Shown here: positions 1 to 64,000 of the stretch, in pieces | Layout of the letters: every line of letters starts with the position of its first letter | How positions within the stretch are numbered: position 1 is the stretch's first letter | DNA from: Clostridiales bacterium | GTDB taxonomy: Bacteria > Bacillota > Clostridia > Oscillospirales > CAG-382 | DNA length: 64,000 bases | Assembly: GCA_003343885.1 (NCBI GenBank) | Contig: QAKH01000079.1 | Location: 60,607 to 124,606 of the forward strand | Reading direction: 5' to 3' | Program-made: the position numbers and the translations under genes | The notes under the pieces: model-generated | What the model was told of the DNA's origin: nothing | The model's database searches: none | What the model saw: only the letters and a program-made list of their open reading frames with translations

Positions 1-1545
1 GTCGGCTTTATCGGGAAACAGGCCGCGGCCACCACCTCCATCGAGGCTATTCAGGGGCTTATCGGTTTCGGGAGTGCAGGGAAACTGTCTTTTGCCCAGA
101 GAAGGGCCATCGTTTCCACCATGCAGGCAGCAGGCGTGGCAGGCCGTGGAGCCATGACAAGGGCTTTGTTGGCCGGAGGCGGCACCATCGGGGCACAGAA
201 CGTTCTCAAGTCCCTGTTCGCCACACAGGTAGCTACCGGAACCGGACTGACCGGCGCTGCCGCCTCATTGAGCGCCATCGGTACGGGTGCCGTGGCGGCA
301 ACGGCCGGCATCGCCGCTTTGGTCGGAGCCCTGGGCTGGGTTGCATACAAAACCTGGAAGGTCAAAGAGGCCAAAGATGCCGTATTGGAGGAGATCGAGC
401 AGAACAGGAAATACCGCTACCCATCCATCGAAGCGCTCTACGCGTCGTTGAGCGACACTTACAGTATGGCCGTCAGGACCAAACGTGCGGTGGAGGAAGT
501 GGTGGCCGGAAAAACCATCGAGGAGGCATCAGGACATAAAATCGGCGCCTTTACGAAGCATTGGTGGGCGGGATTCATGGGCTCCTTTGCGGCCGCTTCG
601 TCGGAAGGCATGATGACTATCAACGATGTCTACAACATGGACGATGCCCGTCAGGATGATATCCGGGACGCCCTTGTCACGTTGGCCAAGCGGGACAGCC
701 AGACACGCATCAATTCGGCGTATGCCGAGCTCGGCAAACTGAACTCCGTGCTGGAGGTGAACGCTTTCCTGAATACCGTGCATGAACGCTTCGGGCAACA
801 GGACAAAGACCTCGACACGAGCCTGTGGCGAATGGTAAACGGCAAGGCGGTGTACAACGACAAGATCGGCGAGATGTCGGAAGCCGTAGCCGCACAGACG
901 TATGACTACGCCCAATACATCAACAATACGACCGTTCCCGAGATTGTCCGCGCAGCCACAGCCTACCGGGACGCCATATCCAGCACCGCCAAGGCTCAGG
1001 AACTCATGCGCAAGGGAGGCTTCGACTTCGAGCAACTGGCAGCCTGGGGCTATTCCCAGAATGCCGAAGGTCATTGGGTGCAGAAAAAGTTGGGAAGCAA
1101 CGCTACCGACGAACAACGTGTAGAGAACATCGCCCACCGAAAGCTGGCCCACACCACGTTGGTTAAGTTTTTTTCTTCCTTACGGCAAACTTTCGGTGGT
1201 TCGGCGGAAGCCGCAGAAAATATTCTCCGTGTGGCAGGCTTTACCCCGGATCTATACAGCAACGAACCCGACTCCAATGATACCAGGCCTTTCTCCAGCA
1301 ACCCGATTACCAACAACGGTCCGGATGACGGAGGGGCCGGAGGAAACTATTCGGGGACGGGACGCCTCTCCTCAGCGGCCCCCAAGCAGGTAATTGTCAA
1401 TATCGACAGTCTGCTGAGTGTACAGACCATCGATCTGATGAAATCTCAGGAAGGACAGACCGAAGAAATACAGAATCTGAAACAACAACTCGCGCAGGCG
1501 CTCATCGATGTCGTGCATGACTTCGATGCCTCTTGGAATGGATGA
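1..1545 (+). CDS. Tail tape measure protein, C-terminal part (5' partial)
   Basis: Frame 1 is open from nt 1 with no stop before the listed Met at 121. It has a Gly/Ala-rich hydrophobic stretch (GTGLTGAAASLSAIGTGAVAATAGIAALVGALGW) typical of tape-measure proteins. It sits directly upstream of the baseplate genes. Confidence 0.6.
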   Translation, partial: VGFIGKQAAATTSIEAIQGLIGFGSAGKLSFAQRRAIVSTMQAAGVAGRGAMTRALLAGGGTIGAQNVLKSLFATQVATGTGLTGAAASLSAIGTGAVAATAGIAALVGALGWVAYKTWKVKEAKDAVLEEIEQNRKYRYPSIEALYASLSDTYSMAVRTKRAVEEVVAGKTIEEASGHKIGAFTKHWWAGFMGSFAAASSEGMMTINDVYNMDDARQDDIRDALVTLAKRDSQTRINSAYAELGKLNSVLEVNAFLNTVHERFGQQDKDLDTSLWRMVNGKAVYNDKIGEMSEAVAAQTYDYAQYINNTTVPEIVRAATAYRDAISSTAKAQELMRKGGFDFEQLAAWGYSQNAEGHWVQKKLGSNATDEQRVENIAHRKLAHTTLVKFFSSLRQTFGGSAEAAENILRVAGFTPDLYSNEPDSNDTRPFSSNPITNNGPDDGGAGGNYSGTGRLSSAAPKQVIVNIDSLLSVQTIDLMKSQEGQTEEIQNLKQQLAQALIDVVHDFDASWNG

Positions 1546-2528
1546 CAAATATGGGAAGACTTTTACAAATGACCGCTTCAACCCTGTTAAGCGGCGGCAT
1601 ACTGAATAACGGAACGCTGGGCGGCTATATCAGCAACGCAACCCGCCTGGCATTGGGCATGGGGCTGGCAGAGCTTCAGGAAGGCCAGGTCCATTATTTC
1701 TCCAAGCATCATGATCTGTTGAAACGGGCGGCCATACAAGTCGCCTCGCAGACGGCATACGGTCTCTTGCGGTCGTACCCGCGTTATCTCAAATATTGGG
1801 AACAACGGGTACGCGACAAGTATCTGGAAGCCCAGTCCCAGTCGAGCCTAGCCAACAAGACCGGGCAGTATTACCAACTTATCAAGGAGCAGCAGGCGGT
1901 GGCCCAAAAAAAGAACTATACGGATACGATCGTAGGCCGTACGGTGGCGGATTATCTGGAACTCTCCATCTCGAAGGAAGGCCGGTATTACGACAACAAG
2001 GAATGCAAGGTAGAACCCAACACGAAATACGGGCTGGTGACATTCGTGGACCTCGGCCCGCAGGTTCAGGTGGCAAGTCGTAACAACATACTTCTGACAC
2101 AGGTACAGGGGCGTGACTATACGCGCAAGGAATTTATTTCCGGCGGTGATCTGGAAATTACCATCAACGGGAAAATCACCTCGAAATATCCCGACGTGTA
2201 CCCCGAAGCGGAAGTGTCGAAGTTCTTGCGGCTGATGCAGTACAAGGGCGTCATCGAATGTGACAACACCGTCCTGAGGCAGTTCAACATCACGCAGCTC
2301 ATCATACAAAGCTATACTTTACAGCCAACGGACTGCCGGAATGTGCAGCCATACTCGGTGACCTGCGTGGCTGTCGAGCCTTCCGAGGCGGTAGAGGTGA
2401 AACTGGCCGAACAGGAAGTGGTGGACACGGCCATCAAGCACACCAACAAATGGATCAAGTATGTTAAATTCGGTACGGAGGTTGTCGATCCGGCGTCCTT
2501 GCTCAAACTTACACAATTATGGCTGTAG
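1542..2528 (+). CDS. Phage tail/baseplate-associated protein, function unassigned
   Basis: Long ORF. The ATG at 1542 overlaps the tape-measure TGA (ATGA), while the track start at 1533 is TTG. Its position between the tape measure and the gpD-like hub matches the P2/Mu gene order. Confidence 0.55.
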   Translation: MTNMGRLLQMTASTLLSGGILNNGTLGGYISNATRLALGMGLAELQEGQVHYFSKHHDLLKRAAIQVASQTAYGLLRSYPRYLKYWEQRVRDKYLEAQSQSSLANKTGQYYQLIKEQQAVAQKKNYTDTIVGRTVADYLELSISKEGRYYDNKECKVEPNTKYGLVTFVDLGPQVQVASRNNILLTQVQGRDYTRKEFISGGDLEITINGKITSKYPDVYPEAEVSKFLRLMQYKGVIECDNTVLRQFNITQLIIQSYTLQPTDCRNVQPYSVTCVAVEPSEAVEVKLAEQEVVDTAIKHTNKWIKYVKFGTEVVDPASLLKLTQLWL

Positions 2529-3877
2529 CGGCTATGGACGTGCTGTGTTGCCGCATCACGGTCGGCGACCCGGACCCCAACAATCCGATGAAGATACTGA
2601 ACGGGGTGGAGATGACGGAGGTACACACAATTGAAATCAACGAGAGCTACAAGAAGTTGATAGGGACAGCCAAAGTAACTTTCCCGAAAGGCTCGGTCTG
2701 CCGTTCAACCATCATCGGCAACATAACTTTGGAAGGCAGGGACGCATCCCGTCTGACGACCGAAATCATGGAAGACGGCGTGCTCATCGAAAAGCGCACG
2801 ACCCAGCGCCTTGTGGACGAGACGACTTTCAAGATCGGCCAGCGCATCAATATCAAACTGGGCTACAACGGGGCCTTGAAAAACATGTTCGACGGATATA
2901 TCACGGCTTATAATTCGGACAGTCATTTCGAAATCGAGTGCGAGAACATGGCCTACAAGCTCAAGTTGAAGACGGCGCCGAAGTTCGAGACACCCGTCGA
3001 GGGTACGAAGGTGGCCGACGTGCTGGGCGAGCGGTACGGACTGCTGAAAGATACGGGCTTCGCGCTCCACAGCCAGACACGCCGTTTCGACATCGAGGTC
3101 GGCAAGATCAAGGTTACGGACAACTTCACCGTGGCCGATGTACTGGAGGCATGGAGCCGCCACAAGGTCTACTGTTTCCTCAAGTACGACAGCTCCTCGG
3201 ACGATGCGATGCCCGCGATCGCCGTGGGGCGCCCGTACTCTGCGTCCCCGAGCCAGCCTCAGTTCCCCTCGGACGGCGAAGGGCCCTTCGTCATACGCTT
3301 CGACAGACATGTGGCGCAGAACAATCTGAAGGTGCTGCGTACGGACCCGCGCTTTCTGGCCGTGCAAGCTAAGGCGTTGGGGGCAGACGAGAAGTTCTTC
3401 GAAGTCACGGTACGCCTGAACCCAGACTATGACCCTTCGAATCCCGACAGCAAGGAGTTCCAGACGGTCAATGCAACGCAGATCTCGAAGAAGACGCACA
3501 AGATAACGGGCAACACCACGGCCGCGGGGGCCGACACCCGCACGAAGGTCGATCTTTCGACCTATACGGTGGTGCCGTACACCTCGACCAATATGCGGAT
3601 CACTTCCGACAAACTCGTCGAGGAGGCCATTGAATACTTCCGGGCCTACAATCTGAACGGCATCACGGGCCACCTGACGATCTTCGGCGACCATGCCCTC
3701 ACACCTGCCTGCCAAGTGGAACTTAGCGACGAGCGCAACCCCTCGAAGAACGGCGTCTACCTTGTCGAAGAGGTCACAACGACATTCGGCACGGGAGGCT
3801 ACCGTCAACGCATCTCGATTCCCTACAAAATCAAAGGAGAGAAAATGACTTACGGGGACGGAAAGAAAAAGAACTGA
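2519..3877 (+). CDS. Baseplate hub / late-control gpD-like (Mu gp44-like) protein
   Basis: 452 aa. The block GQRINIKLGYNGALKNMFDGYITAYNSDSHFEIECENMAYKLK...VADVL resembles the conserved gpD-type core by eye. Synteny just after the tape measure supports the call. Confidence 0.5.
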   Translation: MAVAAMDVLCCRITVGDPDPNNPMKILNGVEMTEVHTIEINESYKKLIGTAKVTFPKGSVCRSTIIGNITLEGRDASRLTTEIMEDGVLIEKRTTQRLVDETTFKIGQRINIKLGYNGALKNMFDGYITAYNSDSHFEIECENMAYKLKLKTAPKFETPVEGTKVADVLGERYGLLKDTGFALHSQTRRFDIEVGKIKVTDNFTVADVLEAWSRHKVYCFLKYDSSSDDAMPAIAVGRPYSASPSQPQFPSDGEGPFVIRFDRHVAQNNLKVLRTDPRFLAVQAKALGADEKFFEVTVRLNPDYDPSNPDSKEFQTVNATQISKKTHKITGNTTAAGADTRTKVDLSTYTVVPYTSTNMRITSDKLVEEAIEYFRAYNLNGITGHLTIFGDHALTPACQVELSDERNPSKNGVYLVEEVTTTFGTGGYRQRISIPYKIKGEKMTYGDGKKKN

Positions 3878-3895
3878 CGTTTTCCGAATGCGTCG

Positions 3896-4936
3896 TTATT
3901 TTTCATTGAGTTCGTTTTCGATTTCCTCGATGGAAGGGAGCGTATTTTTCAATTCTTCAGAGGTTACCTTCATCAGATCGTACTGCGATATGCCGAGGGG
4001 TTGATTCGTTCCTTCCAATGCGTATTCTGCGACGACTCTGTCTTTTGTTTTGCATATAATCAGTCCGATCGTCGGATTGTCTTCAGTGCGTCTAAGCTGC
4101 CTGTTGACAGCAGTAACATAGAAACCTAACTGTCCGAGATACTCCGGTTTGAACTCGGTTACTTTCAGCTCCACGACCGTATAACACCTCAATTTCAGAT
4201 GGTAGAATAGCAGATCTATGAAGTATTCGTTTCCGTTTACCTCCAGTCTGACCTGCCGTCCGACGAATGCGAATCCAGAGCCCAATTCGAGCAGGAAACG
4301 GGTGATGTTCGTGGTTAGGGCATCTTCCAATTCTCGCTCATTGTAGTTCTCACGCATGGTCAGAAAATCGAAATTGTATGGATCTTTCAGCGTCTGTTGT
4401 GCCAGGTCACTCATCGGCTCGGGAAGGTTTTTGCGGAAGTTCGTCAGGGCCTTGCCCTGCGTTTCGAACAATCGGGCATCGAGGAAATTTAGCAGCACGG
4501 CACGGCTCCACCCGTTTTCAAGAGTCTTGCCGACATAAAACAGAGCCTCGTCGATGGTGCGACACTTGGTCAGTATTTCGATATGATGGCGCCACGGGAT
4601 TGAAAATATCGGGGATATTAATTTGTCACCAACTTGGTGACGAATTGTATCGGATTGGCTATAAAATAAATAAAAGCGTTTGCAGTATTTCAGGTTCGTA
4701 GGTGAGAACCCCTGCATATCGGGAAAATCGGCTTTCAGATCGCGGCTCAGGGTGTTGAAAAATCCATTTCCCCATTTCGCTTCCGCCCGGCGTTCCGCGA
4801 TCTCTTTACCAAGATGCCAATACAAGCGCAACAACTCCGTATTTACTCTTACAGCAGCTTTTATCTGGCTTTGGCGGATATGCTGCTTTATCTCCGATAG
4901 CCACTGTTTGTAATCTTTTGCGAGGTCGCCGATCAT
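3896..4936 (-). CDS. yhcG: DUF1016 / YhcG-type PDDEXK-fold nuclease-like protein (moron inside the baseplate module)
   Basis: 346 aa on the opposite strand, visibly more AT-rich than its flanks. The end-to-end sequence pattern (WHLGKEI..., FSIPWRHHIEIL, YNFDFL, FAFVGRQVRLEVNGNEYFIDLLFYHLKLRCYTVVELK, GQLGFY) matches my recollection of the YhcG/DUF1016 family with its D...E-x-K core. Confidence 0.8.
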   Translation of the reverse strand: MIGDLAKDYKQWLSEIKQHIRQSQIKAAVRVNTELLRLYWHLGKEIAERRAEAKWGNGFFNTLSRDLKADFPDMQGFSPTNLKYCKRFYLFYSQSDTIRHQVGDKLISPIFSIPWRHHIEILTKCRTIDEALFYVGKTLENGWSRAVLLNFLDARLFETQGKALTNFRKNLPEPMSDLAQQTLKDPYNFDFLTMRENYNERELEDALTTNITRFLLELGSGFAFVGRQVRLEVNGNEYFIDLLFYHLKLRCYTVVELKVTEFKPEYLGQLGFYVTAVNRQLRRTEDNPTIGLIICKTKDRVVAEYALEGTNQPLGISQYDLMKVTSEELKNTLPSIEEIENELNEK

Positions 4937-4952
4937 TGTGCCATTGTTTTCG

Positions 4953-4960
4953 CAAAAGTA
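4953..4960 (-). promoter_or_regulatory. Candidate Bacteroidetes -7 box (TACTTTTG) for the DUF1016 gene
   Basis: The reverse strand reads TACTTTTG, which fits TAnnTTTG, about 17 nt upstream of the ATG at 4936. The -33 partner is imperfect (TTTC). Confidence 0.4.
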
Positions 4961-5051
4961 ATGATTTTATGCGGATAATCTGGCGAAAGACACTGCATTA
5001 TCACCGTAATGCCCCGATTTTTCCTATTCCTTATGAAAAGCGACTTAGGAT

Positions 5052-5960
5052 ATGGGACAGAAAAGCAAACTCCTCGAGAGCGGCGGCAGCCAGACAGTGA
5101 TCCGCGAGGCGATCCGGCGTATCGCGCTGGGGCGGAGCATCGACCGCGTGGACATGTCGCCCGGCGGCACGGGCGGCGTTGGCACGGCACGTCTTATCCA
5201 CGGTTATGTGGCCAAGGTCCATGACGACCCTTCGGATGCGGAGTTCGCCGAGTACGGCGGCACGATCGACGTGGGCGAATATCCCGACGAGACGGCCTCC
5301 ACGGAGCCGATCATCCATAAGGGCGTGCTGCTTGCAGGTACGCAGGATAACAGCGGCGGCGTGCTGCTCGTTCCGACACTGCTCTCGGACGTTACGATCG
5401 TTTCGGATGCCGCCACGCGCGCGATGTATGTCGTGAACTTCTCGCATGCCGACGTGCTGCAATACAACGCGCACCGCGAGGTCACGATCGGCGTTCGAGA
5501 GACTGAGGAATTGGATACCTCGAGCGACTCGTCGCCCGACTACGACGAGCTGGAAGCTACAGGTAACGAGGCCGCGACGCACTATACGGCCGAGGGGATT
5601 ACGTCAACGGTCAGAAACGACGGCGGCAAGGAAACATCCGTTACGCAGGATGCTGAAAATATCGCCCTGAAGGTCGACCGTGGCGAGCTCAACCTTTCGA
5701 CAGACAAAGCCGAGACGAAGGTCGGCGGGCAGGCCGTAACCGTCACAGGGCAGAAGATCACCCTCGGCGCCGAAGACGCCACGGAACCCATGGTGCTGGG
5801 ACAACAGCTCGCGCAACTGATGATGGAGTTTCTCACGGAGTGTACGAAGGTGATGACTCCGACACTCATGGGTACGATGCCTGCGGTCAACGCTCCGAAT
5901 TTCGCGCCCCTTATCTCCAAGATCCGGAACTTCCTCTCGCAAACCTCCTTCACGAAATGA
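5052..5960 (+). CDS. Phage baseplate structural protein (possible gpV/Mu gp45-like central spike)
   Basis: 302-aa ORF directly after the hub gene (ignoring the moron). Its TGA overlaps the next ATG. The functional call rests on position only. Confidence 0.45.
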   Translation: MGQKSKLLESGGSQTVIREAIRRIALGRSIDRVDMSPGGTGGVGTARLIHGYVAKVHDDPSDAEFAEYGGTIDVGEYPDETASTEPIIHKGVLLAGTQDNSGGVLLVPTLLSDVTIVSDAATRAMYVVNFSHADVLQYNAHREVTIGVRETEELDTSSDSSPDYDELEATGNEAATHYTAEGITSTVRNDGGKETSVTQDAENIALKVDRGELNLSTDKAETKVGGQAVTVTGQKITLGAEDATEPMVLGQQLAQLMMEFLTECTKVMTPTLMGTMPAVNAPNFAPLISKIRNFLSQTSFTK

Positions 5961-7615
5961 GCGTCGAGAAAGACCCCGCCATCGGCTCCCTTACGCCGGG
6001 GAGCCTCTGCCACAGCATCTATACGGAACTTTACAACCGGTTCTTCAACGCGCAGGACCGGCGGGACGACGAGCATCCGTGGGGCGTGGAGGAAGGCGAC
6101 GAGACATCGATCCGGCTGCACAATACGGCCTACGGCTTTGCTGCAGCCATTGCGGGGGCCGTAGGCGGCGATGGCAGCAGTGAAGGCGGCATCCTCATCG
6201 AGTACCTGCGTCGGAGCGGCGGGGATATGTCGGGCCTTTTAAGGGCCCACTACGGCTTCGAGGCGGGTGCGGGTAACCGGACACTTCTTGCGGCCTACAC
6301 CCGTGATGACGGTGCCGGTATCCGCTTCGCAGAAGATATCGACGTGCAGGGCGGCGTCCTGCTTTCCGGACATAGGGTTATCGGTTACGATATCCAGAGC
6401 GACCGTATTACTCTCTCGGCCGCGAAGCTTGATCTGGGCGCAACGGTTCTCACATCGCAGGCTTCAATCCTTGTGGGTGCGGACGACAGCGGCGTACGGA
6501 TCGCCCCGGATAATATTACGGTTGCAGGCAACGCGGTCTTCCACGGCGGCAATGCCAACTGCGCGGATGCGGACTGGACGATGCGCGACGCGAAGGTCGC
6601 AGGCACGTTGTCCGTTGCAGGAGCCGTCGAATTGTCGGGTACGCTTCAGGCCCTGCACGGCGCGGAGCTGGGTACGGCAGGCAAAACGCAACTTCTGCTG
6701 GGCACAGAGTGCCTCACGGCTTTTGCAGACCTCGCCTTGGCCGAGGGATGCGGAATCCGTATGGGCGGCTACACGGTGCTGAAACATGTGTCGGAGACGG
6801 AAGTGCAGCTCTCGGGCGCAAGGGGCAGCCTCTTGCTAGGCGGCGCCCACACCTCGCGTATCCGGCTGCTCTCGGGACTGATGGATACGGATGACAGTTA
6901 CATGCTTCTCTCACCGCACGGAGCAGCCTATTTCCCCGATTCACTTATAGTACGCCACAGTTTCGGCGAGGTGCTGCTTTCAAGCTACCGAACCAATTCC
7001 TCGGATGAGGGCATCACAATCCATAGACGACTGCGGCTGGGCTCGAACACAGGAGCGTATCTCTGTGCGGAGGACGGGGGCATGGCGCTGCACGGCGTCT
7101 TTACGCGGACGCTTCCCGAGGACGGAGCGACGGAACGCACGGCACTGGGCACGCGACTCCGTTACCGCTATTCCGCCGAAGACACGCTCGGCGAAAAGAG
7201 TCCGGCAGGCGTCCTCTCCATAGAAACGGATGCCGCCGCGGTACTTTTCGAAAGTCCGATCCGCAGTGGTAAATCCTTCGGAATCGCCGGTTCCGCAACC
7301 CGCCTTGCCAGCGGTGTCCTATACTTATCCGAAGGGCTCTTCATCTCGGCCGGGGCGGACGGCATCACGCACTACGGCAACACCTACCTCGCGGGCGACG
7401 TGACGAGTGCACGCTTCACGCCGGGGCTCGCGGGCACAGGCTGGGGCGTGCAGCGCAGCGCCGCAACGGGCAATGCCGCGGCAACGTTCGACGAGCTGAC
7501 CGTCCGCAAGCGGATGCGCATTTACGAACTGGAAATACAGAAGACCGATGTCGTTGGCGGAGCGCTGTGGATCAGCCACAGCTTCCGCGGCGACGAGGTC
7601 GAGAGAATACACTGA
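5957..7615 (+). CDS. Phage structural protein (baseplate/fibre-associated), function unassigned
   Basis: The in-frame ATG at 5957 forms an ATGA overlap with the upstream stop. The listed ORF start at 5840 would overlap the upstream gene by 120 nt. Coding is continuous to 7615 in a Gly/Ala/Leu-rich beta-like sequence. Confidence 0.6.
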   Translation: MSVEKDPAIGSLTPGSLCHSIYTELYNRFFNAQDRRDDEHPWGVEEGDETSIRLHNTAYGFAAAIAGAVGGDGSSEGGILIEYLRRSGGDMSGLLRAHYGFEAGAGNRTLLAAYTRDDGAGIRFAEDIDVQGGVLLSGHRVIGYDIQSDRITLSAAKLDLGATVLTSQASILVGADDSGVRIAPDNITVAGNAVFHGGNANCADADWTMRDAKVAGTLSVAGAVELSGTLQALHGAELGTAGKTQLLLGTECLTAFADLALAEGCGIRMGGYTVLKHVSETEVQLSGARGSLLLGGAHTSRIRLLSGLMDTDDSYMLLSPHGAAYFPDSLIVRHSFGEVLLSSYRTNSSDEGITIHRRLRLGSNTGAYLCAEDGGMALHGVFTRTLPEDGATERTALGTRLRYRYSAEDTLGEKSPAGVLSIETDAAAVLFESPIRSGKSFGIAGSATRLASGVLYLSEGLFISAGADGITHYGNTYLAGDVTSARFTPGLAGTGWGVQRSAATGNAAATFDELTVRKRMRIYELEIQKTDVVGGALWISHSFRGDEVERIH

Positions 7616-10600
7616 TGGCAAAGGTCGATTATCCGATATACAAGATCCGCCGGGACCCGCACTCGAAGAAGGTGCAGAGCCTTGCAGTCGGGGATGTGGT
7701 GCGGCGTTCGTATTATGATGCTCCGCGGCAGGTCTATTCGCTGATGGTTGTACTCGATACCGGCACCGAGACTATCGGGAATGCCGAGGTTCCGTATTTT
7801 ACCGGGGCCCTTATCGAAGGAGATGAACCCCGTGGGGAGGAGTTGCTCGACTTCGTGCGTATCACGAACCTTTTCGATACGCAGCGCAGCGGAGCTCTCT
7901 ACCTCACGGCATCGGACAGCGATGCTCCTTACATGGATGTGATCGACTCTCTGGGAAGCGACTTCTCGCTGCTGTACCCCACGATGGGCGGAGGCGATCA
8001 GTATGCTGCGGATCGCAGTCGTTATGCCATGCAGGGAGAGTCGTATCTGACAGAGACCTATACGCAGAGCGAAGGCAATGTTTCGAGGATCTACCGTCTG
8101 ACACGCACGTCGTACGAGGGTACGGGAAAATACGGATTGAAAATGGTTCCGGAGGAAACGGTGAAGGCACCTGAACGGATTCTCGTCTCGTTCAGAATCC
8201 GGGCTTCCGAAACGCTGGAGAATATTCCGGTAACATTCGGATATACGGATGGCTCGCAATCGGATTATTCCGATACACTCGACGCGGATACGCAGTGGGA
8301 ATACCGTTTGGCAGTCTTCACTGTGGACTATTCCAAGCTGTATCAGCGGGCATTCGAAATAGATCTTACGGGTCGACTCGCTCAGGAGTCGTGGCTGGAG
8401 ATAGCCGAACTCAACGTCGTACGTCTTTCGGATCTCGGCGCCTTCGCTCAGGCCGTCAAGGGGCGTATAGGCAATATCAGGGGCATCGTCGATTCCGTTT
8501 TCGGTACGCTGGAAGACTACGGGGCTTATTTCAAGAATCTCTATGCTTCGGGGAACGTCCACATCGCCGGTACGCTGACGGCTGCCGACGAGCAGGGCTT
8601 CGGAAGTACCTTTTACGTGGGTCGTATCCATCGGAACAGCTTCCCGAACAGCTTGCATCCGGCTTTCCATACCAAGTACGAAGCCTTCCCCGACGGTTCG
8701 CCCACAGGCATCGGGGGTTATTGTCATATCTCTTCGGGGACATCGCTTTTGGAAGTATTGGACGAAGTGTGGGCCCGCGACCATCAAGGGCAGAGGTACT
8801 GCTTCTCCTTCTGGGCACGGACAAGTTCTCCTCATACCCTGACCGTAGGCCATGCCCATCAGCCGCAAGTCAGTATCGACCTGACCCGACAGTGGCAGCG
8901 CTTCCATTATTCGTTTTGCGTAGAACGCGTGCAGGGGTCGAAGCCGACCTTCTCCTTCACCAAGGGCAAGGGTTTCTATTTCGCAGCGCCCCAGCTGGAG
9001 CCGGGTTCCCGCCCCACGCCGTACCAACCTACGGACGGGGTGCTGCGCGATACAGACGAGTACGGGGCATGGTTCGCCCGCGGCGGTATCGGCGGTACGA
9101 TCCAGCACCCGCTGTTGCGGCTCGACGACGACGGCTCGGTCCGGGCGGGCGACGACTCTTTTGTCATCAACTCCGACGGCACGGGACACTTCGCCTCGGG
9201 ACGTTTCCGCTGGACGGCAGATACGATTGCCCTTCAGGACTTCACGATACGCTGGGAAGACTTGAGCGAGGAGGCCCGCGAGAACCTCAAGGGCGAGAAA
9301 GGGGACCCCGGAAAACCCGGCAAGGACGGAGTATTGCCGGACTGGGTTGCGGATTGGGACAGCGGGAAGACCGTCATCGACGGGAGCAGCATCATCACCC
9401 CTAAAATCTTTGCCGGAGTTCGCAACAGCGACGGTACAATCACAGGCGTTGCGCTGGGACGCTACGAGCTGCTTTCACGCAATGAGGCCGGACAGTTCCA
9501 GAGTGAGACGATCGACGGGCTGTACGGTTTCCACAGCGGACAGCAAACATTTGCCATAGATACGACGGGCAGCGTAACGTTCGGCCGTGGCGAAGAGTCG
9601 ATCCGTTACGATGCCTCGACGGGGAAAATCTCGTTCGGCAAAACGGTTTCGATGCAGTGGATCGGTGCGACCTACATCGACAAGGACGGTCTTTTCACGG
9701 GCACGCTCTCGGCCGATACGGTGCGGACTATCGTGCTCGACGCCGGGCAGATCACAGCCGGAGTCATCGATGCGGAGCGTCTGAATGTCGACGAACTGAA
9801 AGCCCGGCTTCTGACGGCCGAAAATATCGAGGCCCTGACGCTCGACGTGGAGCGCGGAACGATCGGCGGCTGGACGATCGACAGCGAAGCGATTTTCCGC
9901 GGGGCGAAGAACAATACCCCCGGCGGCTATACGGCAGGTCCGGGCGCCATGACACTCTCCTCGAACGGTCTGCGCGGCTACCGGTGGCGTCTGGAGTCTT
10001 CGGGCGCCGGAGCATTGGCCGGAGGCAACATCCTTTGGGACGATTCGGGAAAGGTAACCTTCTCCGAGGCGGTGAGCTTGCAGTGGACAGCACCTTTGGA
10101 GGCCATTACCGAAACTCTCGAAAAGGAGGTTTCGCCCCGGTTGACGCACATCACTTCGGAAGGTATCTACACAGGGACGCTCACGGCCGCACAAGTCAAT
10201 GCCGCCGCGCTCGACGCAGGCAGCATCCGCACGGGCACGCTCTCTGCGGACCGCCTCGCCGCGGGCAGCATCAAGGCCGAGAAGCTCGATGCGGCCAGTA
10301 TCCGTGCCGACATCATCAATGTCGCCTATATTAGCGGTTTGGAACTGAACTTTACGCGCGGCAGGATCGGCGGCTGGACGGTCGGGGCCTCGACACTCGC
10401 AAGCAGCCATATTCTGCTCGATAGCGGCAACCGGCGTGTGGCGGTCTACGGTGCGGGCGGGAGCTCCACGGCAGGACACCGCGTGCAGATCTACTATAAC
10501 TCGGACAGAGACTTCGGCCTGTGGGCGTCGGATGCTTCCGGGACGCGTGTCGCCGCGCTGGGTTCCATGAATCAAATCGCTGGGTGGAATATCGAAGCTT

Positions 10601-13600
10601 CGCGTATCTGGAAGAATAATGTTTCGCTGAGTGCCGACGGCTCGATCACGAGCGGCTCGAAATGGAGGCTCGGCAACGACGGCTCCGGCGCGCTGGCTTC
10701 GGGCAATATCTCGTGGGACACATACGGCAACGTTACATTCGGGACTTCCGTGTCGCTCCAGTGGACCAGTGCCGCCAATACAGCGCTGGCTTCGGCCAAG
10801 ACATATGCCGATACGAAGAAGAGCGAAGCCGTGAGCGTCGCAGCGGCTGATGCCACGTCGAAAGCTGAGGCAGCCAAGGAACTGGCACGTGCCATGGCAT
10901 TCGGCAAGATGCTCTACCGCGTGCCGGAGTTTTTTCTTGACGGCAGTGTCCACTACAACGGTACGGGCAATTACCTGCCGCAAACTGTGCATCGCACCAT
11001 CGAGCGTGTCGCGGGCTGCCCGAATTCTACGGGCTACGCTCTCAAGTACACCGCTACGGCGTGGAACTCTGCCTCCGATCTGCGCATCGGAGGTTTCCTC
11101 TTCGGCAATGCCTCGCGCGCCAATGCGGTTTTCATCGTACGTATCATCGCGCAGATTCCCATAGGCCGCACCTTGCAGAACTACCACAACGCCTACGGCA
11201 ACGGAGGTACGAGCCGGTGGCTGACCTCCCAAGCCGGCACGGACAAGTGGGAAGAGTACATCTGCAAGGTCGTCTGCGGCAAAGATGGTTCTTTCAGCAC
11301 GGTCAACCATTTCGCCCTCACAGGCGGCAGTACCCCCACCTCTGCAGCACCCGTGGTGTGGTACATCGCCTACGCTACGGTCTTCGATGTCACGGCCTCT
11401 GAGGGCTACATCACGACGCTCGACGCCAACGGTATCTATACAGGTACGCTAACAACGCAGCAGGTCAATGCCGTGGCAATCTCCGCGGCGAGCATCAAGA
11501 CCGGAACGCTTTCGGCGGACCGTCTGGCTGCCGGAAGCATCAAAGCGGATAAGCTCGACGCGGGAAGTATCAAGACAGACATCATCAACGCCTCCTATAT
11601 CAACGGTCTGGAGCTTACCTTCTCGCGGGGTAAGATCGGCGGCTGGACAATAGGCGCCACGTCGCTCTCGGGAGGAAATATTTTACTTGACAGCAACACT
11701 AAACGGTTGGTCGTCTATGGGGCGAATTCCGGCGTGGGGACGGGCAAACGCGTGCAGATATACTACAATTCGGACAAGGACTTCGGCTTCTTTGCCACGA
11801 ACGCGGCGGGAACGTGTATCGCTCAGTTCGGCGCTGCCAATACGGTTGCCGGGTGGAACATCGAGACTTCACGCATCTGGAAAAACAACGTTTCGCTGGG
11901 TGCTGACGGGTCCATTACGAACGGCTCGAAATGGAAACTGAACAATGATGGTTCAGGGTCGATTGCCTCGGGCAATATTTCATGGAACGCCTCCGGTGCT
12001 GTAACCTTCTCTTCGTCTGTGTCGCTTCAGTGGAAGAACGACATCGAAACGGCCAAGAGCGCCAACTATGGCTACCGCTATTATAAACAGGTCATCATCA
12101 ACGGCGAAGAAACGAAATATTATCCCGTTATTTTCAAGGGCGGAGACCAGACCGTGCAGCGCGACATCATGATCCGGCGTGCTTACCACGAACTGGCACC
12201 GGACACATGGTACAGCCCGACGCACAAAGGGGGGCTGAACCTTCTGATCAAAACGAACTTCGGCGGTTGGGGCGGTGTAGAATACGGATGGGATATTTAT
12301 GATCTTCAAGAGAGTTACTGTCGTATGTTCGGCGGTGCGGGACATTGCGGCAATTACTGCATGTTTGCCGTGTTCCTGCGCGGCGGAGGCACTACGGGCG
12401 CCGTATACCACCTCTACTCGGACCAGCCCATCGAGAGCTCTTCCATGAGTCCTTCGCCGATTCCTCCGGCACCGCAGATCGCCTACAACTCGGACCTGAT
12501 CTTCCAGAGCGGCACCTCGATGGCTTACGCTGCGGCACCGCGCACGCTTACGGCTGCCGTCGAGGAGGAGATTCGCCGCCACCGCTTCATTGCGCTGGCA
12601 CAGGGATCCGACACTACGCTCAAGGAACACCCGCTGACCTACATTGGTTCCACGGGTATATACACAGGCACCATCCGCGCCAACCAGATTCAGGTCGATT
12701 CCGCACTCGTCGTGGGCGGCAGTACCTATAACGGCAGTATCTCGGTTCGTAACGCCAGCAATACGGTCAAGGTTACGCTTGACCGCACAGGCATTACAGC
12801 CGTAGGCGGCAAGATCGGTGGCTGGACCCTTACCTCCTCGTCGCTCTATGCAGGAGCTGTATATCTAAGCTCTACGGGTAATATTTATAACGGTTCTTAC
12901 TGGCGTCTGTCGGCCAATGGTTCGGGATACCTTGCCAAGAACAACATCTCGTGGACGGCGGCCGGCGTGCTTACGATGAAAGGCGCGACGATACAGGATG
13001 CCATTATCAAGGGCACCTTGCGCAGCCCCTTCGTGAAGGTCGACGATTCGATCTGGGTCGATGTGGGCGGCAGCAGCTCTTCGACGAACAAACCCGATGC
13101 GGACAAGTACGATAACATCTGCATCATGGCGGGACAGGACTCGGGAGGTTGGAATATCGGGCAGCCGGAACTGCCATGGGATGTGAGCCAGTCGGGCCGC
13201 CGTCTTTGCTTGACACACTATCGCTACGGCAGCGAGTATGTCTACGGCACGAGTACCTTCACGGCACCTGCGGGAAAATATTTTTACGAGAACGGACGTC
13301 TGGCCTCGAAACTCAACATGTCGCGCCAAGTCGTAGAGCTGATAGGCTTCGGCACCTCTTCGACCTTCTACGGATGGATCGTGCTGAACCGCCGCGATCT
13401 TGGCACCACGTCCCAATACGGCGAATACATGCAATACCTGGCCATGGGGTCCGTAACGCTCAATTCCACGAGCAGCCTCACGCTCCGACAGAAGACCTAT
13501 GACGGCAGCAAGGTTACGGTACGCCGTACGGGAGCGGGACTCTTTACTGTGGGATTACCGTGGACTTTGTCCGTGAACAAATACATGGTCATGCTCTCGG

Positions 13601-13749
13601 GCAAGACAAGCCCCGTGCAGAGCACGCCGATCTATGCCACCGTGAAGAACCAATACTCGACCTCTTTTATTGTACAGACACAGGATGACGCCTCGGCCAA
13701 CGACGGATCGTTCAACTTCGTCATCATCTCTACGGCCGATTTCACATAA
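7615..13749 (+). CDS. Giant tail fibre / host-recognition protein (2044 aa)
   Basis: The ATG at 7615 overlaps the upstream TGA (TGATG). It has a short collagen-like run (GEKGDPGKPGKDG). The motif GGWT-x-...W(R/K)L...GSG...GNISW...VTF recurs, and two 203-aa paralogous modules are present. It is Ser/Gly/Thr-rich, as fibres typically are. Confidence 0.8.
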   Translation: MAKVDYPIYKIRRDPHSKKVQSLAVGDVVRRSYYDAPRQVYSLMVVLDTGTETIGNAEVPYFTGALIEGDEPRGEELLDFVRITNLFDTQRSGALYLTASDSDAPYMDVIDSLGSDFSLLYPTMGGGDQYAADRSRYAMQGESYLTETYTQSEGNVSRIYRLTRTSYEGTGKYGLKMVPEETVKAPERILVSFRIRASETLENIPVTFGYTDGSQSDYSDTLDADTQWEYRLAVFTVDYSKLYQRAFEIDLTGRLAQESWLEIAELNVVRLSDLGAFAQAVKGRIGNIRGIVDSVFGTLEDYGAYFKNLYASGNVHIAGTLTAADEQGFGSTFYVGRIHRNSFPNSLHPAFHTKYEAFPDGSPTGIGGYCHISSGTSLLEVLDEVWARDHQGQRYCFSFWARTSSPHTLTVGHAHQPQVSIDLTRQWQRFHYSFCVERVQGSKPTFSFTKGKGFYFAAPQLEPGSRPTPYQPTDGVLRDTDEYGAWFARGGIGGTIQHPLLRLDDDGSVRAGDDSFVINSDGTGHFASGRFRWTADTIALQDFTIRWEDLSEEARENLKGEKGDPGKPGKDGVLPDWVADWDSGKTVIDGSSIITPKIFAGVRNSDGTITGVALGRYELLSRNEAGQFQSETIDGLYGFHSGQQTFAIDTTGSVTFGRGEESIRYDASTGKISFGKTVSMQWIGATYIDKDGLFTGTLSADTVRTIVLDAGQITAGVIDAERLNVDELKARLLTAENIEALTLDVERGTIGGWTIDSEAIFRGAKNNTPGGYTAGPGAMTLSSNGLRGYRWRLESSGAGALAGGNILWDDSGKVTFSEAVSLQWTAPLEAITETLEKEVSPRLTHITSEGIYTGTLTAAQVNAAALDAGSIRTGTLSADRLAAGSIKAEKLDAASIRADIINVAYISGLELNFTRGRIGGWTVGASTLASSHILLDSGNRRVAVYGAGGSSTAGHRVQIYYNSDRDFGLWASDASGTRVAALGSMNQIAGWNIEASRIWKNNVSLSADGSITSGSKWRLGNDGSGALASGNISWDTYGNVTFGTSVSLQWTSAANTALASAKTYADTKKSEAVSVAAADATSKAEAAKELARAMAFGKMLYRVPEFFLDGSVHYNGTGNYLPQTVHRTIERVAGCPNSTGYALKYTATAWNSASDLRIGGFLFGNASRANAVFIVRIIAQIPIGRTLQNYHNAYGNGGTSRWLTSQAGTDKWEEYICKVVCGKDGSFSTVNHFALTGGSTPTSAAPVVWYIAYATVFDVTASEGYITTLDANGIYTGTLTTQQVNAVAISAASIKTGTLSADRLAAGSIKADKLDAGSIKTDIINASYINGLELTFSRGKIGGWTIGATSLSGGNILLDSNTKRLVVYGANSGVGTGKRVQIYYNSDKDFGFFATNAAGTCIAQFGAANTVAGWNIETSRIWKNNVSLGADGSITNGSKWKLNNDGSGSIASGNISWNASGAVTFSSSVSLQWKNDIETAKSANYGYRYYKQVIINGEETKYYPVIFKGGDQTVQRDIMIRRAYHELAPDTWYSPTHKGGLNLLIKTNFGGWGGVEYGWDIYDLQESYCRMFGGAGHCGNYCMFAVFLRGGGTTGAVYHLYSDQPIESSSMSPSPIPPAPQIAYNSDLIFQSGTSMAYAAAPRTLTAAVEEEIRRHRFIALAQGSDTTLKEHPLTYIGSTGIYTGTIRANQIQVDSALVVGGSTYNGSISVRNASNTVKVTLDRTGITAVGGKIGGWTLTSSSLYAGAVYLSSTGNIYNGSYWRLSANGSGYLAKNNISWTAAGVLTMKGATIQDAIIKGTLRSPFVKVDDSIWVDVGGSSSSTNKPDADKYDNICIMAGQDSGGWNIGQPELPWDVSQSGRRLCLTHYRYGSEYVYGTSTFTAPAGKYFYENGRLASKLNMSRQVVELIGFGTSSTFYGWIVLNRRDLGTTSQYGEYMQYLAMGSVTLNSTSSLTLRQKTYDGSKVTVRRTGAGLFTVGLPWTLSVNKYMVMLSGKTSPVQSTPIYATVKNQYSTSFIVQTQDDASANDGSFNFVIISTADFT
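10162..10770 (+). repeat. Intragenic fibre module, copy 1 (609 nt)
   Basis: GIYTGTLTAAQVNAAALDAGSIRTGTLSADRLAAGSIKAEKLD...VSLQWTS. It is the same length as the copy at 11431..12039 and roughly two-thirds identical at the aa level by eye. Confidence 0.8.
11431..12039 (+). repeat. Intragenic fibre module, copy 2 (609 nt)
   Basis: GIYTGTLTTQQVNAVAISAASIKTGTLSADRLAAGSIKADKLD...VSLQWKN. It is in frame and collinear with copy 1. Confidence 0.8.
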
Positions 13750-13818
13750 AAGATGAGCGCGGCTCAAACCATTGCCAGCCGTGCGCCCTAACCTTCGGTA
13801 AACAGCCAAAAAAGCAAT

Positions 13819-14148
13819 ATGGAGATCACCAGCACCATTGTCACGCGCACGGCCCGCCAGCAGACCGAGAAGGCAACTTTCGCTATCGAATATTCGACCG
13901 TCAACGGCACACTGCAACGCGTACAATTCAACATTTACTCTATGGCAAGCGATGCCGCCGCGGAAGAATACCGCGGAAACATCTATTTCGACGGAAACGA
14001 CTTCACCTGCAACCTTCCCTTTTCGGAAGAGATTCCGTACTACGTCGGTAAATCCATAGAGTTTATCCGGCAGATCGTCGAGGAGTGCACCGCGGCCGTA
14101 CCGGCCGCAACCTCGGATGTGCCGGCGCCCGCACGACAATCCAGATAA
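13819..14148 (+). CDS. Hypothetical phage protein (109 aa; candidate fibre accessory by position)
   Basis: ATG-initiated ORF immediately downstream of the giant fibre gene. No motif was recognised. Confidence 0.45.
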   Translation: MEITSTIVTRTARQQTEKATFAIEYSTVNGTLQRVQFNIYSMASDAAAEEYRGNIYFDGNDFTCNLPFSEEIPYYVGKSIEFIRQIVEECTAAVPAATSDVPAPARQSR

Positions 14149-14161
14149 CAAGATACAACGT

Positions 14162-14485
14162 ATGGAAATGACGATCAAAGACCGGCTTTACCTGCCGGCG
14201 CTACTGCCCGACAAGGGTAATTACAGGGAGTTCAACCTCAAGAAGGGCATTCTGCAGAAAATAGCCCTTACGGATGCCGAACGCGAGGCGGTGGGCCTGC
14301 ATCGTGTGGAGGAAACGGACCGCATAGAGTGGGACACGGACAAGGAGACGCCCCTTGTGGCGGACTTCTCACGCGAAGAACTCGACTACCTGCGGGAAGC
14401 GTGCGAGAAACTTTCGGAGAAGACCCTGCCGGATGACATGTGGGCCACAGTAGAGCGCATCTTCGATAACTGTCAGGCGGAGTAA
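14162..14485 (+). CDS. Hypothetical phage protein (107 aa)
   Basis: The ATG at 14162 (MEMTIKDRLYLP...) avoids overlap with the upstream ORF. The product is acidic and helical-looking. Confidence 0.45.
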   Translation: MEMTIKDRLYLPALLPDKGNYREFNLKKGILQKIALTDAEREAVGLHRVEETDRIEWDTDKETPLVADFSREELDYLREACEKLSEKTLPDDMWATVERIFDNCQAE

Positions 14486-14685
14486 ACAATCGTCGGGCGG
14501 AGTAACGAAAAAGGCAGGATCTTGCGGATTCCTGCCTTCTCGCGTTTGCGATCGTATGTTTTTTTCGAGCGATGCACTGTCCGCCGCAGATGCGCAGATT
14601 TGCCGTGTCGCTCGATCTCCGCCTCGCGGTCAGCCTTTCGGTGGGCTTTAAGGTAGTCTTGCTGTGTGATCTTAAATTTTTTCAT
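14473..14685 (-). CDS. Small highly basic protein (70 aa), antisense moron in the tail module
   Basis: MKKFKITQQDYLKAHRKADREAEIERHGKSAHLRRTVHRSKKTYDRKREK... is the only sensible part of the 314-aa antisense ORF. A canonical Bacteroidetes promoter lies about 60 nt upstream on the same strand. Confidence 0.45.
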   Translation of the reverse strand: MKKFKITQQDYLKAHRKADREAEIERHGKSAHLRRTVHRSKKTYDRKREKAGIRKILPFSLLRPTIVYSA

Positions 14686-14747
14686 ACGTCGAATATCAAA
14701 GTTACAACGGCGTGTCCTCCAATGGATATATTTATTCCCATGAATGA

Positions 14748-14778
14748 CAAATATAGCGCATCTCGGGGACAAAACAAA
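14748..14778 (-). promoter_or_regulatory. Bacteroidetes sigma-A-type promoter (-33 TTTG, 19-nt spacer, -7 TATATTTG)
   Basis: The reverse strand reads TTTG (14778..14775), then 19 nt, then TATATTTG (14755..14748). This matches the TTTG/TAnnTTTG consensus and points at the 70-aa ORF. Confidence 0.5.
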
Positions 14779-14871
14779 ATGCGACTTCTGTCCGCTCGGG
14801 TCCCGCTCCACTCCAAACACTTGTCCTGCTCGGTCACTATTCTTCAACCGAACGACATCACGATATGAAGC

Positions 14872-15549
14872 ATGGCACGGGAGGACATACTGGTCGACTC
14901 CACCTATGGAGAGCTGGTTACCGCGGACAATCCAGCGGGCAGAGTCATCTACGACTTCGTTTTGCTGGAAGAGGTCGCGGGTATGGATAACGAACACTAT
15001 GCCTACGGAGAGATTTCCCTCGCACAGGAGGCGGAGAGGCGCTACGACGAGGGCAGCAGTGTCCATGTGCGGATTCCCTATACGGCCGTTTACCTGCCTC
15101 TGCGCGTTCGCTTCCACATTGCGACGCCGGGAGGCGGGGAGCACTATATGGTAAATCCTGCGAACAATACGCCGTGGTTCGATGTGCAGCGTACCGGTGG
15201 CGTTGTCATACGCCTCTCGGAATATGCCGAGGTGAATGCGGACAGCCTCTTCCGCCTCGTGCGGCGAGGCGGCACACTGGAGCTCTATAGTGGTACGGAT
15301 ACGGACGTGCGCATCGGTGCGGCCCTGCGCCAGAACGAGGTCTTCCTGCTGAAAGCCTCTCCGGGAAGCCTCTACCAACACCCGACTACGGGCGTGGGAC
15401 TCATCGACTTCCTGCACGGCAACTTCGAGACGACGGGCCTCGCGGCACGGCTGCAGCGGGAGTTCGAGAACGACAGAATGATCATCAACAACGCATACAT
15501 GGATTCCGAAACGGGCGAGCTACTGCTCGACGTCACGGAGAAGGAATAA
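14872..15549 (+). CDS. Hypothetical phage structural protein (225 aa)
   Basis: ATG ORF with coding-like composition within the structural module. No motif was recognised. Confidence 0.55.
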   Translation: MAREDILVDSTYGELVTADNPAGRVIYDFVLLEEVAGMDNEHYAYGEISLAQEAERRYDEGSSVHVRIPYTAVYLPLRVRFHIATPGGGEHYMVNPANNTPWFDVQRTGGVVIRLSEYAEVNADSLFRLVRRGGTLELYSGTDTDVRIGAALRQNEVFLLKASPGSLYQHPTTGVGLIDFLHGNFETTGLAARLQREFENDRMIINNAYMDSETGELLLDVTEKE

Positions 15550-15561
15550 CAGATACACTCG

Positions 15562-16590
15562 ATGGGACGGTATACGGTAATCACAGGGCAGAACCTCTAT
15601 GACGTATCGCTCGACATCTACGGCTCGATCGAGGGCATCACGGACCTGCTGGTCTCGAACCCCCGGCTGTCGATGGCTTCGGAGCTGCACGCGGGCGACC
15701 GGCTGGACTACTCGGACGACTACCTCATAGATGCCGAGACGGCGGCCTACCTGCGGCGCGAGGGCATCACGCCCGCCAGCGGAGAGCGACGCGTTTATTT
15801 TCGGCAGACATCGCAGCCACGGCGTTTGGAGCTGTGCCTCCCTGCCGCAACATCCGGTGTGTTTTTCTCCCTCTCGGGCCGCGGAATGGCGGAGATCGAC
15901 TGGGGCGACAATGCGCCCCTGCAGACTGTGGGGCTGGAGGTACAGCCTGCGATCCTGCGCCACACCTTCGATAACAGCGTGGCCACGACGCGCATCGTAC
16001 GTCTTTATGGAGACATCGAACTTCGCGAGGCCGACCTCTCGGATCTCGAGGCACAGGAACTCCTGCTGCTGCGGCCTCTGCATGTCGAGGAACTCGCCCT
16101 GCGCTGGTGGCGGGCGCCGCTGAGCTTCCTGCCGCTTATGGAAGGTCTCTATGCCCTCGACCTGCGGGATGCCGTATGCGACGATCTGCGGCCGCTGATC
16201 GAGTGTCGCAACCTTATGCGCCTCGACCTGTCGAGCGCAGAGGTGCAGCGACAGGTGCTCGATGGGTGGCTCACGGATCTCGTGCGCAGACATTACGGCC
16301 GCCGCGCATGCCACGTGACGCTCTCCGTGCGTCCTTCGGGCGAGTACCGTGAACCGGCGCGTGACGAAGAGCTGAACTACATCCTCTCGTGCGGCATGGA
16401 GGCCGTATGGCTGCTGACGCACGAGGAGGCGTGGAACGAGGGCGCCCCATGGCGCTTTACAATCTGCGGCGAAGAGTATGTTTACGAAGCGGTACCGGAA
16501 CCAGAACCCGAGGAACCGGAACCAGAGCCAGAGCCAGAGCCAGAACCCGGACCTACACCTCCTCCGCATTCCGGCGGAGCGAACGATTAA
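15562..16590 (+). CDS. Phage tail protein with a LysM-like N-terminus, LRR-like middle and Glu-Pro repeat tail
   Basis: The N-terminus YTVITGQNLYDVSLDIYGSIEGITDLLVSNP resembles the LysM/gpX-type motif. The middle carries repeated L-x-x-L-x-L segments. The C-terminus is EPEPEEPEPEPEPEPEPGPTPPP. Confidence 0.6.
   Translation: MGRYTVITGQNLYDVSLDIYGSIEGITDLLVSNPRLSMASELHAGDRLDYSDDYLIDAETAAYLRREGITPASGERRVYFRQTSQPRRLELCLPAATSGVFFSLSGRGMAEIDWGDNAPLQTVGLEVQPAILRHTFDNSVATTRIVRLYGDIELREADLSDLEAQELLLLRPLHVEELALRWWRAPLSFLPLMEGLYALDLRDAVCDDLRPLIECRNLMRLDLSSAEVQRQVLDGWLTDLVRRHYGRRACHVTLSVRPSGEYREPARDEELNYILSCGMEAVWLLTHEEAWNEGAPWRFTICGEEYVYEAVPEPEPEEPEPEPEPEPEPGPTPPPHSGGAND
16495..16553 (+). repeat. Glu-Pro coding microsatellite (GAR-CCN repeats)
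   Basis: The sequence ccggaaccagaacccgaggaaccggaaccagagccagagccagagccagaacccgga is seen directly. Confidence 0.85.
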
Positions 16591-16603
16591 GCCACAGAAA
16601 ACG

Positions 16604-17521
16604 ATGAGCAGAACCATACGACAGATATACGAGGAAGCCGTTGCCGAGCGCAACAAACGTCTGGAACTTGCAGAATTTTCGAACGATTCGAAGATGTCGG
16701 TCATGAACGGCGTGGCATGGATGGTCGCGGCGCTGATCTACACCTTCGAGTCGATCCTCGATGTCTTTGCCGTGGATGTCTCCGAGACACTCGACAGCCG
16801 TATCAACGGCACGCCTCGCTACTACGCCGAGGCGCTGCTCAGGTATCAGAAGGGCGACACGCTCCGGGTGCGCGAGGACGGACTGGGGTTCGGCTATGCC
16901 AGCGAGGACCCCACGAAGCGTATCGTCACACAGGTATCCTATACCGAGAGTACGGACGACCGGAACGTGGACAGCAAGCTGATTCTGAAGGTCGCCACTG
17001 GGGAGCGCGGAATGCTGCGTGAGATCGAGGCCGAGGAGTTGATGCAAATCACGGCCTATGTGAACCGCATCAAGTTCGCCGGCACACGCATCGAGGTCAT
17101 CAGCCGTCCGGGCGACGTACTCATTCCCCGCGTTACAGTCTACTGGGACGGCGCGGTACCCGAGGCGGAGCTCTACGACGCTCTCGAGGCTGCGCTGGCC
17201 GAGTATGTCATGAACATAGACTTCGACGCTGCTATCTACGTCAACCGCGTATGGGAGGCGTTGCGACGAGTAGAACATGTCACGGATGTCTGGGCCGACG
17301 CCCGAGCCACACCCGCACAGGGACTCTTTCTCGCTTCGTACGACGGCGACGGACATCTGCAGCCCCCTCAGCACATAGAACGCATGACCCTTACCTCGTC
17401 GGGCTACGTGCGGGAATCTTCAGGCAAGGATGCCGAGGCAGAGCTTCCCACCTTCCGGCAGGCCCTAAAACTTGTAATAGACAACGGATGCGCTACAGAC
17501 TCCCCATCGACAGACTCGTGA
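16604..17521 (+). CDS. Baseplate wedge protein, gpJ/Mu gp47-like (by size and order)
   Basis: The ATG at 16604 gives 305 aa. It is followed by a ~185-aa gene and then a fibre gene, which mirrors the P2 J-I-H order. No catalytic motif is expected for this family. Confidence 0.45.
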   Translation: MSRTIRQIYEEAVAERNKRLELAEFSNDSKMSVMNGVAWMVAALIYTFESILDVFAVDVSETLDSRINGTPRYYAEALLRYQKGDTLRVREDGLGFGYASEDPTKRIVTQVSYTESTDDRNVDSKLILKVATGERGMLREIEAEELMQITAYVNRIKFAGTRIEVISRPGDVLIPRVTVYWDGAVPEAELYDALEAALAEYVMNIDFDAAIYVNRVWEALRRVEHVTDVWADARATPAQGLFLASYDGDGHLQPPQHIERMTLTSSGYVRESSGKDAEAELPTFRQALKLVIDNGCATDSPSTDS

Positions 17522-18045
17522 ACCGTCTGGTCCCGCACTACCTGCCGGGGCGGCGTTTCATACTTTGGGTGCAGAGCCTCGTATGGCCGCTGCAAACCTT
17601 GAACGACCGCTTCTGCGTGTGGGCACACGAGCGACGCATCGAGGCGGCCATGACCTCGCAGGTCTTCTATTTCGAGTGGTTCCTCAATCACCGCTTCGGG
17701 AGCTACTTCGCAGACGCTGCGCAGCGGATAACCATCTCGGAAGGGGCTGCCGTGGGTGTGGACCTCTACTTCGAGGATGCCCGCTACGGACGTCCCTTCA
17801 CCGTGTGGTTCGCGGGCGAGCAGGTTGCGGACACGGAGGAGGAAGCACCCCGGCGCATGTATCTCGAGGCCGAGGAGCGGGCCGTGCTACGCGCGAGCTT
17901 CACGGTCTGCGTGCCTGCCGTTACGCTTCCCGCCAGCGAGTTCGTACACATGCTCACGCACACCGTCGAGCGTTACCGCCTCGCCGGCAAGACCTACCTC
18001 GTCCGTATCGAGGACGGAAAAACGGAGACTCAAACCACACCATAG
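17488..18045 (+). CDS. Baseplate protein, gpI/Mu gp48-like (by size and order)
   Basis: The ATG at 17488 (MRYRLPIDRLVNRLVPHYLP...) gives 185 aa. Its stop overlaps the GTG start of the fibre gene. Confidence 0.4.
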   Translation: MRYRLPIDRLVNRLVPHYLPGRRFILWVQSLVWPLQTLNDRFCVWAHERRIEAAMTSQVFYFEWFLNHRFGSYFADAAQRITISEGAAVGVDLYFEDARYGRPFTVWFAGEQVADTEEEAPRRMYLEAEERAVLRASFTVCVPAVTLPASEFVHMLTHTVERYRLAGKTYLVRIEDGKTETQTTP

Positions 18046-20612
18046 TGAAAGAATACATTGCCAAGACGGGCGGACGTTACACCTACAACGACGACTTGCT
18101 GAACCTGCAGGAACTCGCCCGGAGCATGACCTCGATCTTCGAAGGGTGCTCAAACTTCATCATCTCGGGTTGCGAGGTCGCCGACGGGCGTATCACGCCC
18201 GGCTACGTGTGGATCGGCGGTCGTGTGCGCCCCTTCGAAGGTGCCGCGGAGGTGTCGTTGCCGTACTACATCTACGAGAAGAACCACTACGAGACGATCG
18301 CCTATGCCGGGGACGTGAACAAGCACGGCCGCTGCTGCTATCTATGCTCGGGGGCGACATCGGTTCCACAGACCGAGGACGAGGTGACGGGCGCCCTGCC
18401 GGGCTATATCGAGCTGCACGAGGATTATGCACCGCGTTTCATAGACAAGTTCATCGGCCGTTATGCCGTATTGCTGGAAAGCCCTTTCGCACGACAGACA
18501 GTTCATAAAGACCTCACGTTGGCAGGCTCCGTGAGTGTGGAGAAGCAGTTCGAATGCAAGACGGGCTTCTCTGTCGTCTCTCCCGACGGAAGCTACAGCC
18601 TGCAGGGGCTGGTGCGGGATCCGGGAGCTGCGGAAGTGTCACTCTGCCATCAGGAGCAGCCCGTCAGTCGCGTGGAGATCGCCACCGACGGGTCCTTCAC
18701 ACTCTATGGGCAGGATGAGACACCTCTCGTGCGCGTGAGCGGCGAGGGCGTGCACATCCCGCACCTTACGGCCGTCAGCGGCCGCCTTGGAGCGCTCCAT
18801 ATCGAAGGCGGCGACCTGTTCAACACAGCCGACAATACGGACGAGGGTACGGTGAGCGTGAACCGTCGCGGATATCGCGGCGCCGAAGACCGCTACCGCA
18901 ATTTCGCGGTATACGATGGCCGCAACTCCGTGCCCCTGCTGCTGGCGGAAGGACGGACAGGAACAGTCGCGGTCGCGGGAGGCTTTGAGGTGCGTAGCGC
19001 CGCCGGGGGCATAACCCTGCGCAACACGCTCTACGACAAGAAGGAGGCAGCGCTGCAGAACCTCCTTCAGTGGCAGGACAAGGAGGGTGTGCGCATTGCA
19101 TGGCTGGGTTACGGAAACGGGGAATCGGTACACTTGAGCCTGCACAACGATTTGGGCGGTCTCACGCTCAGCGCTCGCAGTTGGGTAGACGTCGCCTCGG
19201 AACTGCGCATCGCAGGAAGGCCCATTGCGGAGCTATACGTCTCGCAGGCTTCCTTCACGCAGGCACTGGCCGCAAAGGTGAATGCGGTCGAGGGCAAGGG
19301 GCTCAGCACGGAAGACTTCACCACGGAGTACCGCCGCAAGTTGGACGCCATTGTCGCAGGCAGCCTCATGGAGGGCAGCGCGGGCTTCGCAACCACGGAG
19401 GACGTATCCCGTGCGTTGGGCGGCAAACTCAATTGTGCGGACAACCTTGCGGATCTCGCGGACAAGGCCGCGGCCCGCAACGTGCTGGAGGTCTATTCCT
19501 CTTCGGAATGCGACGGCCGTTTCCTGCAGACAAAAAACTTCCTCGCGGAGTTCGCATCCCTTACGGCTGCAGAAGTCGAAGGCAAGAGCCCCGAGGAGAT
19601 CATTGCCCTGAAGCAGGAGCGTCAGCAGCGGGCTCGCGAGAACCTCGACGCCGAACGCCGGGGCACAGGGGATATGAAACTTTCCAAAGCCTCGAATCTC
19701 GCGGATGTGGAGGATAAGGATAAGGCACGTCACAACATCAACGTTTATTCGATCGAGGAGGTGGATGCGCTGCTGGCTGGGAAGCTGGACAACGACGCCG
19801 CCTATCAGGGTGCAGTCTTCACCACAGAACATAAGGCCAAACTCGAGGCGATACGCACGGGAACCTTCGCCGGCAGGGACGAAAGCGGCGGCCAGCAGAA
19901 CCAGAGCGAGGGCTACGTGACGACCTCGTCCGTGGTGCGCGAACTCTCGAAGTACGCCCCGCGGCTCATGGCGGGCTACAACACGCAGGACAAGGCTACG
20001 GTGGCTGCCAATCTGGAACTCTATACCCGCAACGAGTCGGACGGCCGTTTCGCGGCACTCGGGCAGTCGCTGCAGGATTACGTCTCGTACCTCGTCCGTC
20101 AGGGCAAGGCGACGGTCGAGGCCCGTAAGGCGCTGCGCGGGGTACTTGCCGCTGCCGGCGTGGATGATCTTATCGCCTATGTACGCCGTGACCAGAACCT
20201 CGCGGATCTTACGTTCAAGGACGACAATGCCCGGCGCTTGGCGTGCCAGAATATCGGTGCTGCCTATGCTCCGGAGTACGAGAAGAAGATTACGGACACG
20301 GGGTGGCTCGAATGCGGCGGCGAGAATGCCGGAACGCTTTGGGCCCGGCAGATCGGCAACATCGTCTGCGTGCAGGGCATCATCAACACGGCCCTGCGTT
20401 CGTCGAACAACTGGGGCTCCATCGCCACGATCCCCAACGTCATCTCCCCGCCTCGCTTCGGCTGCCGGCAGACGATGGCCAATTTCAACGACGACCACGT
20501 CTACAACCGTGGCTGCTCGTTCGTCATCAAGGCCGGTTCGCGTACGATCCTCATGCACGAGAGCGGGGCTTACAACGTAACTACAGAGCTCAGTTTCTCT
20601 TATATGACCTAA
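18045..20612 (+). CDS. Second tail fibre protein (855 aa)
   Basis: A GTG at 18045 overlaps the upstream TAG (TAGTG). The upstream 160 codons of the listed ORF are Arg/Gly-rich and lie inside other genes. The motif NLAD(L/V).DK..AR.N(L/I).VYS recurs at least four times, as in fibre shaft repeats. Confidence 0.65.
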   Translation: MKEYIAKTGGRYTYNDDLLNLQELARSMTSIFEGCSNFIISGCEVADGRITPGYVWIGGRVRPFEGAAEVSLPYYIYEKNHYETIAYAGDVNKHGRCCYLCSGATSVPQTEDEVTGALPGYIELHEDYAPRFIDKFIGRYAVLLESPFARQTVHKDLTLAGSVSVEKQFECKTGFSVVSPDGSYSLQGLVRDPGAAEVSLCHQEQPVSRVEIATDGSFTLYGQDETPLVRVSGEGVHIPHLTAVSGRLGALHIEGGDLFNTADNTDEGTVSVNRRGYRGAEDRYRNFAVYDGRNSVPLLLAEGRTGTVAVAGGFEVRSAAGGITLRNTLYDKKEAALQNLLQWQDKEGVRIAWLGYGNGESVHLSLHNDLGGLTLSARSWVDVASELRIAGRPIAELYVSQASFTQALAAKVNAVEGKGLSTEDFTTEYRRKLDAIVAGSLMEGSAGFATTEDVSRALGGKLNCADNLADLADKAAARNVLEVYSSSECDGRFLQTKNFLAEFASLTAAEVEGKSPEEIIALKQERQQRARENLDAERRGTGDMKLSKASNLADVEDKDKARHNINVYSIEEVDALLAGKLDNDAAYQGAVFTTEHKAKLEAIRTGTFAGRDESGGQQNQSEGYVTTSSVVRELSKYAPRLMAGYNTQDKATVAANLELYTRNESDGRFAALGQSLQDYVSYLVRQGKATVEARKALRGVLAAAGVDDLIAYVRRDQNLADLTFKDDNARRLACQNIGAAYAPEYEKKITDTGWLECGGENAGTLWARQIGNIVCVQGIINTALRSSNNWGSIATIPNVISPPRFGCRQTMANFNDDHVYNRGCSFVIKAGSRTILMHESGAYNVTTELSFSYMT

Positions 20613-20730
20613 AATCTTATTACAATGAAAAAGAGAGTGAACATCACGCGCGACGTGGAGAGCCGCCGCAACATCGCACGGGGCGCAGGTTTCGCAGTGC
20701 CTGCCGCTTCACCCGACAAAACCGAATGTC

Positions 20731-21249
20731 ATGACACGAAGAACGAAGAGTCGCTGCCGGAAGGTATCCCTACGTCCTCCGCAGCCCGGAACAAAAAATC
20801 GCGGGGGACGCCCGCGGGGAAGCTTTAAGCGCTTCCCTTTCAACCAGACGCCCATAGGGTTCATGCTCTACAACGAGGCGCCTGCGGTCTACAACATTCT
20901 GATGCTGCTCTGCCCGCATTCACAGCGAAGATTCCCGCATCCGCAGACCGTGGCTCTCGTCTGTACAGCCTCGGACGACCCTGCGCTGCGCAAGCCCAAA
21001 TTCCGCCGTTACATGAAACGCTACGAGCGAGAGGGTTGCTACTGCCGCCGCGGCAAGCTCCTCACGCCCGAGCGCGAGCGTTACTATGCCCGCCTGCGGC
21101 GTACATTGCTGGATCGCTACATCGTGGATCATTGGGCGCAAATCGTACGCATGCAGAGCATGGAAGAAATAACACACGCAAGCACCACTGTCGAAATCCC
21201 GCATTGGGAAAGCGACGTTATCCGCGCCTACGTCAAGAATTTGAAATAA
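20731..21249 (+). CDS. Hypothetical basic protein (172 aa; start uncertain)
   Basis: ORF at the end of the structural module, with an AT-hook-like GGRPRGS. It overlaps the alternative 67-aa ORF at 20625..20828, so the true start may be a downstream Met (MLYNEAP). Confidence 0.4.
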   Translation: MTRRTKSRCRKVSLRPPQPGTKNRGGRPRGSFKRFPFNQTPIGFMLYNEAPAVYNILMLLCPHSQRRFPHPQTVALVCTASDDPALRKPKFRRYMKRYEREGCYCRRGKLLTPERERYYARLRRTLLDRYIVDHWAQIVRMQSMEEITHASTTVEIPHWESDVIRAYVKNLK

Positions 21250-21274
21250 TTCATAAAAAACTAAATATCCGATA

Positions 21275-21306
21275 TTTGCATTTTCAAAACAAGACCTATA
21301 ATTTTG
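21275..21306 (+). promoter_or_regulatory. Bacteroidetes sigma-A-type promoter (TTTG, 20 nt, TAATTTTG) heading the replication module
   Basis: TTTG at 21275..21278 and TAATTTTG at 21299..21306 fit the -33/-7 consensus and spacing. Confidence 0.55.
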
Positions 21307-21379
21307 CAGTGCGCTTCCTTGAAAGAAAACGCGTTCAATTTGATGGTTCCCCGCCTCTTCGGGGAGCGTGATAGTTAAG

Positions 21380-21412
21380 CCGGAGCTGCGAGCATCGAGC
21401 ACCGGTTTTTTT
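21380..21412 (+). terminator. Intrinsic-terminator-like hairpin plus T7 run inside the leader (candidate attenuator)
   Basis: ccgg-a-gct...agc-a-ccgg forms a 4+3 bp stem followed by ttttttt. It lies about 75 nt downstream of the predicted promoter and about 95 nt before the ATG at 21508. Confidence 0.45.
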
Positions 21413-21507
21413 CACGGCATATCGAGTAAACCAGACGGTTCCCGGCAGTACCGAAGCCGGATCAGAGCCCCGATCCTCGGCAGTATTAACTATCACACAT
21501 CGCAACC

Positions 21508-22752
21508 ATGATGCAAGACAATTACGACGTACGGGGTACCGAGGGTGCCTCTGTGGAGGAACTCTTCCTCTCTCAGGAGGAGTCGTTTTCCGAGGCGCAG
21601 GCCCGCGCCATTGAAGAGAACAAATCGTTCGCCAAAACCGAGTTCTTCCGTTTCGACAGGCTGGGAACCTATCGCCTGCGCGTACTGCCCATCGCCCCGA
21701 GCCGGACGGATACTGTAGAGCGCCGCGGGTACGAGTATCCCGTCCGGCAGTTGCTGATGGAACTCCAGCGCCCCGCAGGCGGGGAGAAGACGCAGAGCAT
21801 GTATGTCACCGTACCCCGTGCCACGGAGGCCGGCTATACGCTCGATCTCATCGACACCTACCGTCGTCTGGCCTCCGAGGCCGCCCGCACAGCAGGTGAT
21901 GAGAAGCTCGCCGAAAAGATAGCGGGCGGCAGCTATGGAGGGGGTCTCAAATTCGGATACGGACATGCCATGTACGTCATCGATCTGAAGGAACGCGCCA
22001 AAGGACTGCAATTGCTCACGCTCTCGCACGCACAGTTCAAGGAACTCGACGAACGACGCTTCAAACTCTGGGAAAAGAAACTCCAGAAGAATCCCCAGCA
22101 TCCGTGTCCCATCTCATCCGTGTATAGCGCCTATCCCGTGGAAGTCGAGAAGCGTCGCAATGGAGGCAAGACCGAATATTGCTTCTCCATAGACAACGAG
22201 TCCGACAATGAGGGCCTTTCGAAGGAAGAGCTCACGATACTCCTGAACAGTCCCCGCATTCCGGAGATCATCTATCGCTATACGCGCTACCATTTCGAGG
22301 CGACGCTCGTCTTCCTCACCCAGTGCGACACCCGCTACGGTCTACGCGTGATGCAGAGCTCAGAGATGACAGAGGCCGTGGAAACCTTCCGCGCCGAGAT
22401 ACCTAAAGAGGATACTTCATCGTTCAGCTTCGATCGCCGTACGAAAGAGGCACGCGAGAATGCAGCTGCCGGAGCCCTTACGCTCGAGGGCCTGTGCAAC
22501 CGCTTCGAGGAGCTCCGGGCCAAGGGTTTGGGCGACAAAACCGAAGAGGGGCAAGAACTGAGGGCCATGCTCCGCAGTTTCATCGAGCAGGAGAAACTTC
22601 CGGTGCGCGTCACACGCTCGGCGACTAACGATGAGCTGCTCGACATGATCGAGGATGCCGTCGCAGACACGGCCGCGGCACAAGATGACCCTGAAGCCGC
22701 ACCGGCAGCCGCCGGGATGCAGGAGGAGGTTTCTGCACCTCGCAGGCGATAA
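21508..22752 (+). CDS. T4 gp32-like single-stranded DNA-binding protein
   Basis: GTYRLRVLPIAP resembles the gp32 (A)VIRFLPS strand. The collinear blocks AMYVIDLKE...FKLWEKK and CPISS...YPVEVEKRRNGGKTEY follow. The acidic Ala/Asp/Glu C-terminal tail is typical of SSBs. It is the first gene of the replication module. Confidence 0.55.
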   Translation: MMQDNYDVRGTEGASVEELFLSQEESFSEAQARAIEENKSFAKTEFFRFDRLGTYRLRVLPIAPSRTDTVERRGYEYPVRQLLMELQRPAGGEKTQSMYVTVPRATEAGYTLDLIDTYRRLASEAARTAGDEKLAEKIAGGSYGGGLKFGYGHAMYVIDLKERAKGLQLLTLSHAQFKELDERRFKLWEKKLQKNPQHPCPISSVYSAYPVEVEKRRNGGKTEYCFSIDNESDNEGLSKEELTILLNSPRIPEIIYRYTRYHFEATLVFLTQCDTRYGLRVMQSSEMTEAVETFRAEIPKEDTSSFSFDRRTKEARENAAAGALTLEGLCNRFEELRAKGLGDKTEEGQELRAMLRSFIEQEKLPVRVTRSATNDELLDMIEDAVADTAAAQDDPEAAPAAAGMQEEVSAPRRR

Positions 22753-22783
22753 ACATTCCTGACGTCGATTCTTTTCATCTTAC

Positions 22784-22810
22784 GGGGGCGCACCGTGCGC
22801 ACCCCTTTTT
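22784..22810 (+). terminator. Rho-independent terminator-like hairpin after the SSB gene
   Basis: gggggcgcaccgtgcgcacccc followed by ttttt. Confidence 0.55.
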
Positions 22811-22824
22811 CAACGATTTGACTC

Positions 22825-23889
22825 ATGACAAGAGATAAACGACCGTGCATGCTTCTGATGAACGACATGCACGTCTCCAAAAACGATATTGCCGAATTCG
22901 ACCGTAACTGGGACGAAGCGCTGGCACTCTGTCGCGAGCGCAGCATCCGCGATATAGCCCTTGGCGGCGACCTTTTCCAAAGCCGCAGCGCGCAGACGCT
23001 CGACGTCCTGCTCGCGGTACACGACGCCCTGCTGCGTGCAGCCGGGGCCGGCATCCGTCTTACGATTGCCGAAGGCAATCACGACAAGGTGAATCAGGAA
23101 GACCTGCGCGGCTACTGCCACGTCTTCGACTGCCACCCTTCGGTCACGGTCGTAGACGACATCCTGACGCTCGATGACCCTGCGTGGGCGTTCTCACTAC
23201 ACATGATGGGCTATTTCCCCGAAGGCGGAAGCTTTACGTCGCGTCTGGCGGCCCTTGCGACGAGCGGTCTTGTGGAGGGCAAACTCAACTACCTCTATAT
23301 CCACGAGGGCGTGAACGGAGCCCTCGCCACGGCAGCGCCGTGCGAGCTGCCGCCCCGCATTTTCGAACCCTTCGACCGTGTCTTCGCGGGGCATTACCAC
23401 AATCGCGCCGTCGTGCCCGGCACCCGTATCGAATACGTCGGATCGAGCCGCCAGTTCAACTTCGGCGAGGATGAAGCCAAAGGCTATACCATCCTCTGCA
23501 CGGACGGTTCGTCGGAGTTCGTGCAGAACGAGGCCAACATCCGCTATAAGGTCCTCGATACGTCGGCCGATAAGGTCGGCATACACCTTTTCGACCGCAT
23601 CGACGAGCTGCGCGCCGACGTCCGCTGCCGCCTCAAGGTTCGTGTGCGGGCTTCGCAGACCGACACCGTGGACCGCCAGCGGCTGCTCGATGCCGGAGCC
23701 AACAAGGTCGAAGTCCTCAGCGACACCGCCCCGATACCGGCCGCGCCCGAGGAAGATGTGCTCGACAAATTCGACGGCGCACGCCTGCGCCGCGCTTACG
23801 AGGACTTCTGCGCAGGGAGAGGCATCGACGACGTGGAGCTCGGAATCGCTTACCTTAACAAAATAGACCGTACATCATGTGGTATCTGA
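22825..23889 (+). CDS. sbcD: SbcD/Mre11-type metallophosphoesterase nuclease (T4 gp47-like)
   Basis: The calcineurin-like motifs appear in order: LLMNDMHV, GGDLF, EGNHD, YIHEG and GHYHN. It is translationally overlapped with the SbcC-like gene. Confidence 0.8.
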   Translation: MTRDKRPCMLLMNDMHVSKNDIAEFDRNWDEALALCRERSIRDIALGGDLFQSRSAQTLDVLLAVHDALLRAAGAGIRLTIAEGNHDKVNQEDLRGYCHVFDCHPSVTVVDDILTLDDPAWAFSLHMMGYFPEGGSFTSRLAALATSGLVEGKLNYLYIHEGVNGALATAAPCELPPRIFEPFDRVFAGHYHNRAVVPGTRIEYVGSSRQFNFGEDEAKGYTILCTDGSSEFVQNEANIRYKVLDTSADKVGIHLFDRIDELRADVRCRLKVRVRASQTDTVDRQRLLDAGANKVEVLSDTAPIPAAPEEDVLDKFDGARLRRAYEDFCAGRGIDDVELGIAYLNKIDRTSCGI

Positions 23890-26195
23890 AACATATCTCC
23901 GCAACCGATATATGCTCCTTCCGCACGCTGGACTATGCGCCGGCCGAAGGTACGACGACGCTCATATTCGGGCACAATGCCGACAACGAGTCGCAGCGCA
24001 GCAACGGAGCAGGCAAGTCGACGCTCATCGAAGCCATCACGCTCGGACTGACGGGTAGCCCCTTGCGCAAGGTCCGCGCCGAGGAGGTCGTAAACGATGC
24101 GGCCGAAGAGTGCCGTGTGACCCTTACGCTCGGCAACCGGGCCACGGGCGAGGAGATGCGCATCGAGCGTACCGTACCCCGCCGTGGTACGGCTTCGGTG
24201 CGATGCCTGCTCACGCAGGACGGGAAAACCGGAGAGGTAGCGCAGCCCAGCGTCGACGCCGCCAATCGCTACATCCTCGAACGGCTCGGCATCACACGCG
24301 AGGAGCTCTTCTTCGCATTCATTCTCTCGCGTCACCGTTATGCGGACTTCCTCTCGGCATCGGACCGGGAGAAAAAGGAGATCATCAACCGCTTCAGCGG
24401 CGGCGACAGCGTGGACCGTGCCATCGCCTCGGTCGGAGAAGACCTTGTGCCGCTGCAGGAGGAACTGCGGGCTGCGGAGCTGGAGATAGCCTCCATCGAC
24501 GGGCGTATCGCAATGCTATCCGAGCAGATCGCTCACGAAGAGGAGTCCCGCAGCGAAAAGGAACTTTCTCGGAAACAGAAGATCGCCTCGATACATGAAA
24601 CGATAGCCGCCAAGCGGAGTGCTGTGCGCGAGTGCGGCGAGGAGATCGCCCGTCAGGAGCGGTTCTTGTGCCGCATCGCCGAAGCCGAGGGTCGAGTGCA
24701 GAAGGTGGAGGACTCCGCAGAGCCGCTTGCGGCGTGTATGACCCGCGTACGGGAATTGCTCGCACCCCTGACAGATGCTCCGCTGACGGATTGGGGGCAT
24801 GTGGCGGCGGACAAACACAAGGAGATAGAGACCTCCCGGGCGGAGATGGACAAGTGGACGCAGATCATAGCAGGAATAGGCCATAAGCTGGCCACGGCAG
24901 AGGTAGAACTTATCCTGCGGCGCAAAGAGTTCGACTGCTTCAAGGAGGAGGCTGCGGAGAAAGGCGTCGCACTGTGCGACCAAATGCGCAGCCTCGAAGA
25001 ACGCCTTACACGGATGAATGCCGAAGTCGTGGAACTGCAGCGGCGCAAGCGTACCGTGACGGCGGCTGTAGAGACGCTCCACGCGCGTCTGGCAGGCGTG
25101 GTGGAGTGCCCTGCCTGCGCACATCGTTTTCTTGTAGCAGACGGTGCATTCGACGTGGCGGCGGCGCAAGGGCAGCTCGAAGGTCGCGAAGCGGAGCTCA
25201 CACAGGTGAAGCAGGAACTTCAGGACAACGAACTCGAAGCCGAGAAGGTCGCGCAGATGATAACCGCCGTGCAGACCCGCACCCGCGAGCTGGAGGCCCT
25301 GCGCCGCGGCTGGGAGGAGCGTATGGCCAAGGCCACGCGTGCCGTAGACGCAGCGGAATACGAGATGGAGGGCGCGAAGTTCAATATGCAGCGCATCCGC
25401 GACCATGTCGCCGCACGTACCCGCGAGGTAGAAGATATGCGTCGTGCACTCTTCGACGAAGCATGCGACCGCCTCGTCGACCTTCGCAAGGCCGCGGAAC
25501 GGTCGATCGATGAATGCCGCGAGCGTATGGCGGCAGCCGAAAGCTCCATAGAGACCTTGCGGCAGACGGCCGCCGAGCTCGAACATGCCACGGCATCGGA
25601 ACTTGCGGCATCGCTCCGCAAATCGCTGAAAGAGTACCGGCGCCGAAACTCGGAACTGATGGCGCGGCACTCGCAGGCCGTGGAACGGCGTACGGCGCTG
25701 GAAACGCAGCAGCAACGTTTCGTGCTCTTTCGGACCTATCTGGCCAACACGAAGATAGAGGCTCTCGCAGGTATGATAAACCGCGTACTCGAAGACCTCG
25801 GCTCCGACCTGCGCGTGAATCTCGCAGGGTACACGACCCTCAAGAGCGGTGTCGTGCGCGAGAAGATCTCCGTCACGGTGATACGCGACGGAATGGATGC
25901 CGGCAGCATCCTGAAACTTTCCGAGGGGGAGCGGGCACGCGTGAACACCGCCTCGATCCTCGCCATGCAACGGCTGGTGAACGGCAATTGCCCCTACGGC
26001 GGAGGACTCGACCTGCTCTGCATGGATGAAATCCTTGACGCCGTGGACGCGGATGGACTTGCAAGCGTCTTCGCGGCGCTCAACAAGCAGTCCGTGACGG
26101 CGCTGGTCGTATCCCACGGACTCGTGCAGGAGAACTATCCTCACCGCATAACCGTCACGAAGGAGAATGGAGCTTCGCGGATCGAACGGCAGTAG
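23877..26195 (+). CDS. sbcC: SbcC/Rad50-type SMC-like ATPase (T4 gp46-like)
   Basis: Walker A NGAGKST, a long heptad-rich coiled coil with a central CPAC zinc-hook, the signature LSEGERARV and Walker B LLCMDEILD. Confidence 0.85.
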   Translation: MWYLKHISATDICSFRTLDYAPAEGTTTLIFGHNADNESQRSNGAGKSTLIEAITLGLTGSPLRKVRAEEVVNDAAEECRVTLTLGNRATGEEMRIERTVPRRGTASVRCLLTQDGKTGEVAQPSVDAANRYILERLGITREELFFAFILSRHRYADFLSASDREKKEIINRFSGGDSVDRAIASVGEDLVPLQEELRAAELEIASIDGRIAMLSEQIAHEEESRSEKELSRKQKIASIHETIAAKRSAVRECGEEIARQERFLCRIAEAEGRVQKVEDSAEPLAACMTRVRELLAPLTDAPLTDWGHVAADKHKEIETSRAEMDKWTQIIAGIGHKLATAEVELILRRKEFDCFKEEAAEKGVALCDQMRSLEERLTRMNAEVVELQRRKRTVTAAVETLHARLAGVVECPACAHRFLVADGAFDVAAAQGQLEGREAELTQVKQELQDNELEAEKVAQMITAVQTRTRELEALRRGWEERMAKATRAVDAAEYEMEGAKFNMQRIRDHVAARTREVEDMRRALFDEACDRLVDLRKAAERSIDECRERMAAAESSIETLRQTAAELEHATASELAASLRKSLKEYRRRNSELMARHSQAVERRTALETQQQRFVLFRTYLANTKIEALAGMINRVLEDLGSDLRVNLAGYTTLKSGVVREKISVTVIRDGMDAGSILKLSEGERARVNTASILAMQRLVNGNCPYGGGLDLLCMDEILDAVDADGLASVFAALNKQSVTALVVSHGLVQENYPHRITVTKENGASRIERQ

Positions 26196-26686
26196 ACTCA
26201 CACGCAGCCGCCGAACGCACCTCGCGTTCTACCGCACGCTCCGGAAGGCCCCTCTCCGAAACGGCATACGGTGCATCGTGGCGAGGATGTGAACTTCAAC
26301 GCCCACAACCGCGACCTAAAGCAAGTCTCCGAGCTGCGGGGCATCCCGCTCTTCCTGCGCGAAGAGCGGAACCCGTTGCCCGTGGAGTGCGTGAACGCCG
26401 CCACAACTCAAGAAATGGACAGCGGGAGACGGACGGACCGACAAGAGCCGCCTGATCGCCGCATGCCGCAATGACTGCCGCTTTGCCCCTGCCTCGTATG
26501 ACGGGGCCGATGCTTTTTTGCTCTCCCACGACCTCGTACGCAAGTACCGTCTGCCATAACAGGTCCGTGCACTCCTTATCCCGCCTGCGGGGCGGCTGTC
26601 TCGCCACTCCGTCCAGTTCCCATTTGATGCTAACCATAAGCCGACAGATCCCATGAAGATGAGTAATGACACAATAAGTCGGCCAC

Positions 26687-27301
26687 GTGAAAGCACAACA
26701 GTCCCTGATTTCCCACATAGATACCGAACAGTCCGTACGTCAGCGCACGGAACTCTTCGAGCGCCTCATATTCCCCAACCGCAATCTCGTATATAAGATC
26801 TGCATGCGCTTCACATCGCGCTGGCAGGATGTCGAGGAGAACTACAACGAGTGTCTGGCGAATCTCTATCGCTACGTACACACCTACGACCCGGGGAAGA
26901 ACCTTGCCAACTGGATATTCATTTGCTGCAAACGCCTGATATACGATCTGGACCGACGCAGGGCGGCATTCAAGACCTCGGACGACCTCGATCCCGAACA
27001 CATCATCAGCCACCACGCCGAAGATACCGACCGTATGAGCGGCAACTGCATGGGACTCGATAACTACCGGGAGCTCTATAGCGACGACATCCTGCGGGCT
27101 CTCGACCGACTGAATCCCATATACCGGGAGGCGCTGCTCCTGCAGCAGGCCGGATACAAGCTCGAAGAGATCATGGAAATAACACACCGCAACGGCACGC
27201 TCCGTACACCGAATATCGAGACGGTCAAGAGCCGTCTGTTCCTCGCCAAACTGAAGATGCGCCAAATGATCGACCGCGATGGAAACAGCCGCAATGAGTA
27301 A
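26687..27301 (+). CDS. Phage-encoded sigma-70-family (ECF-like, two-domain) sigma factor
   Basis: GTG start, with an in-frame TAA 9 nt upstream. It has a region-2-like block (LYRYVHTYDPGKNLANWIFICCKRLIYDLDRRR) and a region-4 HTH-like block (YREALLLQQAGYKLEEIMEI...TVKSRLFLAKLKMRQ). Confidence 0.7.
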   Translation: MKAQQSLISHIDTEQSVRQRTELFERLIFPNRNLVYKICMRFTSRWQDVEENYNECLANLYRYVHTYDPGKNLANWIFICCKRLIYDLDRRRAAFKTSDDLDPEHIISHHAEDTDRMSGNCMGLDNYRELYSDDILRALDRLNPIYREALLLQQAGYKLEEIMEITHRNGTLRTPNIETVKSRLFLAKLKMRQMIDRDGNSRNE

Positions 27302-27896
27302 GTGGGCCCTGCAACTCGTGCAGCTGCTCGCAAGTCGTTGCATAGACCCCGCATTCCGATTCCCCGCAGGTGCCGCGGCCCAGCATACGGTGGCGGCCTG
27401 CATGGAGGCGCTGGAGCGAGAGTTCGCGGGCGTGAGCCGTCAACGGATCGTAGACTTCTGCGTATGTCAGGTGTATGCCATGACCTTTTACAAGAAAGGG
27501 ACGCTCCGGCAGCGGTGGCGCGTCGCCCACTCCTTCGGGGCCAAGGCGCTGGAACGATTCCGCCGCAACGAACAGAGGCACCGCTATTGGGAGGATCGCT
27601 GGCTCGCGCAGCACGGAATCGTGCGTGCGCAACTCGTGGAGATGCTCCGCGACCGCACGCAGCACCCGCTCGCGAAGTTCATATATCCCGAATACGAGGA
27701 CCGCACCAAGCGCCGGCAGGCGGGCTCGGAGGCGGGGCTTTACATATGCACGCGGTCGACGCTCCTGTGGACGCCCTTCTCGCCCGTATGCCGTGCATGC
27801 GCCATGGCCGTTCAGTGCCGCACGCTGGAGCAGCGACGCTATCCGGAACTGCTGCGAATACGCGAAGAGCAATACGGGAAAGGAGGCGGCAGATGA
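27294..27896 (+). CDS. Hypothetical protein coupled to the sigma factor (C-terminal Cys cluster)
   Basis: The ATG at 27294 overlaps the end of the sigma gene. Its TGA overlaps the helicase ATG. C-x13-C-x2-C-x5-C lies near the C-terminus. Confidence 0.5.
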   Translation: MSKWALQLVQLLASRCIDPAFRFPAGAAAQHTVAACMEALEREFAGVSRQRIVDFCVCQVYAMTFYKKGTLRQRWRVAHSFGAKALERFRRNEQRHRYWEDRWLAQHGIVRAQLVEMLRDRTQHPLAKFIYPEYEDRTKRRQAGSEAGLYICTRSTLLWTPFSPVCRACAMAVQCRTLEQRRYPELLRIREEQYGKGGGR

Positions 27897-29248
27897 CGGC
27901 ATCGCGCAACGCACTCTCGGCCGAGTATCTCTACGAACTCTACTCGACGGCCATACGCCACGAGGCCGTATGCGCCGTACTCGTAGCGCACATGCGGCGC
28001 GAGTACCTTCCCGACCGTACATTCCAACATATTCACGAGTTTTTCGTGAACCATTACCGGACCTACAAATCGCCGCCCTCATATGCCATGCTTGCGCAGA
28101 CATTCGCCTCGGATTACGATGCACTGGAACTGGTGAACACTTTCCGTGAGTACGACGGAGAAAACAACCCCGAAGCGGTTGTCGACATGCTCGAAACGTA
28201 CATCAAGGGTGTGCGTCTGCAGGCCGTATACTCCGAGGTGGGGAAACTCTACAACCAGAGCCGGCAGGCCGAGGCCGAAGCGAAACTCAAGGAATACGCC
28301 GAGTGGCTCGCGGGATTCACACTCAAGGATTCGGCATTCGTGGACGTGGTGAAGACCTTCGCCATGCGTTTTCATCGCAACCGCCGCCGTGAGGAGGAGC
28401 TGCAGGCATCGGGCGTGAAGCCCGTCACACGCTTTTATATTCCCGATCTGGACGAACTGAATGCCGGACGCAGCCTCCGCGGACAGCTATCGTGCATCCT
28501 CGCGTCGACGGGCGTGGGAAAGAGCCACATGGCAAAACATATAGGCTTGCGGGCCGACATCGACGACGGACTGCACGTGCTGCATTTCCAGCTCGAAGGT
28601 TCCGAAGAAGAGGCACTCAATGCATACAGCGGGGGACTCATAGCCCGCAACGCCTTCTATTTCGAGCGGGGGCATATCGCCGAGGTGGAGATGCGCCGCT
28701 TCGAAAAGGAGATCGAGCGCTATGCCGGGAGTATAACCGTACGGTCGTTCCCACGCTTCGCGGCACGCATATCTACTATCGATATCCGAAACGGCATCGC
28801 CGAATACCGCAAAATCAACGCCCGAACGCCCGACATCGTCATCATCGACTCGATGGACCTCTTGAACGACGCCTCCCGCCGCCAGTGGGGAGCCGAGCAC
28901 GAACGCTCGAAGCGCATCGCCGTGGCGAACGACCTGAAGGACCTTGCTGCCGACGAGAATGTATGGATGGTCGTCACGTATCAGGCGACGATCGAAAACC
29001 GCGACTGGCTAAACGACGAGAACAACGTCCTCACGGAGTACAACTGCTCGGAGGCGAAGGGGCTCGCACGGCCATGCACCCACCTTATATCGCTAAATCA
29101 GTCCGCGGCCGAGCGCGAGGCCAACGTCATGCGTCTGCATGTGGCAAAGAGCCGGTTCTTTCGCAAGGGAGATACTTTTCGCATAGCCACGGACTATGAC
29201 AACGAAACCTTTTACGATTCGGCAAGGACGCTGGGACTCAGACGGTAA
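27893..29248 (+). CDS. dnaB: DnaB-like replicative helicase (RecA-fold)
   Basis: The ATG at 27893 forms an ATGA overlap; the upstream part of the listed ORF is Arg/Pro/Gly junk. Walker A ILASTGVGKSH and Walker B DIVIIDSMDLL are present, with replisome neighbours on both sides. Confidence 0.75.
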   Translation: MTASRNALSAEYLYELYSTAIRHEAVCAVLVAHMRREYLPDRTFQHIHEFFVNHYRTYKSPPSYAMLAQTFASDYDALELVNTFREYDGENNPEAVVDMLETYIKGVRLQAVYSEVGKLYNQSRQAEAEAKLKEYAEWLAGFTLKDSAFVDVVKTFAMRFHRNRRREEELQASGVKPVTRFYIPDLDELNAGRSLRGQLSCILASTGVGKSHMAKHIGLRADIDDGLHVLHFQLEGSEEEALNAYSGGLIARNAFYFERGHIAEVEMRRFEKEIERYAGSITVRSFPRFAARISTIDIRNGIAEYRKINARTPDIVIIDSMDLLNDASRRQWGAEHERSKRIAVANDLKDLAADENVWMVVTYQATIENRDWLNDENNVLTEYNCSEAKGLARPCTHLISLNQSAAEREANVMRLHVAKSRFFRKGDTFRIATDYDNETFYDSARTLGLRR

Positions 29249-30275
29249 ATTCGGATGATGTTTGTTCTTGCCTTTCTTTCTCCATCGTTTGGTATTCCTT
29301 CAATAACACTTTTACCCGATGGTATGCAGAATCGTCTTTCCCTTCCCCTTTTTCGAACAACACGATATCCTCTCGATATACATCGTCGAGGATATCGTAT
29401 TTCAGAAGTAATCGCACCATATCGAAACTCGATTTTTCCCATACCGCATTGAATACACCAAATGCCAACTCATAGCGGGATAATTGAGCACGATATAAAT
29501 GTGCATAGTATGCTTTGTCCGTATCGTTGAGAGAAGATTGGTCGATAGTATTAAGGACATAATACATATTCCGGAAATATTGTCCGAGAAAATGTCCATT
29601 CTCTTCATAAAGTTGCCCGTACACTTCGGCAACAGCTTGGACTCTGTCTTTCGCTGATAGTTTATCGCTATATGCAATGGTCAGGGCTATGGCGGACCAT
29701 TCTTGCTTGTTAGTGTCTACGCATTTGATATCTCGGTACATATTTATCTTAATTTCCGAAACAGTTTTTTTTGTTTCAGCGAACAATTTAGATTGGCAGT
29801 CTGTCAGTTTTGGAAAACGGGATGTGCCGTTGTTATTGGTTTTCAACCCGCGTATAATCAAATGTAATGCAAGATATTTATCCGCCTGTCGGGTATAGGC
29901 TCTGAATGCGTCATATCCGGATATTGTATTTCCGTTCTCCTGATATATGACCGCCTCGACTTTCTGCTGATGCAGGCCGAGCAGATTAAAAATCTGTTCC
30001 CGCTCGGCATTCTTACGCCCTTCATATACCGTCCGAATAGCGATAATAAAAGCCAGAGATCCGAACACTGCACCCCAAAGCGTACCGAACGCGATCCACG
30101 CATTATAATCGGAAGACAAACCATCATGGTAAATACAGAAATAACAGATAATTGGTGGTATGGAGAATATGCCACCTATAATCCACCAAAAACAAGGGGA
30201 AGCTGGTTGCATTGTGGCCGTTACCGCCTTTATCATTATAGCTTTTATTGCCTTGATTTTTTCCATTTTTTTCAT
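29238..30275 (-). CDS. Membrane protein resembling putative phage abortive-infection (AbiC-like) proteins
   Basis: The Met at 30275 (MKKMEKIK...) shares one nt with the upstream TAA (TAATG). Two N-terminal TM helices are present (FWWIIGGIFSIPPIICYFCIY; AWIAFGTLWGAVFGSLAFIIAI). The block GHFLGQYFRNMYYVLNTID...YYAHLYRAQLSRYELAFGVFNAV recalls that family from memory. The gene is AT-rich and on the opposite strand to the replication genes. Confidence 0.55.
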   Translation of the reverse strand: MKKMEKIKAIKAIMIKAVTATMQPASPCFWWIIGGIFSIPPIICYFCIYHDGLSSDYNAWIAFGTLWGAVFGSLAFIIAIRTVYEGRKNAEREQIFNLLGLHQQKVEAVIYQENGNTISGYDAFRAYTRQADKYLALHLIIRGLKTNNNGTSRFPKLTDCQSKLFAETKKTVSEIKINMYRDIKCVDTNKQEWSAIALTIAYSDKLSAKDRVQAVAEVYGQLYEENGHFLGQYFRNMYYVLNTIDQSSLNDTDKAYYAHLYRAQLSRYELAFGVFNAVWEKSSFDMVRLLLKYDILDDVYREDIVLFEKGEGKDDSAYHRVKVLLKEYQTMEKERQEQTSSEFTV

Positions 30276-31441
30276 TATGATTTGGTGCTCAGCATGGGTT
30301 TCAGTTTGCCGTCGATAAAATGATTCGGTTTCCAACCGGTCAGTAGCTTGTCTACAAAAAAAGTATCTGCGGCTGATACTACTGTACCAACAACAGGTAT
30401 TAAACTGGATAGTTCCGTAACAGTAAAGCGTGCTGCTTTGACACCTTTTTTGTCCGCCAGCGTCGGAGCCAAAACTTCGTTTATATATTGATTGACCAGA
30501 TCGGCATCCCGGTCGATTGTTCCTAGCCACTTCCTGAATTTATCGCCTTCTTCGAGTAATTTAAGTAGCTGTTCACCAGTTATCTGTCCTGCGACGAATG
30601 CTGTCCCGATACTGGGACAATCTGCCAAGACATGCTTGTTAAATTCTATGATCTCTCCTTCGCTTTTGCGTGTTCGCTGTATGACATCGGCGATTTGCAG
30701 ATTCATCAGCGATGAGTGCAGATCGCTGGTAGCAAACTCACTCATAAACTGTCCTGCGATGTAATTGTCGCCCCGGGCCTCGGCCAATGCCAATATGATT
30801 GAAGAGTAACTGAGACCGGCTTGTTCCCGTTTGGTGAATATGTTATTGATCGTATCGAAATCAATATTGGACCGAACGCTATATGTTGCGGAAAATGGAC
30901 CAACGGGATGTTGGTCCTTTACGATATCAATGCGTAAAGGTTCTACCTGGACATATTCTGGAACATAGGTGTGTAGTATTTCTGCCACAGCCTGGGTTAG
31001 GTAGACAGTATTTAGGAAGTCTGCATCAATCATTTGCCCAATAACAGGCTCATAAGCATGCGCCTGAGCAATTTCAGAGAAACTATCAGCAAATTTCATA
31101 TTGTACATACTGTTGTGAACTACCTGTTGATGGGCTGTATAAAGGATGTTGTGCACACTGACATTATTACCACGGAACAACTCTACTCCATAGTGGATGT
31201 CGGCGCCAAATGGTTGTGTTGCAACACCCAGAATATTCTGTCGGATATGAAGTTTCAAGCGTCTGCTTTCAATCAGTTCTCGCAATGTATCTTCACCGAA
31301 TGTCTTCAATAGTGTTACCATTTCGGCCGTATGCGCCAATACGTTAACCTCTCCGTAAAAAAGCATCGTGTCAATAAGGAACGACATATCGAGTCGTCCA
31401 TCGTTCAATTCTCTGGATTTAATGCAAATCTTCTCGAACAT
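30275..31441 (-). CDS. Unknown 388-aa protein, upstream partner of the Abi-like gene
   Basis: Clean ATG ORF, AT-rich and coupled to the downstream gene. No P-loop, nuclease or other motif was recognised. It has a hydrophobic C-terminal segment (LSSLIPVVGTVVSAADTFFV). Confidence 0.65.
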   Translation of the reverse strand: MFEKICIKSRELNDGRLDMSFLIDTMLFYGEVNVLAHTAEMVTLLKTFGEDTLRELIESRRLKLHIRQNILGVATQPFGADIHYGVELFRGNNVSVHNILYTAHQQVVHNSMYNMKFADSFSEIAQAHAYEPVIGQMIDADFLNTVYLTQAVAEILHTYVPEYVQVEPLRIDIVKDQHPVGPFSATYSVRSNIDFDTINNIFTKREQAGLSYSSIILALAEARGDNYIAGQFMSEFATSDLHSSLMNLQIADVIQRTRKSEGEIIEFNKHVLADCPSIGTAFVAGQITGEQLLKLLEEGDKFRKWLGTIDRDADLVNQYINEVLAPTLADKKGVKAARFTVTELSSLIPVVGTVVSAADTFFVDKLLTGWKPNHFIDGKLKPMLSTKS

Positions 31442-31527
31442 GTTTTGTTACATTTTTCACATATCGAATTTACTTATTTTTTCGTATTTGCCCAACTTTT
31501 CTATTCGATGTTGGACTATTCCTTTAT

Positions 31528-32559
31528 GTGCGAACAGACGATAACACATACCTTATCGAGGAACTAACTCGTGAACTTTCGGCCCGCCGCGACGGATCGC
31601 GTCGCAACCTCATAGCCCGGTGTCCTTACTGCGGCAAGGAGGGTAAGTACGGCGTTTATATCGGTCCCGAGACGGCCCGCAAGAAACCTTTCATGGCGCA
31701 CTGCTTCTCGTGCGGGGCTTCGACGCACTCGTTGGAGCGAACGCTCGAAGCCCTCGGGCGCATGGACCTGCTGCCGACGCGCACGACCGACCCCGAAGCC
31801 AAGCTGGACTGCAGCCTGCTCTTTCCGCTCGATGCGGGCGAGGAGATCGACGATGGACTGGGTATCGTGGAGCTGCCGGAGTTCTGGCGCCGCACCTTCC
31901 TGCATCCTTACCTCAAGGGACGCGGCTTCACGGCCGACGACTACGAGTTCTTTCCGGTGGGAACCACACGGGGCCTGAACTTCCGCTACGACGATTACGT
32001 GATTTTTCCGGTTATCGACTCCGGCGACACGGTAGGATACGTCGCCCGCCATCTTTGGCCCAAGGCCGAGATCGATGCCTACAACCGCCGGGCGAAATTC
32101 ACGGGCGACTACGCCATACGGCGCTTTCGCAACTCCACGCAAAACGACTTCGTGAAGCTGCTTTACAACTATGACGCGGTACATGAGGACAGCACCGAGA
32201 CGGTCGTTCTCTGTGAGGGCATATTCGACGTGGTGGCTCTCACACGCAAGCTCGACCTATACGAGTCGGAGCGCGTGGCCGCCGTAGCCACCTTCGGAAA
32301 GAAAATATCGCAGGCCCAGATTTACAAGCTTCAGACGAAAGGCGTGCGCAACGTCGTGGTGGGATACGACGGGGATGCTGTGGACGCCACGAAGAAGACG
32401 GCCGAGGAACTAAGCCGCTACTTCGAGGTGCTCGTGGCCGACATTCCCGATCCCAAAAAGGACTGGGAAGACCTCTCTCCGCAGGAGATCTACGACATCT
32501 TCGCCTACCGCCTCAAAACGCCCGTCGAGTACAAAATCAATAAAATCCAGCAACTATGA
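31528..32559 (+). CDS. dnaG: DnaG-type primase (zinc finger plus Toprim)
   Basis: GTG start. Zinc ribbon CPYCGKEGK...HCFSCG is followed by Toprim-like VVLCEGIFDVVAL and VVGYDGDAVDA. Its TGA overlaps the dnaE ATG. Confidence 0.75.
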   Translation: MRTDDNTYLIEELTRELSARRDGSRRNLIARCPYCGKEGKYGVYIGPETARKKPFMAHCFSCGASTHSLERTLEALGRMDLLPTRTTDPEAKLDCSLLFPLDAGEEIDDGLGIVELPEFWRRTFLHPYLKGRGFTADDYEFFPVGTTRGLNFRYDDYVIFPVIDSGDTVGYVARHLWPKAEIDAYNRRAKFTGDYAIRRFRNSTQNDFVKLLYNYDAVHEDSTETVVLCEGIFDVVALTRKLDLYESERVAAVATFGKKISQAQIYKLQTKGVRNVVVGYDGDAVDATKKTAEELSRYFEVLVADIPDPKKDWEDLSPQEIYDIFAYRLKTPVEYKINKIQQL

Positions 32560-34262
32560 ACGATCTAACCCGATGGCTCGACAGCCAAAATATAGACTAC
32601 TGTGTCATGGACAACGAGGTGGTCGATATACCGGAGTTCGGCCGCCTGTTCCGCGCCGACCTTACGGGCGTGAAGAGTATCTTCCGCCAGCGGGGAGATG
32701 AGCAGGTCTTCAACCTGATGGAAGACCCGCAGACTCTTATCGACGAGGGTATTTTTCACGTCGCCTTTCCATTCGGCGACAACTGGTACTACTATGACCT
32801 GCGCGGGGAGTTTTCCCTGAATATCCTGCGGCATATCGGTCGGCCCAAGCCTGACGGGTGCGATGTCGAGTTCGTCAATCTGGGCGTTCACACTCCCTAC
32901 GAACTGCTCAACGCTTCGGGCGATATCGGGGCATGGGTCCGAAAGGCCAAATGGATGGGCCATACGGCCCTCGGTCTCTGCGATCGCAATACGATGGCCG
33001 GAACACTGGCGTTCCAGAAAGAGTGCGCCAAGGCTGGAATTAAGCGCGTCTTCGGCTATTCGCTCACGCTGGATGGCGACGGAACGGAAGTCCCGTTGAA
33101 GGTCTACTGCCAGAGCCAGCAGGGATTGCAAAACCTGCTGCGCATCCAGAAAGCGGTGATGGTGGACCGCGAGGACGGGAGGATCGACATGGAGCGCCTC
33201 ATGGCCCACGGACGCGGCAATGTCCTCGTGCTTGGAACGCTCGCAGCGGAGTGGATGACGGAGAACCGCCCGGCCATCGGGCGACTGCGCGAAGCCTTCG
33301 AGGCCCTCTACTACCAGATCGATCCCACGGAGTTCAAGGCCGACCGTATCGACGTGCAGCGGCTGGAGAATATGCGGCGATACTTCCACGAGTTCTGCAA
33401 GAAAGGCGTGTTCGAGGTGGAACCGGTGCTGATTCCCGATTGCTACTACATCGACCAAGCCGACGCCCGCAGCAAAATCATACTCAACAAGATCGCCACG
33501 GGCGCCGCGCACGAGCAGAGCAACGAACAGTATTTCCGATCCGCCGGAGAGCTTCGGGACAAGCTGCGGCCGTTGTTCGACCCCGAGCGGTGGGATGTGG
33601 ACGAACTGTTCCGGCGGATGTGCCGCAATACGGTCGTGATCGCCCAAGGGGCCGAAGCGGCATACCGGACGGACGCCGTCTTCATGCCGCGCTACGACAT
33701 GACGCCGGACGAGAAAGCGAAGTACGGCGACACGCATACGATGTTCCTTTCGCTGCTCGAAGAGGGTTTTTCCAGATTGGTACCTGCGGAAAAAGAAGCC
33801 GAATATCGGGAGCGTCTCGATAAGGAGATTTATATCCTCGAATCGACGGACAACATAGACTACTTGCTGGTTCAGTACGACACCGTGAACTGGGCGCGCC
33901 GCAACGGCATCCTCGTAGGCTGCGGTCGAGGCTCGGCGGGCGGCTGTCTGGCCTTGTACCTGCTGGGCATCACGCTGATCGACCCTGTGAAGTACGGTCT
34001 GTTGTTCGAGCGTTTCCTACTGCCCGAACGCGCCGGATTGTATGCGGCCTGCACCACGCGTATCGTAGGACGCATCGACTCGAAGGACAGCTACCGCATC
34101 GGATTGGAGAACAGCCGCGAGATCCTGCTGGACCGCGATGCCCGGCTCGTGGTACGCCGCGGCGACGAACAGATCGAGGTCTATGCCGACGAACTTCGGG
34201 AAGGAGACGACATCTTGTTCGACAACCGCGATTTACTGTTTGAAATAGACCGACAATCATGA
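32556..34262 (+). CDS. dnaE: DNA polymerase III alpha (DnaE), N-terminal fragment: PHP domain and first half of palm
   Basis: The PHP motif VNLGVHTPYELLNASG is present. GCGRGSAGGCLALYLLGITLIDPVKYGLLFERFLLPER matches the conserved GRGS...LLFERFLNPER block. A 70-aa Cys-initiated extension follows before the stop. Confidence 0.85.
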   Translation: MNDLTRWLDSQNIDYCVMDNEVVDIPEFGRLFRADLTGVKSIFRQRGDEQVFNLMEDPQTLIDEGIFHVAFPFGDNWYYYDLRGEFSLNILRHIGRPKPDGCDVEFVNLGVHTPYELLNASGDIGAWVRKAKWMGHTALGLCDRNTMAGTLAFQKECAKAGIKRVFGYSLTLDGDGTEVPLKVYCQSQQGLQNLLRIQKAVMVDREDGRIDMERLMAHGRGNVLVLGTLAAEWMTENRPAIGRLREAFEALYYQIDPTEFKADRIDVQRLENMRRYFHEFCKKGVFEVEPVLIPDCYYIDQADARSKIILNKIATGAAHEQSNEQYFRSAGELRDKLRPLFDPERWDVDELFRRMCRNTVVIAQGAEAAYRTDAVFMPRYDMTPDEKAKYGDTHTMFLSLLEEGFSRLVPAEKEAEYRERLDKEIYILESTDNIDYLLVQYDTVNWARRNGILVGCGRGSAGGCLALYLLGITLIDPVKYGLLFERFLLPERAGLYAACTTRIVGRIDSKDSYRIGLENSREILLDRDARLVVRRGDEQIEVYADELREGDDILFDNRDLLFEIDRQS

Positions 34263-36430
34263 GAATAACGAAGATCACACACGAAAAAGCTCCGGTCGAA
34301 GCTCTCGATACGGAGGCAGACGAGGGCTACCTGCAAGGTCCCGGCCGCGTGCTGGCCGACGTCGATGTCGATTATCAGGCCGACCGTCGTCAGGAGGTCA
34401 AGGAGTATCTGGAGCGCCGCTACAATATCGAAGGGCGGCAGCGGGTCTTCTCGGCCGGGACTTTCTCGACCATGAAGCTCAAAGCCTGCCTGAAGGACGT
34501 CTGCCGCGTGCATAAGATTCCCGTGTCGCTGGCTAACTATATCTCGGCGATCATCGGCTCTTCCGATGCGACATGGACCGACCTGTTCCGCCTTGCGGCC
34601 CGCACGCCCAAAGTCCGCAAGTTCGTGAACGATTACCCGCAGGCCGTCGAAGATATGCGCCCGCTGCTGGGCCAGCCTCGTTCGGCCTCGGTGCACGCCT
34701 CGGCCATCCTGATCACGCCGGAGCACCGGGACGGAGAGCCGTCCGAATGTTTCGACTTCACGCCCGTAAAACGGGTGGACGGCATGCTCGTCAGCGAGCT
34801 GGACGGCTACTCGTTGGATGAAGTGGGTCTTCTGAAGAACGACTGCCTCGGCATTCTGGAACTTACGAAGATACAGTCCGTACTGAATGAAATCAACCGT
34901 ATCTACGATTCGGGCATCTCCTTCGAAAAGATCGTACTCAGCGGACTGGATGACGAAAAGACCTACGGACTGCTCTGCGAAGGCTACACGGCCAACATCT
35001 TCCAGCTATCCTCGGCAGGCATGACCCGTTATCTGCAGGATATGCAGCCGGCGTCGATCGGTGATCTGATCGCGGCCAATGCGCTCTACCGTCCGGCAAC
35101 GCTCGACTCCGGCGCGGCGGAGAACTACCTGCGCTGCCGTCTGGGCGAGGTCGCTCCGGTCTACCTGTGGGGAACGTACGATGCCCTGAAAGATACCTGC
35201 GGGCAGTTGATCTATCAGGAGCAGGTCAGCCGCCTCGTCCGCGACGTGGGCGGCTTTTCATTGGCCGAAGGTGTGCGGCTCGTCAAGCTGATCTCCAAGA
35301 AAAAGATCGACGTTATTCATGCTATGCGGGAGAAGTTCATGACGGGAGCAGCAGAGAAGGGATGCCCGAAGGACGACGCCCTGCGCATCTGGGATCTGAT
35401 CGAAAGCGCCGGAAGCTATCTCTTCAACCTATCCCACGCCTCGGCCTACGCGATTACGGCTTACGTCGGTGCATGGCTCAAGGCTAACTATCCCACGGCC
35501 TTCTATACCGTGGCCCTGCAATACGCCGATGACAAGGAGATCGTTACGCTGATGTCCGAAATGGAGCGGTGCTCTGCAGCCCGTATCGTGCCGCCCGACA
35601 TCAACCTCTCGCAGGTGCAGTTTTATACCGACTACCATAGCGACAGTATCTACTGGTCGTTCGGCCGTATCAAAATGGTCGGCGTCCGAACGGCGGAACA
35701 TATCGTTCGCGAGCGGGAGCGATTCGGAGAGTTTACGGGTGTCGGGGATTTCGTCCGCCGTATCTTCCGCCACCGGCTCAAGAAATACCGTACTTGGGAG
35801 GACGACCTTCCGCCAGCCGAGGCGGAACGTGTTCCCGTAAACGCCCGCCATGTCCGTAACCTGATTTTGGCCGGCTGCTTCGATACGGTGGAACGTATCG
35901 CATCTGTTACCGAGCGTTACGGCATCCTTCAGCGTGCCGCCGCGGAGCTGGGTTTCGCGCTCGACGAGCGGGACTATCCGCCGGAAGAGATCGCCAAGCA
36001 CCACTTCTGGGCCCGGCAGCAGATCGCCGTGTCGGGCATCGGATCCGTGGACTACCGCCGCATCTTCGACGAGTCGGCAGTTCGTGCCCGCATCAAGGGC
36101 CGCGCGTCGTACATGAGCCTTCACGACGCCCTCGTGATGGAGAACGAAGGGAAAAAAGTCGCCGTCTGTGCAACCGTAACCGATGTGGAGGAGCTATCCT
36201 ATAAGGACAGGATGACGGGCGACCGGGTCGCTTTTTGCAAGATTATATTGCAACAGAACACCGACACGATCGAGGCGGTCTGCTGGAACGACTTTTTCAG
36301 CGCCCGCCGTGCCGAGATCATGAGGCTCAAGGACCGTATTGTGGTACTCACGGGTATCATCCGTTACAGCGACTTCTCGGGCGCCAACACCCTGCATACG
36401 ACCAAAACATCCATATTATCGCAAGAGTGA
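34259..36430 (+). CDS. dnaE: DNA polymerase III alpha (DnaE), C-terminal fragment: catalytic Asp motif, fingers, HhH, OB fold
   Basis: ATGA overlap with the N-fragment. After about 33 extra residues comes ADVDVDY (equivalent to PDFDVDF). GLLKNDCLGILELT, YLFNLSHASAYAITAYVGAWLKANYP and a C-terminal OB-like segment follow. Confidence 0.85.
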   Translation: MRITKITHEKAPVEALDTEADEGYLQGPGRVLADVDVDYQADRRQEVKEYLERRYNIEGRQRVFSAGTFSTMKLKACLKDVCRVHKIPVSLANYISAIIGSSDATWTDLFRLAARTPKVRKFVNDYPQAVEDMRPLLGQPRSASVHASAILITPEHRDGEPSECFDFTPVKRVDGMLVSELDGYSLDEVGLLKNDCLGILELTKIQSVLNEINRIYDSGISFEKIVLSGLDDEKTYGLLCEGYTANIFQLSSAGMTRYLQDMQPASIGDLIAANALYRPATLDSGAAENYLRCRLGEVAPVYLWGTYDALKDTCGQLIYQEQVSRLVRDVGGFSLAEGVRLVKLISKKKIDVIHAMREKFMTGAAEKGCPKDDALRIWDLIESAGSYLFNLSHASAYAITAYVGAWLKANYPTAFYTVALQYADDKEIVTLMSEMERCSAARIVPPDINLSQVQFYTDYHSDSIYWSFGRIKMVGVRTAEHIVRERERFGEFTGVGDFVRRIFRHRLKKYRTWEDDLPPAEAERVPVNARHVRNLILAGCFDTVERIASVTERYGILQRAAAELGFALDERDYPPEEIAKHHFWARQQIAVSGIGSVDYRRIFDESAVRARIKGRASYMSLHDALVMENEGKKVAVCATVTDVEELSYKDRMTGDRVAFCKIILQQNTDTIEAVCWNDFFSARRAEIMRLKDRIVVLTGIIRYSDFSGANTLHTTKTSILSQE

Positions 36431-36960
36431 GACCCATTATCATTGCCATCGTGGGTGCTTCGGGTTCCGGCAAGACCACGCTATCGAAGTACCTGCAACG
36501 TAAATACGGCATTCCCGCCATCGTATCGACCACCACACGCCCGCGCCGCGAGGGTGAGGTCGAAGGCGAGGATTATTTCTTCGTGCGCAGCACCCGGGGC
36601 ATCGGCCGGGAAGCGATGCTGACCTATACCCGGTTCGGGAAGCACGAATACTTTTCTCTGCGCAGACAGCTCCCTGAGTCCGGGTACTGCACTTACGTCG
36701 TGGACGAGAACGGCATCCGCGCCCTCAAACAGACGGCCGGAACGGAGTACGACGTCTTTACGGTCTACATTTCCTGCCGTACGGAAAATCTACCATTCCG
36801 AGGCGTCGATGCCGAGCGTATCGAGCGCGACAGCCACCGCCGTCAGGTCGATTACTCCCTGATCGACGTGGTGCTGGGGAATAACGGCACCGAGGCGGAA
36901 TTCCGCGAAGGGGCCGACAAACTGATGCAAATTATCGGACAATGGCAGCACCTGCGGTAG
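36427..36960 (+). CDS. Guanylate-kinase-like P-loop nucleotide kinase
   Basis: A GTG at 36427 overlaps the dnaE TGA (GTGA). IVGASGSGKTT P-loop, and TTRPRREGEVEGEDYFFV matches the GMP-kinase signature region. Confidence 0.7.
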   Translation: MRPIIIAIVGASGSGKTTLSKYLQRKYGIPAIVSTTTRPRREGEVEGEDYFFVRSTRGIGREAMLTYTRFGKHEYFSLRRQLPESGYCTYVVDENGIRALKQTAGTEYDVFTVYISCRTENLPFRGVDAERIERDSHRRQVDYSLIDVVLGNNGTEAEFREGADKLMQIIGQWQHLR

Positions 36961-37706
36961 AGAATAGGATATACACGGCTATCGGTCTCGACTTCGAGAC
37001 CGGAGGGCTTGATCCCGTGCGTTGCGCCTGTACGCAGATCGCCCTCGAAGCCATCCGGCTCGATACGCTGGAGGTGTTCGACCGTTATGCGGCTTATATC
37101 GCCCAGTACTGCAAGCAGGAGCTGGGTGCGGCCCGCCGCAAGGTGCTCCGCTCGAAGCACGAGCTGGCGCAGCCCACCGAGCGGATGGACTACGAGCCGC
37201 GAGCGCTTGAATATTCGGGCATCACGATGGAGCGTCTCGAAGCGCAGGGCGTCGATCTGAAAGAGGTCGCCGGGGCCGTGCTCCGCTTCGCCGAACGGGC
37301 GACGCTCAGCAAGGGCACACAGTGCAAGCCGGTACTCATCGGCCAGAATATCACCTTCGACATCGGCTTTCTTACGCAGCTGATGAGCTATGCCGGCCTT
37401 ACGAAGGAGTACGAGAAAACGTTTGCCGGAAAAACGGACTTCTATGGCAACTTCCAGCCTCTCTATCTGGATACGATCCTGCTGGCACGGCTGGCATTGG
37501 CCGCCGATACCGGAGTTACGTCCTACAAGCTGGAGCTGGTGGCCGAGCGGCTCGGTATCGAGCTCGACGACGCCCATGATGCCGGAGCCGACGTCGCGGC
37601 GACGCTTGAGATCGTCCGAGTCTGCGCGGCCCGTATGCGTAACAGTGAGGGCGCCGTGACAGAAACCGCCCCCAAGGAGAAGACCAGAAATCACTTTCTG
37701 ATATGA
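36942..37706 (+). CDS. dnaQ: DnaQ-like DEDDh 3'-5' exonuclease
   Basis: Exo I IGLDFETGGLD, Exo II LIGQNITFDIGFL and Exo III DAHDAGADVAAT. Confidence 0.8.
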   Translation: MAAPAVENRIYTAIGLDFETGGLDPVRCACTQIALEAIRLDTLEVFDRYAAYIAQYCKQELGAARRKVLRSKHELAQPTERMDYEPRALEYSGITMERLEAQGVDLKEVAGAVLRFAERATLSKGTQCKPVLIGQNITFDIGFLTQLMSYAGLTKEYEKTFAGKTDFYGNFQPLYLDTILLARLALAADTGVTSYKLELVAERLGIELDDAHDAGADVAATLEIVRVCAARMRNSEGAVTETAPKEKTRNHFLI

Positions 37707-38014
37707 CGAAGGAACAGAACGACAATGTAGTGCTCGGCCGCAATGAGCGGGGCGAGGAGACAATCACCTTCCGCGTGGAGGATCTCACGACTTATGGCGT
37801 GCTGGGGGCCGACGGCACCGAGTTCATGGCCGCGATCTCGGGCTACGGCCTCGATATCGCCTTCAACCTGAAACTCATCAACTCGCTGGCGGATGCCGAG
37901 GCGATGGCAGACGCCATGGCCGACGTCTTCTACGAAGCGCTCATGGCACAGCTTATAGACCGGAAACGGATACAGGTCAAACCTGCCGGGGCACAGGATC
38001 CTATTCTTGGATAG
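37703..38014 (+). CDS. Hypothetical acidic protein (103 aa)
   Basis: ATGA-coupled ORF between the exonuclease and the small terminase. Confidence 0.5.
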   Translation: MTKEQNDNVVLGRNERGEETITFRVEDLTTYGVLGADGTEFMAAISGYGLDIAFNLKLINSLADAEAMADAMADVFYEALMAQLIDRKRIQVKPAGAQDPILG

Positions 38015-38027
38015 AAGGCAAGATACA

Positions 38028-38570
38028 ATGAAACAGGACGAAATACAGGTTGTCGAAGCTGAAGCGGTGCATCTCGCGGCACTGGACGGGCCGCCGCAGC
38101 TTACCGAGGCGCAGGAGCGTTTCTGTCAATTCTACGTTTGCGGCGGCATGCAGTACGCCGGGCAGGCGGACAGGTGTTACCGCGAGGTGTTCGACATAAA
38201 GCATGGCGATACGGAGGCTGCGGCACGCCGCCTCGTGCATAACCCCGCCGTCATGGCACGCATCCGCGAACTCGGCACGGAGATGATCTCCGAAACGGAA
38301 AGCATCGCCGTCAAGATGCAGATAAGTCGCACGCTCCGCAACATACTGGAAGAGACGGCGACGGGCATCTACCGCGACCGCTTCGGCAACCCCCTCTCCC
38401 CAGCGCCCCTACGGGCCGTGGCCGTGAATGCCGCCAAGGCCCTTATGGAGATGTATCCCGTCAAGAACGGCGGCGAGGCGAAGTTCAAGATCGAAGGTAG
38501 CGACAACAACATCGTCTTCAATGTCATCGTGCCACGCATGGAAAACACCCCCACCCATGACGAGGGATAA
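38028..38570 (+). CDS. Terminase small subunit
   Basis: ATG at 38028 (the track start at 38007 is TTG). LTEAQERFCQFYVCGG...AGQADRCYREVF...AAARRLVHNPAVMARIRELG resembles the Terminase_2-type HTH N-terminus. Confidence 0.6.
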   Translation: MKQDEIQVVEAEAVHLAALDGPPQLTEAQERFCQFYVCGGMQYAGQADRCYREVFDIKHGDTEAAARRLVHNPAVMARIRELGTEMISETESIAVKMQISRTLRNILEETATGIYRDRFGNPLSPAPLRAVAVNAAKALMEMYPVKNGGEAKFKIEGSDNNIVFNVIVPRMENTPTHDEG

Positions 38571-38739
38571 GGGCGGAAGGAGACGCAGATGCTCCCGCCG
38601 CGACGTCGAGAGGATCGTGTACCTGGTACTGATCGTCCTTGCGGCGCTATACGGACTCGTAAACAGCGAGGCCGCCGTGAGCCTGCTGGGGGCCATTAAA
38701 GACGCCTTTTCACTATTGATAAATACCGCGACACCATGA
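38557..38739 (+). CDS. Small single-pass membrane protein (60 aa; holin-like by size only)
   Basis: Internal Met of the listed ORF. It has a basic N-terminus and then the TM helix IVYLVLIVLAALYGLV. It overlaps both neighbouring genes. Confidence 0.4.
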   Translation: MTRDKGGRRRRCSRRDVERIVYLVLIVLAALYGLVNSEAAVSLLGAIKDAFSLLINTATP

Positions 38740-39038
38740 GCGCTACAACCGAAAAATTCAGAAAATTCGTGGAGGACAACTTCAAAATCATCGTTACCGT
38801 GCTGGCTTTTTTCGTAACGATGTACGTGCAGCACACCAACAACACGGCCCGCATCGCCGAACTGCAGGGCAAGTGTGTCGATCTGGAGACCAAAATCGCC
38901 GATCAGTACGACCGTATCAACGCCATCAAGCTCGACAAGGCCGTATTCGAGGCTACTATGACACAGTTTACCTCCATACAGTACGACCTGCGCGAGATGC
39001 GGGCCGACATCAAGGAACTGCTTAAAAACAAACAGTAA
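38736..39038 (+). CDS. Membrane-anchored coiled-coil protein (100 aa)
   Basis: TM helix IIVTVLAFFVTMYV followed by a heptad-like helix. ATGA-coupled. Confidence 0.5.
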   Translation: MSATTEKFRKFVEDNFKIIVTVLAFFVTMYVQHTNNTARIAELQGKCVDLETKIADQYDRINAIKLDKAVFEATMTQFTSIQYDLREMRADIKELLKNKQ

Positions 39039-39039
39039 A

Positions 39040-39258
39040 ATGAAAAACGTTACGGACAGAGTGAGGGTCGTCCCCTCCGTAGAATTGAGCGACATGCGGC
39101 TTTCGGGCCTGGCAGGGCGTTGCGGCACGGTGACCGAGCAGGTGCTGGCCGTTCCCGGCCGGCTGATCGGCTGTATGGTGCTGCTCGACAAGCCTTTCCA
39201 GAATGAGCACCTGTGGTTCATACCCCAAGACGCCCTCGAAGATGAAGCGGACCGTTAA
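39040..39258 (+). CDS. Hypothetical small protein (72 aa)
   Basis: ATG ORF 1 nt after the upstream stop. Confidence 0.45.
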   Translation: MKNVTDRVRVVPSVELSDMRLSGLAGRCGTVTEQVLAVPGRLIGCMVLLDKPFQNEHLWFIPQDALEDEADR

Positions 39259-39838
39259 TCGCATGCTGCTCGTCGCAGTGGGGCTCCTCCTGCTCGCCAC
39301 GGGCGTCCTGTGGCAGCGCAACGCTTACCTCAAGGAGGAACGGAACCGCTATCGGAGCAATACCGAAGCACTGCTCTCGGACATGAAGCGCATACGCATC
39401 GACTCGACAACGCTCGCCGTGGATGCGAACACACTGCGGCTGCGGATCGACGAGTATAAGCGCCTGCGGGCTGAGGATGCCGAGAAAATCCGAAGACTCG
39501 GCGTGAAAGTCAAAAACCTCGAAGCTGCGGCGCGCCACGAAATCGAGATTACCGGGCCGATAGATGCAGTGGTACGCGATACGGTGGTCATACGGGATAC
39601 CGTACCGATATTACGTCAGAAAGTGGAGATGATAACGCCTCATATCCAACTGGCGGGGCTTATCGAGAACGGACGTCTGAAAGGTGAAATCCGTGTGCCT
39701 GTAACGCTGCGGCAGGCCGTGTGGGTCGAATATAAGGGCTGGTGGTTCTGGCGTAGAGTGAAAGCCATACACCAGACCATAGCCGGGGATAACCCATATG
39801 TCGATATCCGATACTCGGAATATATCCGAATCGAGTGA
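39242..39838 (+). CDS. Membrane-anchored coiled-coil protein (198 aa; possible spanin/lysis accessory)
   Basis: The Met at 39242 gives a signal-anchor (MLLVAVGLLLLATGVLW) followed by a long charged helix. It is the last phage-like gene. Confidence 0.5.
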   Translation: MKRTVNRMLLVAVGLLLLATGVLWQRNAYLKEERNRYRSNTEALLSDMKRIRIDSTTLAVDANTLRLRIDEYKRLRAEDAEKIRRLGVKVKNLEAAARHEIEITGPIDAVVRDTVVIRDTVPILRQKVEMITPHIQLAGLIENGRLKGEIRVPVTLRQAVWVEYKGWWFWRRVKAIHQTIAGDNPYVDIRYSEYIRIE

Positions 39839-39935
39839 TTTTCCAAAATTCTTTACTACCTTTGTTTCACTAAATAATTATACAAGAACCGGAAAGACGA
39901 AAGAATTGACATAAGATAGCTTTTAGCTGTTTATT

Positions 39936-40063
39936 CCAGATCTGAAAATCGCCAACTTCAACTTACGGGAATAGACAAGCGGGGCTCGTGTATTGCACTA
40001 TTATCGTGCGGCACGAGCTTGACTTGTTCCATAAGTGGGTGTTTGGCGATACCTCGGATCTGG
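39936..40063. ncRNA. Candidate structured RNA or recombination site: 128-nt imperfect extended hairpin
   Basis: Nested complementary segments: ccagatc/gatctgg, tcgccaac/gtttggcga, actta/taagt, gga/tcc, acaag/cttgt and gctcgtg/cacgagc. A T-rich run at 40086..40095 follows. It is non-coding and lies at the phage/non-phage junction. The strand is undetermined. Confidence 0.35.
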
Positions 40064-40115
40064 ACAATGTCGGGTTCGTGCTTTCTTATTTTTTTAATTC
40101 GTTGTTCTATAACGT

Positions 40116-40754
40116 ATGCCGGCAAAATCCAATAGCACTCCCGCGGAGCGATTGAAAATAGTCATAGAAAATGCAGGGATGAGTACATACGCACTATCTC
40201 GTCATATAGGGTTTCAGCGTCCGGAAAATCTCTATCAGATCTTGCGCGGAAAATGCGGGATCAGCAAGAATATGGCAAATATCATTCATCAGAAATTTCC
40301 GCGATATTCTATCGACTGGCTTATTTACGGCGACAACGATTCTCAAGAAACTCTTCACGATAACATTGTCCGTATTCCGCTTTATAACAATTATGAAACG
40401 ATGTTATTCCCGCCGGTTCTTCCAGCGGACGAAATACTTATATTTTCTTCGACTCTTGCCGCAAATGCGCAGATAGCCATCACATATGCCGATGAGCGGT
40501 TCAACCCGGATTCTCGCAAATCTGTATTATTATTACGAAAGAAGGCTGTGGCAGAGGAAATTTGTTATGGGAATATGTACTTCATCGTTGCCGATCATCT
40601 GCGCCTTGTGCGTCGTGTATACAAATCTCCCGGGAATTCGAAGCGACTCCGATTAGCCGTCTCGCCAGAAACCGCCGCCGATGATACAACGATCGAGCGA
40701 ATACAAATTCGTTCGATGTGGATTGTTTGCACGGTTATCAGTCGTATGATCTGA
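40116..40754 (+). CDS. XRE-type HTH regulator with a LexA/S24-like C-terminal domain (repressor-like)
   Basis: The N-terminus has an HTH (MSTYALSRHIGFQRPENLYQILRGKCGISKNMANII). The C-terminal beta-rich part (MYFIVADHLRLVRRVYKSPGNSKRLRLAVSPE) resembles the S24 fold, but no GDSM-type Ser motif is seen. Confidence 0.55.
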   Translation: MPAKSNSTPAERLKIVIENAGMSTYALSRHIGFQRPENLYQILRGKCGISKNMANIIHQKFPRYSIDWLIYGDNDSQETLHDNIVRIPLYNNYETMLFPPVLPADEILIFSSTLAANAQIAITYADERFNPDSRKSVLLLRKKAVAEEICYGNMYFIVADHLRLVRRVYKSPGNSKRLRLAVSPETAADDTTIERIQIRSMWIVCTVISRMI

Positions 40755-40912
40755 AAGCCGAATGCTTCCCTCCTGCTACATCACGGGTAAAATTTCAATG
40801 GCATATGAAGAAAAAATCCACGGGAAGCATCTGATACTAAAATATTGAAGCATATTCGATCCGTTGAAAAACGGAACACGCGAGGCCACTTCTCCGGCAT
40901 GCCATAGAAAAT

Positions 40913-41623
40913 TCAATCGAATTCGTTGACGCCGACCCCCAAGTATTGGCAAGCCTTTTTCTTGCTGATTCCATCTTTGATCATACGTTCGTAACTCTCC
41001 CGCTTTTGGTTGTGCCCCTCGATTCGGTCGAACAACATCCCGACCAATATATCCACTGCTTCCGAAAAGGCCGCTTCACCTTCGGGGGTGTTAAAATCGA
41101 TCTTACAAAAAGGGGCTCGCTCCCTGTGCAAGATCAAATAATAGACACCCGAAATCAGCAGGGCAATAACGCCGCGGATATTGATATGGGCAGACTTGAA
41201 CAGGACATCGTAATATTCGACCAGATTCAGGTTCATCAGATCTCTTATCTGAGCCGTTCTTCTGGTCGTATCATTATCCGTAGACATTTCCCAGAGCAAT
41301 AACTTCTGCATGACGGCATTATTGCATAACTCTTTGTACAGTGTCTTCAGTGTTTTCGCAAAAAACGACTTGGGGCCCAAATCGCTTAGCTCCGACATCT
41401 TGATCGTGTCGTTGATCCAGAAGTCGTATCTTTGGGCTAACTTGTCATAAAGATTGTCGATAGAGCCATAGCGTCTATAAAAGACGGGAGGCTCCAAACT
41501 GGCATTGGCCATCAGTTCCGTTACAAGCACTTTGTCGAATCCGTTTCGGATGACCAATTTCTCGAGCTCGGTCATGACGGCATTGTCTATTTCAGCATTC
41601 GTGCGTCTCACCCTCCCTGCCAT
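40913..41623 (-). CDS. TetR/AcrR-family transcriptional regulator
   Basis: N-terminal TetR HTH pattern (IDNAVMTELEKLVIRNGFDKVLVTELMANASLEPPVFYRRYGSIDNLY) followed by a helical ligand-domain-sized remainder. Confidence 0.8.
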   Translation of the reverse strand: MAGRVRRTNAEIDNAVMTELEKLVIRNGFDKVLVTELMANASLEPPVFYRRYGSIDNLYDKLAQRYDFWINDTIKMSELSDLGPKSFFAKTLKTLYKELCNNAVMQKLLLWEMSTDNDTTRRTAQIRDLMNLNLVEYYDVLFKSAHINIRGVIALLISGVYYLILHRERAPFCKIDFNTPEGEAAFSEAVDILVGMLFDRIEGHNQKRESYERMIKDGISKKKACQYLGVGVNEFD

Positions 41624-41795
41624 TTTGTATAATCCGATTTATAGTTATAATGAATGTATGTATAATTCCGCCTCAAAAATAGTGAAAAATGGATGGCATG
41701 GCAAGAATTTATTTCTGTTTGCGGTTAATTGCAATCAAGACCGCATCGAACATTCTTGCTCTTCCTACAGTTTAGATCAATGATAAGGATGTAAC

Positions 41796-41833
41796 AAAAG
41801 AGAGACGGGAATTCAGTTCTCGTTCTCTCTTTT
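41796..41833 (-). terminator. Terminator-like hairpin downstream of the PLP-enzyme gene
   Basis: aaaagagagacg ... cgttctctctttt forms an inverted repeat about 45 nt after the stop at 41878 on the - strand. Confidence 0.45.
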
Positions 41834-41877
41834 ATTCGTCGTTATATCATGGCTGCTTCGATGGTGGGTAGTCGAGT

Positions 41878-43083
41878 TTAGATAATCCCGTATTTTTTAC
41901 CTGTTTCGTAAAAGACATCGAGCAAGCGATCGCAATCTTCTTGAGTGTGGCATGACATCACGCCGATTCGGATACGACACATCTTGGGAGGAACGACCGG
42001 CGGGAAGATCGCATTTACAAATATTCCCCGGTCGTAAATATCTTTTATCAGATCAGTCAGCACATACTCATCGCCTATGATTACGGGAATGATGGGTGTA
42101 ACAGAATGTAATGTATTGAATCCCATCTCATTCAATCGTGAACGTACATAATTATGATTCCGGTCGAGCGCTTCTCTTTGTTCCGGATGTCTCTTGAAAT
42201 CCTGCAACACTTCGTATGCGGCAGCGCATACACTTTGAGGAAGGGCCGTCGAGTACATGTTGCTCCGTGCATAAACTCTCAGGTAATCGATGATTTTCTG
42301 ACTTGCCGTGATGAATCCGCCGACTGTCCCGATCGCCTTGCTCAAGGTGCCGGTCACGATGATGTTATCACGCTCTGTGATACCGAAATGACTCAAGGTG
42401 CCAGCGCCCCCGTCCCCGATAATACCTGTCGCATGTGCATCGTCGATCAATAAGAGCGCATTGTATTTCTTTGCAAGGCGCAGCAATTCCGGCAGATTCG
42501 CAAGGTCTCCGTCCATGCTGAATACGCCATCGGTAACAATCATGATTCCGTATGGATATTGTTCCGCATTCTGCGAAAGAATCTTTTCCAGAGAGCGCAT
42601 GTCGCTATGAAGGTAGCGTGTCATTTTCGCTCCCGACATCAATGCTCCGTCGATGAGGCTCGCGTGGTTCAGCTTATCGAATACCAATAAATTATTCGAA
42701 CCGACCAAACCTACCAAGGCTCCAATATTGGCCGTGAAGCCGGAGGAAAACAAGATCGTATCGTCAAATCCGAGCAATTGCGAAATTTCTTTCTCCAATT
42801 TATTCTGATAATCCGATGTTCCGCTCAACAAAGGTACTCCGCCCGTACCTATGCCGCATTGCTGGATTACTTCGGCAGCTTTCTTGACCGCCGCCGGGCA
42901 AATCGTTGCATTCAGATAGCTGTTAGAGCCGAACATCAGCATCTTGTTTACCTGACCGGTATGCCTGTCCAAAATTTCGACTTCTCGATCACATGCGGAA
43001 ATCATGGGGGATCGGGCATATATATTCAGCCCCATTCTTTCATGCTCTTTGAAATGCGATTGAAAATTTTCAATCTTCGCCAT
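41878..43083 (-). CDS. Alpha-oxoamine synthase family PLP enzyme (Spt / BioF / KBL / cysteate-acyltransferase-like)
   Basis: FGSNSYL, SGFTANIG, DDAHATG and the PLP-lysine motif GTLSKAIG occur in family order. The Met at 43083 (MAKIENF) is preferred over the one at 43140. The specific subfamily cannot be assigned by eye. Confidence 0.85.
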   Translation of the reverse strand: MAKIENFQSHFKEHERMGLNIYARSPMISACDREVEILDRHTGQVNKMLMFGSNSYLNATICPAAVKKAAEVIQQCGIGTGGVPLLSGTSDYQNKLEKEISQLLGFDDTILFSSGFTANIGALVGLVGSNNLLVFDKLNHASLIDGALMSGAKMTRYLHSDMRSLEKILSQNAEQYPYGIMIVTDGVFSMDGDLANLPELLRLAKKYNALLLIDDAHATGIIGDGGAGTLSHFGITERDNIIVTGTLSKAIGTVGGFITASQKIIDYLRVYARSNMYSTALPQSVCAAAYEVLQDFKRHPEQREALDRNHNYVRSRLNEMGFNTLHSVTPIIPVIIGDEYVLTDLIKDIYDRGIFVNAIFPPVVPPKMCRIRIGVMSCHTQEDCDRLLDVFYETGKKYGII

Positions 43084-43374
43084 AATGTTGCCGCCCGGGC
43101 TCGTTTTACACGCTGCGTAGTCGATTTTGAAGCTCTTCATATGAATATTGATGATGGATTAAACCCCTATATTGATATTCGTATTATGCATAACGTTGTT
43201 TTGTATATACAAATATATAATATTTATTTTAACACATATCCAATAAGTCTATATTTTTTTTGCTTGGCAATTCAAATTCGCTGGTAAGCGGCAAAATACG
43301 AGCGAAATCATATTCCGGAAATATTTTCACTCATTTTTTTAGATAAATAAATTGAATCTAAAATGTTTTTTGTA

Positions 43375-43382
43375 TATATTTG
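43375..43382 (+). promoter_or_regulatory. Candidate -7 box (TATATTTG) upstream of the rSAM gene
   Basis: It fits TAnnTTTG and lies about 60 nt before the ATG at 43444, within a 300-nt AT-rich divergent intergenic region. The -33 element is weak (ATTG). Confidence 0.35.
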
Positions 43383-43443
43383 TTGTGGGCTAATGGCTAT
43401 CTATACGATTCAGATCCTCTGAAGGGTTGCGAAAGTATCGGAT

Positions 43444-44766
43444 ATGAGTTCGGATACGGTGTACAGTACCGGGTGGAATTTATTAAATGTGAGCACGAGT
43501 ATGGATAATCGGCGAATTTTGAATGATCGACGTATTACACGTGATGAAGTTCTATCTTCATTGGTCAATTTGCGTCAATTAACCTTTGAGGTTACCGATG
43601 CATGTAACCTGCAATGCAAGTATTGCGGGTACGGCGACTTATATTTCGGGTACGACAAACGCGAAACGAAATTTCTGGCATTCGAACAAGGCAGGATCCT
43701 TCTCGATTATCTCGTGTCTTTGTGGCGCACATGTCCAGCACATTCTGCCGCACCGCGAACTTATCTCAGTTTTTATGGCGGAGAACCGTTGATGAACATG
43801 GATTTCATCACGCGCATGGTCGATTATGTCGAAAAACTCGATGTGCATAGAAATTTCAATTTTTCGATGACGACCAACGCCATGTTGCTCGATCGCTATA
43901 CGGACTATCTTGTCGAGAAGCGTTTTCACTTGTTGATCAGTCTCGATGGCGATAAATATGGACAAAGTTACAGGGTAACTCATGACGGGAAGAATTCGTT
44001 CGATCGGGTCTATAAAAACGTAAAGGACCTACAGGCGAAATATCCGGACTATTTTACCCGATATGTAGAATTCAATGCCGTGCTTCATAACCGCAACAGC
44101 GTTGCCCGAACACATGATTTCATCATGCGCGAATTCGGGAAGAAACCGACCATATCGGAACTGAACAATTCGGGGATTCGTCCTGATAAGGTGGAGGAGT
44201 TCCAGCAAACCTACCGGAACATGATCGAGAGTTTGCACGAATCGGAAAACTACGAAAAACTTGCTGAAGAGATGTTTGTGGCAGAACCTAATACACATGA
44301 TTTGCTATTGTATTTGCACCAATACAGCGGGAACGTGTTCAGGGACTACAACAGCCTTTTCCTGGACGAATCCAAACTGCACTACACTCCAACGGGAACC
44401 TGTTCTCCATTCAGTAAGAAACTGTTCGTTACGGTCAATGGCAAAATTCTGCAATGCGAGCGCATAGATCATAAATTCGCTCTCGGACAGTTATCTGCAA
44501 ATGGAGTTTCCCTCGACTTGGATGCTATCGTAGCACGATTCAATGGCTATCTGGAGAAACTGCAACGTCAGTGTTCGCTCTGTTACAGGAAAAGAAGTTG
44601 TATTCAGTGTATGTACTATATTGAGGATCTGGACGCGACACAACCAATCTGCCGCGGCTATATGAACCAAGAGACATTCGAACAGTATTCGTCGTATTGT
44701 TTGGCTCATCTCGCCCGTCATCCGCATTTGTACAAGAAGTTGATGGAAGATGTTTTGATAGACTAA
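43444..44766 (+). CDS. Radical SAM/SPASM peptide maturase (GG-Bacteroidales type)
   Basis: CNLQCKYC (CxxxCxxC) lies in FEVTDACNLQCKYCGYG. C-terminal SPASM-like Cys clusters are present (CSPFSKKLFVTVNGKILQCE; CSLCYRKRSCIQCMY). GG-leader precursor genes sit adjacent. Confidence 0.85.
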   Translation: MSSDTVYSTGWNLLNVSTSMDNRRILNDRRITRDEVLSSLVNLRQLTFEVTDACNLQCKYCGYGDLYFGYDKRETKFLAFEQGRILLDYLVSLWRTCPAHSAAPRTYLSFYGGEPLMNMDFITRMVDYVEKLDVHRNFNFSMTTNAMLLDRYTDYLVEKRFHLLISLDGDKYGQSYRVTHDGKNSFDRVYKNVKDLQAKYPDYFTRYVEFNAVLHNRNSVARTHDFIMREFGKKPTISELNNSGIRPDKVEEFQQTYRNMIESLHESENYEKLAEEMFVAEPNTHDLLLYLHQYSGNVFRDYNSLFLDESKLHYTPTGTCSPFSKKLFVTVNGKILQCERIDHKFALGQLSANGVSLDLDAIVARFNGYLEKLQRQCSLCYRKRSCIQCMYYIEDLDATQPICRGYMNQETFEQYSSYCLAHLARHPHLYKKLMEDVLID

Positions 44767-44778
44767 ATTGCGAATCCC

Positions 44779-45996
44779 ATGAAACAGAAACTTACGCTTT
44801 CTCCCGATACATTTCTTTGGCGAAAAGGAACGGAAGGCTTGTTATACGAGTCGGCGCGAGAAACCATGTTCCATTTCAACGTAACGGATTCGATCAGAGA
44901 ATTATGCCGAGTATTCGAGGATTATGATAATTTGTATTCCGCATCGTTCGATCCGGAAACTCTCGATAATGATGCACGGTCATTCATCAATGAAATCACA
45001 ACCCGGGGATTCGGCCGGATTACATCTTCTGAAACTCCGATTATTTCTCTGCCGCCGATGCTCAATATTCAGCACGACATCAAACGGCTGAAGAAGGATC
45101 CGGAGCGTGAGATCGGAGAAAATGTTTTGGAATATCTGTCTTCTTTAACCATATACATCGGAGGTCTATGTTGTAACAAGTCTTATTTCAAACAGATTAT
45201 TTATCCGATCTGTTCGGAGGAGCATCTGAGCAGTGAAACGATTGTTCGATTCTTGGACAAAGTATGGACTCCGTCGCTGCAGAGAATCAATTTGGTCGTT
45301 TCGGATGTTACCGATCGAGAGATCATCCAGATGGAGCAACGTTTGAAGGCATATAAAGAACAAATCGTATTCTATGTTCTCTATGCGGGTTTACATGATA
45401 AAACAACTGCGCCATATACGCTCGCTAAAGCCGGATATAGGGTACGTTTCATCTGCGAACAGCCAGACAATGTGCCGAAGGCATTCGACATGGAAAAGCC
45501 GATGGAAAAAGAACAGCGGTTGTCGCTCCCGTTCGGATACGATTTAATCGTCCGGAACGACCGCGAATACAGAGAATGGAGTGAACTGGTGGAAAAACTT
45601 GAAGTGAAAGACTTTGCAATGGTTCCGGTATATGACGATAACAAGGAATTTTTCGACTGCAACGTATTCCTTTCCGAAGCGGACATTAAACAAATCCGAT
45701 TGTCCCGTCGCGAAATTTTCGCTCACCAGGCAGTCAATATCGAAGCATTCGGTAATTTGATAGTAATGCCTGACGGCCGGATTTATTCGGATGTAACGGC
45801 GCCGTCTCTCGGGACGATCGACGATTCGATATACGATCTAATCGTCCGTGAATTGCAAGAGAATTATGCATGGCGAAAAATTCGCGACTCCGAATCCTGC
45901 AAGAATTGCGTTTATCAGTGGTTATGTCCGTCGCCGTCGCCATATGAACGAGCCACCGGGAAAAAGACGGTTTGTACGTTCCGAGAAAACGGATGA
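44779..45996 (+). CDS. Pseudo-rSAM / SPASM-remnant protein (paralogue lacking CxxxCxxC)
   Basis: 405 aa directly after the maturase. No CxxxCxxC is present. The C-terminal CKNCVYQWLCPSP is a SPASM-like remnant. It matches my recollection of the pseudo-rSAM partner family of GG-Bacteroidales systems. Confidence 0.65.
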   Translation: MKQKLTLSPDTFLWRKGTEGLLYESARETMFHFNVTDSIRELCRVFEDYDNLYSASFDPETLDNDARSFINEITTRGFGRITSSETPIISLPPMLNIQHDIKRLKKDPEREIGENVLEYLSSLTIYIGGLCCNKSYFKQIIYPICSEEHLSSETIVRFLDKVWTPSLQRINLVVSDVTDREIIQMEQRLKAYKEQIVFYVLYAGLHDKTTAPYTLAKAGYRVRFICEQPDNVPKAFDMEKPMEKEQRLSLPFGYDLIVRNDREYREWSELVEKLEVKDFAMVPVYDDNKEFFDCNVFLSEADIKQIRLSRREIFAHQAVNIEAFGNLIVMPDGRIYSDVTAPSLGTIDDSIYDLIVRELQENYAWRKIRDSESCKNCVYQWLCPSPSPYERATGKKTVCTFRENG

Positions 45997-46003
45997 GTTT
46001 CAT

Positions 46004-46097
46004 GTTCGGGCTTGCCATCCGAATATGAAGAGCCACCCCGCGAGGAAGCAAAACCGAGTGCGACAGCCAATAAGTTTAACTAAAACACAGAAAGGCA
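46004..46097 (+). repeat. Precursor-upstream element, copy 1 (two hairpins plus 50-nt core at 46048..46097)
   Basis: Core gcaaaaccgagtgcgacagccaataagtttaactaaaacacagaaaggca. It ends 123 nt before the ATG at 46221 and starts 8 nt after the upstream stop. Confidence 0.85.
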
Positions 46098-46220
46098 TCA
46101 AGAGACGAAACAATTCTCCGGATTTCGGAATAGGATTTGGCGAACGACGGATACGGACACTCCGTCGCAGGACAAAAATCCGATAAAAATCTGTTGTATA
46201 AAACTTAAAACTCGAGAACC

Positions 46221-46472
46221 ATGAAATCGCTCAAGGTAAATCAGATCGAAAAGGCACGCCTTTCAAAAACGGAAATGGCTTACGTCACTGGAGGTGAAAG
46301 TTGTGGTTGTGCATGCCTGTATGCCGATTCGGGAGGGTCATCGACAGCGAGCAACAAGAATGCGAATGCAGCCAGCGGTTTGCATTCGCCCGGTATGCTT
46401 CACATCACAGGCTATATGAATGAAGATGGATCATGGACCCTGTGTGATAAGTGGGTACTTATAGCTAAGTAA
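46221..46472 (+). CDS. GG-leader peptide precursor A1 (25-aa leader, 58-aa core)
   Basis: MKSLKVNQIEKARLSKTEMAYVTGG | ESCGCACLYADSGGSS... The double-glycine leader is nearly identical to those of A2 and A3. Confidence 0.85.
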   Translation: MKSLKVNQIEKARLSKTEMAYVTGGESCGCACLYADSGGSSTASNKNANAASGLHSPGMLHITGYMNEDGSWTLCDKWVLIAK

Positions 46473-46500
46473 TCCATGGAATCTTAATAGATTGTATTTC

Positions 46501-46586
46501 AAACGCAAAATCAATTATATCTCATTATGCCCAAATGAATCCTTATCCCATCGGAGAGCATGATAAGGTTGATTGGTTTTGCGTTT
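46501..46586 (+). terminator. Nested hairpin structure just after precursor A1 (attenuator/stabiliser candidate)
   Basis: aaacgcaaaatcaat pairs with attggttttgcgttt (15 bp with one G-U). The inner pair is ccttatc/gataagg. No clear U-tract follows. Confidence 0.45.
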
Positions 46587-46611
46587 TGATCCCGTATAAA
46601 ATCATTCAGTT

Positions 46612-47799
46612 ATGAGCAAGTTCCTATACCCCCTGCTGCTCCTGCAATTCGTCGTGGTTTCCTGTTCGTCGCACGGACAGACGCCGCCGGCTGCCGACAA
46701 CACGAATTTGCGCATCGATCAGGACAGAATCATTACCCCCGTCGTAATCAACGCAACGGATACGCTCGAAATGCTGTTCGATACGGGATGCTTGGTCGGC
46801 TGCATGCTGCCGCAGTCGCTCGCCGAAAATTACGCCGACTCTCTGACCGTTACGCAGCCCGGAGCCGTCGTATCGCATATCGCGGTCAAGGATATATCGC
46901 TCGGCGGCCAATCGCTGAACGACAACAGGATTTACCATGTTCCCGACGAAGAGTTTGACGTTGTCGGGCCCGTCGACTTGCCATGTGTTATTGCTCCGGC
47001 GTATGCTACCGAAGAACGAATTTGGTGTTTCGATTTCGATAACCGCATGTTTTCCATTCGCGAGACGGACACCTTGCCCGAGAACGCCATTGTTTATCCA
47101 TTGCTATTTGCGAAGTATAAGGACCGGAAGATCGCTCCGTTCGTCAATATTCCGATGACCTTGTCTTACGGCGACCGCTCTTTGTCGACGGATTATGTCT
47201 ATCTGCTCGACACCGGCACGCCGTACGGATTCTGCATTACGGACCCTCCGGCAGAGCTGGAAGATTTCGTTTCGCGCATTCCCCATTGGAAAATCGAGGA
47301 TCGTTTTAGCGCGGAGATTCCCGACCGGCAGCATTTGGATTTCGAAGTCGACATCGATATGCCGCCCTTTGTCCTGCCGGACGTGCGCTGTGATTTCGAT
47401 ACGGGATTGAGAAGCTTTGCAGAAGAATTCAAGAACTTTCTTCCCGGTATCGGCAAACCGATCGTAGGCACGCTCGGCATGCGCATACTCAAGCATTTCA
47501 ATATGATCCTCGATTTCAGGAACGACCGGCTCATACTCACTCCGGCACAGCGTACCTATCCCTCCAAACCGGTGAACCGGACAGGGTTCTGGTGCGATTC
47601 GCAAGGGGTGGTAACGAGAATCCGCACGAACGATGCTGCCTACGGGCAAGGGCTTCGTCTCAAAGACACCGTTATGACCGTCGACGGCATCCGGTGGACC
47701 GACATCCCCGAGGAGAAGAGGGAAGATATATATTCTACGGAAGAGCGTACCGTCTGGGAAATCCGTTCAGCGGATGGAACCAAAAAGATAATCATCTGA
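46612..47799 (+). CDS. Lipoprotein with two retropepsin-like DTG motifs and a C-terminal PDZ-like domain
   Basis: Signal/lipobox LLLLQFVVVSC. The two motifs are LFDTGC and LLDTGTP. The C-terminal GLRLKDTVMTVDGIRW is PDZ-like. Confidence 0.6.
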   Translation: MSKFLYPLLLLQFVVVSCSSHGQTPPAADNTNLRIDQDRIITPVVINATDTLEMLFDTGCLVGCMLPQSLAENYADSLTVTQPGAVVSHIAVKDISLGGQSLNDNRIYHVPDEEFDVVGPVDLPCVIAPAYATEERIWCFDFDNRMFSIRETDTLPENAIVYPLLFAKYKDRKIAPFVNIPMTLSYGDRSLSTDYVYLLDTGTPYGFCITDPPAELEDFVSRIPHWKIEDRFSAEIPDRQHLDFEVDIDMPPFVLPDVRCDFDTGLRSFAEEFKNFLPGIGKPIVGTLGMRILKHFNMILDFRNDRLILTPAQRTYPSKPVNRTGFWCDSQGVVTRIRTNDAAYGQGLRLKDTVMTVDGIRWTDIPEEKREDIYSTEERTVWEIRSADGTKKIII

Positions 47800-47831
47800 A
47801 AACGGACTGCGGATAACCCGCCGGAGTTTCA

Positions 47832-47921
47832 TGCGGCTTTGCCAGCCCGACAAAAAACTTCCCGCGGGGAAACAAAACCGAGTGCGACAGCTCATAAGTT
47901 CAACTAAAACACAAAAAGGCA
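47832..47921 (+). repeat. Precursor-upstream element, copy 2 (core 47872..47921)
   Basis: Core acaaaaccgagtgcgacagctcataagttcaactaaaacacaaaaaggca. It ends 124 nt before the ATG at 48046. Confidence 0.85.
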
Positions 47922-48045
47922 GCAAGAGGTAATATAATTCTCCGGATTTCGGAGCAGGATTCGGAGAACAGCGGATCCGGATAACTCCGTCGCAAGGCAA
48001 AAATCCGATAAAAATCTGTTGTATAAAACCTAAAACACGAGAACC

Positions 48046-48291
48046 ATGAAATCGCTTAAAGTGAATCAGATCGAGAAAAACAACCTTTCGGAAAAGGAAA
48101 TGAGCAGCGTCAAAGGTGGAAATGTCTGCAATTGCGCCTGTTATTATCGAAATGTCGGCGGCTCCTCCATCGAGGCGAACGGACAGGCCAATTGGGCTGG
48201 AAATAAAAATTCGATTCATAAAACAGTCGACTCAGCCCTTATGATAGATGATGGCAATGGAGGTTGCCGTGATTTTTGGCGAACGAAATAA
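48046..48291 (+). CDS. GG-leader peptide precursor A2 (25-aa leader, 56-aa core)
   Basis: MKSLKVNQIEKNNLSEKEMSSVKGG | NVCNCACYYRNVGGSS... Confidence 0.85.
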   Translation: MKSLKVNQIEKNNLSEKEMSSVKGGNVCNCACYYRNVGGSSIEANGQANWAGNKNSIHKTVDSALMIDDGNGGCRDFWRTK

Positions 48292-48358
48292 TGAGACTTA
48301 TCAATAACTATATAAGCTATAGTATATTGGAGAGTTTACATTGAAGCGGACGATTATC

Positions 48359-49594
48359 ATGTTTCGGATACTCATTATTTTCATTCTGTTCCTCGCTTCG
48401 GCCTGCATCCGTCGGGACGAAGGAGCGCAGTCGCACGTTCCGGTATGCACCCTCGAACCCGCAGCTGCGAGATTCGAGTACGACATGATAGGACATCCGG
48501 TCATCGAAACGAAGTTGGATTCCGCTCATACGTGTAAGCTGATTTTCGATACGGGAAGTGCCGGAATGCTCGTCCTGGACAAGTGCTTTGCAGAAAAGAG
48601 CGGCCTGATCGACCGGTTCCGCCCTACGGAGACACTGAAGTCGGGATGGGATTTCAGGCGAGACATTCCCAGCATGACCGTGGAGCACCCCGTCTCGATA
48701 TCGATCGGGAATAGTCGGGTCTGCTATTCCGAATGTCGGATCGTGGACGGGCGCTCTTTGAACATGCTTGCGGCCGACGGCATTTTCTCCATTCCGCTCG
48801 AAGAGACCCGCACGTGGGAGCTCGACTGCGAAAACAAATGCCTCGCCGTATACGATTGGCCCGTTTTCTCGTTGCCGGGTATCTCCTTGCAGCTGGATGT
48901 CGTCGGGAACCAGTTCGTTATCCGGGATTTCCCGTTTCGGTTTCATTGCCGGAACGAATACGTGCGGCCACGGGTCGATTTGGTATTGGATACCGGAAGC
49001 CCCGCATCCCTCGTCTATCTGTATGCCGAGCCCGACAGTACGATGCGTGCGGTCCTGAACGACGAGACCACACGCAAATACGTCTGTCCTTCCAAGAACG
49101 GAGTCTTACCGACTTGCTATCGGCTGAATGAATATGGATTATTGAACCGCAAATTATGGATCGAGCACCGCGAACTGTTGCGTCCGTGGCGTATTTCGGG
49201 AGAGCGCGAGATGGTTGTGGCAGGCATGGACTTTTCGAAGTCGTTCAATCTGCGGTTCCATCCGGCCCGACACCGTATCGAACTGTTCCCCATCGCATAC
49301 GTCTCCCTGCAGGAGGATCAGAGCCGGCAGGAAGGGATGGCCGGATTCTGTTTCCGGGCTTTCCAAAGCAGGGAGGGGCACGCCGTAGTCGATTTCGTGA
49401 AGGAAGGATCGTATTGGCAGGATTTCGGTGTGGAAGAAGGGGATGTGATTCTCGATGTGGACGGTCGGCGGTTGTTCGACCTTCCCCGCTCTTATTTCGA
49501 CGAAACAGAATCCGAGCATTCGTTTACGATCGTTCGGGACCGGGATACGCTGTTCATCCGTTCCGGAACACCTCCGACCAGCGGAACCCCATGA
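48359..49594 (+). CDS. Paralogous double-DTG aspartic-protease-like lipoprotein with a PDZ-like C-terminus
   Basis: The ATG at 48359 (the track TTG is at 48341) gives MFRILIIFILFLASAC. The two motifs are IFDTGSAG and VLDTGSPAS. The C-terminal GVEEGDVILDVDGRRL is PDZ-like. Confidence 0.6.
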   Translation: MFRILIIFILFLASACIRRDEGAQSHVPVCTLEPAAARFEYDMIGHPVIETKLDSAHTCKLIFDTGSAGMLVLDKCFAEKSGLIDRFRPTETLKSGWDFRRDIPSMTVEHPVSISIGNSRVCYSECRIVDGRSLNMLAADGIFSIPLEETRTWELDCENKCLAVYDWPVFSLPGISLQLDVVGNQFVIRDFPFRFHCRNEYVRPRVDLVLDTGSPASLVYLYAEPDSTMRAVLNDETTRKYVCPSKNGVLPTCYRLNEYGLLNRKLWIEHRELLRPWRISGEREMVVAGMDFSKSFNLRFHPARHRIELFPIAYVSLQEDQSRQEGMAGFCFRAFQSREGHAVVDFVKEGSYWQDFGVEEGDVILDVDGRRLFDLPRSYFDETESEHSFTIVRDRDTLFIRSGTPPTSGTP

Positions 49595-49608
49595 CTTCCA
49601 TTCGTATC

Positions 49609-49702
49609 ATTCGGACTTGCCATCCGAATATGAAGAGCCACCCCGCGAGGAAGCAAAACCGAGTGCGACAGCTCATATGTTCAACTAAAACACAGAAAGG
49701 CA
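49609..49702 (+). repeat. Precursor-upstream element, copy 3 (core 49653..49702)
   Basis: Hairpin attcgga-cttgcca-tccgaat followed by core gcaaaaccgagtgcgacagctcatatgttcaactaaaacacagaaaggca. It ends 121 nt before the ATG at 49824. Confidence 0.85.
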
Positions 49703-49823
49703 GTGCAGAGATAGAGTTATTTTCCGGATTGACGGAATGTTACCCGGAAAACGGCAGATTGAATCGTTCTGACGAAAAACAAAAGTTTCAGTTGTGATGT
49801 ATAACCTGTAAAAAACGAAGATT

Positions 49824-50072
49824 ATGAAATCGCTCAAGGTAAATCAGATTGAAAAAAACAATCTTTCGGAAAAGGAGATGCAACACATAGCCGGGGGCAA
49901 ACCAGCAGGAATGTGTGGTTGCGGCTGTATGTATGAGGGCCATGGCGGGTCTTCATCCATGGACAACGGACTGGCAAATGCCGATACCGGAATTTGGACC
50001 GGGGATAAATTCACATGCATCCAGTCCGTAATCGTCGTAGCTAAAAGGAAGGACAATTTAACTACCGAATAG
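49824..50072 (+). CDS. GG-leader peptide precursor A3 (25-aa leader, 57-aa core)
   Basis: MKSLKVNQIEKNNLSEKEMQHIAGG | KPAGMCGCGCMYEGHGGSS... Confidence 0.85.
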   Translation: MKSLKVNQIEKNNLSEKEMQHIAGGKPAGMCGCGCMYEGHGGSSSMDNGLANADTGIWTGDKFTCIQSVIVVAKRKDNLTTE

Positions 50073-50081
50073 CTTCCATCC

Positions 50082-50112
50082 TTACCTGCGGCTCGGAATG
50101 GGCCGCAGGTAA
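50082..50112 (+). terminator. 11-bp hairpin just after precursor A3
   Basis: ttacctgcggc ... gccgcaggtaa, starting 10 nt after the stop. Confidence 0.5.
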
Positions 50113-50128
50113 ATAAAAACTTTTGCTT

Positions 50129-51064
50129 ATGAGAACTTTCTTGATCTTGCTGTCTGCACTCTCGATTTCGTGGTTGACGGCTTCGGCGCAGCATTATTCT
50201 CCGGAGGTCAGAGACCCGGGCGCAAAATATCCGATCGACACCTGCCGTCTCTGCGTAACCTACGACTTCGCCTATGTGGAAGATACGTTGGATATGAAGA
50301 TCCTGCACGACCGCACGCTGCTCGAAATAGGACCGAGCACGAGTCGCTATTACAGTCAGTACACCGATCGGATCGACTCAATGGCCTATCTTTATTATGT
50401 GGATATTCCGCCGACGGATATCGCCCGTCTGGAGAGTGGCATCCCATTGTGGGACTGGATGCAACCCGATGAACAGGCGTGGTATTGCGATGTATATACT
50501 TTCCCGAAGGAGAAGAAACGGATGGTCTCCACCCGCTTCCTAAAGGAAGAATACCGATACGACGAGCCGGTCGAAGCGCTGGACTGGCGGATCACGGAAC
50601 AGACGGATACGGTTGCGGGGTATCTCTGCCGCAAGGCGGTCGCGACCTTCCGCGGCAGAACATGGGAGGCATGGTTCGCGCCGGAGATTCCTCAGGCGCA
50701 CGGACCGTGGAAGCTGGGCGGTCTGCCCGGGCTGATTCTGAAAGCTGCCGACACGGAGGGGCTCTTCCGCTGGACGGCGATCGGACTGGAACAACCCGTC
50801 GGACGGATGATTCACGACTATGCGGACAAGGCGCTGAACGGTACGAACCGTCATGAGCTCATCATTCCGTCGCACAAGAAAGTCAAGTGTTCGCGTAAGG
50901 ACGTCGACCGCCTGTGGCGCAGGCAGTGGCTGGCCCCGTTGACGATGATGTTTCTGGACGGAGAGGAGCATATCATCTACGACATGAGTACGCAAAAGAC
51001 GGTCGAGATCGACATCAACTACATCCCCGAGGGCTATTATCCGAAACTGGAACTGGACATATGA
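50129..51064 (+). CDS. GLPGLI-family secreted protein
   Basis: Signal peptide MRTFLILLSALSISWLTASAQ. The family signature is ...GPWKLGGLPGLILKA... preceded by GYLCRKAVATFRGRTWEAWFAPEIP. Confidence 0.75.
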   Translation: MRTFLILLSALSISWLTASAQHYSPEVRDPGAKYPIDTCRLCVTYDFAYVEDTLDMKILHDRTLLEIGPSTSRYYSQYTDRIDSMAYLYYVDIPPTDIARLESGIPLWDWMQPDEQAWYCDVYTFPKEKKRMVSTRFLKEEYRYDEPVEALDWRITEQTDTVAGYLCRKAVATFRGRTWEAWFAPEIPQAHGPWKLGGLPGLILKAADTEGLFRWTAIGLEQPVGRMIHDYADKALNGTNRHELIIPSHKKVKCSRKDVDRLWRRQWLAPLTMMFLDGEEHIIYDMSTQKTVEIDINYIPEGYYPKLELDI

Positions 51065-51073
51065 ATTTTTCCG

Positions 51074-51168
51074 ATTCGGACTTGCCATCCGAATACGAAA
51101 AAGCCTTCCCGCGAGGAAGCAAAACCGAGTGCGACAGCTCATAAGTTCAACTAAAACGCAGAAAGGCA
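51074..51168 (+). repeat. Precursor-upstream element, copy 4 (core 51119..51168)
   Basis: Same attcgga-cttgcca-tccgaat hairpin, then a cttcc-cgcga-ggaag hairpin, then core gcaaaaccgagtgcgacagctcataagttcaactaaaacgcagaaaggca. It ends 122 nt before the ATG at 51291. Confidence 0.85.
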
Positions 51169-51290
51169 CTGCAAAGATAATAATCTTTCAGAATCATTCT
51201 TACGATTCAGAGAGCGGCAGTTCAAGGAATACTGTCGAAAAGCAAAAGTCCTAATCCAAATAGTATTAAAATCGACCAAAAACTACAATT

Positions 51291-51512
51291 ATGAAATCGA
51301 TGAAAGATTTTGCTGCACAGCAGCTCTCGAAAAAGCAGATGAACGATGTAAAAGGCGGCGCCTTCTGCCGAGCTTACAGCAAAGCGAGCGGACAAGAAAT
51401 CGCTCATGGTAATTTTCCTGGCCAGACAACTGCCGGTGCGACCGTAAAAATGGAGATCGAACTCAATCGGGCCGGCTGGCAACAGGGAAGCTATACGGTA
51501 AGCTGCGCATAG
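51291..51512 (+). CDS. GG-leader peptide precursor B1 (23-aa leader, 50-aa core)
   Basis: MKSMKDFAAQQLSKKQMNDVKGG | AFCRAYSK...SYTVSCA. Cys at core position 3 and at the penultimate position. Confidence 0.8.
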   Translation: MKSMKDFAAQQLSKKQMNDVKGGAFCRAYSKASGQEIAHGNFPGQTTAGATVKMEIELNRAGWQQGSYTVSCA

Positions 51513-51521
51513 TTCATAAAA

Positions 51522-51549
51522 AAGAGACAGGGGATATCCCCTGTCTCTT
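51522..51549 (+). terminator. 12-bp perfect hairpin just after precursor B1
   Basis: aagagacagggg-atat-cccctgtctctt, starting 10 nt after the stop. An A-run lies before it and no U-run follows on the + strand. Confidence 0.5.
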
Positions 51550-51581
51550 ACCTGCCTCCATCACCTTTAGAAACTGCCATT

Positions 51582-52889
51582 ATGAAACATCCACTTGTTT
51601 ATCTGCTTTTTTTGTTTTCGACAATCAACGTCTGCGGGCAGCATCCGTCTTCCGTCCGCATATCGGGTTCGGTCGCCGACAGTCTCGATGCCGAGGGCCG
51701 CACAGCTTATCTGTTCACCTATTTCGACAATCAGGCGGCCTTCATCGATTCCTGCCGGATTTGCGGCGGGCGTTTCGTGTTGGAGGGGCGGATTCCGTTC
51801 GACGAAGTGGCGGCCGAGGTTCTCATCGAACGCGTACCGCTCTCTTCCGGCTCGATCGTCGTCCGAAGCGGCGACCGGATAGACTTCGCATTCGCGCCGC
51901 TGGGGCGGATGGGCCGTCCGGAGGTATCGGGGTCCGAATCCCAAGAGGAGCTGTGCAGCGTCCTCGGGGCTCCGGTCGTAACACTGCGCAAACGGTTGCA
52001 AGCCGAATCTCTGAATTTGTCGCCCGACGACGACCGCCGTGCAGCACTCGCAACACGTATCGACTCCTGCTTCCGCGCCGAAGGGCTGTTGTGGCGGGAG
52101 CTGCTGCGGACCACCCGAAGCGGGTTCAATGCGGTATATGCCTGCCTCAATCTTTTGCCGGATCTGTCGGAGAGCGAACAGACCGAGACATACGCATATA
52201 TCCGTGCAAAATTCCCCGACAATGCGAATCTTTCGATGCTTACGGGAACGACTCCTTCCGGTGAACCCATACCCGCGATGACGCCCGAGAGCCGCGAGGC
52301 ATTCAACCGTTATGCCTGCATCGTAGGCGATCCGCTCCCTTACCCGGACCCGGTCGAAGAAGAAGCCGGATTCGAACTCACGATAGCCCCTCCGGGTTCC
52401 GCGATTTCGGACGCGGACAACCCCACGGATGCAGACGAAGACAAACCGGCGATCCCGTATCGCTGCGGGGATACCGTCGTCAGCTTCAGTCTGCCCGACA
52501 GAGAGGGCAAGGAAACGTCGTGGCGCAGCCTGCAAACGCCTTACGTGCTGATCGATTTCTGGGCCTCGTGGTGCCTTCCGTGCCGCGAGGAGATGCCGGG
52601 GCTGCTGGCTGCGGCCCGCGATTACGAAAGAACGCTTGCGGTATACGCCGTATCCATCGACGAGAACCTGAACCGCTGGAAGCAGGCCGTAGAGGCTGAC
52701 GGGAGCGGCACGGCGCTGACCCATGTAATCCTGCGCAAGGACGATCCGGACTACGACCGTCTGTTCCGAATGTTCGGTATCGAGACCATCCCGCACAACT
52801 TCCTGCTGGATGCCGACGGGAAGATCGTCGCCGTCGATCTGCGCGGCGATGCGCTGCGCTCGAAGCTCGAAGAGCTGCAACGGGAATAA
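51582..52889 (+). CDS. TlpA/AhpC-like thioredoxin-fold thiol:disulfide oxidoreductase (secreted)
   Basis: Signal peptide present. The active site is FWASWCLPCREEMP (CxxC). The N-terminal beta-rich domain is typical of Bacteroidetes TlpA-like proteins. Confidence 0.8.
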   Translation: MKHPLVYLLFLFSTINVCGQHPSSVRISGSVADSLDAEGRTAYLFTYFDNQAAFIDSCRICGGRFVLEGRIPFDEVAAEVLIERVPLSSGSIVVRSGDRIDFAFAPLGRMGRPEVSGSESQEELCSVLGAPVVTLRKRLQAESLNLSPDDDRRAALATRIDSCFRAEGLLWRELLRTTRSGFNAVYACLNLLPDLSESEQTETYAYIRAKFPDNANLSMLTGTTPSGEPIPAMTPESREAFNRYACIVGDPLPYPDPVEEEAGFELTIAPPGSAISDADNPTDADEDKPAIPYRCGDTVVSFSLPDREGKETSWRSLQTPYVLIDFWASWCLPCREEMPGLLAAARDYERTLAVYAVSIDENLNRWKQAVEADGSGTALTHVILRKDDPDYDRLFRMFGIETIPHNFLLDADGKIVAVDLRGDALRSKLEELQRE

Positions 52890-52958
52890 CGTTTCGGGAA
52901 ACGCTGCCGAGGTAAAAACTCGCACCGAAACAATATTCCAAGAACCAATATAATGTTG

Positions 52959-53058
52959 AATCCGGTTTTGCCGGCCTGATTCGACGAAAAAGCCCTCCCC
53001 TGGTGGGAACAAAACCGATTGCGACAGCTCATAAGTTCAACTAAAACGCAGAAAGGCA
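52959..53058 (+). repeat. Precursor-upstream element, copy 5 (core 53009..53058)
   Basis: Core acaaaaccgattgcgacagctcataagttcaactaaaacgcagaaaggca. It ends 123 nt before the ATG at 53182. Confidence 0.85.
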
Positions 53059-53181
53059 TAAGAAAATGGAATTCTTTTCCGGATCATCGGGATATGAATC
53101 GGGAAACGGCAGTTCAGGACGCCTGTCGAGATGCAAAAGTCCGGACCGAAACAGAATTCAAAATCGACAAAAACTACGACT

Positions 53182-53394
53182 ATGAAAACGAACATGAAAA
53201 ATTTTGCAGCACAGCAACTGACGAAAAAACAGATGAACGAAGCCAAGGGCGGATGGCGCTGTCTTGTTGTCACCAAATGGGGCGAAGGCGATAGCCCGAA
53301 CGAAGGCTATTGGATCGATGTACCTGGTAATAACGCCAACGAGGCTGCAAACAATATCAAACGCCCGGCAGATGCGATTGGCATTGTTTGCTAA
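53182..53394 (+). CDS. GG-leader peptide precursor B2 (24-aa leader, 46-aa core)
   Basis: MKTNMKNFAAQQLTKKQMNEAKGG | WRCLVVTK...AIGIVC. The start was chosen by homology to B1/B3 and by the constant 123-nt distance from the upstream core. The track ORF starts 51 nt earlier. Confidence 0.8.
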   Translation: MKTNMKNFAAQQLTKKQMNEAKGGWRCLVVTKWGEGDSPNEGYWIDVPGNNANEAANNIKRPADAIGIVC

Positions 53395-53406
53395 ATAGAA
53401 CTCGGG

Positions 53407-53439
53407 GAGTTGTTCGTCGAATTTTTTGACGAACAACTC
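53407..53439 (+). terminator. 12-bp hairpin just after precursor B2
   Basis: gagttgttcgtc-gaatttttt-gacgaacaactc. Confidence 0.5.
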
Positions 53440-53476
53440 TTCCTGACAAGCCCGATGACAATTTCAAGCAAGTTCG

Positions 53477-54373
53477 ATGACAAAATTCACTTATATAATT
53501 ACCTTGTTGTCATGCCTTTCGGCTTCGGCTCAGCGTATCGTTCCGCTCTCCGAAATGAAACGCACCATGCCGGTCTATTCAGGTACTTATATCCCGAATT
53601 TCGAGAGTTTTTATTCTACTGCCGAGCGGGAGGAGATCGATGATATCGCCCTGCGTGTCATCTACGACCTCACCGTTCGGATCGATACGCTGGTGCGCCA
53701 TGACAGAATCGTTGCCGAAACGGGGAGCCGCTACACAAGTTTCTACAGTCTGTACCTTCGGGAACTATCAAAGAACCATACCGACCGGAACCGAAGAACT
53801 TCTTATGAGTGGATGGACTCGTGCAGCGTACAATATTCCGCGGCACTTTACGTCGATCTCCGCCGCCGGATACTCGAAGAATGCGTGTTGTTGCCCAACA
53901 TCGATAATCTGTTCCATACCTATGATGAACCGCTGCCGGCAATCGAATGGGAACTTGACGACGCTGTTTGCGGGATTCTGGGATACCGCTGCATGAAGGC
54001 TCGGTGTTCATTCCGGGGGCGGGAATGGAGTGTTTGGTATGCCCCGGATCTTCCTGTAATTGCCGGATTCTGGAAATTCCACGGTTTGCCGGGGATGGTT
54101 TTGGCCGCCAAAGACGCTTCCGGAGAGTACAGCTTCAGGGCTATCGGCATCGAGAAGCCCGCAGAACCGATGCTTCGTTACAAGGTGCCCTCCCGCAAGA
54201 TGTCGCGCGAGCGGGTGCAAAAGGCCGCTCGCACTGTCTACAACAATCCGATCGACTCGTTCTTTGCCGAGACGGGACAAAACTATTTCGTGACGCTTCA
54301 GGATGGCCAACCTCGGCTCATTACCCATGATCAATGCAGTCCGATTCCCTATAATCCGCTTGAGCTGGAGTAA
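53477..54373 (+). CDS. GLPGLI-family secreted protein
   Basis: Signal peptide MTKFTYIITLLSCLSASAQ. The signature is GYRCMKARCSFRGREWSVWYAPDLPVIAGFWKFHGLPGMVLAA. Confidence 0.75.
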   Translation: MTKFTYIITLLSCLSASAQRIVPLSEMKRTMPVYSGTYIPNFESFYSTAEREEIDDIALRVIYDLTVRIDTLVRHDRIVAETGSRYTSFYSLYLRELSKNHTDRNRRTSYEWMDSCSVQYSAALYVDLRRRILEECVLLPNIDNLFHTYDEPLPAIEWELDDAVCGILGYRCMKARCSFRGREWSVWYAPDLPVIAGFWKFHGLPGMVLAAKDASGEYSFRAIGIEKPAEPMLRYKVPSRKMSRERVQKAARTVYNNPIDSFFAETGQNYFVTLQDGQPRLITHDQCSPIPYNPLELE

Positions 54374-54422
54374 AAATATACTTGTTAAGCATTTGCCCCC
54401 CCCAAAAAAATCCACCTTTGCC

Positions 54423-57074
54423 ATGCGTACACTCCCGATACTTTTTGTTGCCTTGCTGCTCCTCGGAACCGCCGAAAATCTCCGGGCTCAGGAGCGAATA
54501 ATCATCAGCGGTACACTCCGCGATGCGGCGACGTCGCGTCCGGTGGAGAGTGCGAACGTGCTGTTGCAGGACACGGCCCGGCGTGCCGTGTACAATTATG
54601 CCATCACGGGCGACGACGGCGTCTACCGGCTCGAATATCGGGGCGATGCCGACTCGCTGGCGGTGGCGGTTACGGGATTCAACATCCATGAAGAGGTGCG
54701 TTTCGTCGCGGCACGGACGCAGCGGGTGGATTTCGCAGTCAGGGAAAACCCGACCGAAATTCGCGAAGTGATAGTCAGGGCTCCGGCCGTTACGCGCCGT
54801 CGGGATACGCTGACCTACACGGTGGCCAAATATGCCGACGTGACGGACCGCTCGATCGGGGACGTGCTGCGGAAGATGCCGGGCATCGAGGTGGCGAAGT
54901 CGGGCGAGGTCAAATACAACGGCAAGGCGATCAACAAATTCTACATCGAGGGTCTGGACATGCTCGAAGGGCGCTACGGCATCGCGACGAACAACGTGCG
55001 GGCACAGGACATCGCCTCGGTCGAGGTCTACGAGAACCACCAGCCGATCAAGGCGCTCAAGGACCTCGTCGCCTCGAACCAAGCGGCCCTGAATCTCAAG
55101 CTCAAGAAAGAGGCCAGGGGGACGTGGAACTCCACGCTCCAACTGGGCGCGGGCTACAAGCCGTGGATGTGGAACGCCGAGGCGACGGCGATGTACTTCG
55201 GCCGCAATTTCCAGACGATTGACACCTACAAGACCAACAACACGGGCGACGACGTCTCGCGCGAATTGACGAGTTTCTACGACGGTCTGGACGCCACCTC
55301 GTCGCTCTTGGGCATACACCGTCCGACCGAGCCTTCGCTCGACAAGGAACGGTACCTCGACAACGAGATCCATACCGTCTCGACGAACGCCATCGTCAAA
55401 TTGCGCAAGGATCTCGAACTGACGGCCAACGCCCATTACATCCACGATTTCCAGACCTCGGAGGGCGGGTCCATAACAACCTACTACCTGCCCGATGCCG
55501 TACCGCTCGTGATCGAGGAACAGACCTTTGCCGACCGCCGCACCGACCGCACGGAGGTGAACCTGCAGCTGCGCTCGAACACCGAGCGACACTACCTTCA
55601 GGAGAAGCTGACCTTCGGCGGTCAGTGGGACACCGACTACGGGCGGGTAGTGAACGACGGCGAGCGGGTCGACCAGCGCTTCCGGCTTCCGAAGATCACG
55701 CTGCGGAACCTCTTCACCGGCGTGCGGCGCTGGAGCCGCTGGGCGGTGAACTTCCGCTCGGAGACCGACTACACGACGCAACCGACGTCGCTGCGCATCC
55801 GCCCGATGCTCTACCCGGAAGTCTTCGACGCCCCGGCGGATTATCCCGATGCGCTCCAGACGCTCGACAGCCGGCGCTTCCGCACCCGTAACTCGGCCTT
55901 TACCTCCTATATCGTGGGGCGGTGGAATTTCACGCTCAATGCGGCGCTCAACGCGCAGGCGGAGCGTATGGAATCGGCACTCTCGGCCATGAACGCCGCG
56001 GGCGCAACCCTCCCGGCGCCCGACACCCTGCGCAACGACATCTACTGGCGGCGTCTGGACTTCGTCGCGGGGCCGAGCGTCGGCTACCATATCGGCGACC
56101 GCTTCTCGGCGACCCTCTATGTGCCGCTGGACTTCATGTCGCTGCGTACCGAAGACCGCAATCTCGGCCGGACCGTTACGGACAACCGCCTGCTCATCAC
56201 CCCATCGCTGTCGCTGCAGTCGAACCTCACCTACAACCTCAAGTTCTCGGCCCGGGCATCGTACAACGAGCTGATCGGCGGACTGTACGACACTTACAGC
56301 GGCTACATCCTCTCCGACTACCGGATGATCGCCAGCAAGGAGGGCGACATCAGCCGCACGCGCATGCAGAACTATACGGCGTCGCTCACCTACGGCAATG
56401 CCATCCGCGCACTGTTCGGTTCGATCGACGCATCCTACTATCGCTCCGAGCGCAACCTTATCTACGGCACGACATACGAAGGGTCGTTGAGCCGCATCGA
56501 GGCCATTGCGATGGACAACAGCTCGGACGGCTTCAGCGTCAGCGGCAAGATCAGCAAGCGTTTCGACGGCATCTCGACGACGGCGAACCTCTCGGGAGGG
56601 TTCTCGCGCTCGTGGAGCGAGGTGCTGCGGCAGGGGGTGCTGATGCCGACCCGCTACGACATGGCCTCGGCCGGGCTGGGCTTCAATACGCAGTTCACGA
56701 ATGCCGTGCGGATGGATTATACGGCGGAATACCGACGCAGCATGAGCCGGATCGACGGTGCGGCGCTCGATCCGATCGACGTGCTGCGGCAGGATGTCGC
56801 GGTGAACTTCATCATCCGCAAGCGTTGGATCTGCCGCCTCGGAGGCGAACACTATTACAATGCCGCAATCGGCGGGACGGACCGGCACATGTTTTTCCTC
56901 GACGCCTCGCTCACATGGAAAACCGAGCGCATGGAGTACGGCATCGAAGCCCGGAACCTGCTGGACTGCGGTGCGTTCCGCTCTGCTTTCCAGTCCGATA
57001 TTACGGATTACGTATATTCCTACCGTCTGCGACCTGCATCGGTGATGTTCACGATCAAGTTCAGTTTGAGATAA
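54423..57074 (+). CDS. TonB-dependent-receptor-like outer-membrane barrel with a carboxypeptidase-regulatory-like N-domain
   Basis: The Met at 54423 gives a signal peptide (MRTLPILFVALLLLGTAENLRAQ). An IISGTLRD...DGVYRLEY Ig-like domain follows. A plug-like segment is present (SIGDVLRKMPGIEV...KFYIEGLDM). The long remainder has an alternating beta-pattern and ends in an aromatic-containing terminal strand (VMFTIKFSLR). Confidence 0.7.
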   Translation: MRTLPILFVALLLLGTAENLRAQERIIISGTLRDAATSRPVESANVLLQDTARRAVYNYAITGDDGVYRLEYRGDADSLAVAVTGFNIHEEVRFVAARTQRVDFAVRENPTEIREVIVRAPAVTRRRDTLTYTVAKYADVTDRSIGDVLRKMPGIEVAKSGEVKYNGKAINKFYIEGLDMLEGRYGIATNNVRAQDIASVEVYENHQPIKALKDLVASNQAALNLKLKKEARGTWNSTLQLGAGYKPWMWNAEATAMYFGRNFQTIDTYKTNNTGDDVSRELTSFYDGLDATSSLLGIHRPTEPSLDKERYLDNEIHTVSTNAIVKLRKDLELTANAHYIHDFQTSEGGSITTYYLPDAVPLVIEEQTFADRRTDRTEVNLQLRSNTERHYLQEKLTFGGQWDTDYGRVVNDGERVDQRFRLPKITLRNLFTGVRRWSRWAVNFRSETDYTTQPTSLRIRPMLYPEVFDAPADYPDALQTLDSRRFRTRNSAFTSYIVGRWNFTLNAALNAQAERMESALSAMNAAGATLPAPDTLRNDIYWRRLDFVAGPSVGYHIGDRFSATLYVPLDFMSLRTEDRNLGRTVTDNRLLITPSLSLQSNLTYNLKFSARASYNELIGGLYDTYSGYILSDYRMIASKEGDISRTRMQNYTASLTYGNAIRALFGSIDASYYRSERNLIYGTTYEGSLSRIEAIAMDNSSDGFSVSGKISKRFDGISTTANLSGGFSRSWSEVLRQGVLMPTRYDMASAGLGFNTQFTNAVRMDYTAEYRRSMSRIDGAALDPIDVLRQDVAVNFIIRKRWICRLGGEHYYNAAIGGTDRHMFFLDASLTWKTERMEYGIEARNLLDCGAFRSAFQSDITDYVYSYRLRPASVMFTIKFSLR

Positions 57075-57084
57075 GCGATATAAA

Positions 57085-58629
57085 ATGAATATGAATCGTA
57101 CCATACCGTCTTTGCTGCATCTTTTTCTGCGAAAGCTGTGCATGCGCATCGACCTGCTTCGGATTCGGGAGGCGTATGCCGACCATCCTCTGCCGCGCAG
57201 CATCCGGTCGCTCAGCGACACGCTGGATGAGTTGCATGTACCCAACATGGTATGCCGACTGGAGTTCGGGCAGCTCTTCGAGATCGAGGGTCCGTTTGTC
57301 GTCAAGGCAGGAGAGGAGGAATATCCTTTCTTTCTGGTAGAATCGCTCGACCGCGAGCGGCAGGTGATCGGTCTGCGCACGGTTGCGGGCCGGCGTCTCG
57401 AAGTTCCGTTCGATAGCTTCCGCGCACTATGGGACGGCACGGTGCTCTTGGCTGAAAGAGGCGAAGAGACGAAAGAGACCTCCGTACCGGTATATTGGAT
57501 CAGGCAGGGGTTGGCGTTTCTCGACCGGTCATGGGGCTATTGGCTCGTCGGGCTGTGTGCCGTGCTGCCGTCGGTCATCGCGCTGCGTTCGCCCGACCTT
57601 GCGGATTCCCGTTTCTTAGTAAAAACGGCGGGCGTCGTCGTTTCGCTCGTGGCCATCGTCAAAGCCTCGTTCGACCCGCATCTTGTGCAGCGGTTCTGCC
57701 GTCTCGGGAAACATTCGGATTGCAATGCGGTTTTCCGTTCGGCCGGGGCGAAGCTCTTCGGATGGATCTCGCTCGGCGAATTGTCGTTGACTTATTTTGT
57801 CGCATCGCTCGTATGGGGCGTATTCGTAGCGACGAATCCCGCGTCTGTATTCCTCGGGCTCGACATATTGGCATTGCCGTTCGTCGGCTATTCGCTGATT
57901 TGGCAAATCCGCCGGAGACAGTGGTGTACGCTGTGTCTTGCGATCGATGCCATCCTACTGACCGATTTCGGGGCGGAATTGCTTCTTCAGAATACTGCGA
58001 CAGCAGCCAGTCGGCCGTTCCTGCTTTTCGACTGGCTGACTTTCGGTGTGTGTTTCGCTATCGCAATGCTGGCTATACGGCGCATCGTCGTGACGGTAGA
58101 AGTCGCGGCGAAATATCCCCGCGAAAAGTATGCACGAGAGCGTTTGTTGTGCGACCCGGACCTCTTTTGGCAGTTGCTCGCCCGTCAGAACGAGGAGCCG
58201 GTTCACAGCGATGCCGCGTCTCCGACAAGCAATTTCGTCGAGGCCGAACATACCATAACGGTCGTAATGAATCCTTCTTGCCCGAAATGCGCCCGGGTCC
58301 ACCGGGCATTCCGTGGATTGGAAGATTATCGTATCGACTTGATATTTATCGTGAACGAAGGAGACAAGAGTTCCTTCGATGCGGCAGTGCGGATGATTTC
58401 ATCGGGGATTGTGAACGAATGGCCCCGAACCGACCGGATCATCGGCGAATGGTTCGACCGGAGAGTATTGCCGGATTGGCTCGGAATACATCCGTTAGCG
58501 GAGGCGGATTTACGGGAGCAGATGGAATACTGCCGCAAGATCGGCATTACGGGAACTCCGACGGTACTTATAGACAACCGACGTTTGCCGGACGTGTATG
58601 ACGTCGAAGATTTGAAAATATTATTATGA
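57085..58629 (+). CDS. Three-part fusion: C39-like (non-catalytic) N-domain, VKOR membrane domain and thioredoxin/DsbA-like domain
   Basis: The N-domain PFVVKAGEEEYPFFLVESLDRE...FRALWDGTVLLAE resembles the C39 fold but lacks the Cys/His motifs. The VKOR loop Cys pair is CRLGKHSDC and the active-site pair is CTLC, within 4-5 TM helices. The C-terminus has NPSCPKC (CxxC). Confidence 0.7.
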   Translation: MNMNRTIPSLLHLFLRKLCMRIDLLRIREAYADHPLPRSIRSLSDTLDELHVPNMVCRLEFGQLFEIEGPFVVKAGEEEYPFFLVESLDRERQVIGLRTVAGRRLEVPFDSFRALWDGTVLLAERGEETKETSVPVYWIRQGLAFLDRSWGYWLVGLCAVLPSVIALRSPDLADSRFLVKTAGVVVSLVAIVKASFDPHLVQRFCRLGKHSDCNAVFRSAGAKLFGWISLGELSLTYFVASLVWGVFVATNPASVFLGLDILALPFVGYSLIWQIRRRQWCTLCLAIDAILLTDFGAELLLQNTATAASRPFLLFDWLTFGVCFAIAMLAIRRIVVTVEVAAKYPREKYARERLLCDPDLFWQLLARQNEEPVHSDAASPTSNFVEAEHTITVVMNPSCPKCARVHRAFRGLEDYRIDLIFIVNEGDKSSFDAAVRMISSGIVNEWPRTDRIIGEWFDRRVLPDWLGIHPLAEADLREQMEYCRKIGITGTPTVLIDNRRLPDVYDVEDLKILL

Positions 58630-58645
58630 CAGAGGTCTTATCATG

Positions 58646-58744
58646 TCCCGAAGTCCTGCCCGCTCCGGGATATGAAAAACCTTCCCGCGAAAAAGAAAAA
58701 CCGAGTGTGACAGCTCATAAGTTCAACTAAAATGCAGAAAGGCA
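58646..58744 (+). repeat. Precursor-upstream element, copy 6 (core 58695..58744)
   Basis: Core gaaaaaccgagtgtgacagctcataagttcaactaaaatgcagaaaggca. It ends 121 nt before the ATG at 58866. Confidence 0.85.
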
Positions 58745-58865
58745 CCGCAAAAGTAACATTATTTTCCGGATTAACGGAATGTTATCCGGGAAACGACGGT
58801 TATAGGACATCCGTCGAAACGAAAAAGTCTGGAAACTTTTTGTTTCATACTCAAAAACTACAATT

Positions 58866-59084
58866 ATGAGAACCATGAAAAATTTTGCTGCACAGCAGCT
58901 CTCGATGCAGCAGATGATGCAAATCCTCGGAGGAAAGTATCAAGTCAGTGTTTATGCAGCAGATGGACGTTTCCTCAATCGTATTACCGTTGACGGTGTG
59001 AGCAGTTCCCGCGAAGCTGCAGAATTGGTGCTTTCTCTCTATGGGCCGGGACATTATGCGATTGCCGGTCGTATAGTAGAATAG
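58866..59084 (+). CDS. GG-leader peptide precursor B3 (23-aa leader, 49-aa Cys-free core)
   Basis: MRTMKNFAAQQLSMQQMMQILGG | KYQVSVYAADGRF...AIAGRIVE. Confidence 0.8.
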   Translation: MRTMKNFAAQQLSMQQMMQILGGKYQVSVYAADGRFLNRITVDGVSSSREAAELVLSLYGPGHYAIAGRIVE

Positions 59085-59094
59085 TTCGTATCAA

Positions 59095-59129
59095 GGTTTA
59101 AGGCAACTTTTCATTGGTTGCCTTAAACC
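59095..59129 (+). terminator. 13-bp hairpin just after precursor B3
   Basis: ggtttaaggcaac-ttttcattg-gttgccttaaacc. Confidence 0.5.
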
Positions 59130-59157
59130 GATTTGCTCTTGTTCAATATCTATTCCA

Positions 59158-60030
59158 ATGAAACAGTTTATCTTAATCGTATTCTTAATCCATGCGGGAC
59201 TCTCATCTGCCCAAGACCGGTTTTTCTATCTCGGGCAGCCGTATATCTACAAGGATTCAGTGTTGCTCGATCAAAGTCGGTTGAATCTGATCTATCGGCA
59301 CGAATTCCGTGTCGACACATCCGCTTCGCCGATGTGGAGTAATGTGAAGATGCAGGTCGGACGGAAGGTCGTCAAGCAGACCGACCTGCATGTCTATTTT
59401 ACGAATCTATGGCGTAAAATCTCGGAGGAGACTCCCGGCATCGTGCCGGATCGAGAGCAGGCGGAGTTGATATCGAACGGGAATTGCAATCATCCATATT
59501 TTGCAGAAATGACGATGTTCCCATCCGAGAACGCACTACGGATTACGTGCTGCAATTACCTTCTGGGAAGCCACTCCGGTCCGTTTGTCTATGACGAATC
59601 CATCCCGGAGATGGAATGGCAACTGCTCGACGGTGCAGACAGCGTGGCCGGTTATGCGTGCAAAATCGCCCAGACCCACTTTCGGGGAAGGGTTTGGAAA
59701 GCGTGGTATACGCTACAAATTCCTATCCCTACAGGTCCGTGGAAACTACACGGATTGCCGGGAATCATTCTACGCGCTGTCGATCAAACAGGAACCTACT
59801 CTTTTGAGTGTATCGGAATCGAAACTGACCCGCAGTCGATATACGAGTATGTCCCGATGAGGTCGACGGCCGTAACGCGCACTCAATATCTGCGCTACGA
59901 GCGCAGGTATCATGAAGACCCGCAAAGCGTGCGGGGCGATGCTGCCGATATTTTCAAACTGGGACAAGACGGTGTAACGAATATCGATACCGATTGGCAA
60001 ATCCCGTATTATCCGATAGAATTTGAATAA
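59158..60030 (+). CDS. GLPGLI-family secreted protein
   Basis: Signal peptide MKQFILIVFLIHAGLSSAQ. The signature is GYACKIAQTHFRGRVWKAWYTLQIPIPTGPWKLHGLPGIILRA. Confidence 0.75.
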   Translation: MKQFILIVFLIHAGLSSAQDRFFYLGQPYIYKDSVLLDQSRLNLIYRHEFRVDTSASPMWSNVKMQVGRKVVKQTDLHVYFTNLWRKISEETPGIVPDREQAELISNGNCNHPYFAEMTMFPSENALRITCCNYLLGSHSGPFVYDESIPEMEWQLLDGADSVAGYACKIAQTHFRGRVWKAWYTLQIPIPTGPWKLHGLPGIILRAVDQTGTYSFECIGIETDPQSIYEYVPMRSTAVTRTQYLRYERRYHEDPQSVRGDAADIFKLGQDGVTNIDTDWQIPYYPIEFE

Positions 60031-60048
60031 AAGATAAATTTATACCAT

Positions 60049-60128
60049 TTCCCCACTACACCCAACTCGGTGTCATGGATTGCTGCCTGACGTCGCTGCG
60101 GATCGTCGCGCAGTTCTACGGCCGGCAC
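60049..60128 (+). pseudogene. Decayed duplicate of the first ~80 nt of the C39-ABC transporter gene
   Basis: It aligns to 60807..60887 with one indel and about 8 substitutions, and the last 39 nt (60089..60127 vs 60848..60886) are identical. The ATG is lost (ataccA vs atgagg). DCGPT has changed to DCCLT. It ends in TAA at the breakpoint. Confidence 0.8.
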
Positions 60129-60800
60129 TAAGAGATTTCTGAACGCGTGAGAAGATAGACGATCTGAGCCTTCGGGTTGGTTATAACTTCAGCTATCTAA
60201 GCCGATACTGTTTAGGGGTTCAGTTATTCTGAGCCCTTTATCTTGAGAATAGGTAGACAAATGCACTTCCTTGGAAAAGGTATTTTGATTCACCTCTACA
60301 TCATTTCTGTTGTATGTATTTTTTGTATATCAATATAATTATTTAATTTTAATTCAAAACACATTTAGGTTTGCCAATAAATTCATTAAGGCAATAAATA
60401 TATATTTATCAGGTGATTACATTGTGCAAATCGCAAGATGTGTAATTTTTATAGGCAAATATAGTATATCTAAAATTATTTTTGTATATTCGTTCTCAGA
60501 TACTATTTATAGTTAATGATGAGCCATAATATTCACGTACCCCATTGTTGAGCATTGCTTATCCGTTACCCGATTCGGAGGTTAAGATCATCGGGTTCGG
60601 GGCATATCACGGTTCGGCGAAAACCGAGACTGCCGAACTTATTGTCCTCGAACGGTTGATCGAAGCAAAGCGGCTCGGCTGCCACTATAGATGTTTGGGA
60701 CAATCCTCTTAGATGTAATATGCTAATTACAGATACACTGAAGTTGATTGAATCTGATGTACATAAGATAATACGACACTAAACTATCGAAAATGTTTTT

Positions 60801-63077
60801 ATGAGGTTCCCTCACTATACCCAACTCGATGCAATGGATTGCGGCCCGACGTCGCTGCGGATCGTCGCGCAGTTCTACGGCCGGCATTACTCGCTGCAAA
60901 ATCTGCGCGAGCGGTGCCACATCACGCGCGAAGGCGTCTCTCTGCTGGGGATCAGCGATGCTGCGGAGTCGATCGGTTTCCGTACTACGGGCGTCAAGAT
61001 CACGTGGCATCAACTGCGCGACGAAGCCAACCTGCCGTGCATCGTCCACTGGAACCAGCAGCATTTCGTGGTGGTCTACAGAATCGCCCGCAAACGCGGT
61101 AAATGGTGGGTATATGTCTCCGATCCGGCATCGGGACTGCTCAAATACACCGAGGAGCAGTTTCTGAAGGCATGGATACAAAGTCGGGAACTGCCGAACC
61201 GCACGGAATCGGCCGCTCGCCCGCAGCAGGAAGTCCCTTCGCTCGCTTCCGCCGATTTCCTTGCCGGCCCGGCCAACGGCAAAGGCATCGCCCTGTTGCT
61301 GGAGCCTACGCCCCAATTCTACAAGGAAAAGGGCGACGAGGACAAGCGGCTGAAACTGGGTTATCTGCTGCAATATCTGCGGCCCTATAAAAACTACCTT
61401 GCACAGCTCGCGCTGGCGATGCTCACAGCCAGCATACTGAGCCTTATCCTGCCGTTCCTCACACAGTCGGTCGTCGACAAGGGCATCGGTACGGGCAATC
61501 TCTCGTTCGTGGTGATGATGCTCATCGCCCAAGTGGTGCTGGTGTTGGGCCAGTTGGCCAATAACCTCATCCGCTCGTGGCTGATGCTACACATGACCAC
61601 CCGGATCAGCATTTCGCTCATCTCGGACTTTTTGGCCAAGCTCATGCGTCTTCCGATCGCCTTCTTCGATTCGAAGATGGTGGGCGACATCATGCAGCGC
61701 ATCGGCGACTACGACCGCATTCAGTCGTTCCTCACGGGCTCGTTGCTGAGCATGGCGATGGCCGTCGTGTCGTTCGTCATCTACGGAGCCGTGATGGGCG
61801 GCTACGACCCGACGATTCTCGGCATCTTCCTGTTGGGCAGTGCACTCTACATCGGCTGGATCCTGCTCTTCATGAAGCGTCGCCGCAAGCTCGACTACAT
61901 GCGCTTCCAAGAGGCGGCAGCCAACCAGAGCAACATCGTGCAGCTCATCAATGGTATGCAGGACATCAAACTCAACGACTGCGAAAAACAGAAACGCTGG
62001 GAATGGGAGCGCATTCAGGCGCGGCTGTTCCAAGTCTCCATCAAAGGGCTCGTTCTGGGGCAGACGCAGGAGGTGGGCGGCACGTTCATCGACCAGACCA
62101 AGAACGTCGTCATCTCGTTCCTCGCAGCCTCGGCCGTCATCGAGGGCGATATGACCCTCGGCATGATGGTCGCCCTGCAATACATCATCGGTCAGCTCAA
62201 CGCACCGCTGTCGCAGTTCATCCAATTCGTGCAGGCGACGCAGGATGCGAAGATCTCGCTCGAACGCCTTTCGGAAATTCAGGAGAAAGACGACGAGGAG
62301 CCGGCCGACGAAGAACGCATCCGCATGATTCCCGACAATGCCGACATCGAATTCCGGGGCGTAACGTTCCAATACGACGGCCCGCACTCGGCCAAAGCGC
62401 TCGACGACGTGTCGGTAACGATCCCGGCGGACAAGGTTACGGCCATTGTCGGGGCGAGCGGCTCGGGGAAGACCACGATGCTCAAGCTGATGCTGGGCTT
62501 CTACACGCCGACCTCGGGCGAAGTGCTGCTCCATGACCGCCGCATCGCGCAGTACAGCCCGTCGTGCTGGCGCCGGGCATGCGGTACGGTCATGCAGGAG
62601 GGATACATCTTTTCGGATACCATAGCCGGTAATATCGGCGTCTCGGACGAACGGCCCGACATGGAGCGGGTGCGCCGCGCCACGCGCATCGCCAACATCG
62701 ACACCTTCATCGACGAACTGCCCTTGGGCTACAACACGAAGATCGGTGCCGACGGACACGGACTGAGCGTCGGGCAGAAACAGAGGCTTCTGATCGCGCG
62801 GGCCGCCTACAAGGATGCGAAGTACCTCTTCTTCGACGAGGCGACCAACTCTTTGGACGCGAACAACGAACGCACGATCATGGAGCGCCTCGACCGGCTC
62901 TTCGAGAACAAGACGGTCGTGGTGGTGGCGCACCGCCTCTCGACGGTCCGCAATGCCGACAAAATCGTCGTATTGGACCACGGACGCATCGTCGAACAGG
63001 GTACGCACGACGAGCTGACGGCCAAACGGGGATATTATTACGAACTGGTGAGAAATCAGTTGGAATTGGGAAATTGA
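60801..63077 (+). CDS. Bacteriocin/RiPP-processing ABC transporter with an N-terminal C39 peptidase domain
   Basis: The C39 catalytic Cys lies in QLDAMDCGPTSL and the His in HWNQQHFVVVY. Six TM segments are present. Walker A GASGSGKTT, signature LSVGQKQR and Walker B LFFDEATNSLD. Confidence 0.9.
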   Translation: MRFPHYTQLDAMDCGPTSLRIVAQFYGRHYSLQNLRERCHITREGVSLLGISDAAESIGFRTTGVKITWHQLRDEANLPCIVHWNQQHFVVVYRIARKRGKWWVYVSDPASGLLKYTEEQFLKAWIQSRELPNRTESAARPQQEVPSLASADFLAGPANGKGIALLLEPTPQFYKEKGDEDKRLKLGYLLQYLRPYKNYLAQLALAMLTASILSLILPFLTQSVVDKGIGTGNLSFVVMMLIAQVVLVLGQLANNLIRSWLMLHMTTRISISLISDFLAKLMRLPIAFFDSKMVGDIMQRIGDYDRIQSFLTGSLLSMAMAVVSFVIYGAVMGGYDPTILGIFLLGSALYIGWILLFMKRRRKLDYMRFQEAAANQSNIVQLINGMQDIKLNDCEKQKRWEWERIQARLFQVSIKGLVLGQTQEVGGTFIDQTKNVVISFLAASAVIEGDMTLGMMVALQYIIGQLNAPLSQFIQFVQATQDAKISLERLSEIQEKDDEEPADEERIRMIPDNADIEFRGVTFQYDGPHSAKALDDVSVTIPADKVTAIVGASGSGKTTMLKLMLGFYTPTSGEVLLHDRRIAQYSPSCWRRACGTVMQEGYIFSDTIAGNIGVSDERPDMERVRRATRIANIDTFIDELPLGYNTKIGADGHGLSVGQKQRLLIARAAYKDAKYLFFDEATNSLDANNERTIMERLDRLFENKTVVVVAHRLSTVRNADKIVVLDHGRIVEQGTHDELTAKRGYYYELVRNQLELGN

Positions 63078-63090
63078 ATTTGATCGGAAA

Positions 63091-64000
63091 ATGTTTCAGA
63101 CCATGAGAATCAAAGTATTGTTTATCTTCATTTCCCTGCTTGTTGTTTGCCCGACACATGGACAGGATAGCTATGTCTCGCCCAAAATAGAGGAGTATAT
63201 CGATTTTATCGACGACTGCCATACCTCACCCGTAGATTATGTAATGGGGCTGTTCGACAGATACGACGTCGTTATTCTGGGTGAACGGGATCACCGGGAC
63301 ACGACGCAATACGACCTGATCGAGCAGATTATGTCCGACCCCCGGTTTATCGATCAGGTCGGGCTTATAATGACAGAGGTCGGGGTTTACAACATGGCCG
63401 GAACGGTCGATTGCATCGTCAACGCCAGTTATGCGTCGGATCGGGAGTTCGAGACCGCGCTATGGGATGCCTATCAAAATCTGGATTACACGCCTTTGTG
63501 GGAGAATACCAATTTCCATCAGTACCTCTGTTCCGTTTATCGGATCAACAAGCGTCTCCCGACGGAAAAAAAGCTGCATATCTCATGTACCGACGTTCCG
63601 TTTTCATGGCATCAGACGGAAGGGCTGACGCACGAACAATTTCAGGATTTCCTGCACATATGGGATTACAAAGACATCGTTATGGGCAACAACGCCTTGA
63701 CGGAGTTGTATAAATTGTTCGACGGCCCCGATCCACGTAAAAAAGCATTGATCATTTTCAACTCGCCGCACTCCTTTTTAACCGGTCCGAACAGCCGACC
63801 GGCCCCCTACGCCGGGCAGATCATCGCGGAGCGATTTCCGGGCCGGGTCGCCAACGTGGCGATTAACTGGGCAAAAAGGCGGAATGGGTATCGGGGCCTG
63901 ACGCAAAACGGGAAATGGGATGCTGCATTTGCTGCGTGCGGAAACAAAAGCATTGGATTCGATCTGGCGGGCACGCCTTTCGGGGAGGATCGGTTCGACT
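63091..64000 (+). CDS. Secreted hypothetical protein (3' partial; runs off the window)
   Basis: The ORF is absent from the supplied track because no stop is reached; I translated it by hand in frame 1 without finding stops. Signal peptide MFQTMRIKVLFIFISLLVVCPTHGQ. VVILGERDHRD faintly recalls ChaN/Tiki-type GE..H proteins (weak). Confidence 0.6.
   Translation, partial: MFQTMRIKVLFIFISLLVVCPTHGQDSYVSPKIEEYIDFIDDCHTSPVDYVMGLFDRYDVVILGERDHRDTTQYDLIEQIMSDPRFIDQVGLIMTEVGVYNMAGTVDCIVNASYASDREFETALWDAYQNLDYTPLWENTNFHQYLCSVYRINKRLPTEKKLHISCTDVPFSWHQTEGLTHEQFQDFLHIWDYKDIVMGNNALTELYKLFDGPDPRKKALIIFNSPHSFLTGPNSRPAPYAGQIIAERFPGRVANVAINWAKRRNGYRGLTQNGKWDAAFAACGNKSIGFDLAGTPFGEDRFD

Follow-up and report, generated by a model that had tools for sequence, protein, structure and literature searches.

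The junction between the genes for a DnaB-type replicative helicase and a Toprim primase is a cargo hotspot, in which mutually exclusive cargo lies between conserved core genes of a probable prophage. In the stretch of DNA analysed here (64,000 nucleotides, referred to as the window), this slot holds two genes, named here gene A and gene B, which are independent modules and not one obligate system. In the reading that we consider probable, the DnaB/primase slot is hot-swappable and its two genes, arranged head to tail, are independent modules of one gene each that serve in defence or exclusion. The features on which this reading is based are listed in Table 1.

Table 1. Features of the DnaB/primase slot and its cargo in the window.
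Feature	Position	Strand	Description or basis
DnaB-type replicative helicase, left slot anchor	27893..29248	+	451 aa, PF03796 DnaB_C
Gene B	29238..30275	-	345 aa, ORF
putAbiC core of B, residues 229-303	29367..29591	-	Pfam match and invariant alignment columns
N-terminal part of B with two TM helices, residues about 27-80	30036..30197	-	Kyte-Doolittle and AF2
TAATG junction, A stop over possible B start	30273..30277	-	read from sequence
Gene A	30275..31441	-	388 aa, ORF
Hydrophobic Gly/Ala/Ser-rich segment of A, residues 339-358	30368..30427	-	conserved between nearly invariant R338 and D359
Divergent intergenic region A/primase	31442..31527	.	86 nt, AT-rich
Toprim primase, right slot anchor	31528..32559	+	343 aa, PF13155 Toprim_2

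The prophage belongs to a clade from human-gut metagenomes with about 58-60% GC. Matches to PHROG tail proteins (baseplate hub, tail protein and tail fibre) were found at 2519-3877, 7567-13749 and 17565-20612, host-type genes are present from 41.9 kb onward, and the contigs with related loci are 198-584 kb long; neither an integrase nor att sites were identified. Both cassette genes are encoded on the minus strand, antisense to the flanking DnaB and primase genes, and the 3' end of gene B forms a convergent overlap of 11 nt with the 3' end of the DnaB gene. The GC content is 0.40-0.46 over positions 29250-31500 as opposed to 0.56-0.65 in the flanks (per gene 0.437 for A and 0.412 for B, compared with 0.578 for DnaB and 0.587 for the primase). 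An earlier sequence-only reading of this DNA had described an AT-rich gene pair inserted antisense between helicase and primase, and the open reading frames, strands, GC content and flanks are as it claimed. Its observation that stop and start share one nucleotide was also confirmed, as the stop codon TAA of A (30277-30275) and an ATG of B (30275-73) have one base in common, although this ATG may not be the real start of gene B. In close homologues, B starts at the equivalent of Met4 (30266), 7-10 nt past the A stop, and gene callers place the start at Met14 (30236; 332 aa). The TAATG arrangement is not kept among the variants, in which B starts 10-40 nt past the A stop. Since the gap does not exceed 40 nt in any variant, the operon-like coupling of the two genes stands. 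The start of A is fixed at 31441 by an N-terminus that is conserved throughout the family, with M1 and F2 nearly invariant. Among the phage variants, dN/dS is 0.09-0.23 for A and B (about 0.1 for A), and values of about 0.1-0.2 indicate that both are real genes under purifying selection.

The divergent intergenic region between A and the primase is presumed to be the site of a putative promoter of the cassette's own. When the junctions of phages with different cargo were aligned, similarity set in again no earlier than about 30 nt ahead of the primase start; the remainder of the region is cargo-specific, yet it is conserved among the phages carrying A, for example TAAATTCGATATG upstream of A. 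A promoter scan with the sigma-70 consensus gave nothing above chance.

To gain an overview of the slot, 47 related loci were gathered with the primase as anchor and mapped with tblastn. The slot was empty or contained A alone, A with B, a TIR-NLR gene, a Fic gene with an HTH gene, a GmrSD_N gene with a gene for a 252-aa protein, or a gene for a 432-aa protein. It is empty in relatives with a DnaB 49-83% identical, in which the DnaB and primase genes are only 15-35 nt apart, and it contains A alone in L132-L135, in which DnaB is about 73% identical. Different cargo was found even among close relatives with DnaB 88-99% identical, including the A and B pair in at least four allele combinations. 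The TIR-NLR cargo (771-779 aa) occurs in 7 loci (PADLOC PDLC03015, E 3e-89; Pfam TIR_2), the Fic/PDC-S72 cargo (E 2e-144; PDC-S72 is a PADLOC candidate and not a validated system) is accompanied by an HTH_3 protein, GmrSD_N (E 1e-21) and its 252-aa partner were found in L136, and the 432-aa protein in L142 is without known identity. TIR-NLR, PDC-S72, GmrSD_N and putAbiC are the recognised defence-type cargo of the slot. Every cargo is AT-rich, with a GC content of 0.34-0.49 as opposed to 0.55-0.61 in the flanks. Several independent metagenomes (L013, L154, L158 and L159) contain the cassette type of the window without any change. The earlier interpretation of the cassette as AT-rich prophage cargo is supported by the junction being empty in distant relatives and occupied by other defence-type cargo in close ones.

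Gene A belongs to a family for which a profile search (E ≤ 1e-3) gave no fewer than 2,331 clusters (50% identity), nearly all of them full-length at about 390-400 aa and distributed over many phyla, such as Bacteroidota, Acidobacteriota, Proteobacteria, Planctomycetota, Armatimonadota and Chloroflexota. The cluster of the window's own A protein comprises 225 member sequences. Searches of Pfam, PADLOC, PHROG and NCBIfam with A gave nothing significant, and the sequence search against the PDB gave no significant match either (E ≥ 0.008 with the single sequence and ≥ 0.2 with the profile). None of 81 relatives contains a Pfam domain or is named, and 121 of 122 diverse family members are without a PADLOC match. 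The AF2 model of A is of good confidence (pLDDT 84.6, pTM 0.82), the sole low-confidence stretch being residues 333-359 (pLDDT below 50), but Foldseek found no fold match for it (lowest E-values 0.28 for PDB and 0.45 for BFVD, TM ≤ 0.2). The earlier statement that the 388-aa protein has no recognisable motif therefore applies to all databases searched.

The best-conserved part of A is its C-terminus, in which a basic stretch is followed by a glycine-rich hydrophobic stretch and an amphipathic W-K-P-N-H-F tail. The hydrophobic segment is followed by D-x-F-x3-K-L-x2-G-W-K-P-N-H-F, the motif with the strongest conservation in the family, in which W370 and P372 are invariant. Over 141 diverse members, the segment has a length of 20-39 aa, a mean Kyte-Doolittle value of 1.34, 20% Gly and a median of one charged residue; a [GAS]xxx[GAS]xxx[GAS] pattern is present in 116 of them. 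The most hydrophobic 19-mer of the A proteins is located at about residue 344. As a TM helix the segment is borderline, the best 19-mer having a median Kyte-Doolittle value of 1.54, with 57 of the 141 reaching 1.6, and the subfamily to which the A protein of the window belongs has a short version of 20 aa with Glu and Pro inside. No conserved set of catalytic-looking residues is evident in the family.

Outside this prophage clade, A was found in 13 IMG/VR viral contigs and also in bacterial chromosomes and a plasmid, far from any phage, and a homologue adjoins the relaxase in a Pedobacter conjugative element. On Bacteroides-type contigs, A lies beside Prok_Ub/E2/ThiF, NYN and Schlafen-like genes and a transposase. 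The nearest neighbours of A include matches to Type I S, IIG, MADS, GajA, RloB, PIN_8 and HEC-07, and an association of the wider family with defence islands is suggested on a qualitative level. No recurrent neighbour was found in an all-against-all blastp comparison, and the gene downstream of A is variable or absent in other loci. Since A can fill the slot alone and is normally solitary, it most likely acts self-sufficiently in defence or superinfection exclusion, and we regard it as a promising candidate for a new defence against phages that consists of a single gene.

It is rather unlikely that A is instead a non-defence cargo gene, acting in counter-defence or host takeover, in lysogenic conversion or membrane physiology, or as an addiction or toxin-like element, with only B being related to defence. 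Phage hotspots also hold non-defence morons, A has no similarity to a known defence protein or domain, many of its nearest neighbours in other phyla are housekeeping genes, and in Bacteroides-type loci a VCH_CASS14 integron-cassette protein of unassigned function is encoded 10 nt ahead of A. However, all other identifiable cargo of the slot consists of defence-type genes, and A is intact, full-length and under purifying selection across phyla. In addition, a phage-specific takeover or anti-defence role fits poorly with the occurrence of A at a distance from phage, in chromosomes, on a plasmid and in a conjugative element.

Gene B is, according to its profile matches, a member of the known AbiC/AbiP (PF16872 putAbiC) group. 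It matches PF16872 with 54.4 bits (cutoff 22; E 1.8e-14) over profile positions 5-79 of 80, and this domain is present in all 18 of its homologues examined. The match to the PADLOC AbiP model PDLC02351 is weak (26.5 bits, E 1.4e-6, profile positions 83-163 of 223), and the PADLOC scan gave nothing stronger; phrog_8999 was matched with an E-value of 1e-12. The core contains the invariant motifs G-H-x2-G-x-Y-F-R-N-M-Y-Y and Y-R-A-Q-L-S-R-x-E. The sequence-only reading had likened B to an Abi family from the blocks YFRNMYYV and YRAQLSRYEL, which lie inside the PF16872 match, and had proposed a profile search, in which a lack of homology to Abi families would have spoken against it; the score above the cutoff upholds this view. 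The two N-terminal TM helices it had noticed are seen by both methods, with Kyte-Doolittle hydrophobic segments starting at about residues 28 and 59 and helices at 27-50 and 57-108 in the AF2 model (pLDDT 80.4). In this region, W60, G64, A75 and F76 are conserved across homologues. The model of B has no match among solved structures; the same is true of A, so that structure lends no support to a mechanism for either protein.

The independence of A and B was assessed with an HMM of B, which was run against all ORFs of 111 loci, 79 of them genome loci from other species. Adjacency of A and B was found only in this prophage lineage, and none of the 79 loci from other species contains a putAbiC gene within 6 kb of A. 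Conversely, putAbiC homologues exist without A. In phages that are alike in other respects, the A alleles have reassorted independently of the B alleles: between the window and L093, dS is 0.088 for DnaB, but A and B are saturated (72% and 64% amino acid identity), between the window and L006 it is 0.155 for B and 1.9 for A, and between L006 and L112 it is 0.30 for A and 1.45 for B. In the otherwise intact phage contig L007, B is apparently frameshifted. These findings, together with the slots containing A without B, speak against the earlier suggestion that A is an obligate partner of B. Co-occurrence, which had been proposed as a check, holds within this prophage lineage, in which the pair is adjacent, and fails among the 79 loci from other species.

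A single obligate two-component abortive-infection system, with A as sensor or regulator and the AbiC-like B as effector, is accordingly improbable, all the more as AbiC and AbiP function as single genes (PMC13064643). It would account for the two genes being co-oriented and -1 to 40 nt apart in all phages with both, for their being kept together in several allele combinations within the lineage, and for a distant putAbiC gene 4.4 kb from an A homologue on the IMG/VR viral contig L110. As A and B are tightly juxtaposed in every phage that carries both, they may cooperate functionally. The tempting reading of tightly coupled genes as one system is corrected here to stacked, independently exchangeable modules. 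That the cassette is a decaying insertion remnant of foreign DNA with no current function is highly improbable, for although its GC content is atypical and B is frameshifted in L007, both ORFs are intact in the window and most relatives, dN/dS is low, the cassette is unchanged in loci from several other metagenomes, and the A cluster alone contains 225 sequences.

In the two-module reading, the slot would take up AT-rich genes in antisense orientation that have promoters of their own, so that their expression, presumably in the lysogen, does not depend on the lytic replication module. They would protect the lysogen against other phages. A defence function of either gene is suggested by family name and position. 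B would be anchored in the membrane through its two N-terminal helices, with an all-helical cytoplasmic domain, and, by analogy with AbiC and AbiP, would stay inactive up to the appearance of a phage product, whereupon it would block replication or the expression of late phage genes. For A, the mechanism is speculative: the N-terminal alpha/beta part and helical body could act as an infection sensor and the C-terminal segment could insert into or perturb the membrane, for example by phage-triggered membrane insertion or permeabilisation. We tentatively propose, as a possibility short of a probable conclusion, that the proteins of the A family, whose fold is unmatched in PDB and BFVD, form a new and widespread type of defence against phages that needs one protein only and acts via the C-terminal segment and the W-K-P-N-H-F tail.

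Lactococcal AbiC and AbiP are single-gene systems grouped as AbiC/P, with two TM helices in AbiC and one in AbiP (PMC13064643). B resembles them as a single polypeptide of about 340 aa with an N-terminal membrane anchor, which has two TM helices as in AbiC. Its PF16872 core, which passes the gathering score, and its location on a mobile element are further similarities. The helical extra-membrane domain of B is without a structural match, as a 2026 review finds for both (PMC13064643). In contrast to the plasmid-borne lactococcal proteins, B is located in a prophage from human-gut metagenomes, and it is likened to them via profiles, the PADLOC match being 26.5 bits. AbiC and AbiP also differ from each other in the mechanism attributed to them, which is less capsid protein for AbiC and a replication and transcription switch for AbiP. 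In its possible mode of action only, A can be compared with single-gene membrane-acting abortive-infection or exclusion proteins, as it lies in a defence slot without a conserved partner, its C-terminal part includes a hydrophobic segment that is conserved and rich in glycine, and it lacks a conserved set of catalytic-looking residues; a membrane role is hypothetical, and A has no sequence or fold similarity to any of these proteins.

The slot itself resembles the hotspots of P2-like prophages and P4-like satellites (Rousset et al. 2022, PMC9122126), with a fixed position among core genes and exclusive, compositionally foreign cargo that comprises recognised defence systems and unknown genes. 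It differs from them in phage clade and source, in its location inside the replication module with mostly antisense cargo, and in the small cargo set of six types, known from sequence alone. So far, E. coli elements of the P2/P4 type have been the main ground for hotspot-guided discovery (Rousset et al. 2022, PMC9122126), to which the DnaB/primase slot adds a clade of prophages from human-gut metagenomes. The slot also provides positional evidence for a very large family that is nameless in databases and has a confidently predicted fold without a solved match. If the A family does protect, a widely distributed single-gene system would be added to the defence catalogue, thousands of "hypothetical proteins" in soil, water and gut bacteria could be better annotated, and the slot would be a discovery site for more defence genes, namely those of the 432-aa protein of L142 and the 252-aa GmrSD_N partner of L136. 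A putAbiC-like gene is also carried as hotspot cargo by phage P2-EC45, where it is annotated as "putative lysogenic conversion protein".

The AT-rich cassette of two genes that a sequence-only reading had placed antisense between the helicase and primase genes of a prophage was confirmed in its open reading frames, strands, TAATG junction and base composition. The GC content falls from about 0.58-0.60 in the flanks to 0.40-0.46, and this drop exactly spans the cassette (per gene: A 0.437, B 0.412, DnaB 0.578, primase 0.587). The start of gene A is fixed by the N-terminus MFEKICIK, which is conserved family-wide. Since close homologues of gene B begin at the position that corresponds to Met4 (30266), and the gene callers picked Met14, the one-nucleotide overlap of A and B is not a conserved feature, while a gap of at most 40 nt is. 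A scan of the cassette for sigma-70 promoters and terminators gave signals at chance level; no Rfam family was found in the cassette region and no tRNA in the window.

Features of the window and of the comparison loci (L numbers; other genomes, viral contigs and metagenomes)
Feature	Sequence	Position	Strand	Remarks
Baseplate hub, tail protein, tail fibre	window	2519-3877, 7567-13749, 17565-20612		PHROG matches
Replication/recombination module	window	21-38 kb		SMC-like ATPase, sigma-70-like factor, DnaB, primase, split DnaE, guanylate kinase, RNase T-like exonuclease
SMC_N/AAA_23 ATPase	window	23877-26195	+	772 aa
Sigma-70-like factor	window	26687-27301	+	regions 2 and 4
DnaB_C helicase	window	27893-29248	+	left flank; 3' end overlaps that of B by 11 nt
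Gene B	window	29238 (end) to 30275 (possible start)	-	345 aa
TAATG junction	window	30277-30273	-	TAA stop of A shares its A with possible ATG of B
Gene A	window	30275-31441	-	388 aa
Toprim_2 primase	window	31528-32559	+	right flank
DnaE, PHP/N-terminal part	window	32556-34262	+	568 aa
DnaE, polymerase/finger/HHH part	window	34259-36430	+	723 aa; 4-nt overlap with the first part
ORFs of the right-end region	window	38409-39221, 40913-41623		no Pfam match
Right prophage end (probable)	window	39500-41900
Cellular-type genes	window	from 41878
Slot cargo A and B	window, L013, L154, L158, L159, L093-95, L140, L006-9, L112
Slot cargo TIR-NLR	L113, L119, L138, L139, L141, L143, L161		antisense	771-779 aa; PADLOC PDLC03015, E 3e-89; Pfam TIR_2
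Slot cargo Fic and HTH_3 proteins	L114			Fic: PADLOC candidate PDC-S72, E 2e-144
Slot cargo GmrSD_N/DUF262 protein	L136			E 1e-21; DnaB 99% identical to that of the window
Slot cargo 252-aa protein	L136	3948-4706	-	RHRNRCAH (R-x4-H, HEPN-like) motif
Slot cargo 432-aa protein	L142	4556-5854	-	no Pfam or PADLOC match
putAbiC in two overlapping ORFs	L007	7181-8198		called product 292 aa
Distant putAbiC	L110 (IMGVR_UViG_2767802467_000007)	567-1607		E 7e-21
A homologue	L110	6001-7197		4.4 kb from putAbiC
VCH_CASS14 with A	L001	5652-5990 with 6001-7158
VCH_CASS14 with A	L166	5653-5991 with 6001-7161
Direct repeats	L088 (Vibrio sp. MEBiC08052)	796-1050, 4306-4826, 5476-5730		76-255 nt, 86-96% identical
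DnaE split in related phages (loci cited)	L132, L093	1609-2151, 1-966
putAbiC-like gene	P2-EC45 phage fragment, AJ512679.1	936-1256		"putative lysogenic conversion protein"
putAbiC-like gene	Alistipes indistinctus plasmid NZ_AP023050.1	65854-66684		"putative phage abortive infection protein"

The junction of helicase and primase was surveyed with the primase as anchor, which gave 20 viral and 27 metagenomic loci that were mapped by tblastn. In relatives with 49-83% identical DnaB, helicase and primase abut at a distance of 15-35 nt, and in relatives with 88-99% identical DnaB the junction contains one of several cargoes (Table). All of these are AT-rich, with a GC content of 0.34-0.49, and in the alignment of the junction, the similarity between phages with different cargo does not return until about 30 nt ahead of the primase start. 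The slot shows the pattern described for the P2/P4 prophage hotspots (PMC9122126), and represents a fresh example of this known kind of hotspot. No other observation argues as strongly that the cargo functions in phage-phage conflict, and this applies also to A where it occurs alone; the interpretation of the cassette as a prophage moron is strengthened by the exchangeable AT-rich cargo, which includes TIR-NLR, Fic/PDC-S72 and GmrSD_N proteins. By their position, the 432-aa protein and the 252-aa protein, the latter encoded downstream of the GmrSD_N/DUF262 gene, are candidate new defence genes.

According to the sequence-only reading, an Abi-like effector and its obligate 388-aa partner would form a two-component defence system, and in this phage lineage the two genes are adjacent. 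However, when an HMM of B was run against all ORFs of 111 loci, B was found next to A in this lineage only, and none of the 79 loci from other species has a putAbiC gene (PF16872, the family of B) within 6 kb of A. In loci L132-L135, whose DnaB is about 73% identical, A occupies the slot alone and ends 10 nt from the DnaB stop. The gene downstream of A is variable or absent, and when 1,586 neighbouring ORFs taken from about 83 loci were compared with each other by all-against-all blastp, no recurrent neighbour of A emerged, with no family present in more than three loci. Conversely, putAbiC homologues without A are located beside recombinases, in a polysaccharide cluster and after small ORFs. 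The divergence of the genes is also discordant: between the window and L093, DnaB has a dS of 0.088, and A and B, with 72% and 64% amino acid identity, are saturated at synonymous sites; between the window and L006, the dS is 0.77 for DnaB, 1.9 for A and 0.155 for B; and between L006 and L112 it is 0.47, 0.30 and 1.45, respectively. The phages with A and B carry at least four allele combinations, therefore recombination separates A from B. Judged by these sequence comparisons, A and B are separable, and the reading as obligate partners of a two-component system is not supported; where measurable, the dN/dS is 0.09-0.23, therefore both are kept by purifying selection. In the otherwise intact phage contig L007, the putAbiC gene is broken, through a frameshift unless the break stems from the assembly; a real break would mean that a phage which keeps A can do without B. 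The viral contig L110 is the sole locus beyond the lineage of the window with both families on one contig, although they are not adjacent.

The assignment of the downstream protein to an Abi family held up in the profile searches, as B matches putAbiC with 54.4 bits at a cutoff of 22, PADLOC AbiP weakly (E 1.4e-6) and also phrog_8999, and PF16872 is present in 18 of the 18 B homologues found. Two N-terminal hydrophobic helices and an all-helical soluble domain are predicted (model pLDDT 80). A 2026 review groups AbiC and AbiP, the lactococcal abortive-infection proteins, as “AbiC/P”, since their extra-membrane domains superimpose; AbiC has two TM helices and reduces major capsid protein production, AbiP has one, binds nucleic acid and stops phage DNA replication and the early-to-late transcription switch, and each is a single-gene system (PMC13064643). 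Because of its two N-terminal helices, B fits the architecture of AbiC, and by its profile matches it can be classified as a further member of the known AbiC/P group. Its invariant residues are concentrated in F-x-L-x3-H, G-H-x2-G-x-Y-F-R-N-M-Y-Y and Y-R-A-Q-L-S-R-x-E. The fold search gave no match in the PDB (best E 0.59), and DarA, the sole match of the PDB profile search (E 0.41), was rejected as a relative. In the literature search, no paper was found that mentions PF16872 or putAbiC by name. Two putAbiC-like genes are annotated in a P2-EC45 phage fragment and on an Alistipes indistinctus plasmid (Table).

Gene A is an autonomous gene that belongs to a large and widespread family; in the libraries searched, neither a database assignment nor a matching fold turned up for this family. 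Searches against Pfam, PADLOC, PHROGs, NCBIfam and PDB sequences (single and profile) gave nothing significant, and neither the A protein nor the DNA of the replication module matched GenBank phages. A word-indexed search returned 36 clusters only; a profile search, run over 1.84 billion representatives, returned 2,331 at E<=1e-3, of which 784 reach E<=1e-30; almost all are full length (about 390-400 aa). The members originate from Bacteroidota, Acidobacteriota, many Proteobacteria, Planctomycetota, Armatimonadota, Chloroflexota, Verrucomicrobiota, Nitrospirota and others, and occur on 13 IMG/VR viral contigs and one plasmid. None of the 81 scored relatives has a Pfam domain, all being “hypothetical protein” if named, and PADLOC gave no match for 121 of 122 diverse members. 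For the protein, AF2 gave a confident model (pLDDT 84.6, pTM 0.82), but Foldseek found no match for it in either the PDB, where the best E was 0.28, or BFVD, where it was 0.45. The top Foldseek hits, an rRNA methylase, OsmC/Ohr and the TIR of RPS4, were rejected (TM 0.1-0.37, probability <=0.23), as was a distant paralogy of A and B (hhalign probability 0.3%). The near-invariant residues (F2, Y29, N192, F267, F302, W305, Y319, K335, R338, D359, G369, W370, P372, F375) are for the most part aromatic or structural, and no catalytic-looking set was seen among them. The best-conserved stretch is C-terminal and is also the sole low-confidence part of the model; it consists, in this order, of a basic K-x2-R, a hydrophobic segment and D-x-F-L-L-D-K-L-x-K-G-W-K-P-N-Q-F-V. 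The hydrophobic segment comprises 20-39 aa with 20% Gly and a median of one charge, and contains [GAS]xxx[GAS]xxx[GAS] in 116 of 141 members.

Outside this phage lineage, A adjoins MobC/relaxase/TraJ/TraM genes of a conjugative element in Pedobacter soli, a terminase remnant in another genome, and, on Bacteroides-type contigs, a VCH_CASS14 gene 10 nt upstream, near an integrase-like gene and a resolvase. In the Bacteroides-type subclade, about 50% identical to A of the window, the 112-aa VCH_CASS14 (PF18315), an integron-cassette protein, is always encoded 10 nt upstream and may be a lineage-specific partner of A; in the literature it was found only in a 2013 structural-genomics paper. In L166, this pair has Prok_Ub/Prok-E2/ThiF, NYN nuclease, HTH_17, transposase and Schlafen-like genes as neighbours. 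Qualitatively, the 150 nearest neighbours of A in 75 loci (Pfam and PADLOC) are a heterogeneous mix among the matches listed, with integrases, resolvases, Type I S subunits, Type IIG enzymes, MADS components, GajA, RloB, PIN_8 and HEC-07, and also many housekeeping enzymes. In L088, a check for integron-like repeats revealed that direct repeats recur upstream of the A homologue, in a stretch of small co-oriented ORFs, which might be an array of cassettes or the result of cassette duplication.

In the lysogen, the expression of A and B would start from the AT-rich, cargo-specific stretch that lies upstream of A (31442-31527), and both would counter superinfecting phages. If B works like AbiC and AbiP, it would be a membrane-anchored protein that is activated by a phage product and then impairs late phage expression or replication. 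For A, a sensor body with a membrane-active glycine-rich C-terminal segment is proposed; we consider this mechanism rather unlikely and give it low weight, as the segment is of borderline hydrophobicity and no structural result speaks for the mechanism. A is the interesting part of the cassette, being a member of a large family without assignment in the libraries searched and having good positional evidence for a defence role.

The element is probably an integrated prophage from human-gut samples, and its relatives sit on metagenome contigs of 198-584 kb. At about 39.5-40 kb of the window the GC content falls to 0.47, and from about 41.9 kb cellular-type genes follow, namely a radical-SAM protein, an ABC transporter and a class I/II aminotransferase. 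The cluster-mates of this aminotransferase bear the name glycine C-acetyltransferase, and it is found on more than 1,000 contigs of up to 1.8 Mb. The right end of the prophage probably lies in between (Table); an integrase was not recognised in this region. The GC content of about 59% argues for a higher-GC gut taxon other than Bacteroides as host. In relatives, an additional RuvC-like gene lies between the SMC_N/AAA_23 ATPase and the sigma-70-like factor. DnaE (DNA polymerase III alpha) is split into two ORFs; in one related phage a NUMOD4/HNH_3 homing-endonuclease gene lies between the halves, and in another the C-terminal half has 1,004 aa with a faint HNH match; together, this points to the movement of homing endonucleases or inteins at the site of the split.

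Follow-up and report, generated by a model that had tools for sequence, protein, structure and literature searches.

The window analysed here, a stretch of DNA of 64,000 nucleotides, encodes a phage Pol III alpha (DnaE, a C-family polymerase) as two halves, ORF1 and ORF2, with the break lying inside the palm domain, between LLFERFLLPER and the aspartate motif DVDVDY (Table 1). The best explanation for the additional residues on both sides of this break, to which we give a probability of roughly 0.7, is that they constitute a domesticated, catalytically dead split Hint domain, which would reassemble the polymerase non-covalently. That the halves associate non-covalently, that activity depends on this association and that the domain descends from an intein are inferences from the comparisons described below. 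We found no published description of a dead split Hint domain that joins phage DnaE.

Table 1. Features of the split polymerase locus (positions in the window)
Feature	Position	Strand	Evidence or remark
DnaG/Toprim-type primase gene	31528..32559	+	Pfam Toprim_2, E=7.5e-10
dnaE-N (ORF1), 568 aa	32556..34262	+	PHP E=1.3e-14; PF07733 positions 4-99, E=1.1e-26
N-piece of insert, ORF1 residues 493-568, AGLYAAC...EIDRQS	34032..34259	+	absent from unsplit relatives; model strands; intein/Hint matches
D-R-D-A at the block B T-x-x-H position, ORF1 residues 526-529	34131..34142	+	alignments to PI-PkoII, Pab PolC, Npu DnaE
ATGA overlap: ORF2 start codon (34259-34261), ORF1 stop codon (34260-34262)	34259..34262	+	sequence
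dnaE-C (ORF2), 723 aa	34259..36430	+	PF07733 positions 93-260, E=2e-23; DNA_pol3_finger E=1e-35; HHH_6 E=5e-16
C-piece of insert, ORF2 residues 1-33, MRITKITHEKAPVEALDTEADEGYLQGPGRVLA	34259..34357	+	model strands; alignment to Npu DnaE C-intein
DVDVDY, Pol III alpha palm aspartate motif	34358..34375	+	ORF2 residues 34-39; directly 3' of insert

One polymerase in two genes

The conserved N-terminal domain of ORF1 measures about 104 aa; it is accompanied by the PHP domain, by the initial third of the Pol III alpha palm and by the N-piece of a Hint-like insert. ORF2 encodes the C-piece of this insert, what is left of the palm, the fingers and the HhH domain, and has a weak match to the OB fold (PF01336, E=0.047, below the Pfam threshold). 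The palm model PF07733 is shared out between residues 398-493 of ORF1 and residues 24-198 of ORF2, at the profile positions given in Table 1, and the two genes together supply the PHP domain, the palm with its aspartate motif, the fingers, the HhH and the weak OB of a Pol III alpha. The counterpart of DVDVDY in unsplit enzymes is PDxDxDF, and we take its aspartates to be the catalytic Asp residues of the DnaE palm. As the stop of the primase gene overlaps the start of ORF1, these two genes belong to the same operon. The preliminary description had reported a DnaE in two genes with an ATGA overlap, broken between the LLFERFL(N/L)PER block and the DxDxD motif, and both observations are confirmed.

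The frame of ORF2 is -1 relative to that of ORF1, and the ATG at 34259, five codons past the frame opening, is its earliest start codon. The ORF1/ORF2 junction exhibits neither a promoter or terminator signal nor a slippery heptamer, and the same -4 overlap is seen in many relatives. From its sequence, the overlap is most readily read as a junction of the termination-reinitiation type.

Comparison with relatives shows that the split is a conserved arrangement under selection. The best 120 ORF1 homologues (57-100% identity) are nearly all 566-588 aa long, the few shorter ones being fragments, and all but two aberrant entries end with the same kind of tail; ORF2 homologues mostly measure 725-742 aa. 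A relative of ORF1 is found on at least 578 IMG/VR contigs and at 26 Bacteroidales genome loci. ORF2 is a separate downstream gene on the same strand in all of the approximately 100 analysable related loci, the halves being adjacent in 34 of 100 and separated by 0.3-2.5 kb of other genes in the remaining 66. Cultured phages with the split include Bacteroides phage BS-TP1, Cellulophaga phiST (gp044/gp045), phi13:1, phi19:2 and Larrie. A frameshift introduced by sequencing or assembly, a pseudogene, or programmed -1 frameshifting into one polypeptide would be in line with the -1 frame and the 4-nt overlap, but the probability of these readings is negligible: the break recurs in these independent loci in differing frames, two thirds of them with intervening genes, it is present in propagating phages, the junction has no slippery heptamer, and both halves are under purifying selection. 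These comparative data refute all three readings and settle the earlier concern about a sequencing error; the split is real and ancient.

The insert and its predicted fold

Unsplit relatives read PER-xxxSLP-DIDxDF at the break site, with a 6-residue linker, versus 76 + 33 extra residues in the window: LLFERFLLPER is followed by 76 residues at the end of ORF1 (AGLYAACTTRIVGRID...EIDRQS), and ORF2 opens with 33 residues (MRITKITHEKAPVEALDTEADEGYLQGPGRVLA) before DVDVDY. As with inteins, this is an in-frame insertion at a highly conserved host site (PER / catalytic DxDxD). The insert starts either right after PER or after PER-AGL, which gives an N-piece of 73-76 aa rather than the 70 aa first proposed. 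The Cys with which the ORF1 extension had been said to begin is spurious, since Cys499 of the window is replaced by Arg in relatives with 92-94% identity and by K, P, D or E elsewhere.

AlphaFold2 was run on the insert pieces fused in silico. The model is confident and all-beta, with pLDDT values of 84-96 over the domain. It exhibits strands E25-39, 42-47, 52-56, 60-65 and 68-73 in the N-piece (pLDDT 84-96) and E99-107 and E111-124 in the C-piece (pLDDT 85-94), the packing of the C-piece having no co-variation support because the alignment was unpaired. The best 40 Foldseek matches of this model in the PDB are all inteins, Hedgehog or BIL domains, with a probability of ~0.9-1.0 and modest scores (E from 7e-4 for the best to 0.1, TM-scores of 0.33-0.45). 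They include the split inteins gp41-1, Npu DnaE and Aes123 PolB1 as well as the non-splicing Hint structures 6tyy, 1at0 and 2lwy, and the matches in BFVD are phage proteins bearing inteins. AlphaFold was also run on a natural fused homologue, for which the alignment was shallower; in this second model, the C-piece has a pLDDT below 50 and is not docked confidently, and those strands of the N-piece that are confident again have Hint proteins as their first matches. A Hint-like fold is thus predicted for the insert by one confident model, the replicate being poor for the C-piece.

Sequence profiles point weakly to inteins. The five best matches of a profile of the 34 paired inserts against PDB sequences are inteins (E 0.02-0.05), and an hhalign comparison of the insert with six inteins yields E=0.0086 and lines up both block B and the split point. 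Pfam Intein_splicing is matched by 16 of the 34 paired inserts, all below threshold; one of these matches covers profile positions 48-139, across the split (E=4.4e-4), and the best score, 20.5 bits, falls short of the cutoff of 35.8. No single sequence-based match of the insert reaches a curated threshold. The size of the insert (109 aa) and its truncated block A region also count against the Hint reading; to our knowledge, no known intein is as short.

The position of the break matches, in these alignments, the canonical split-intein site. The Met1 residues of ORF2 and of the Npu DnaE C-intein are aligned with each other, the LD of the C-piece aligns with the block F YD, and the C-pieces measure 33-35 aa. 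As in split inteins, there are two same-strand ORFs with one Hint piece each and a break between blocks B and F. The preliminary description had likened the insert and its split position to those of split inteins, and had pointed to profile and structure comparison as a check: Hint matches are indeed found, with weak sequence support, and this interpretation is supported.

The surroundings of the insert in relatives also bear on its ancestry. Two other sites in this polymerase family carry canonical inteins. Between the halves, NUMOD4+HNH_3 endonuclease genes occur in three relatives (L023, L087 and L089), a GIY-YIG+NUMOD1 gene in another (L027), and methylase and PIF1 helicase genes are found there too; the window itself has no free-standing homing endonuclease gene there, but a direct ATGA overlap instead. 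The survey of related alleles proposed earlier recovers the insert-free relatives mentioned above, but no active intein allele at the insert site among relatives, a point against our best reading.

The insert could also be a lineage-specific beta-rich accessory domain (SH3-like or swapped-hairpin) of non-intein origin, with a convergent likeness to Hint and a gene split by unrelated insertions. Many relatives, contiguous as well as split, have an insert of 45-96 aa at the same site, with catalytic residues nowhere, and the shorter versions (45-70 aa, cis or split, e.g. in phiST) have weak SH3-like (SH3/Tudor-like) matches only. These short versions are too small for a full Hint fold, so the ancestry could run the other way. 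In the NJ tree, moreover, the short split forms are interspersed with those that have no insert, and the motif RxGxxxxVxAxELxxGD of the insert is found too in P-type ATPase A-domains and ribosomal protein L27. Nevertheless, we regard a non-intein origin as improbable, given that the best structural matches are exclusively Hint and the best profile matches inteins, that the split point and the C-piece length fit natural split inteins, that the insert site adjoins the catalytic motif, as is typical for inteins, that relatives have homing endonuclease genes between the halves, and that real inteins are present in the same protein family.

Splicing residues and selection on the insert

The domain lacks every residue needed for protein splicing, and would hence be catalytically dead. 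The DRDA of the window is aligned with ITSGH of PI-PkoII and TVDH of the Pab PolC intein in the HMM alignments, and with TKDH of Npu DnaE. Ala takes the place of the block B His in all 34 paired inserts, where it is A37 of the concatenated insert, and likewise in all 21 ORF1 sequences; D528 and A529 never vary in the latter, and the Asp preceding A37 is kept in at least 70% of the 34 paired inserts. In block A, the class 1 nucleophile (Cys/Ser/Thr) is not conserved: PER is followed by Ala in the window, and relatives have A, C, G, S, L, M or I there. The terminal Asn of block G is absent from the window and its relatives, with some ambiguity in the exact block G register: the C-piece ends with ...GYLQGPGRVLA before DVDVDY in the window, and with ...GGSLP, GGQLP, GKTMS or GGHASLP in relatives. 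No +1 nucleophile is conserved: the candidate position carries V, S, Q, T, A, C or M, or else coincides with the catalytic Asp. The class 3 triad of Trp (block B), Cys (block F:4) and Thr (block G:5) is not found either; the block B region exhibits no conserved Trp, and the block F Asp is followed by Thr in the window and, among relatives, by C, T, S or A. The preliminary description had already noted that TxxH, the terminal Asn and a +1 nucleophile are missing, and none of them is conserved across the family.

It is highly improbable that the insert is an active, non-canonical split intein whose halves are trans-spliced via unusual residues. Splicing without a nucleophile at residue 1 is known from inteins of classes 2 and 3, and one subfamily has a Cys directly after PER together with a His near the end (GGHAS/GGHSA), which would leave room for such an activity. 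However, the Ala in block B of every sequence examined, the lack of a conserved terminal Asn, Gln or Asp, the variable +1 candidate and the absent or non-conserved class 3 triad, with Thr in the window where some relatives have Cys, all argue against it. Furthermore, a natural in-frame re-fusion of the halves retains the whole insert.

The insert evolves faster than the core of the polymerase, with a pairwise identity of 46% versus 65% and a dN/dS of 0.23 versus 0.09 (63 pairs); a dN/dS of 0.23 still indicates constraint, and the insert is under purifying selection. This selection is the one indirect sign that the tails may be needed for assembly or activity. The DA of DxDA, YADEL, GDD, DNRD and GYxQG are nearly invariant over 30-100% identity, and, within the C-piece of the 34 paired inserts, G99 is invariant and D93 nearly so. 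The mean net charge is -7.5 for the N-piece and +1.3 for the C-piece, which is the same polarity as in natural split inteins, although the C-piece of the window itself is not basic (net -2), which counts against our best reading.

A Hint-derived insert could also be a passive fossil, with the halves kept together by the large palm, PHP and fingers interfaces, and the tails tolerated or serving a different purpose, for instance partner binding or higher-order assembly. In the one studied analogue, the NrdA-a/NrdA-b pair of Aeromonas phage Aeh1, the interaction tails, which derive from a mobile element, are essential for activity, but unneeded for heterodimer formation (Crona et al. 2010, PMC3045599). 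The existence of cis forms of the insert (P0129, P0269, P0257-P0261) and its faster evolution would also fit a passive role. This alternative is unlikely, though it keeps some weight, in view of the constraint on the insert and its near-invariant motifs. In addition, the Hint halves of natural split inteins are known to bind each other tightly.

Proposed assembly and comparable systems

If the insert is a dead split Hint domain, this intein-type domain would occupy the loop of 6 residues that links the palm helix LLFERFLxPER to the catalytic strand (P/A)DxDxD(F/Y). The gene break would fall inside the domain, at the loop where full-size inteins hold the homing endonuclease and where natural split inteins split. 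Polypeptide 1 would comprise the N-terminal domain, PHP, palm-N and Hint-N, and polypeptide 2 Hint-C, palm-C, fingers, HhH and OB; in the window, both would be produced from one operon via the ATGA stop/start overlap. The acidic N-piece and the C-piece would most likely refold as a single Hint domain and, because the N- and C-termini of the Hint fold lie side by side, the palm fragments would be brought together and the active site rebuilt, with no peptide bond formed. As for the origin of this arrangement, an intein probably invaded the conserved palm site and was then split, homing endonuclease and other genes still lying between the halves in relatives; catalysis would have been lost afterwards and the domain kept as an assembly module.

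A comparable layout is that of the phage-metagenome "fractured genes" with the natural split inteins gp41-1, NrdJ-1 and IMPDH-1 and three DnaE loci (Dassa et al. 2009, PMC2677866). In both cases, an essential phage replication gene lies in two same-strand ORFs broken inside the Hint domain, with a long acidic N-piece and a C-piece of about 35 aa; the likeness to the three DnaE loci concerns the layout and the Hint pieces. Those fractured genes have free-standing homing endonuclease genes between the halves, which are seen here only in relatives (NUMOD4-HNH, GIY-YIG), whereas the window has no intervening gene. The split inteins of Dassa et al. keep Cys1, Thr, His, Asn and Cys+1 and splice, whereas none of these residues is present or conserved here, and their N-pieces are longer (88-105 aa versus 73-76 aa; PMC2677866).

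The cyanobacterial DnaE split intein (Ssp/Npu DnaE; Wu et al. 1998, as cited in PMC2677866) is also hosted by Pol III alpha. It shares with the present case the two genes with half a Hint domain each and the break position in the Hint fold, but its halves lie in distant loci and are trans-spliced, whereas those described here are adjacent and apparently unspliced. The cyanobacterial intein is located before CFNKSH, in the fingers region, which differs from the palm site observed here (PER / DxDxD).

Aeh1 NrdA is likewise an essential phage enzyme fragmented at its active-site region by a mobile-element insertion, with C- and N-terminal additional tails at the break that are missing from unsplit homologues. 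Its function is restored without RNA or protein splicing (PMC3045599), as we propose for DnaE. In contrast, the Aeh1 tails are described as unique sequences from the mobE insertion (PMC3045599) and not as Hint-fold pieces of the kind predicted here, and the present family is far larger. Hedgehog autoprocessing and BIL domains exhibit a Hint fold without full protein splicing, and keep the N-terminal Cys and TxxH with which they catalyse cleavage or ligation, whereas the insert described here would have no catalytic residue. Unlike these domains, it is split between two polypeptides and still embedded in its host enzyme.

The split dnaE gene and its relatives

The alpha subunit of the phage DNA polymerase III (DnaE) is encoded in the window by two open reading frames, ORF1 (dnaE-N) and ORF2 (dnaE-C), the latter lying in the -1 frame relative to the former and sharing with it the ATGA at 34259-34262. 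According to Pfam, one palm domain is shared out over both: positions 4-99 of the PF07733 profile match ORF1 residues 398-493 (E=1.1e-26), and positions 93-260 match ORF2 residues 24-198 (E=2e-23). ORF1 also contains the PHP domain, and ORF2 the fingers and HhH domain, together with a sub-threshold OB-fold match. ORF1 ends with LLFERFLLPER (hereafter PER) followed by 76 residues (AGLYAACTTRIVGRIDSKDSYRIGLENSREILLDRDARLVVRRGDEQIEVYADELREGDDILFDNRDLLFEIDRQS), and ORF2 begins with MRITKITHEKAPVEALDTEADEGYLQGPGRVLA, ahead of the catalytic motif DVDVDY. The split of the gene noted in the preliminary description is present, the interval 34041-34357 running from ORF1 Tyr496 to ORF2 Ala33. Ahead of the PHP domain, ORF1 has a further conserved domain of some 104 aa, with a mean pairwise identity of 61% and no Pfam match.

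Coordinates of the dnaE genes and of neighbouring features in the window
Feature	Position	Strand	Remark
Large ORF	7567..13749	+	2060 aa
SbcC-like	23877..26195		
DnaB-like helicase	27302..29248		
Low-GC island with AbiC-like gene	29238..31441	-	47% GC, about 59% around
Island ORF	29238..30530	-	Pfam putAbiC (abortive infection), E=2.8e-14
Island ORF	30275..31441	-	No Pfam match
Primase	31528..32559		
ORF1 (dnaE-N)	32556..34262	+	568 aa
Domain ahead of PHP	32556..32867		ORF1 residues 1-104
ORF2 (dnaE-C)	34259..36430	+	723 aa
Guanylate-kinase-like	36235..36960		
DEDDh exonuclease	36942..37706		
Second low-GC stretch	40000..46000	both	About 44% GC; several ORFs of 200-440 aa

Nearly all of the 120 best database homologues of ORF1 (57-100% identity) have a length of 566-588 aa, and the few that are shorter are fragments; all except two aberrant entries end with a tail of the same kind. 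At least 578 IMG/VR viral contigs, many of them 90-115 kb long, encode an ORF1 relative, as do 26 Bacteroidales genome loci (Alistipes, Bacteroides, Parabacteroides, Dysgonomonas, Butyricimonas, and Rikenellaceae) found by scanning one genome per species, which indicates prophages. ORF2 is a separate downstream gene on the same strand in all 100 loci that have a complete ORF1 and a match to ORF2; four further loci stop too soon after ORF1 to tell. The gap between the two genes is at most 50 nt in 34 of these 100 loci (adjacent genes, often with the same ATGA overlap), 300-800 nt in 17, 1300-1400 nt in 33 (the commonest arrangement with inserted DNA, of about 1.3 kb), and 1500-2600 nt in 16. 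Megablast of the window locus against GenBank phages gave no match, a protein-mode search being needed. The split is present in the cultured Bacteroides phage BS-TP1, where a Dda-like helicase gene lies directly 3' of the first half, and in Cellulophaga phage phiST, whose gp044 and gp045 are both annotated 'DNA polymerase III alpha subunit'. Phages phi13:1 and phi19:2 and Tenacibaculum phage Larrie match like phiST, by protein match only, their gene structure not having been inspected. These comparative data on related loci rule out that the two reading frames stem from a frameshift error, from pseudogene formation, or from programmed frameshifting. The ORF1/ORF2 junction also lacks a slippery site, and a scan for a promoter or terminator there gave no signal above chance.

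The gap between the two halves acts as a cargo site whose contents differ among relatives, including NUMOD4+HNH_3 and GIY-YIG+NUMOD1 homing-endonuclease-like genes, N6/N4 DNA methylases, and PIF1/Dda-like helicases. A Bro-N+NUMOD4+HNH gene is also found among the cargo. Related loci in which such cargo was observed include L016, L015, L027, L089, L010, L094, L087, L023, and, in BS-TP1, L111 (6213..7538, gp2).

With regard to the insertion site, distant contiguous relatives (e.g. loci L107, L109, and L110) have a six-residue linker between PER and the catalytic motif, in the form ...FERFLxPER-xxxSLP-DIDxDF. Among the 150 representatives of 50%-identity clusters closest to ORF1, 68 are contiguous with a linker of at most 10 aa, 17 are contiguous with an insert of 13-96 aa, and 56 are split, the protein ending 41-100 aa after PER; the N-anchor was not found in seven, and two are truncated, with a tail of at most 10 aa. 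The window belongs to the long split type (tails of 70-84 aa). In a neighbour-joining tree that serves as a rough guide, this type forms one clade, its neighbours being contiguous forms whose inserts measure 68-96 aa. In one JGI metagenomic contig (3300042659, 4321 bp; 7..3165; P0129 / L114), dnaE-N and dnaE-C are re-fused in frame with the whole insert kept (..NNRDLLFCMGYNTGVLRISNVKAV..), TTG taking the place of the ORF2 ATG and the stop codon being absent; this re-fusion is known from this single contig and may be an assembly error. A much shorter version of the insert is observed in phiST gp044/gp045 (L112, 4411..8011) and in representatives P0256-P0385. In the phiST type, the N tail of about 47 aa ends with ...IIEGDDLIKY and a stop, and the C-piece comprises about 17 aa (MKIINIEQNTAPKLVNG); the short version is found split as well as contiguous (45-73 aa). 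In the same rough tree, the short forms are dispersed over the insert-free DnaE sequences, a pattern that points to gain or loss on several occasions, or to a tree that does not resolve them.

Fold and splicing residues of the insert

The sequence evidence that the insert, with its N-piece in ORF1 and its C-piece in ORF2, is related to inteins is weak but concordant, all statistics being sub-threshold. The fused 103-aa segment alone matched Pfam Intein_splicing with E=0.0057, below threshold, and as a single phmmer query against the PDB it gave only E=0.24-0.8, with ribosomal protein L27 first and the Pab PolC intein second. The five best matches among all PDB sequences to a profile of alignment A2, which comprises 34 non-redundant pairs of N- and C-pieces from related loci, were all inteins (PI-PkoII, the Pab PolC intein, the TFIIB mini-intein, the Aes123 PolB1 split intein, and the KlbA intein; E 0.02-0.05), all aligned over the block B region. 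Scanned singly, 16 of the 34 A2 members matched Intein_splicing (best E=1.5e-4), and one alignment spans profile positions 48-139, over the split into the C-piece (E=4.4e-4). Against six inteins, hhalign in local mode gave E=0.0086, global mode having returned a meaningless alignment. In the local register, DRDA falls opposite TKDH of block B, ORF2 Met1 opposite the first Met of the Npu DnaE C-intein, and an Asp conserved in the C-piece opposite that of block F. Weak matches to Pfam DrmE_C, the C-terminal domain of the DISARM protein DrmE, were observed in 13 of the 34 fused inserts (best E=2e-4); these matches, e.g. in the L064-type insert, cover the same block-B-like strands and may reflect a related beta motif or chance.

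Structure prediction lends the Hint fold stronger support than sequence does, mainly through a single confident AlphaFold model, for which the alignment was unpaired (72 rows). This AlphaFold2 model, in which the fused insert is flanked by short extein anchors, is all-beta and has a mean pLDDT of 79, with 84-96 over most of the insert, 85-94 in the C-piece strands, and lower values in the loop at the split; its first C-strand rests on two fused rows only, because alignments A4 and A5 misplace the opening 6-10 residues of the C-fragments. In a Foldseek search of the PDB with this model, the top 40 ranks were exclusively Hint-fold proteins (probability about 0.9-1.0, best E 7e-4, 88-121 aligned columns, target-normalised TM-score 0.24-0.44). 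They comprise inteins (TFIIB, VMA, RadA, CDC21, PolII, KlbA, DnaB, RecA, and Prp8), split inteins (gp41-1, Npu DnaE, Aes123 PolB1, and AceL NrdHF), and, beyond inteins, Hedgehog autoprocessing domains and a BIL domain. Among predicted viral structures, many named matches belong to protein kinds in which inteins are known, such as terminases, ribonucleotide reductases, and DnaB helicases, and two were annotated as intein splicing regions. A second AlphaFold2 model, of a natural fused homologue (33-row alignment), had a mean pLDDT of 65 and was usable for the N-piece only, the C-piece being below 50; its confident N-piece strands returned Hint proteins in the top 27 ranks, with E 0.04 or weaker.

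Its residues indicate that no known chemistry would allow the insert to splice. Directly after PER the window has Ala, where relatives have A, C, G, S, L, M, or I; Cys499, with which the extension was previously said to begin, is Arg in relatives of 92-94% identity. Ala takes the place of the block B His throughout the sequences examined, and Asp, Cys, Tyr, or Phe that of the block B Thr. At the other end, where the register of the C-terminal block is ambiguous, the C-piece finishes with ...GYLQGPGRVLA in the window and with ...GGSLP, GGQLP, GKTMS, or GGHASLP in relatives, the last three residues (SLP or VLA) looking like native linker. The terminal Asn and the +1 nucleophile, both described as missing at the outset, are indeed lacking: the former is absent from the window and the relatives examined, and the residue following the C-piece is variable or the catalytic Asp. 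None of the four residues that define a functional intein was found; what the insert shares with inteins is its predicted fold, its insertion logic, and its split architecture. Class 3 intein chemistry was rejected, the Trp-Cys-Thr triad not being conserved. When IMG/VR was scanned with an exact pattern (FERFLxPER followed by Cys) in search of an active intein allele, only one more dead split member came up. Canonical inteins occur at two other ORF2 sites in related phages (proteins P0130, P0166, P0170, P0172, P0174, P0178, and P0209), so that working inteins in this protein family are recognisable as such. One site lies after YLFNK (YLFNK/C...TCN/SHA; 279 aa with an HNH domain, or a 183-aa mini form), and the other after GQL (GQL/CIAED...VVHN/CYQEQ; 367 aa). 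The window has no intein at either site (ORF2 residues ~317 and ~391; about 35209 and 35431).

Constraint, possible role and origin

The insert is maintained under purifying selection. Its median Nei-Gojobori dN/dS is 0.23, versus 0.09 for the flanking core (63 non-independent pairs), and in this comparison the inserts of some pairs have diverged much further than their cores, which are similar. The N-piece has a mean pairwise identity of 46%, the polymerase core one of 65%. Motifs that are invariant or nearly so include the DA of the DxDA motif, YADxL, GD(D/E), DxxD and, in the C-piece, Met1 and G99. With a mean net charge of -7.5 the N-piece is acidic, whereas the C-piece is slightly basic (+1.3, with +2.1 in its first 12 residues), which is the polarity of natural split inteins; the window's own values are -6 and -2.

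Two polypeptides are encoded, between which one palm domain and one predicted Hint-like domain are divided. We propose that the Hint pieces of both chains refold together, as split-intein halves do, and that the helix ending in PER and the strand carrying DxDxD would thereby be brought into their native geometry, because the ends of the Hint fold are adjacent, yielding an active two-chain polymerase. The closest studied analogue is the split NrdA of phage Aeh1, in which tails derived from a mobile endonuclease insertion are essential for activity and no splicing occurs (Crona et al. 2010, PMC3045599). The same system lends weight to a serious rival, in which the insert is a passive or differently used fossil, as the Aeh1 tails are not needed for heterodimer formation (PMC3045599).

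In the probable history, an intein invaded the conserved PER/DxDxD loop, was fractured at its endonuclease loop, where endonuclease genes persist in relatives, and then lost catalysis; the dependence of the broken gene on the domain would account for its retention. The short relatives (45-70 aa, e.g. phiST) are smaller than a complete Hint fold requires, and evolution may therefore have run in the opposite direction. A bolder reading, which we consider unlikely at roughly one chance in seven, is that the insert and the cassette between the halves form a selfish 'non-splicing split intein', which would enter intact phage dnaE by endonuclease-mediated homing, fracture it, and allow non-covalent Hint reassembly without splicing. 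Once fixed, such an element could not be lost, and genes for helicases, methylases, and endonucleases would come to settle in the gap. The split forms scattered among insert-free forms, the diverse cargo, and the similar cores with much more divergent inserts are consistent with this reading.

Split inteins in fractured phage genes, three DnaE loci included, have been described (Dassa et al. 2009, PMC2677866), but all of them keep the catalytic residues that the window insert lacks. In the available literature, whose coverage is incomplete, we found no description of this split in Bacteroidota phage DnaE or of a catalytically dead split Hint domain, although earlier accounts of either may exist; neither this split nor a dead intein in phage DnaE is described in Dassa 2009, Benler 2021, a 2026 bacterial polymerase survey, the BS-TP1 paper, or Novikova 2015. 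Cyanobacterial DnaE differs in being split at another site and trans-spliced. If true, the proposed role would represent a natural, widespread intein turned from a splicing element into a structural connector of an essential replicase. This fate would differ from the textbook outcomes of splicing, precise loss, or host death, and would constitute a clear evolutionary ratchet. With regard to protein engineering, the relatives would provide hundreds of diverged, naturally non-reactive split-Hint pairs, which could act as orthogonal heterodimerisation tags that draw two termini together without chemistry. The hypothesis is directly testable in the cultured phages BS-TP1 and phiST.

The replication module and its surroundings

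The locus is a phage replication module, and its gene order agrees with that of BS-TP1. The pairing of a primase with DnaE is the one feature reported for all 'Gratiaviridae' (Benler et al. 2021, PMC8008677), which the window fits. The two dnaE genes are currently annotated as 'PHP domain-containing protein' and 'helix-hairpin-helix domain-containing protein', or as two 'DNA polymerase III alpha' genes; correct replication-module calls in the common ~100-kb Bacteroidales gut phages and prophages need both to be seen as one enzyme. The low-GC island, whose two minus-strand ORFs separate the DnaB-like helicase from the primase, resembles a defence or moron cassette placed within the module. A second low-GC stretch and a 2060-aa ORF are listed in the table; diversity-generating retroelement targets of about 2000 aa are reported in the phage group of BS-TP1 (PMC12694917).

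Follow-up and report, generated by a model that had tools for sequence, protein, structure and literature searches.

Loci that encode a GG peptide together with a thiol oxidoreductase and a C39-ABC transporter are known from the bacteroidetocins, which kill Bacteroidales (PMC6671954, PMC8546649). The thiol oxidoreductase and a membrane protein of these loci are required for toxin activity and give no protection, and the producers have no immunity protein (PMC6671954), so that such a protein is not a necessary part of toxin loci in this phylum. The same three components are found in the array described here, which belongs to gut Alistipes and lies in a stretch of 64,000 nucleotides ('the window'). 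Our favoured reading, held with moderate confidence, is that of a polymorphic, bacteriocin-like array of GG-peptide cassettes with cognate, probably protective partners. As read from the sequence, a cassette is made of a structured RNA leader of about 190 nt, a precursor whose GG leader is conserved and whose core is hypervariable, a strong 3' hairpin, and a cognate secreted, lipoprotein or membrane partner. An earlier note had interpreted the locus as a multi-toxin array with cognate partners, an interpretation that is partly supported.

The island reads, on the + strand (as do all features below unless stated otherwise), as a TIGR04148 radical SAM (rSAM) gene, a TIGR04150 pseudo-rSAM gene, six GG-leader precursors with their partners, and a C39-ABC gene; family model matches bear out this gene content as first noted. 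GC content is 0.44 over 40 to 46 kb, and the flanks have about 0.59. The left edge, low in GC, holds an HTH (XRE/CI-like) regulator of 212 aa (40116..40754; phrog_8 transcriptional regulator, E = 7e-6), whose synteny with the rSAM operon is shared by a relative with an 84% identical rSAM and a different left flank. On the - strand are a 236-aa regulator weakly assigned as TetR-like (40913..41623; TetR_N E = 0.031, below cutoff) and, divergent from the rSAM operon, the gene of an alpha-oxoamine synthase of the BioF/Kbl/serine palmitoyltransferase family (41878..43140; bioF 361.6 bits and SPT-CFB 336 bits, both under the equivalog cutoffs). Synteny of both genes extends to loci L001-3 and L006-8. 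The Bacteroidetes -7 promoter motif is TAnnTTTG. It is matched by TATATTTG (43375-43382), presumably a candidate promoter, within an AT-rich promoter-like stretch 5' of the rSAM gene (43333..43382). An 80%-identical copy of this stretch, belonging to repeat family D8 and containing TATTTTTG, is found 5' of the ABC gene (60445..60489).

The maturase (43444..44766) scores 527.9 bits with the peptide rSAM/SPASM model TIGR04148 (GG_samocin_CFB, cutoff 300), and carries a CNLQCKYC motif and a Cys-rich C-terminus; among solved structures, the closest in sequence is that of CteB, which forms thioethers (5WGG, E = 5.5e-18). The pseudo-rSAM (44779..45996; TIGR04150 277.5 bits, cutoff 250) had been called a paralogue of the maturase without CxxxCxxC. 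This motif is indeed absent from its sequence, and four C-terminal Cys are invariant, but BLASTP finds no similarity between the two proteins (E = 5.5), and the kinship to rSAM maturases is through predicted fold only: the AF2 model (pLDDT 87.6) is rSAM/SPASM-like, with SuiB (5V1T, E = 3e-10), TigE, SkfB and EpeE as best Foldseek matches. In our reading of the model, its N-terminal strand/helix domain resembles a leader-recognition (RRE) domain. The trio of rSAM, pseudo-rSAM and GG precursor is a known grouping, matched here by TIGR04148, TIGR04150 and TIGR04149. Our literature search found no experimental characterisation of the trio, nor activity, expression or mass data for peptides of the family, in agreement with the statement of the earlier note that product, chemistry and role are uncharacterised.

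The exporter is a C39-peptidase ABC transporter (PCAT; 60801..63077; Peptidase_C39 103.9, ABC_membrane 101.9 and ABC_tran 98.2 bits) with the DCG Cys, the HFVVV His and SDPA. It had been thought to close the array, which is not the case: on contigs with an identical ABC, it is followed by a 410-aa secreted protein, an HlyD-like adaptor, a TolC-like channel, a B12-type rSAM and a double Asp_protease_2 protein. By this comparison, the operon would run on past the window end. The first of these genes, of unassigned family, has its first 299 codons inside the window (63103..64000; 100% identical to L128:10303-11535). The identical C39-ABC protein occurs on at least 1000 contigs, and contigs with a 100% identical ABC differ in their upstream cassettes (L128 compared to L129). 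The ABC gene's 5' end is also present as a decayed copy (60039..60130; 86% identical, start ATG changed to ATA, repeat family D5), a rearrangement scar, and related loci reside on a conjugative element.

The six small ORFs with leaders ending in GG (46221-46472, 48046-48291, 49824-50072, 51291-51512, 53131-53394 and 58866-59084) fall into two core families. The three CxCxC precursors are the only ones to pass the TIGR04149 cutoff of 25 bits: A1 (46221..46472, 83 aa, 33.8 bits; leader MKSLKVNQIEK...TGG, core ESCGCACLY..GGSS.. with a variable tail), A2 (48046..48291, 81 aa, 45.8 bits; core NVCNCACYY..GGSS...) and A3 (49824..50072, 82 aa, 42.5 bits; core ..GMCGCGCMYEGHGGSS...). Mostly, cores of the second family have one Cys near each end (26 of 34). 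B1 (51291..51512, 73 aa; leader MKSMKDFAAQQLSKKQMNDVKGG) has this arrangement and falls narrowly below the cutoff with 24.2 bits. B2 scores 16.3 bits (core WRCLVVTKW...GIVC); its ORF opens at 53131, but its start is most likely at 53182 (MKTNMKNF...), because this gives the spacing of about 37 nt from the preceding element that every other copy has. The six GG-leader ORFs of 70 to 83 aa noted earlier are thus all present, with the fifth start corrected to give 70 aa (53182..53394). B3 (58866..59084, 72 aa; leader ending in ILGG), whose core KYQVSVYAADGRF... contains no Cys, has no family match in profile searches, TIGR04149 included; an identical peptide is present in many loci. The suggestion that one maturase serves both core families found no support, as the second family is under the TIGR04149 cutoff and adjoins thiol-disulfide enzymes. 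From its sequences, disulfide formation without rSAM chemistry appears equally likely.

Each precursor is followed by a partner. Those of A1 (46612..47799) and A2 (48341..49594) are lipoproteins, about 20 to 23% identical to each other, each with two DTG motifs, a predicted pepsin-like bilobal aspartic-protease fold and a C-terminal PDZ-like domain. Although Pfam matches are sub-threshold only (Asp_protease_2 E = 0.16, PDZ E = 0.05 to 0.12), both DTG motifs are invariant across the family and the AlphaFold model (pLDDT 83, pTM 0.81) matches pepsin-like proteases at E of about 1e-8; on this model the protease looks active, in keeping with the initial description of double-DTG/PDZ lipoproteins. 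The three proteins described as GLPGLI proteins score well above the TIGR01200 cutoff of 50 bits: the A3 partner (50123..51064, 140.8 bits), which has a signal peptide and a weak match to the PNGase F-II N-terminal domain, the B2 partner (53477..54373, 106.7 bits) and the B3 partner (59158..60030, 114 bits). The B1 partner (51582..52889) was rightly called a TlpA-like thioredoxin, since models of DUF4369 and of a TlpA/ResA-like thioredoxin fold both match. After the B2 partner come two further genes. One encodes an outer-membrane protein of TonB-dependent-receptor type (54423..57074; ORF opening at 54303) with a plug-like segment and a long C-terminal region; as a TonB-type barrel it is upheld by CarboxypepD_reg, exactly at cutoff (32.3 bits), and not by Plug (18.3 bits, cutoff 23.9). 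The other encodes the expected VKOR-thioredoxin fusion, a membrane thiol-disulfide oxidoreductase (57085..58629) with both domains above cutoff (VKOR 37.8 compared to 27.5 bits, Thioredoxin_4 27.6 compared to 23.2 bits).

Core and partner are inherited together. In about 100 related loci, the partner type found 3' of a given core family never varies: the A1 double-DTG partner is always 3' of ESCGCAC-type cores, the A2 one of NVCNCAC-type cores, and the DUF4369/TlpA-like partner of AFCRAYSK-, RKCTAVLK- and ASCSGGKW-type cores. Conversely, a GG-type small ORF lies directly 5' of about 80% of partner genes. The two also diverge together: among 58 distinct cassettes, GLPGLI partner identity follows core identity, with cores at least 70% identical having partners at least 82% identical, and unrelated cores having partners about 29% identical. 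The idea of one precursor with its own accessory gene is therefore strongly backed, and simple linkage would also produce such co-divergence.

A conserved element of about 190 nt precedes every precursor. Its six copies in the window (0.00 expected) score between 157.4 and 184.1 bits with our model R1: 45997..46185 (160.1 bits), which is the 5' leader of A1 and begins 1 nt past the pseudo-rSAM stop codon, 47824..48010 (157.4), 49602..49792 (174.2), 51067..51255 (184.1), 52953..53146 (177.8) and 58641..58834 (183.5). R1 matches 162 times in 782 kb of related loci, and nhmmer retrieved 144 full-length copies (92 distinct sequences), downstream of which are 72 distinct peptides with at least five leader classes. 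The taxonomic range is narrow, and the element has no match in Rfam. The spacer between element and AUG is 50% A and measures 37 nt in the median (interquartile range 35 to 39). In an unfitted alignment of 47 representatives, 84.7% of pairing cells can pair, compared to 77.0% in shuffles (0 of 500 reach the observed value). The covariation score for these representatives is 0.281, compared to 0.164 when shuffled and at most 0.161 in slid controls, a comparison somewhat favourable since the structure was derived from the same sequences. In 108 distinct copies, both positions have changed at 27 of the 32 pairs. All this argues for a previously undescribed, RNA-like structured leader. A strong hairpin lies directly 3' of every precursor. 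Of the six in the window, five have z between about -6 and -8: after A1 (46499..46589, MFE -31.4 kcal/mol, z = -6.3), A3 (50082..50112, 13 bp, GC-rich, -23.4 kcal/mol, z = -6.9), B1 (51522..51549, a perfect 12 bp, z = -8.3), B2 (53398..53445, -25.1 kcal/mol, z = -7.0) and B3 (59095..59129, 14 bp, z = -8.0); the median z over 73 distinct cassettes is -4.5. The earlier reading had overlooked both the RNA-like element and the hairpin.

The element could instead act as DNA, the hairpins being incidental. It might be a promoter or operator inside the array, recognised by an alternative sigma factor or a regulator, or else a site at which cassettes are captured by recombination. About 50 nt of its core are nearly invariant and unpaired, as a site bound by a protein would be; in an array of this length, with a hairpin behind every precursor, expression of the distal cassettes would call for antitermination or for promoters within the array, and repeats could favour recombination. 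We nevertheless hold this to be clearly improbable. The 5'-most hairpin, with both-side changes at 7 of 8 pairs, begins 0 to 64 nt past the upstream stop codon, and paired columns hold 411 G·U against 122 A·C (3.4 to 1), a strand-specific excess that indicates a sense-strand RNA. On reading the core, no Bacteroidetes TTTG or TAnnTTTG motif was found, and a scan for sigma-70-type promoters gave 21 compared to 17.3 expected in shuffles, not above chance. Moreover, all copies are in direct orientation, and no recombinase was found near them in the part of the island within the window.

As to the partners, they might be helpers of maturation or secretion, as the bacteroidetocin oxidoreductase and membrane protein are (PMC6671954). 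The pepsin-like/PDZ lipoproteins would then trim the long C-terminal tails or cleave at the second GG (GGSS), which is conserved in 20 of 23 A-type precursors, and would use the catalytic DTG motifs that they retain; the TlpA-like and VKOR proteins would form disulfides; and the GLPGLI protein and barrel, a pair seen again in relatives, would chaperone the peptides or pass them across the outer membrane. Yet a slot filled by four unrelated families is what immunity genes typically show and would be unusual in processing, generic export has no need of a very divergent partner for each core family, and a dedicated HlyD/TolC route is encoded. In one Alistipes metagenome-assembled genome (L018), a single lineage, the rSAM is fragmented and the pseudo-rSAM and first precursor are missing, while the first double-DTG partner is intact, which fits protection better than processing. 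A helper role is therefore rather unlikely in our view. Still more doubtful is a role of the peptides in signalling, kin recognition or scavenging (as Cys-rich metal binders, for instance), with export followed by recapture through GLPGLI proteins and a TonB-type receptor as cognate binding and uptake parts. The receptor-like protein within the array, the Cys-rich cores and the adjoining regulators and alpha-oxoamine synthase are consistent with this, and the receptor and GLPGLI proteins could equally serve uptake. However, so many distinct peptides behind one leader RNA, with cassettes gained and lost between strains, are signatures of conflict and not of a ligand that is conserved; most cassettes have no receptor-type barrel, and one core is without Cys.

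If the array is indeed one of bacteriocin-like cassettes, it would be transcribed from the promoter 5' of the rSAM gene, the ABC gene having a second, related one. The 5' element and 3' hairpin would bracket each precursor as a separately stabilised and translated message, and would determine the level of read-through into the partner gene. CxCxC-type cores would be modified by the TIGR04148 enzyme, with the catalytically dead TIGR04150 protein probably as leader-binding subunit; by homology, Cys-derived thioether cross-links are the likeliest chemistry. For cores with a Cys near either end, closure by a disulfide that the TlpA-like and VKOR-thioredoxin proteins form is more likely, although a part in maturation would be difficult to assign to periplasmic disulfide enzymes if the peptides leave by PCAT/HlyD/TolC export without entering the periplasm. 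The C39-ABC transporter would cleave after GG, and export would proceed via the HlyD-like and TolC-like proteins encoded past the window. The most likely role of the GLPGLI proteins and the pepsin-like/PDZ lipoproteins, and perhaps of the TlpA-like protein, is protection: in the periplasm they would bind, cleave or reduce the peptides made by the producer itself and by its neighbours. The common RNA-leader and leader-peptide sequences may also provide the homology for cassette swapping.

The six precursor genes of the array fall into two classes according to their leaders. Class A, which has CxCxC cores, comprises A1 to A3 (46221-46472, 48046-48291 and 49824-50072), and these pass the cutoff of TIGR04149 (GG_sam_targ_CFB, 25 bits) with 33.8, 45.8 and 42.5 bits, respectively. 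Class B (B1 to B3, precursors four to six) has a different leader, MK(S/T)MK(D/N)FAAQQL...GG, and misses this cutoff (24.2 bits for B1, 16.3 bits for B2, no hit for B3). A Pfam search of the six precursors returned nothing meaningful. The earlier note had recognized a known trio of radical SAM enzyme (rSAM), pseudo-rSAM and GG precursor; with TIGR04148 and TIGR04150 found above cutoff for the two enzymes, the trio stands for A1 to A3, but not for B1 to B3. The arrangement GG..CxCxC(Y/F)..GGSS followed by a variable tail is found in 20 of 23 class-A peptides. In 26 of 34 class-B cores, Cys occurs both among the first 10 and among the last 8 residues, and 4 have no Cys at all. A second conserved double glycine, that of GGSS, lies 12 to 17 residues past the leader GG in class-A precursors; because of it, the CxCxC block might constitute a short segment of its own that a second cleavage releases or removes.

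Upstream of each of the six precursors, repeat finding and alignment revealed a stretch of about 190 nt, hereafter the element. Its core, AAAACCGAGTGYGACAGCTCATAAGTTCAACTAAAACGCAGAAAGGCA, in which AAGUUCAACUAAAACGCAGAAAGGCA lies, is nearly invariant, and its flanks are only about 60% alike. A degenerate form of the core pattern has exactly 6 matches in the window, compared to 0.00 expected. In data holding one genome per species, the strict pattern occurs in only 5 stretches, belonging to four Alistipes MAGs and one Bacteroidales MAG; a looser pattern yielded 107 metagenome stretches, and nhmmer 144 full-length copies (92 distinct). The peptides encoded behind these copies number 72 when only distinct ones are counted; almost all of them have a GG leader, and the leaders belong to at least five classes. 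The element starts 0 to 64 nt past the upstream stop codon and ends at a median of 37 nt from the AUG (interquartile range 35 to 39), the intervening spacer being 50% A and 8% G.

RNAalifold run on plain MAFFT alignments gave structure fragments only, because the variable hairpins are misaligned in them. The structure was established from single-sequence folds, a hand-drawn structure, pair counts with controls, and a covariance model. Recurring hairpins in the single-sequence folds were P1 (loop YUUGCCN), P2, a short P2b, P3 and P4. When this five-helix structure was imposed on 47 representatives (less than 93% identical) as aligned by MAFFT without fitting, 84.7% of cells could pair, compared to 77.0% in shuffled alignments (none of 500 reached the observed value) and at most 56% in slid controls. 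The covariation score was 0.281, compared to 0.164 after shuffling. Among 108 distinct copies, changes on both sides were seen at 27 of 32 pairs, in an alignment fitted to the model and thus leaning towards the structure. The covariance model has six matches in the window (157 to 184 bits, all on the + strand) and 162 in 782 kb of related loci, including copies in DNA of 28 to 39% GC. Weak matches of 28 to 29 bits, at 16572-16739 of the related locus L006 and at five similar places, lie upstream of precursors devoid of a good element copy, which indicates that more divergent versions of the RNA exist and that its true range is wider than the patterns show. In L012, a relative 67% identical, no match was found at E ≤ 1.

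We consider it very likely that the element is a real sense-strand structure in the 5' region of the precursors. The near invariance of its core could also reflect an action at the DNA level, for instance as a promoter, and this explanation is kept only as a rival. The core contains no Bacteroidetes -33/-7 motif, a sigma-70-type scan stays at background, and no ECF or sigma-54 spacing was convincing by eye. On the side of RNA, the paired columns contain 411 G·U against 122 A·C combinations, an excess expected only if the + strand folds as RNA. Three other proposals were discarded. A small ORF inside the element lacks its start codon in several copies and has its frame broken by indels. A pseudoknot between the loop UGCC and a conserved GGCA is not claimed, both sides being nearly invariant and the few variants uncompensated. 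The 'near radical SAM' candidate motif HMP2_1881 of a published catalogue (PMC8040213) is not the same motif as the element: its sequence differs, and it is linked to the 'rSAM mobile pair'. The element core does not appear in the 200 of 408 supplement files of that catalogue that are searchable (PMC8040213), and might occur in the remainder.

The precursors are also marked at their 3' ends: a stem-loop is present within about 30 nt past the stop codon in all six cases, strong in five (z = -6 to -8) and weaker after A2. For 73 distinct cassettes of other loci, the 70 nt past the stop had median values of -22 kcal/mol for the MFE and -4.5 for z. Hairpin attenuators occur at the precursor genes of lantibiotic and sactipeptide operons, and the EAR element of the Bacillus eps operon and the LoaP-dependent leaders are cis-acting leader RNAs of biosynthetic operons. 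The array resembles these systems in having a structured element inside a long operon and a hairpin past the precursor gene, a combination usually understood to set the precursor-to-enzyme ratio; unlike the EAR and LoaP leaders, the element is repeated before every precursor, travels with the cassette, and matches no Rfam family (E ≤ 1, 40000-64000, both strands). Guesses as to its function are processing and stabilization, a switching role, or regulation of read-through at the hairpins. A broader proposal, to which we give somewhat less than an even chance, is that the element represents a novel class of structured RNA that acts in cis and is devoted to the precursor genes of double-glycine peptides. 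It could work as a processing site, as a processive antiterminator, or as a switch responding to a ligand or a protein. Combined with the 3' hairpin, it would turn every precursor into a portable, self-contained expression unit. Being common to all cassettes, it would also serve as a homology arm by which Bacteroidales shuffle toxin and partner cassettes between strains and mobile elements.

A survey was conducted in which the genes downstream of every element-linked precursor were annotated. The pairing between core and partner turned out to be strict among these precursors: the core ESCGCACLY is followed by the first double-DTG protein, NVCNCACYY by the second, GMCGCGCMYEG by one GLPGLI subfamily, AFCRAYSK, RKCTAVLK and ASCSGGKW by a TlpA-like protein, WRC(L/F)VVTKW by GLPGLI and barrel genes, AMNSAICVTT by GLPGLI and VKOR genes, and KYQVSVYAADGRF by GLPGLI. 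The idea that each precursor has its own accessory gene, first drawn from this one array, is thus borne out in related loci. Conversely, a GG-type ORF lies directly 5' of about 80% of the partner genes. In a comparison of 58 distinct GLPGLI cassettes, partners were at least 82% identical where the cores were at least 70% identical, and about 29% identical where the cores were unrelated.

Cassettes are inherited as units. Contigs with an identical C39-ABC gene differ in cassette content, and in one relative the locus is carried by a conjugative element. In Candidatus Alistipes excrementavium (locus L018, 5241-7964), the rSAM gene is fragmented and the pseudo-rSAM gene and first precursor are missing, while the first double-DTG partner is intact and three further cassettes are kept. 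The gene losses of this locus could be a MAG assembly artefact. Between 43000 and 63000, GC content is mosaic (0.44 in the maturase genes, 0.50 to 0.54 in most cassettes, 0.60 in the barrel and VKOR genes), which fits cassettes of different origins. As in polymorphic toxin/immunity arrays and Gram-positive multi-peptide class II bacteriocin loci, a hypervariable C-terminal part follows a conserved N-terminal part, here the leader, to which class A adds the CxCxC..GGSS block. Tight linkage of each unit to a specific downstream gene, strain-variable content, an orphan partner and rearrangement scars are further features shared with polymorphic toxin arrays. The units differ from those of such arrays in that they encode small exported peptides rather than large toxins, each with its own structured RNA leader, and in that the partners are secreted proteins or lipoproteins of several unrelated folds.

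HMM searches of the ORFs upheld most of the family calls made from the sequence. Three partners are GLPGLI proteins (TIGR01200/PF09697; 140.8, 106.7 and 114 bits, cutoff 50), the TlpA-like partner combines DUF4369 with a TlpA-like thioredoxin, and the VKOR-thioredoxin fusion passes both VKOR (37.8 bits, cutoff 27.5) and Thioredoxin_4 (27.6 bits, cutoff 23.2), in agreement with the family names proposed earlier. The N-terminal 170 or so residues of this fusion (57085-57600) match no family, and gene callers place its start 2 or 19 codons later on other contigs, giving 512 or 495 aa. These thiol-disulfide proteins of the array may well take part in the maturation of class B. The candidate TonB-type barrel reaches the CarboxypepD_reg cutoff exactly (32.3 bits) and matches Plug weakly (18.3 bits, cutoff 23.9); no barrel model and no PDB sequence matched it.

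The partners of A1 (46612-47799) and A2 (48341-49594) had been described as double-DTG aspartic-protease/PDZ lipoproteins. Both motifs, FDTG (56-59) and DTGTP (200-204), are invariant in 17 homologues, and the AlphaFold model (pLDDT 83) has pepsin-like matches to cathepsin D, proteinase A, plasmepsin and renin (E about 1e-8, TM 0.4 to 0.5). No significant profile match was obtained, the best being Asp_protease_2 (E = 0.16, 13.1 bits, cutoff 24.3), and NCBIfam has nothing for these proteins. The description therefore holds for motifs and predicted fold, but not at the level of profiles, and we predict a bilobal pepsin-like aspartic-protease fold with a PDZ-like tail. This family is very small: 32 homologues in 5.8 billion clusters, Alistipes-like where named. 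The nisin resistance protein NSR is a tail-specific serine protease of family S41 that has a PDZ-like domain and inactivates nisin. The double-DTG lipoproteins similarly combine a predicted protease with a PDZ-like domain of the kind that binds C-termini, and are proposed to defend against a modified peptide, but their predicted fold is that of a pepsin-like aspartic protease and not of a serine protease. The locus provides candidate immunity proteases of bacterial pepsin-like fold.

All genes from 43.4 kb to the end of the window are on the + strand, beginning with the maturase pair. The rSAM (440 aa) matches TIGR04148 (GG_samocin_CFB) over its full length with 527.9 bits (cutoff 300). Its translation contains the CxxxCxxC motif (CNLQCKYC) and a SPASM-type Cys-rich C-terminus, and a protein identical to it has a Pfam Radical_SAM match on record, in agreement with the SPASM radical SAM maturase previously announced. 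The adjoining gene, presented as a paralogue devoid of CxxxCxxC, belongs to TIGR04150 (277.5 bits, cutoff 250), and the motif is indeed absent. Its AlphaFold model (pLDDT 87.6) aligns over the full length with SuiB, TigE and SkfB, and four C-terminal Cys are invariant, but BLASTP detects no pairwise similarity to the rSAM, so that kinship between the two is visible in the predicted fold only. Best family and structure matches of the rSAM are the thioether-forming rSAM/SPASM maturases CcpM, lachnocin, RumMC, PapB and CteB, although it scores far below the cutoffs of their models and of the sactisynthase family. What suggests that class-A peptides may carry thioethers from Cys sulfur to an alpha-, beta- or gamma-carbon, as sactipeptides and ranthipeptides do, is this sub-cutoff homology to CcpM, CteB and sactisynthases. 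The systems of CteB (ranthipeptides/SCIFF), CcpM, sactisynthases and SuiB, unlike the array, have no obligatory partner resembling a catalytically dead paralogue. An active rSAM paired with a predicted dead look-alike raises the question of what the dead partner does.

The C39-ABC gene (60801-63077) encodes a PCAT with C39 peptidase, ABC transmembrane and ATPase Pfam domains all above cutoff. The catalytic Cys (DCG) and His (HFVVV) of C39 can be read in the sequence, and the protein remains below every specific NCBIfam equivalog (for example, TIGR01193, 402 bits, cutoff 524). This gene had been taken to close the array, which proved incorrect: 26 nt past its stop codon starts a gene that runs off the window end, and on contigs with an identical ABC gene the operon continues. 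The gene cut off corresponds there to a 410-aa secreted protein of no known family, followed, as seen at 10303-17438 of contig L128, by an HlyD-like adaptor, a TolC-like channel, a B12-binding radical SAM enzyme and a double Asp_protease_2 protein. The HlyD-like and TolC-like proteins score 103.7 bits (cutoff 208.7) and 99.3 bits (cutoff 225) on these contigs, outside the window and with a 100% identical ABC; a Pfam OEP match is on record for the latter. The B12 enzyme (625 aa) resembles RiPP C-methyltransferases (138 bits, cutoff 282), and the last protein (422 aa) has two Asp_protease_2 domains. With both genes present downstream on those contigs, the exporter is probably a complete tripartite system (ABC, HlyD-like and TolC-like). 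After the last cassette lies a relic of the first 92 nt of the ABC gene (60039-60130), 86% identical and having lost its start codon, followed by an AT-rich stretch (60445-60489) that repeats the promoter-like sequence upstream of the rSAM gene. We read these segments as the trace left by a rearrangement through which the exporter acquired a predicted promoter of its own.

On the left side, the genes for an HTH regulator, a TetR-like protein and an alpha-oxoamine synthase (40116-43140) all share the low GC content of the island. Their synteny with the rSAM operon holds in two species; in a relative that shows it, the rSAM is 84% identical and the flank otherwise different. The three genes may constitute a circuit that regulates the island by way of a small molecule. 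The alpha-oxoamine synthase (BioF/Kbl/SPT family) is below every equivalog cutoff, and gives 175 bits with the CqsA-type autoinducer synthase model. On its left, the island directly adjoins a prophage-like region that occupies the window from 1 to about 40 kb (1-40000: baseplate hub, tail proteins including one of 2060 aa, SbcC/SbcD-like proteins, DnaB-like helicase, split DnaE-type polymerase and RNase T). One IMG/VR contig of 66 kb stops within the island and is 99.3% identical to 43965-46196. We do not claim that the island is phage cargo, as in one relative the neighbours of this island are ordinary chromosomal genes. The bacterium that carries the island is an Alistipes.

Overall, the best-supported reading is that of polymorphic exported GG peptides with cognate partners, sharing maturation and export. 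We infer that the peptides are toxins from their hypervariable cores, the turnover of cassettes and the precedent of bacteroidetocins (PMC6671954, PMC8546649). Genomic signatures that would fit toxin and immunity pairs are encountered here, namely fixed pairing, co-divergence and an orphan partner. A protective role of the partners, as candidate immunity proteins, is favoured, since four unrelated folds occupy one slot, every core is matched by a divergent partner of its own, and one partner persists as an orphan. Bacteroidetocins are class IIf bacteriocins of Bacteroidales that kill Bacteroidales through BamA (PMC6671954, PMC8546649). Judged from locus content and peptide features, the array resembles them in its GG-leader, Cys-containing peptides of roughly 45 to 50 aa, cut and exported by a C39-ABC protein, in the thiol oxidoreductase alongside, and in its gut Bacteroidales producers. 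Their loci differ in having four genes (membrane protein, peptide, thiol oxidoreductase and C39-ABC), one peptide with a leader of 15 aa compared to 23 to 25 aa in the array, and no rSAM; they have no immunity gene either (PMC6671954).

Clusters with TIGR04148, TIGR04150 and TIGR04149 have been listed as sactipeptide-like in Bacteroides fragilis and B. uniformis, and the B. uniformis cluster is reported to encode, besides an ABC exporter, a hemolysin-secretion protein of HlyD type, while TolC is not mentioned (PMC4573289). Like them, the array has all three families above cutoff and a C39-ABC, with HlyD-like and TolC-like genes on contigs of identical ABC. Those clusters consist of three to five genes with one precursor, whereas the array has six, in two leader classes, each with a partner, an RNA leader and a hairpin. 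The family trio appears only in genome-mining papers (PMC4573289) and no experimental characterization of it was found in the literature searched, in line with the earlier note, which held its product and chemistry to be uncharacterized. We conclude that what that note observed is confirmed with corrections and its interpretation partly supported: the island is a variant of a known, uncharacterized system, carrying a candidate new RNA motif.

As late as 2023, modified bacteriocins of Bacteroidales were described as elusive (PMC10352776), and modified peptide bacteriocins of this order are essentially uncharacterized, though Bacteroidales dominate the human gut. The locus offers a concrete unit (RNA leader, precursor, hairpin and partner), and dozens of natural core and partner pairs with which toxin and immunity specificity can be addressed. 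Well over a hundred copies of the RNA motif exist, and Rfam does not contain it; should it prove to control the expression of the precursors, it would rank as the first regulatory RNA dedicated to a family of peptide toxins. The ABC protein occurs on at least 1000 contigs in public data, so that the system may influence competition between strains in a large number of people.
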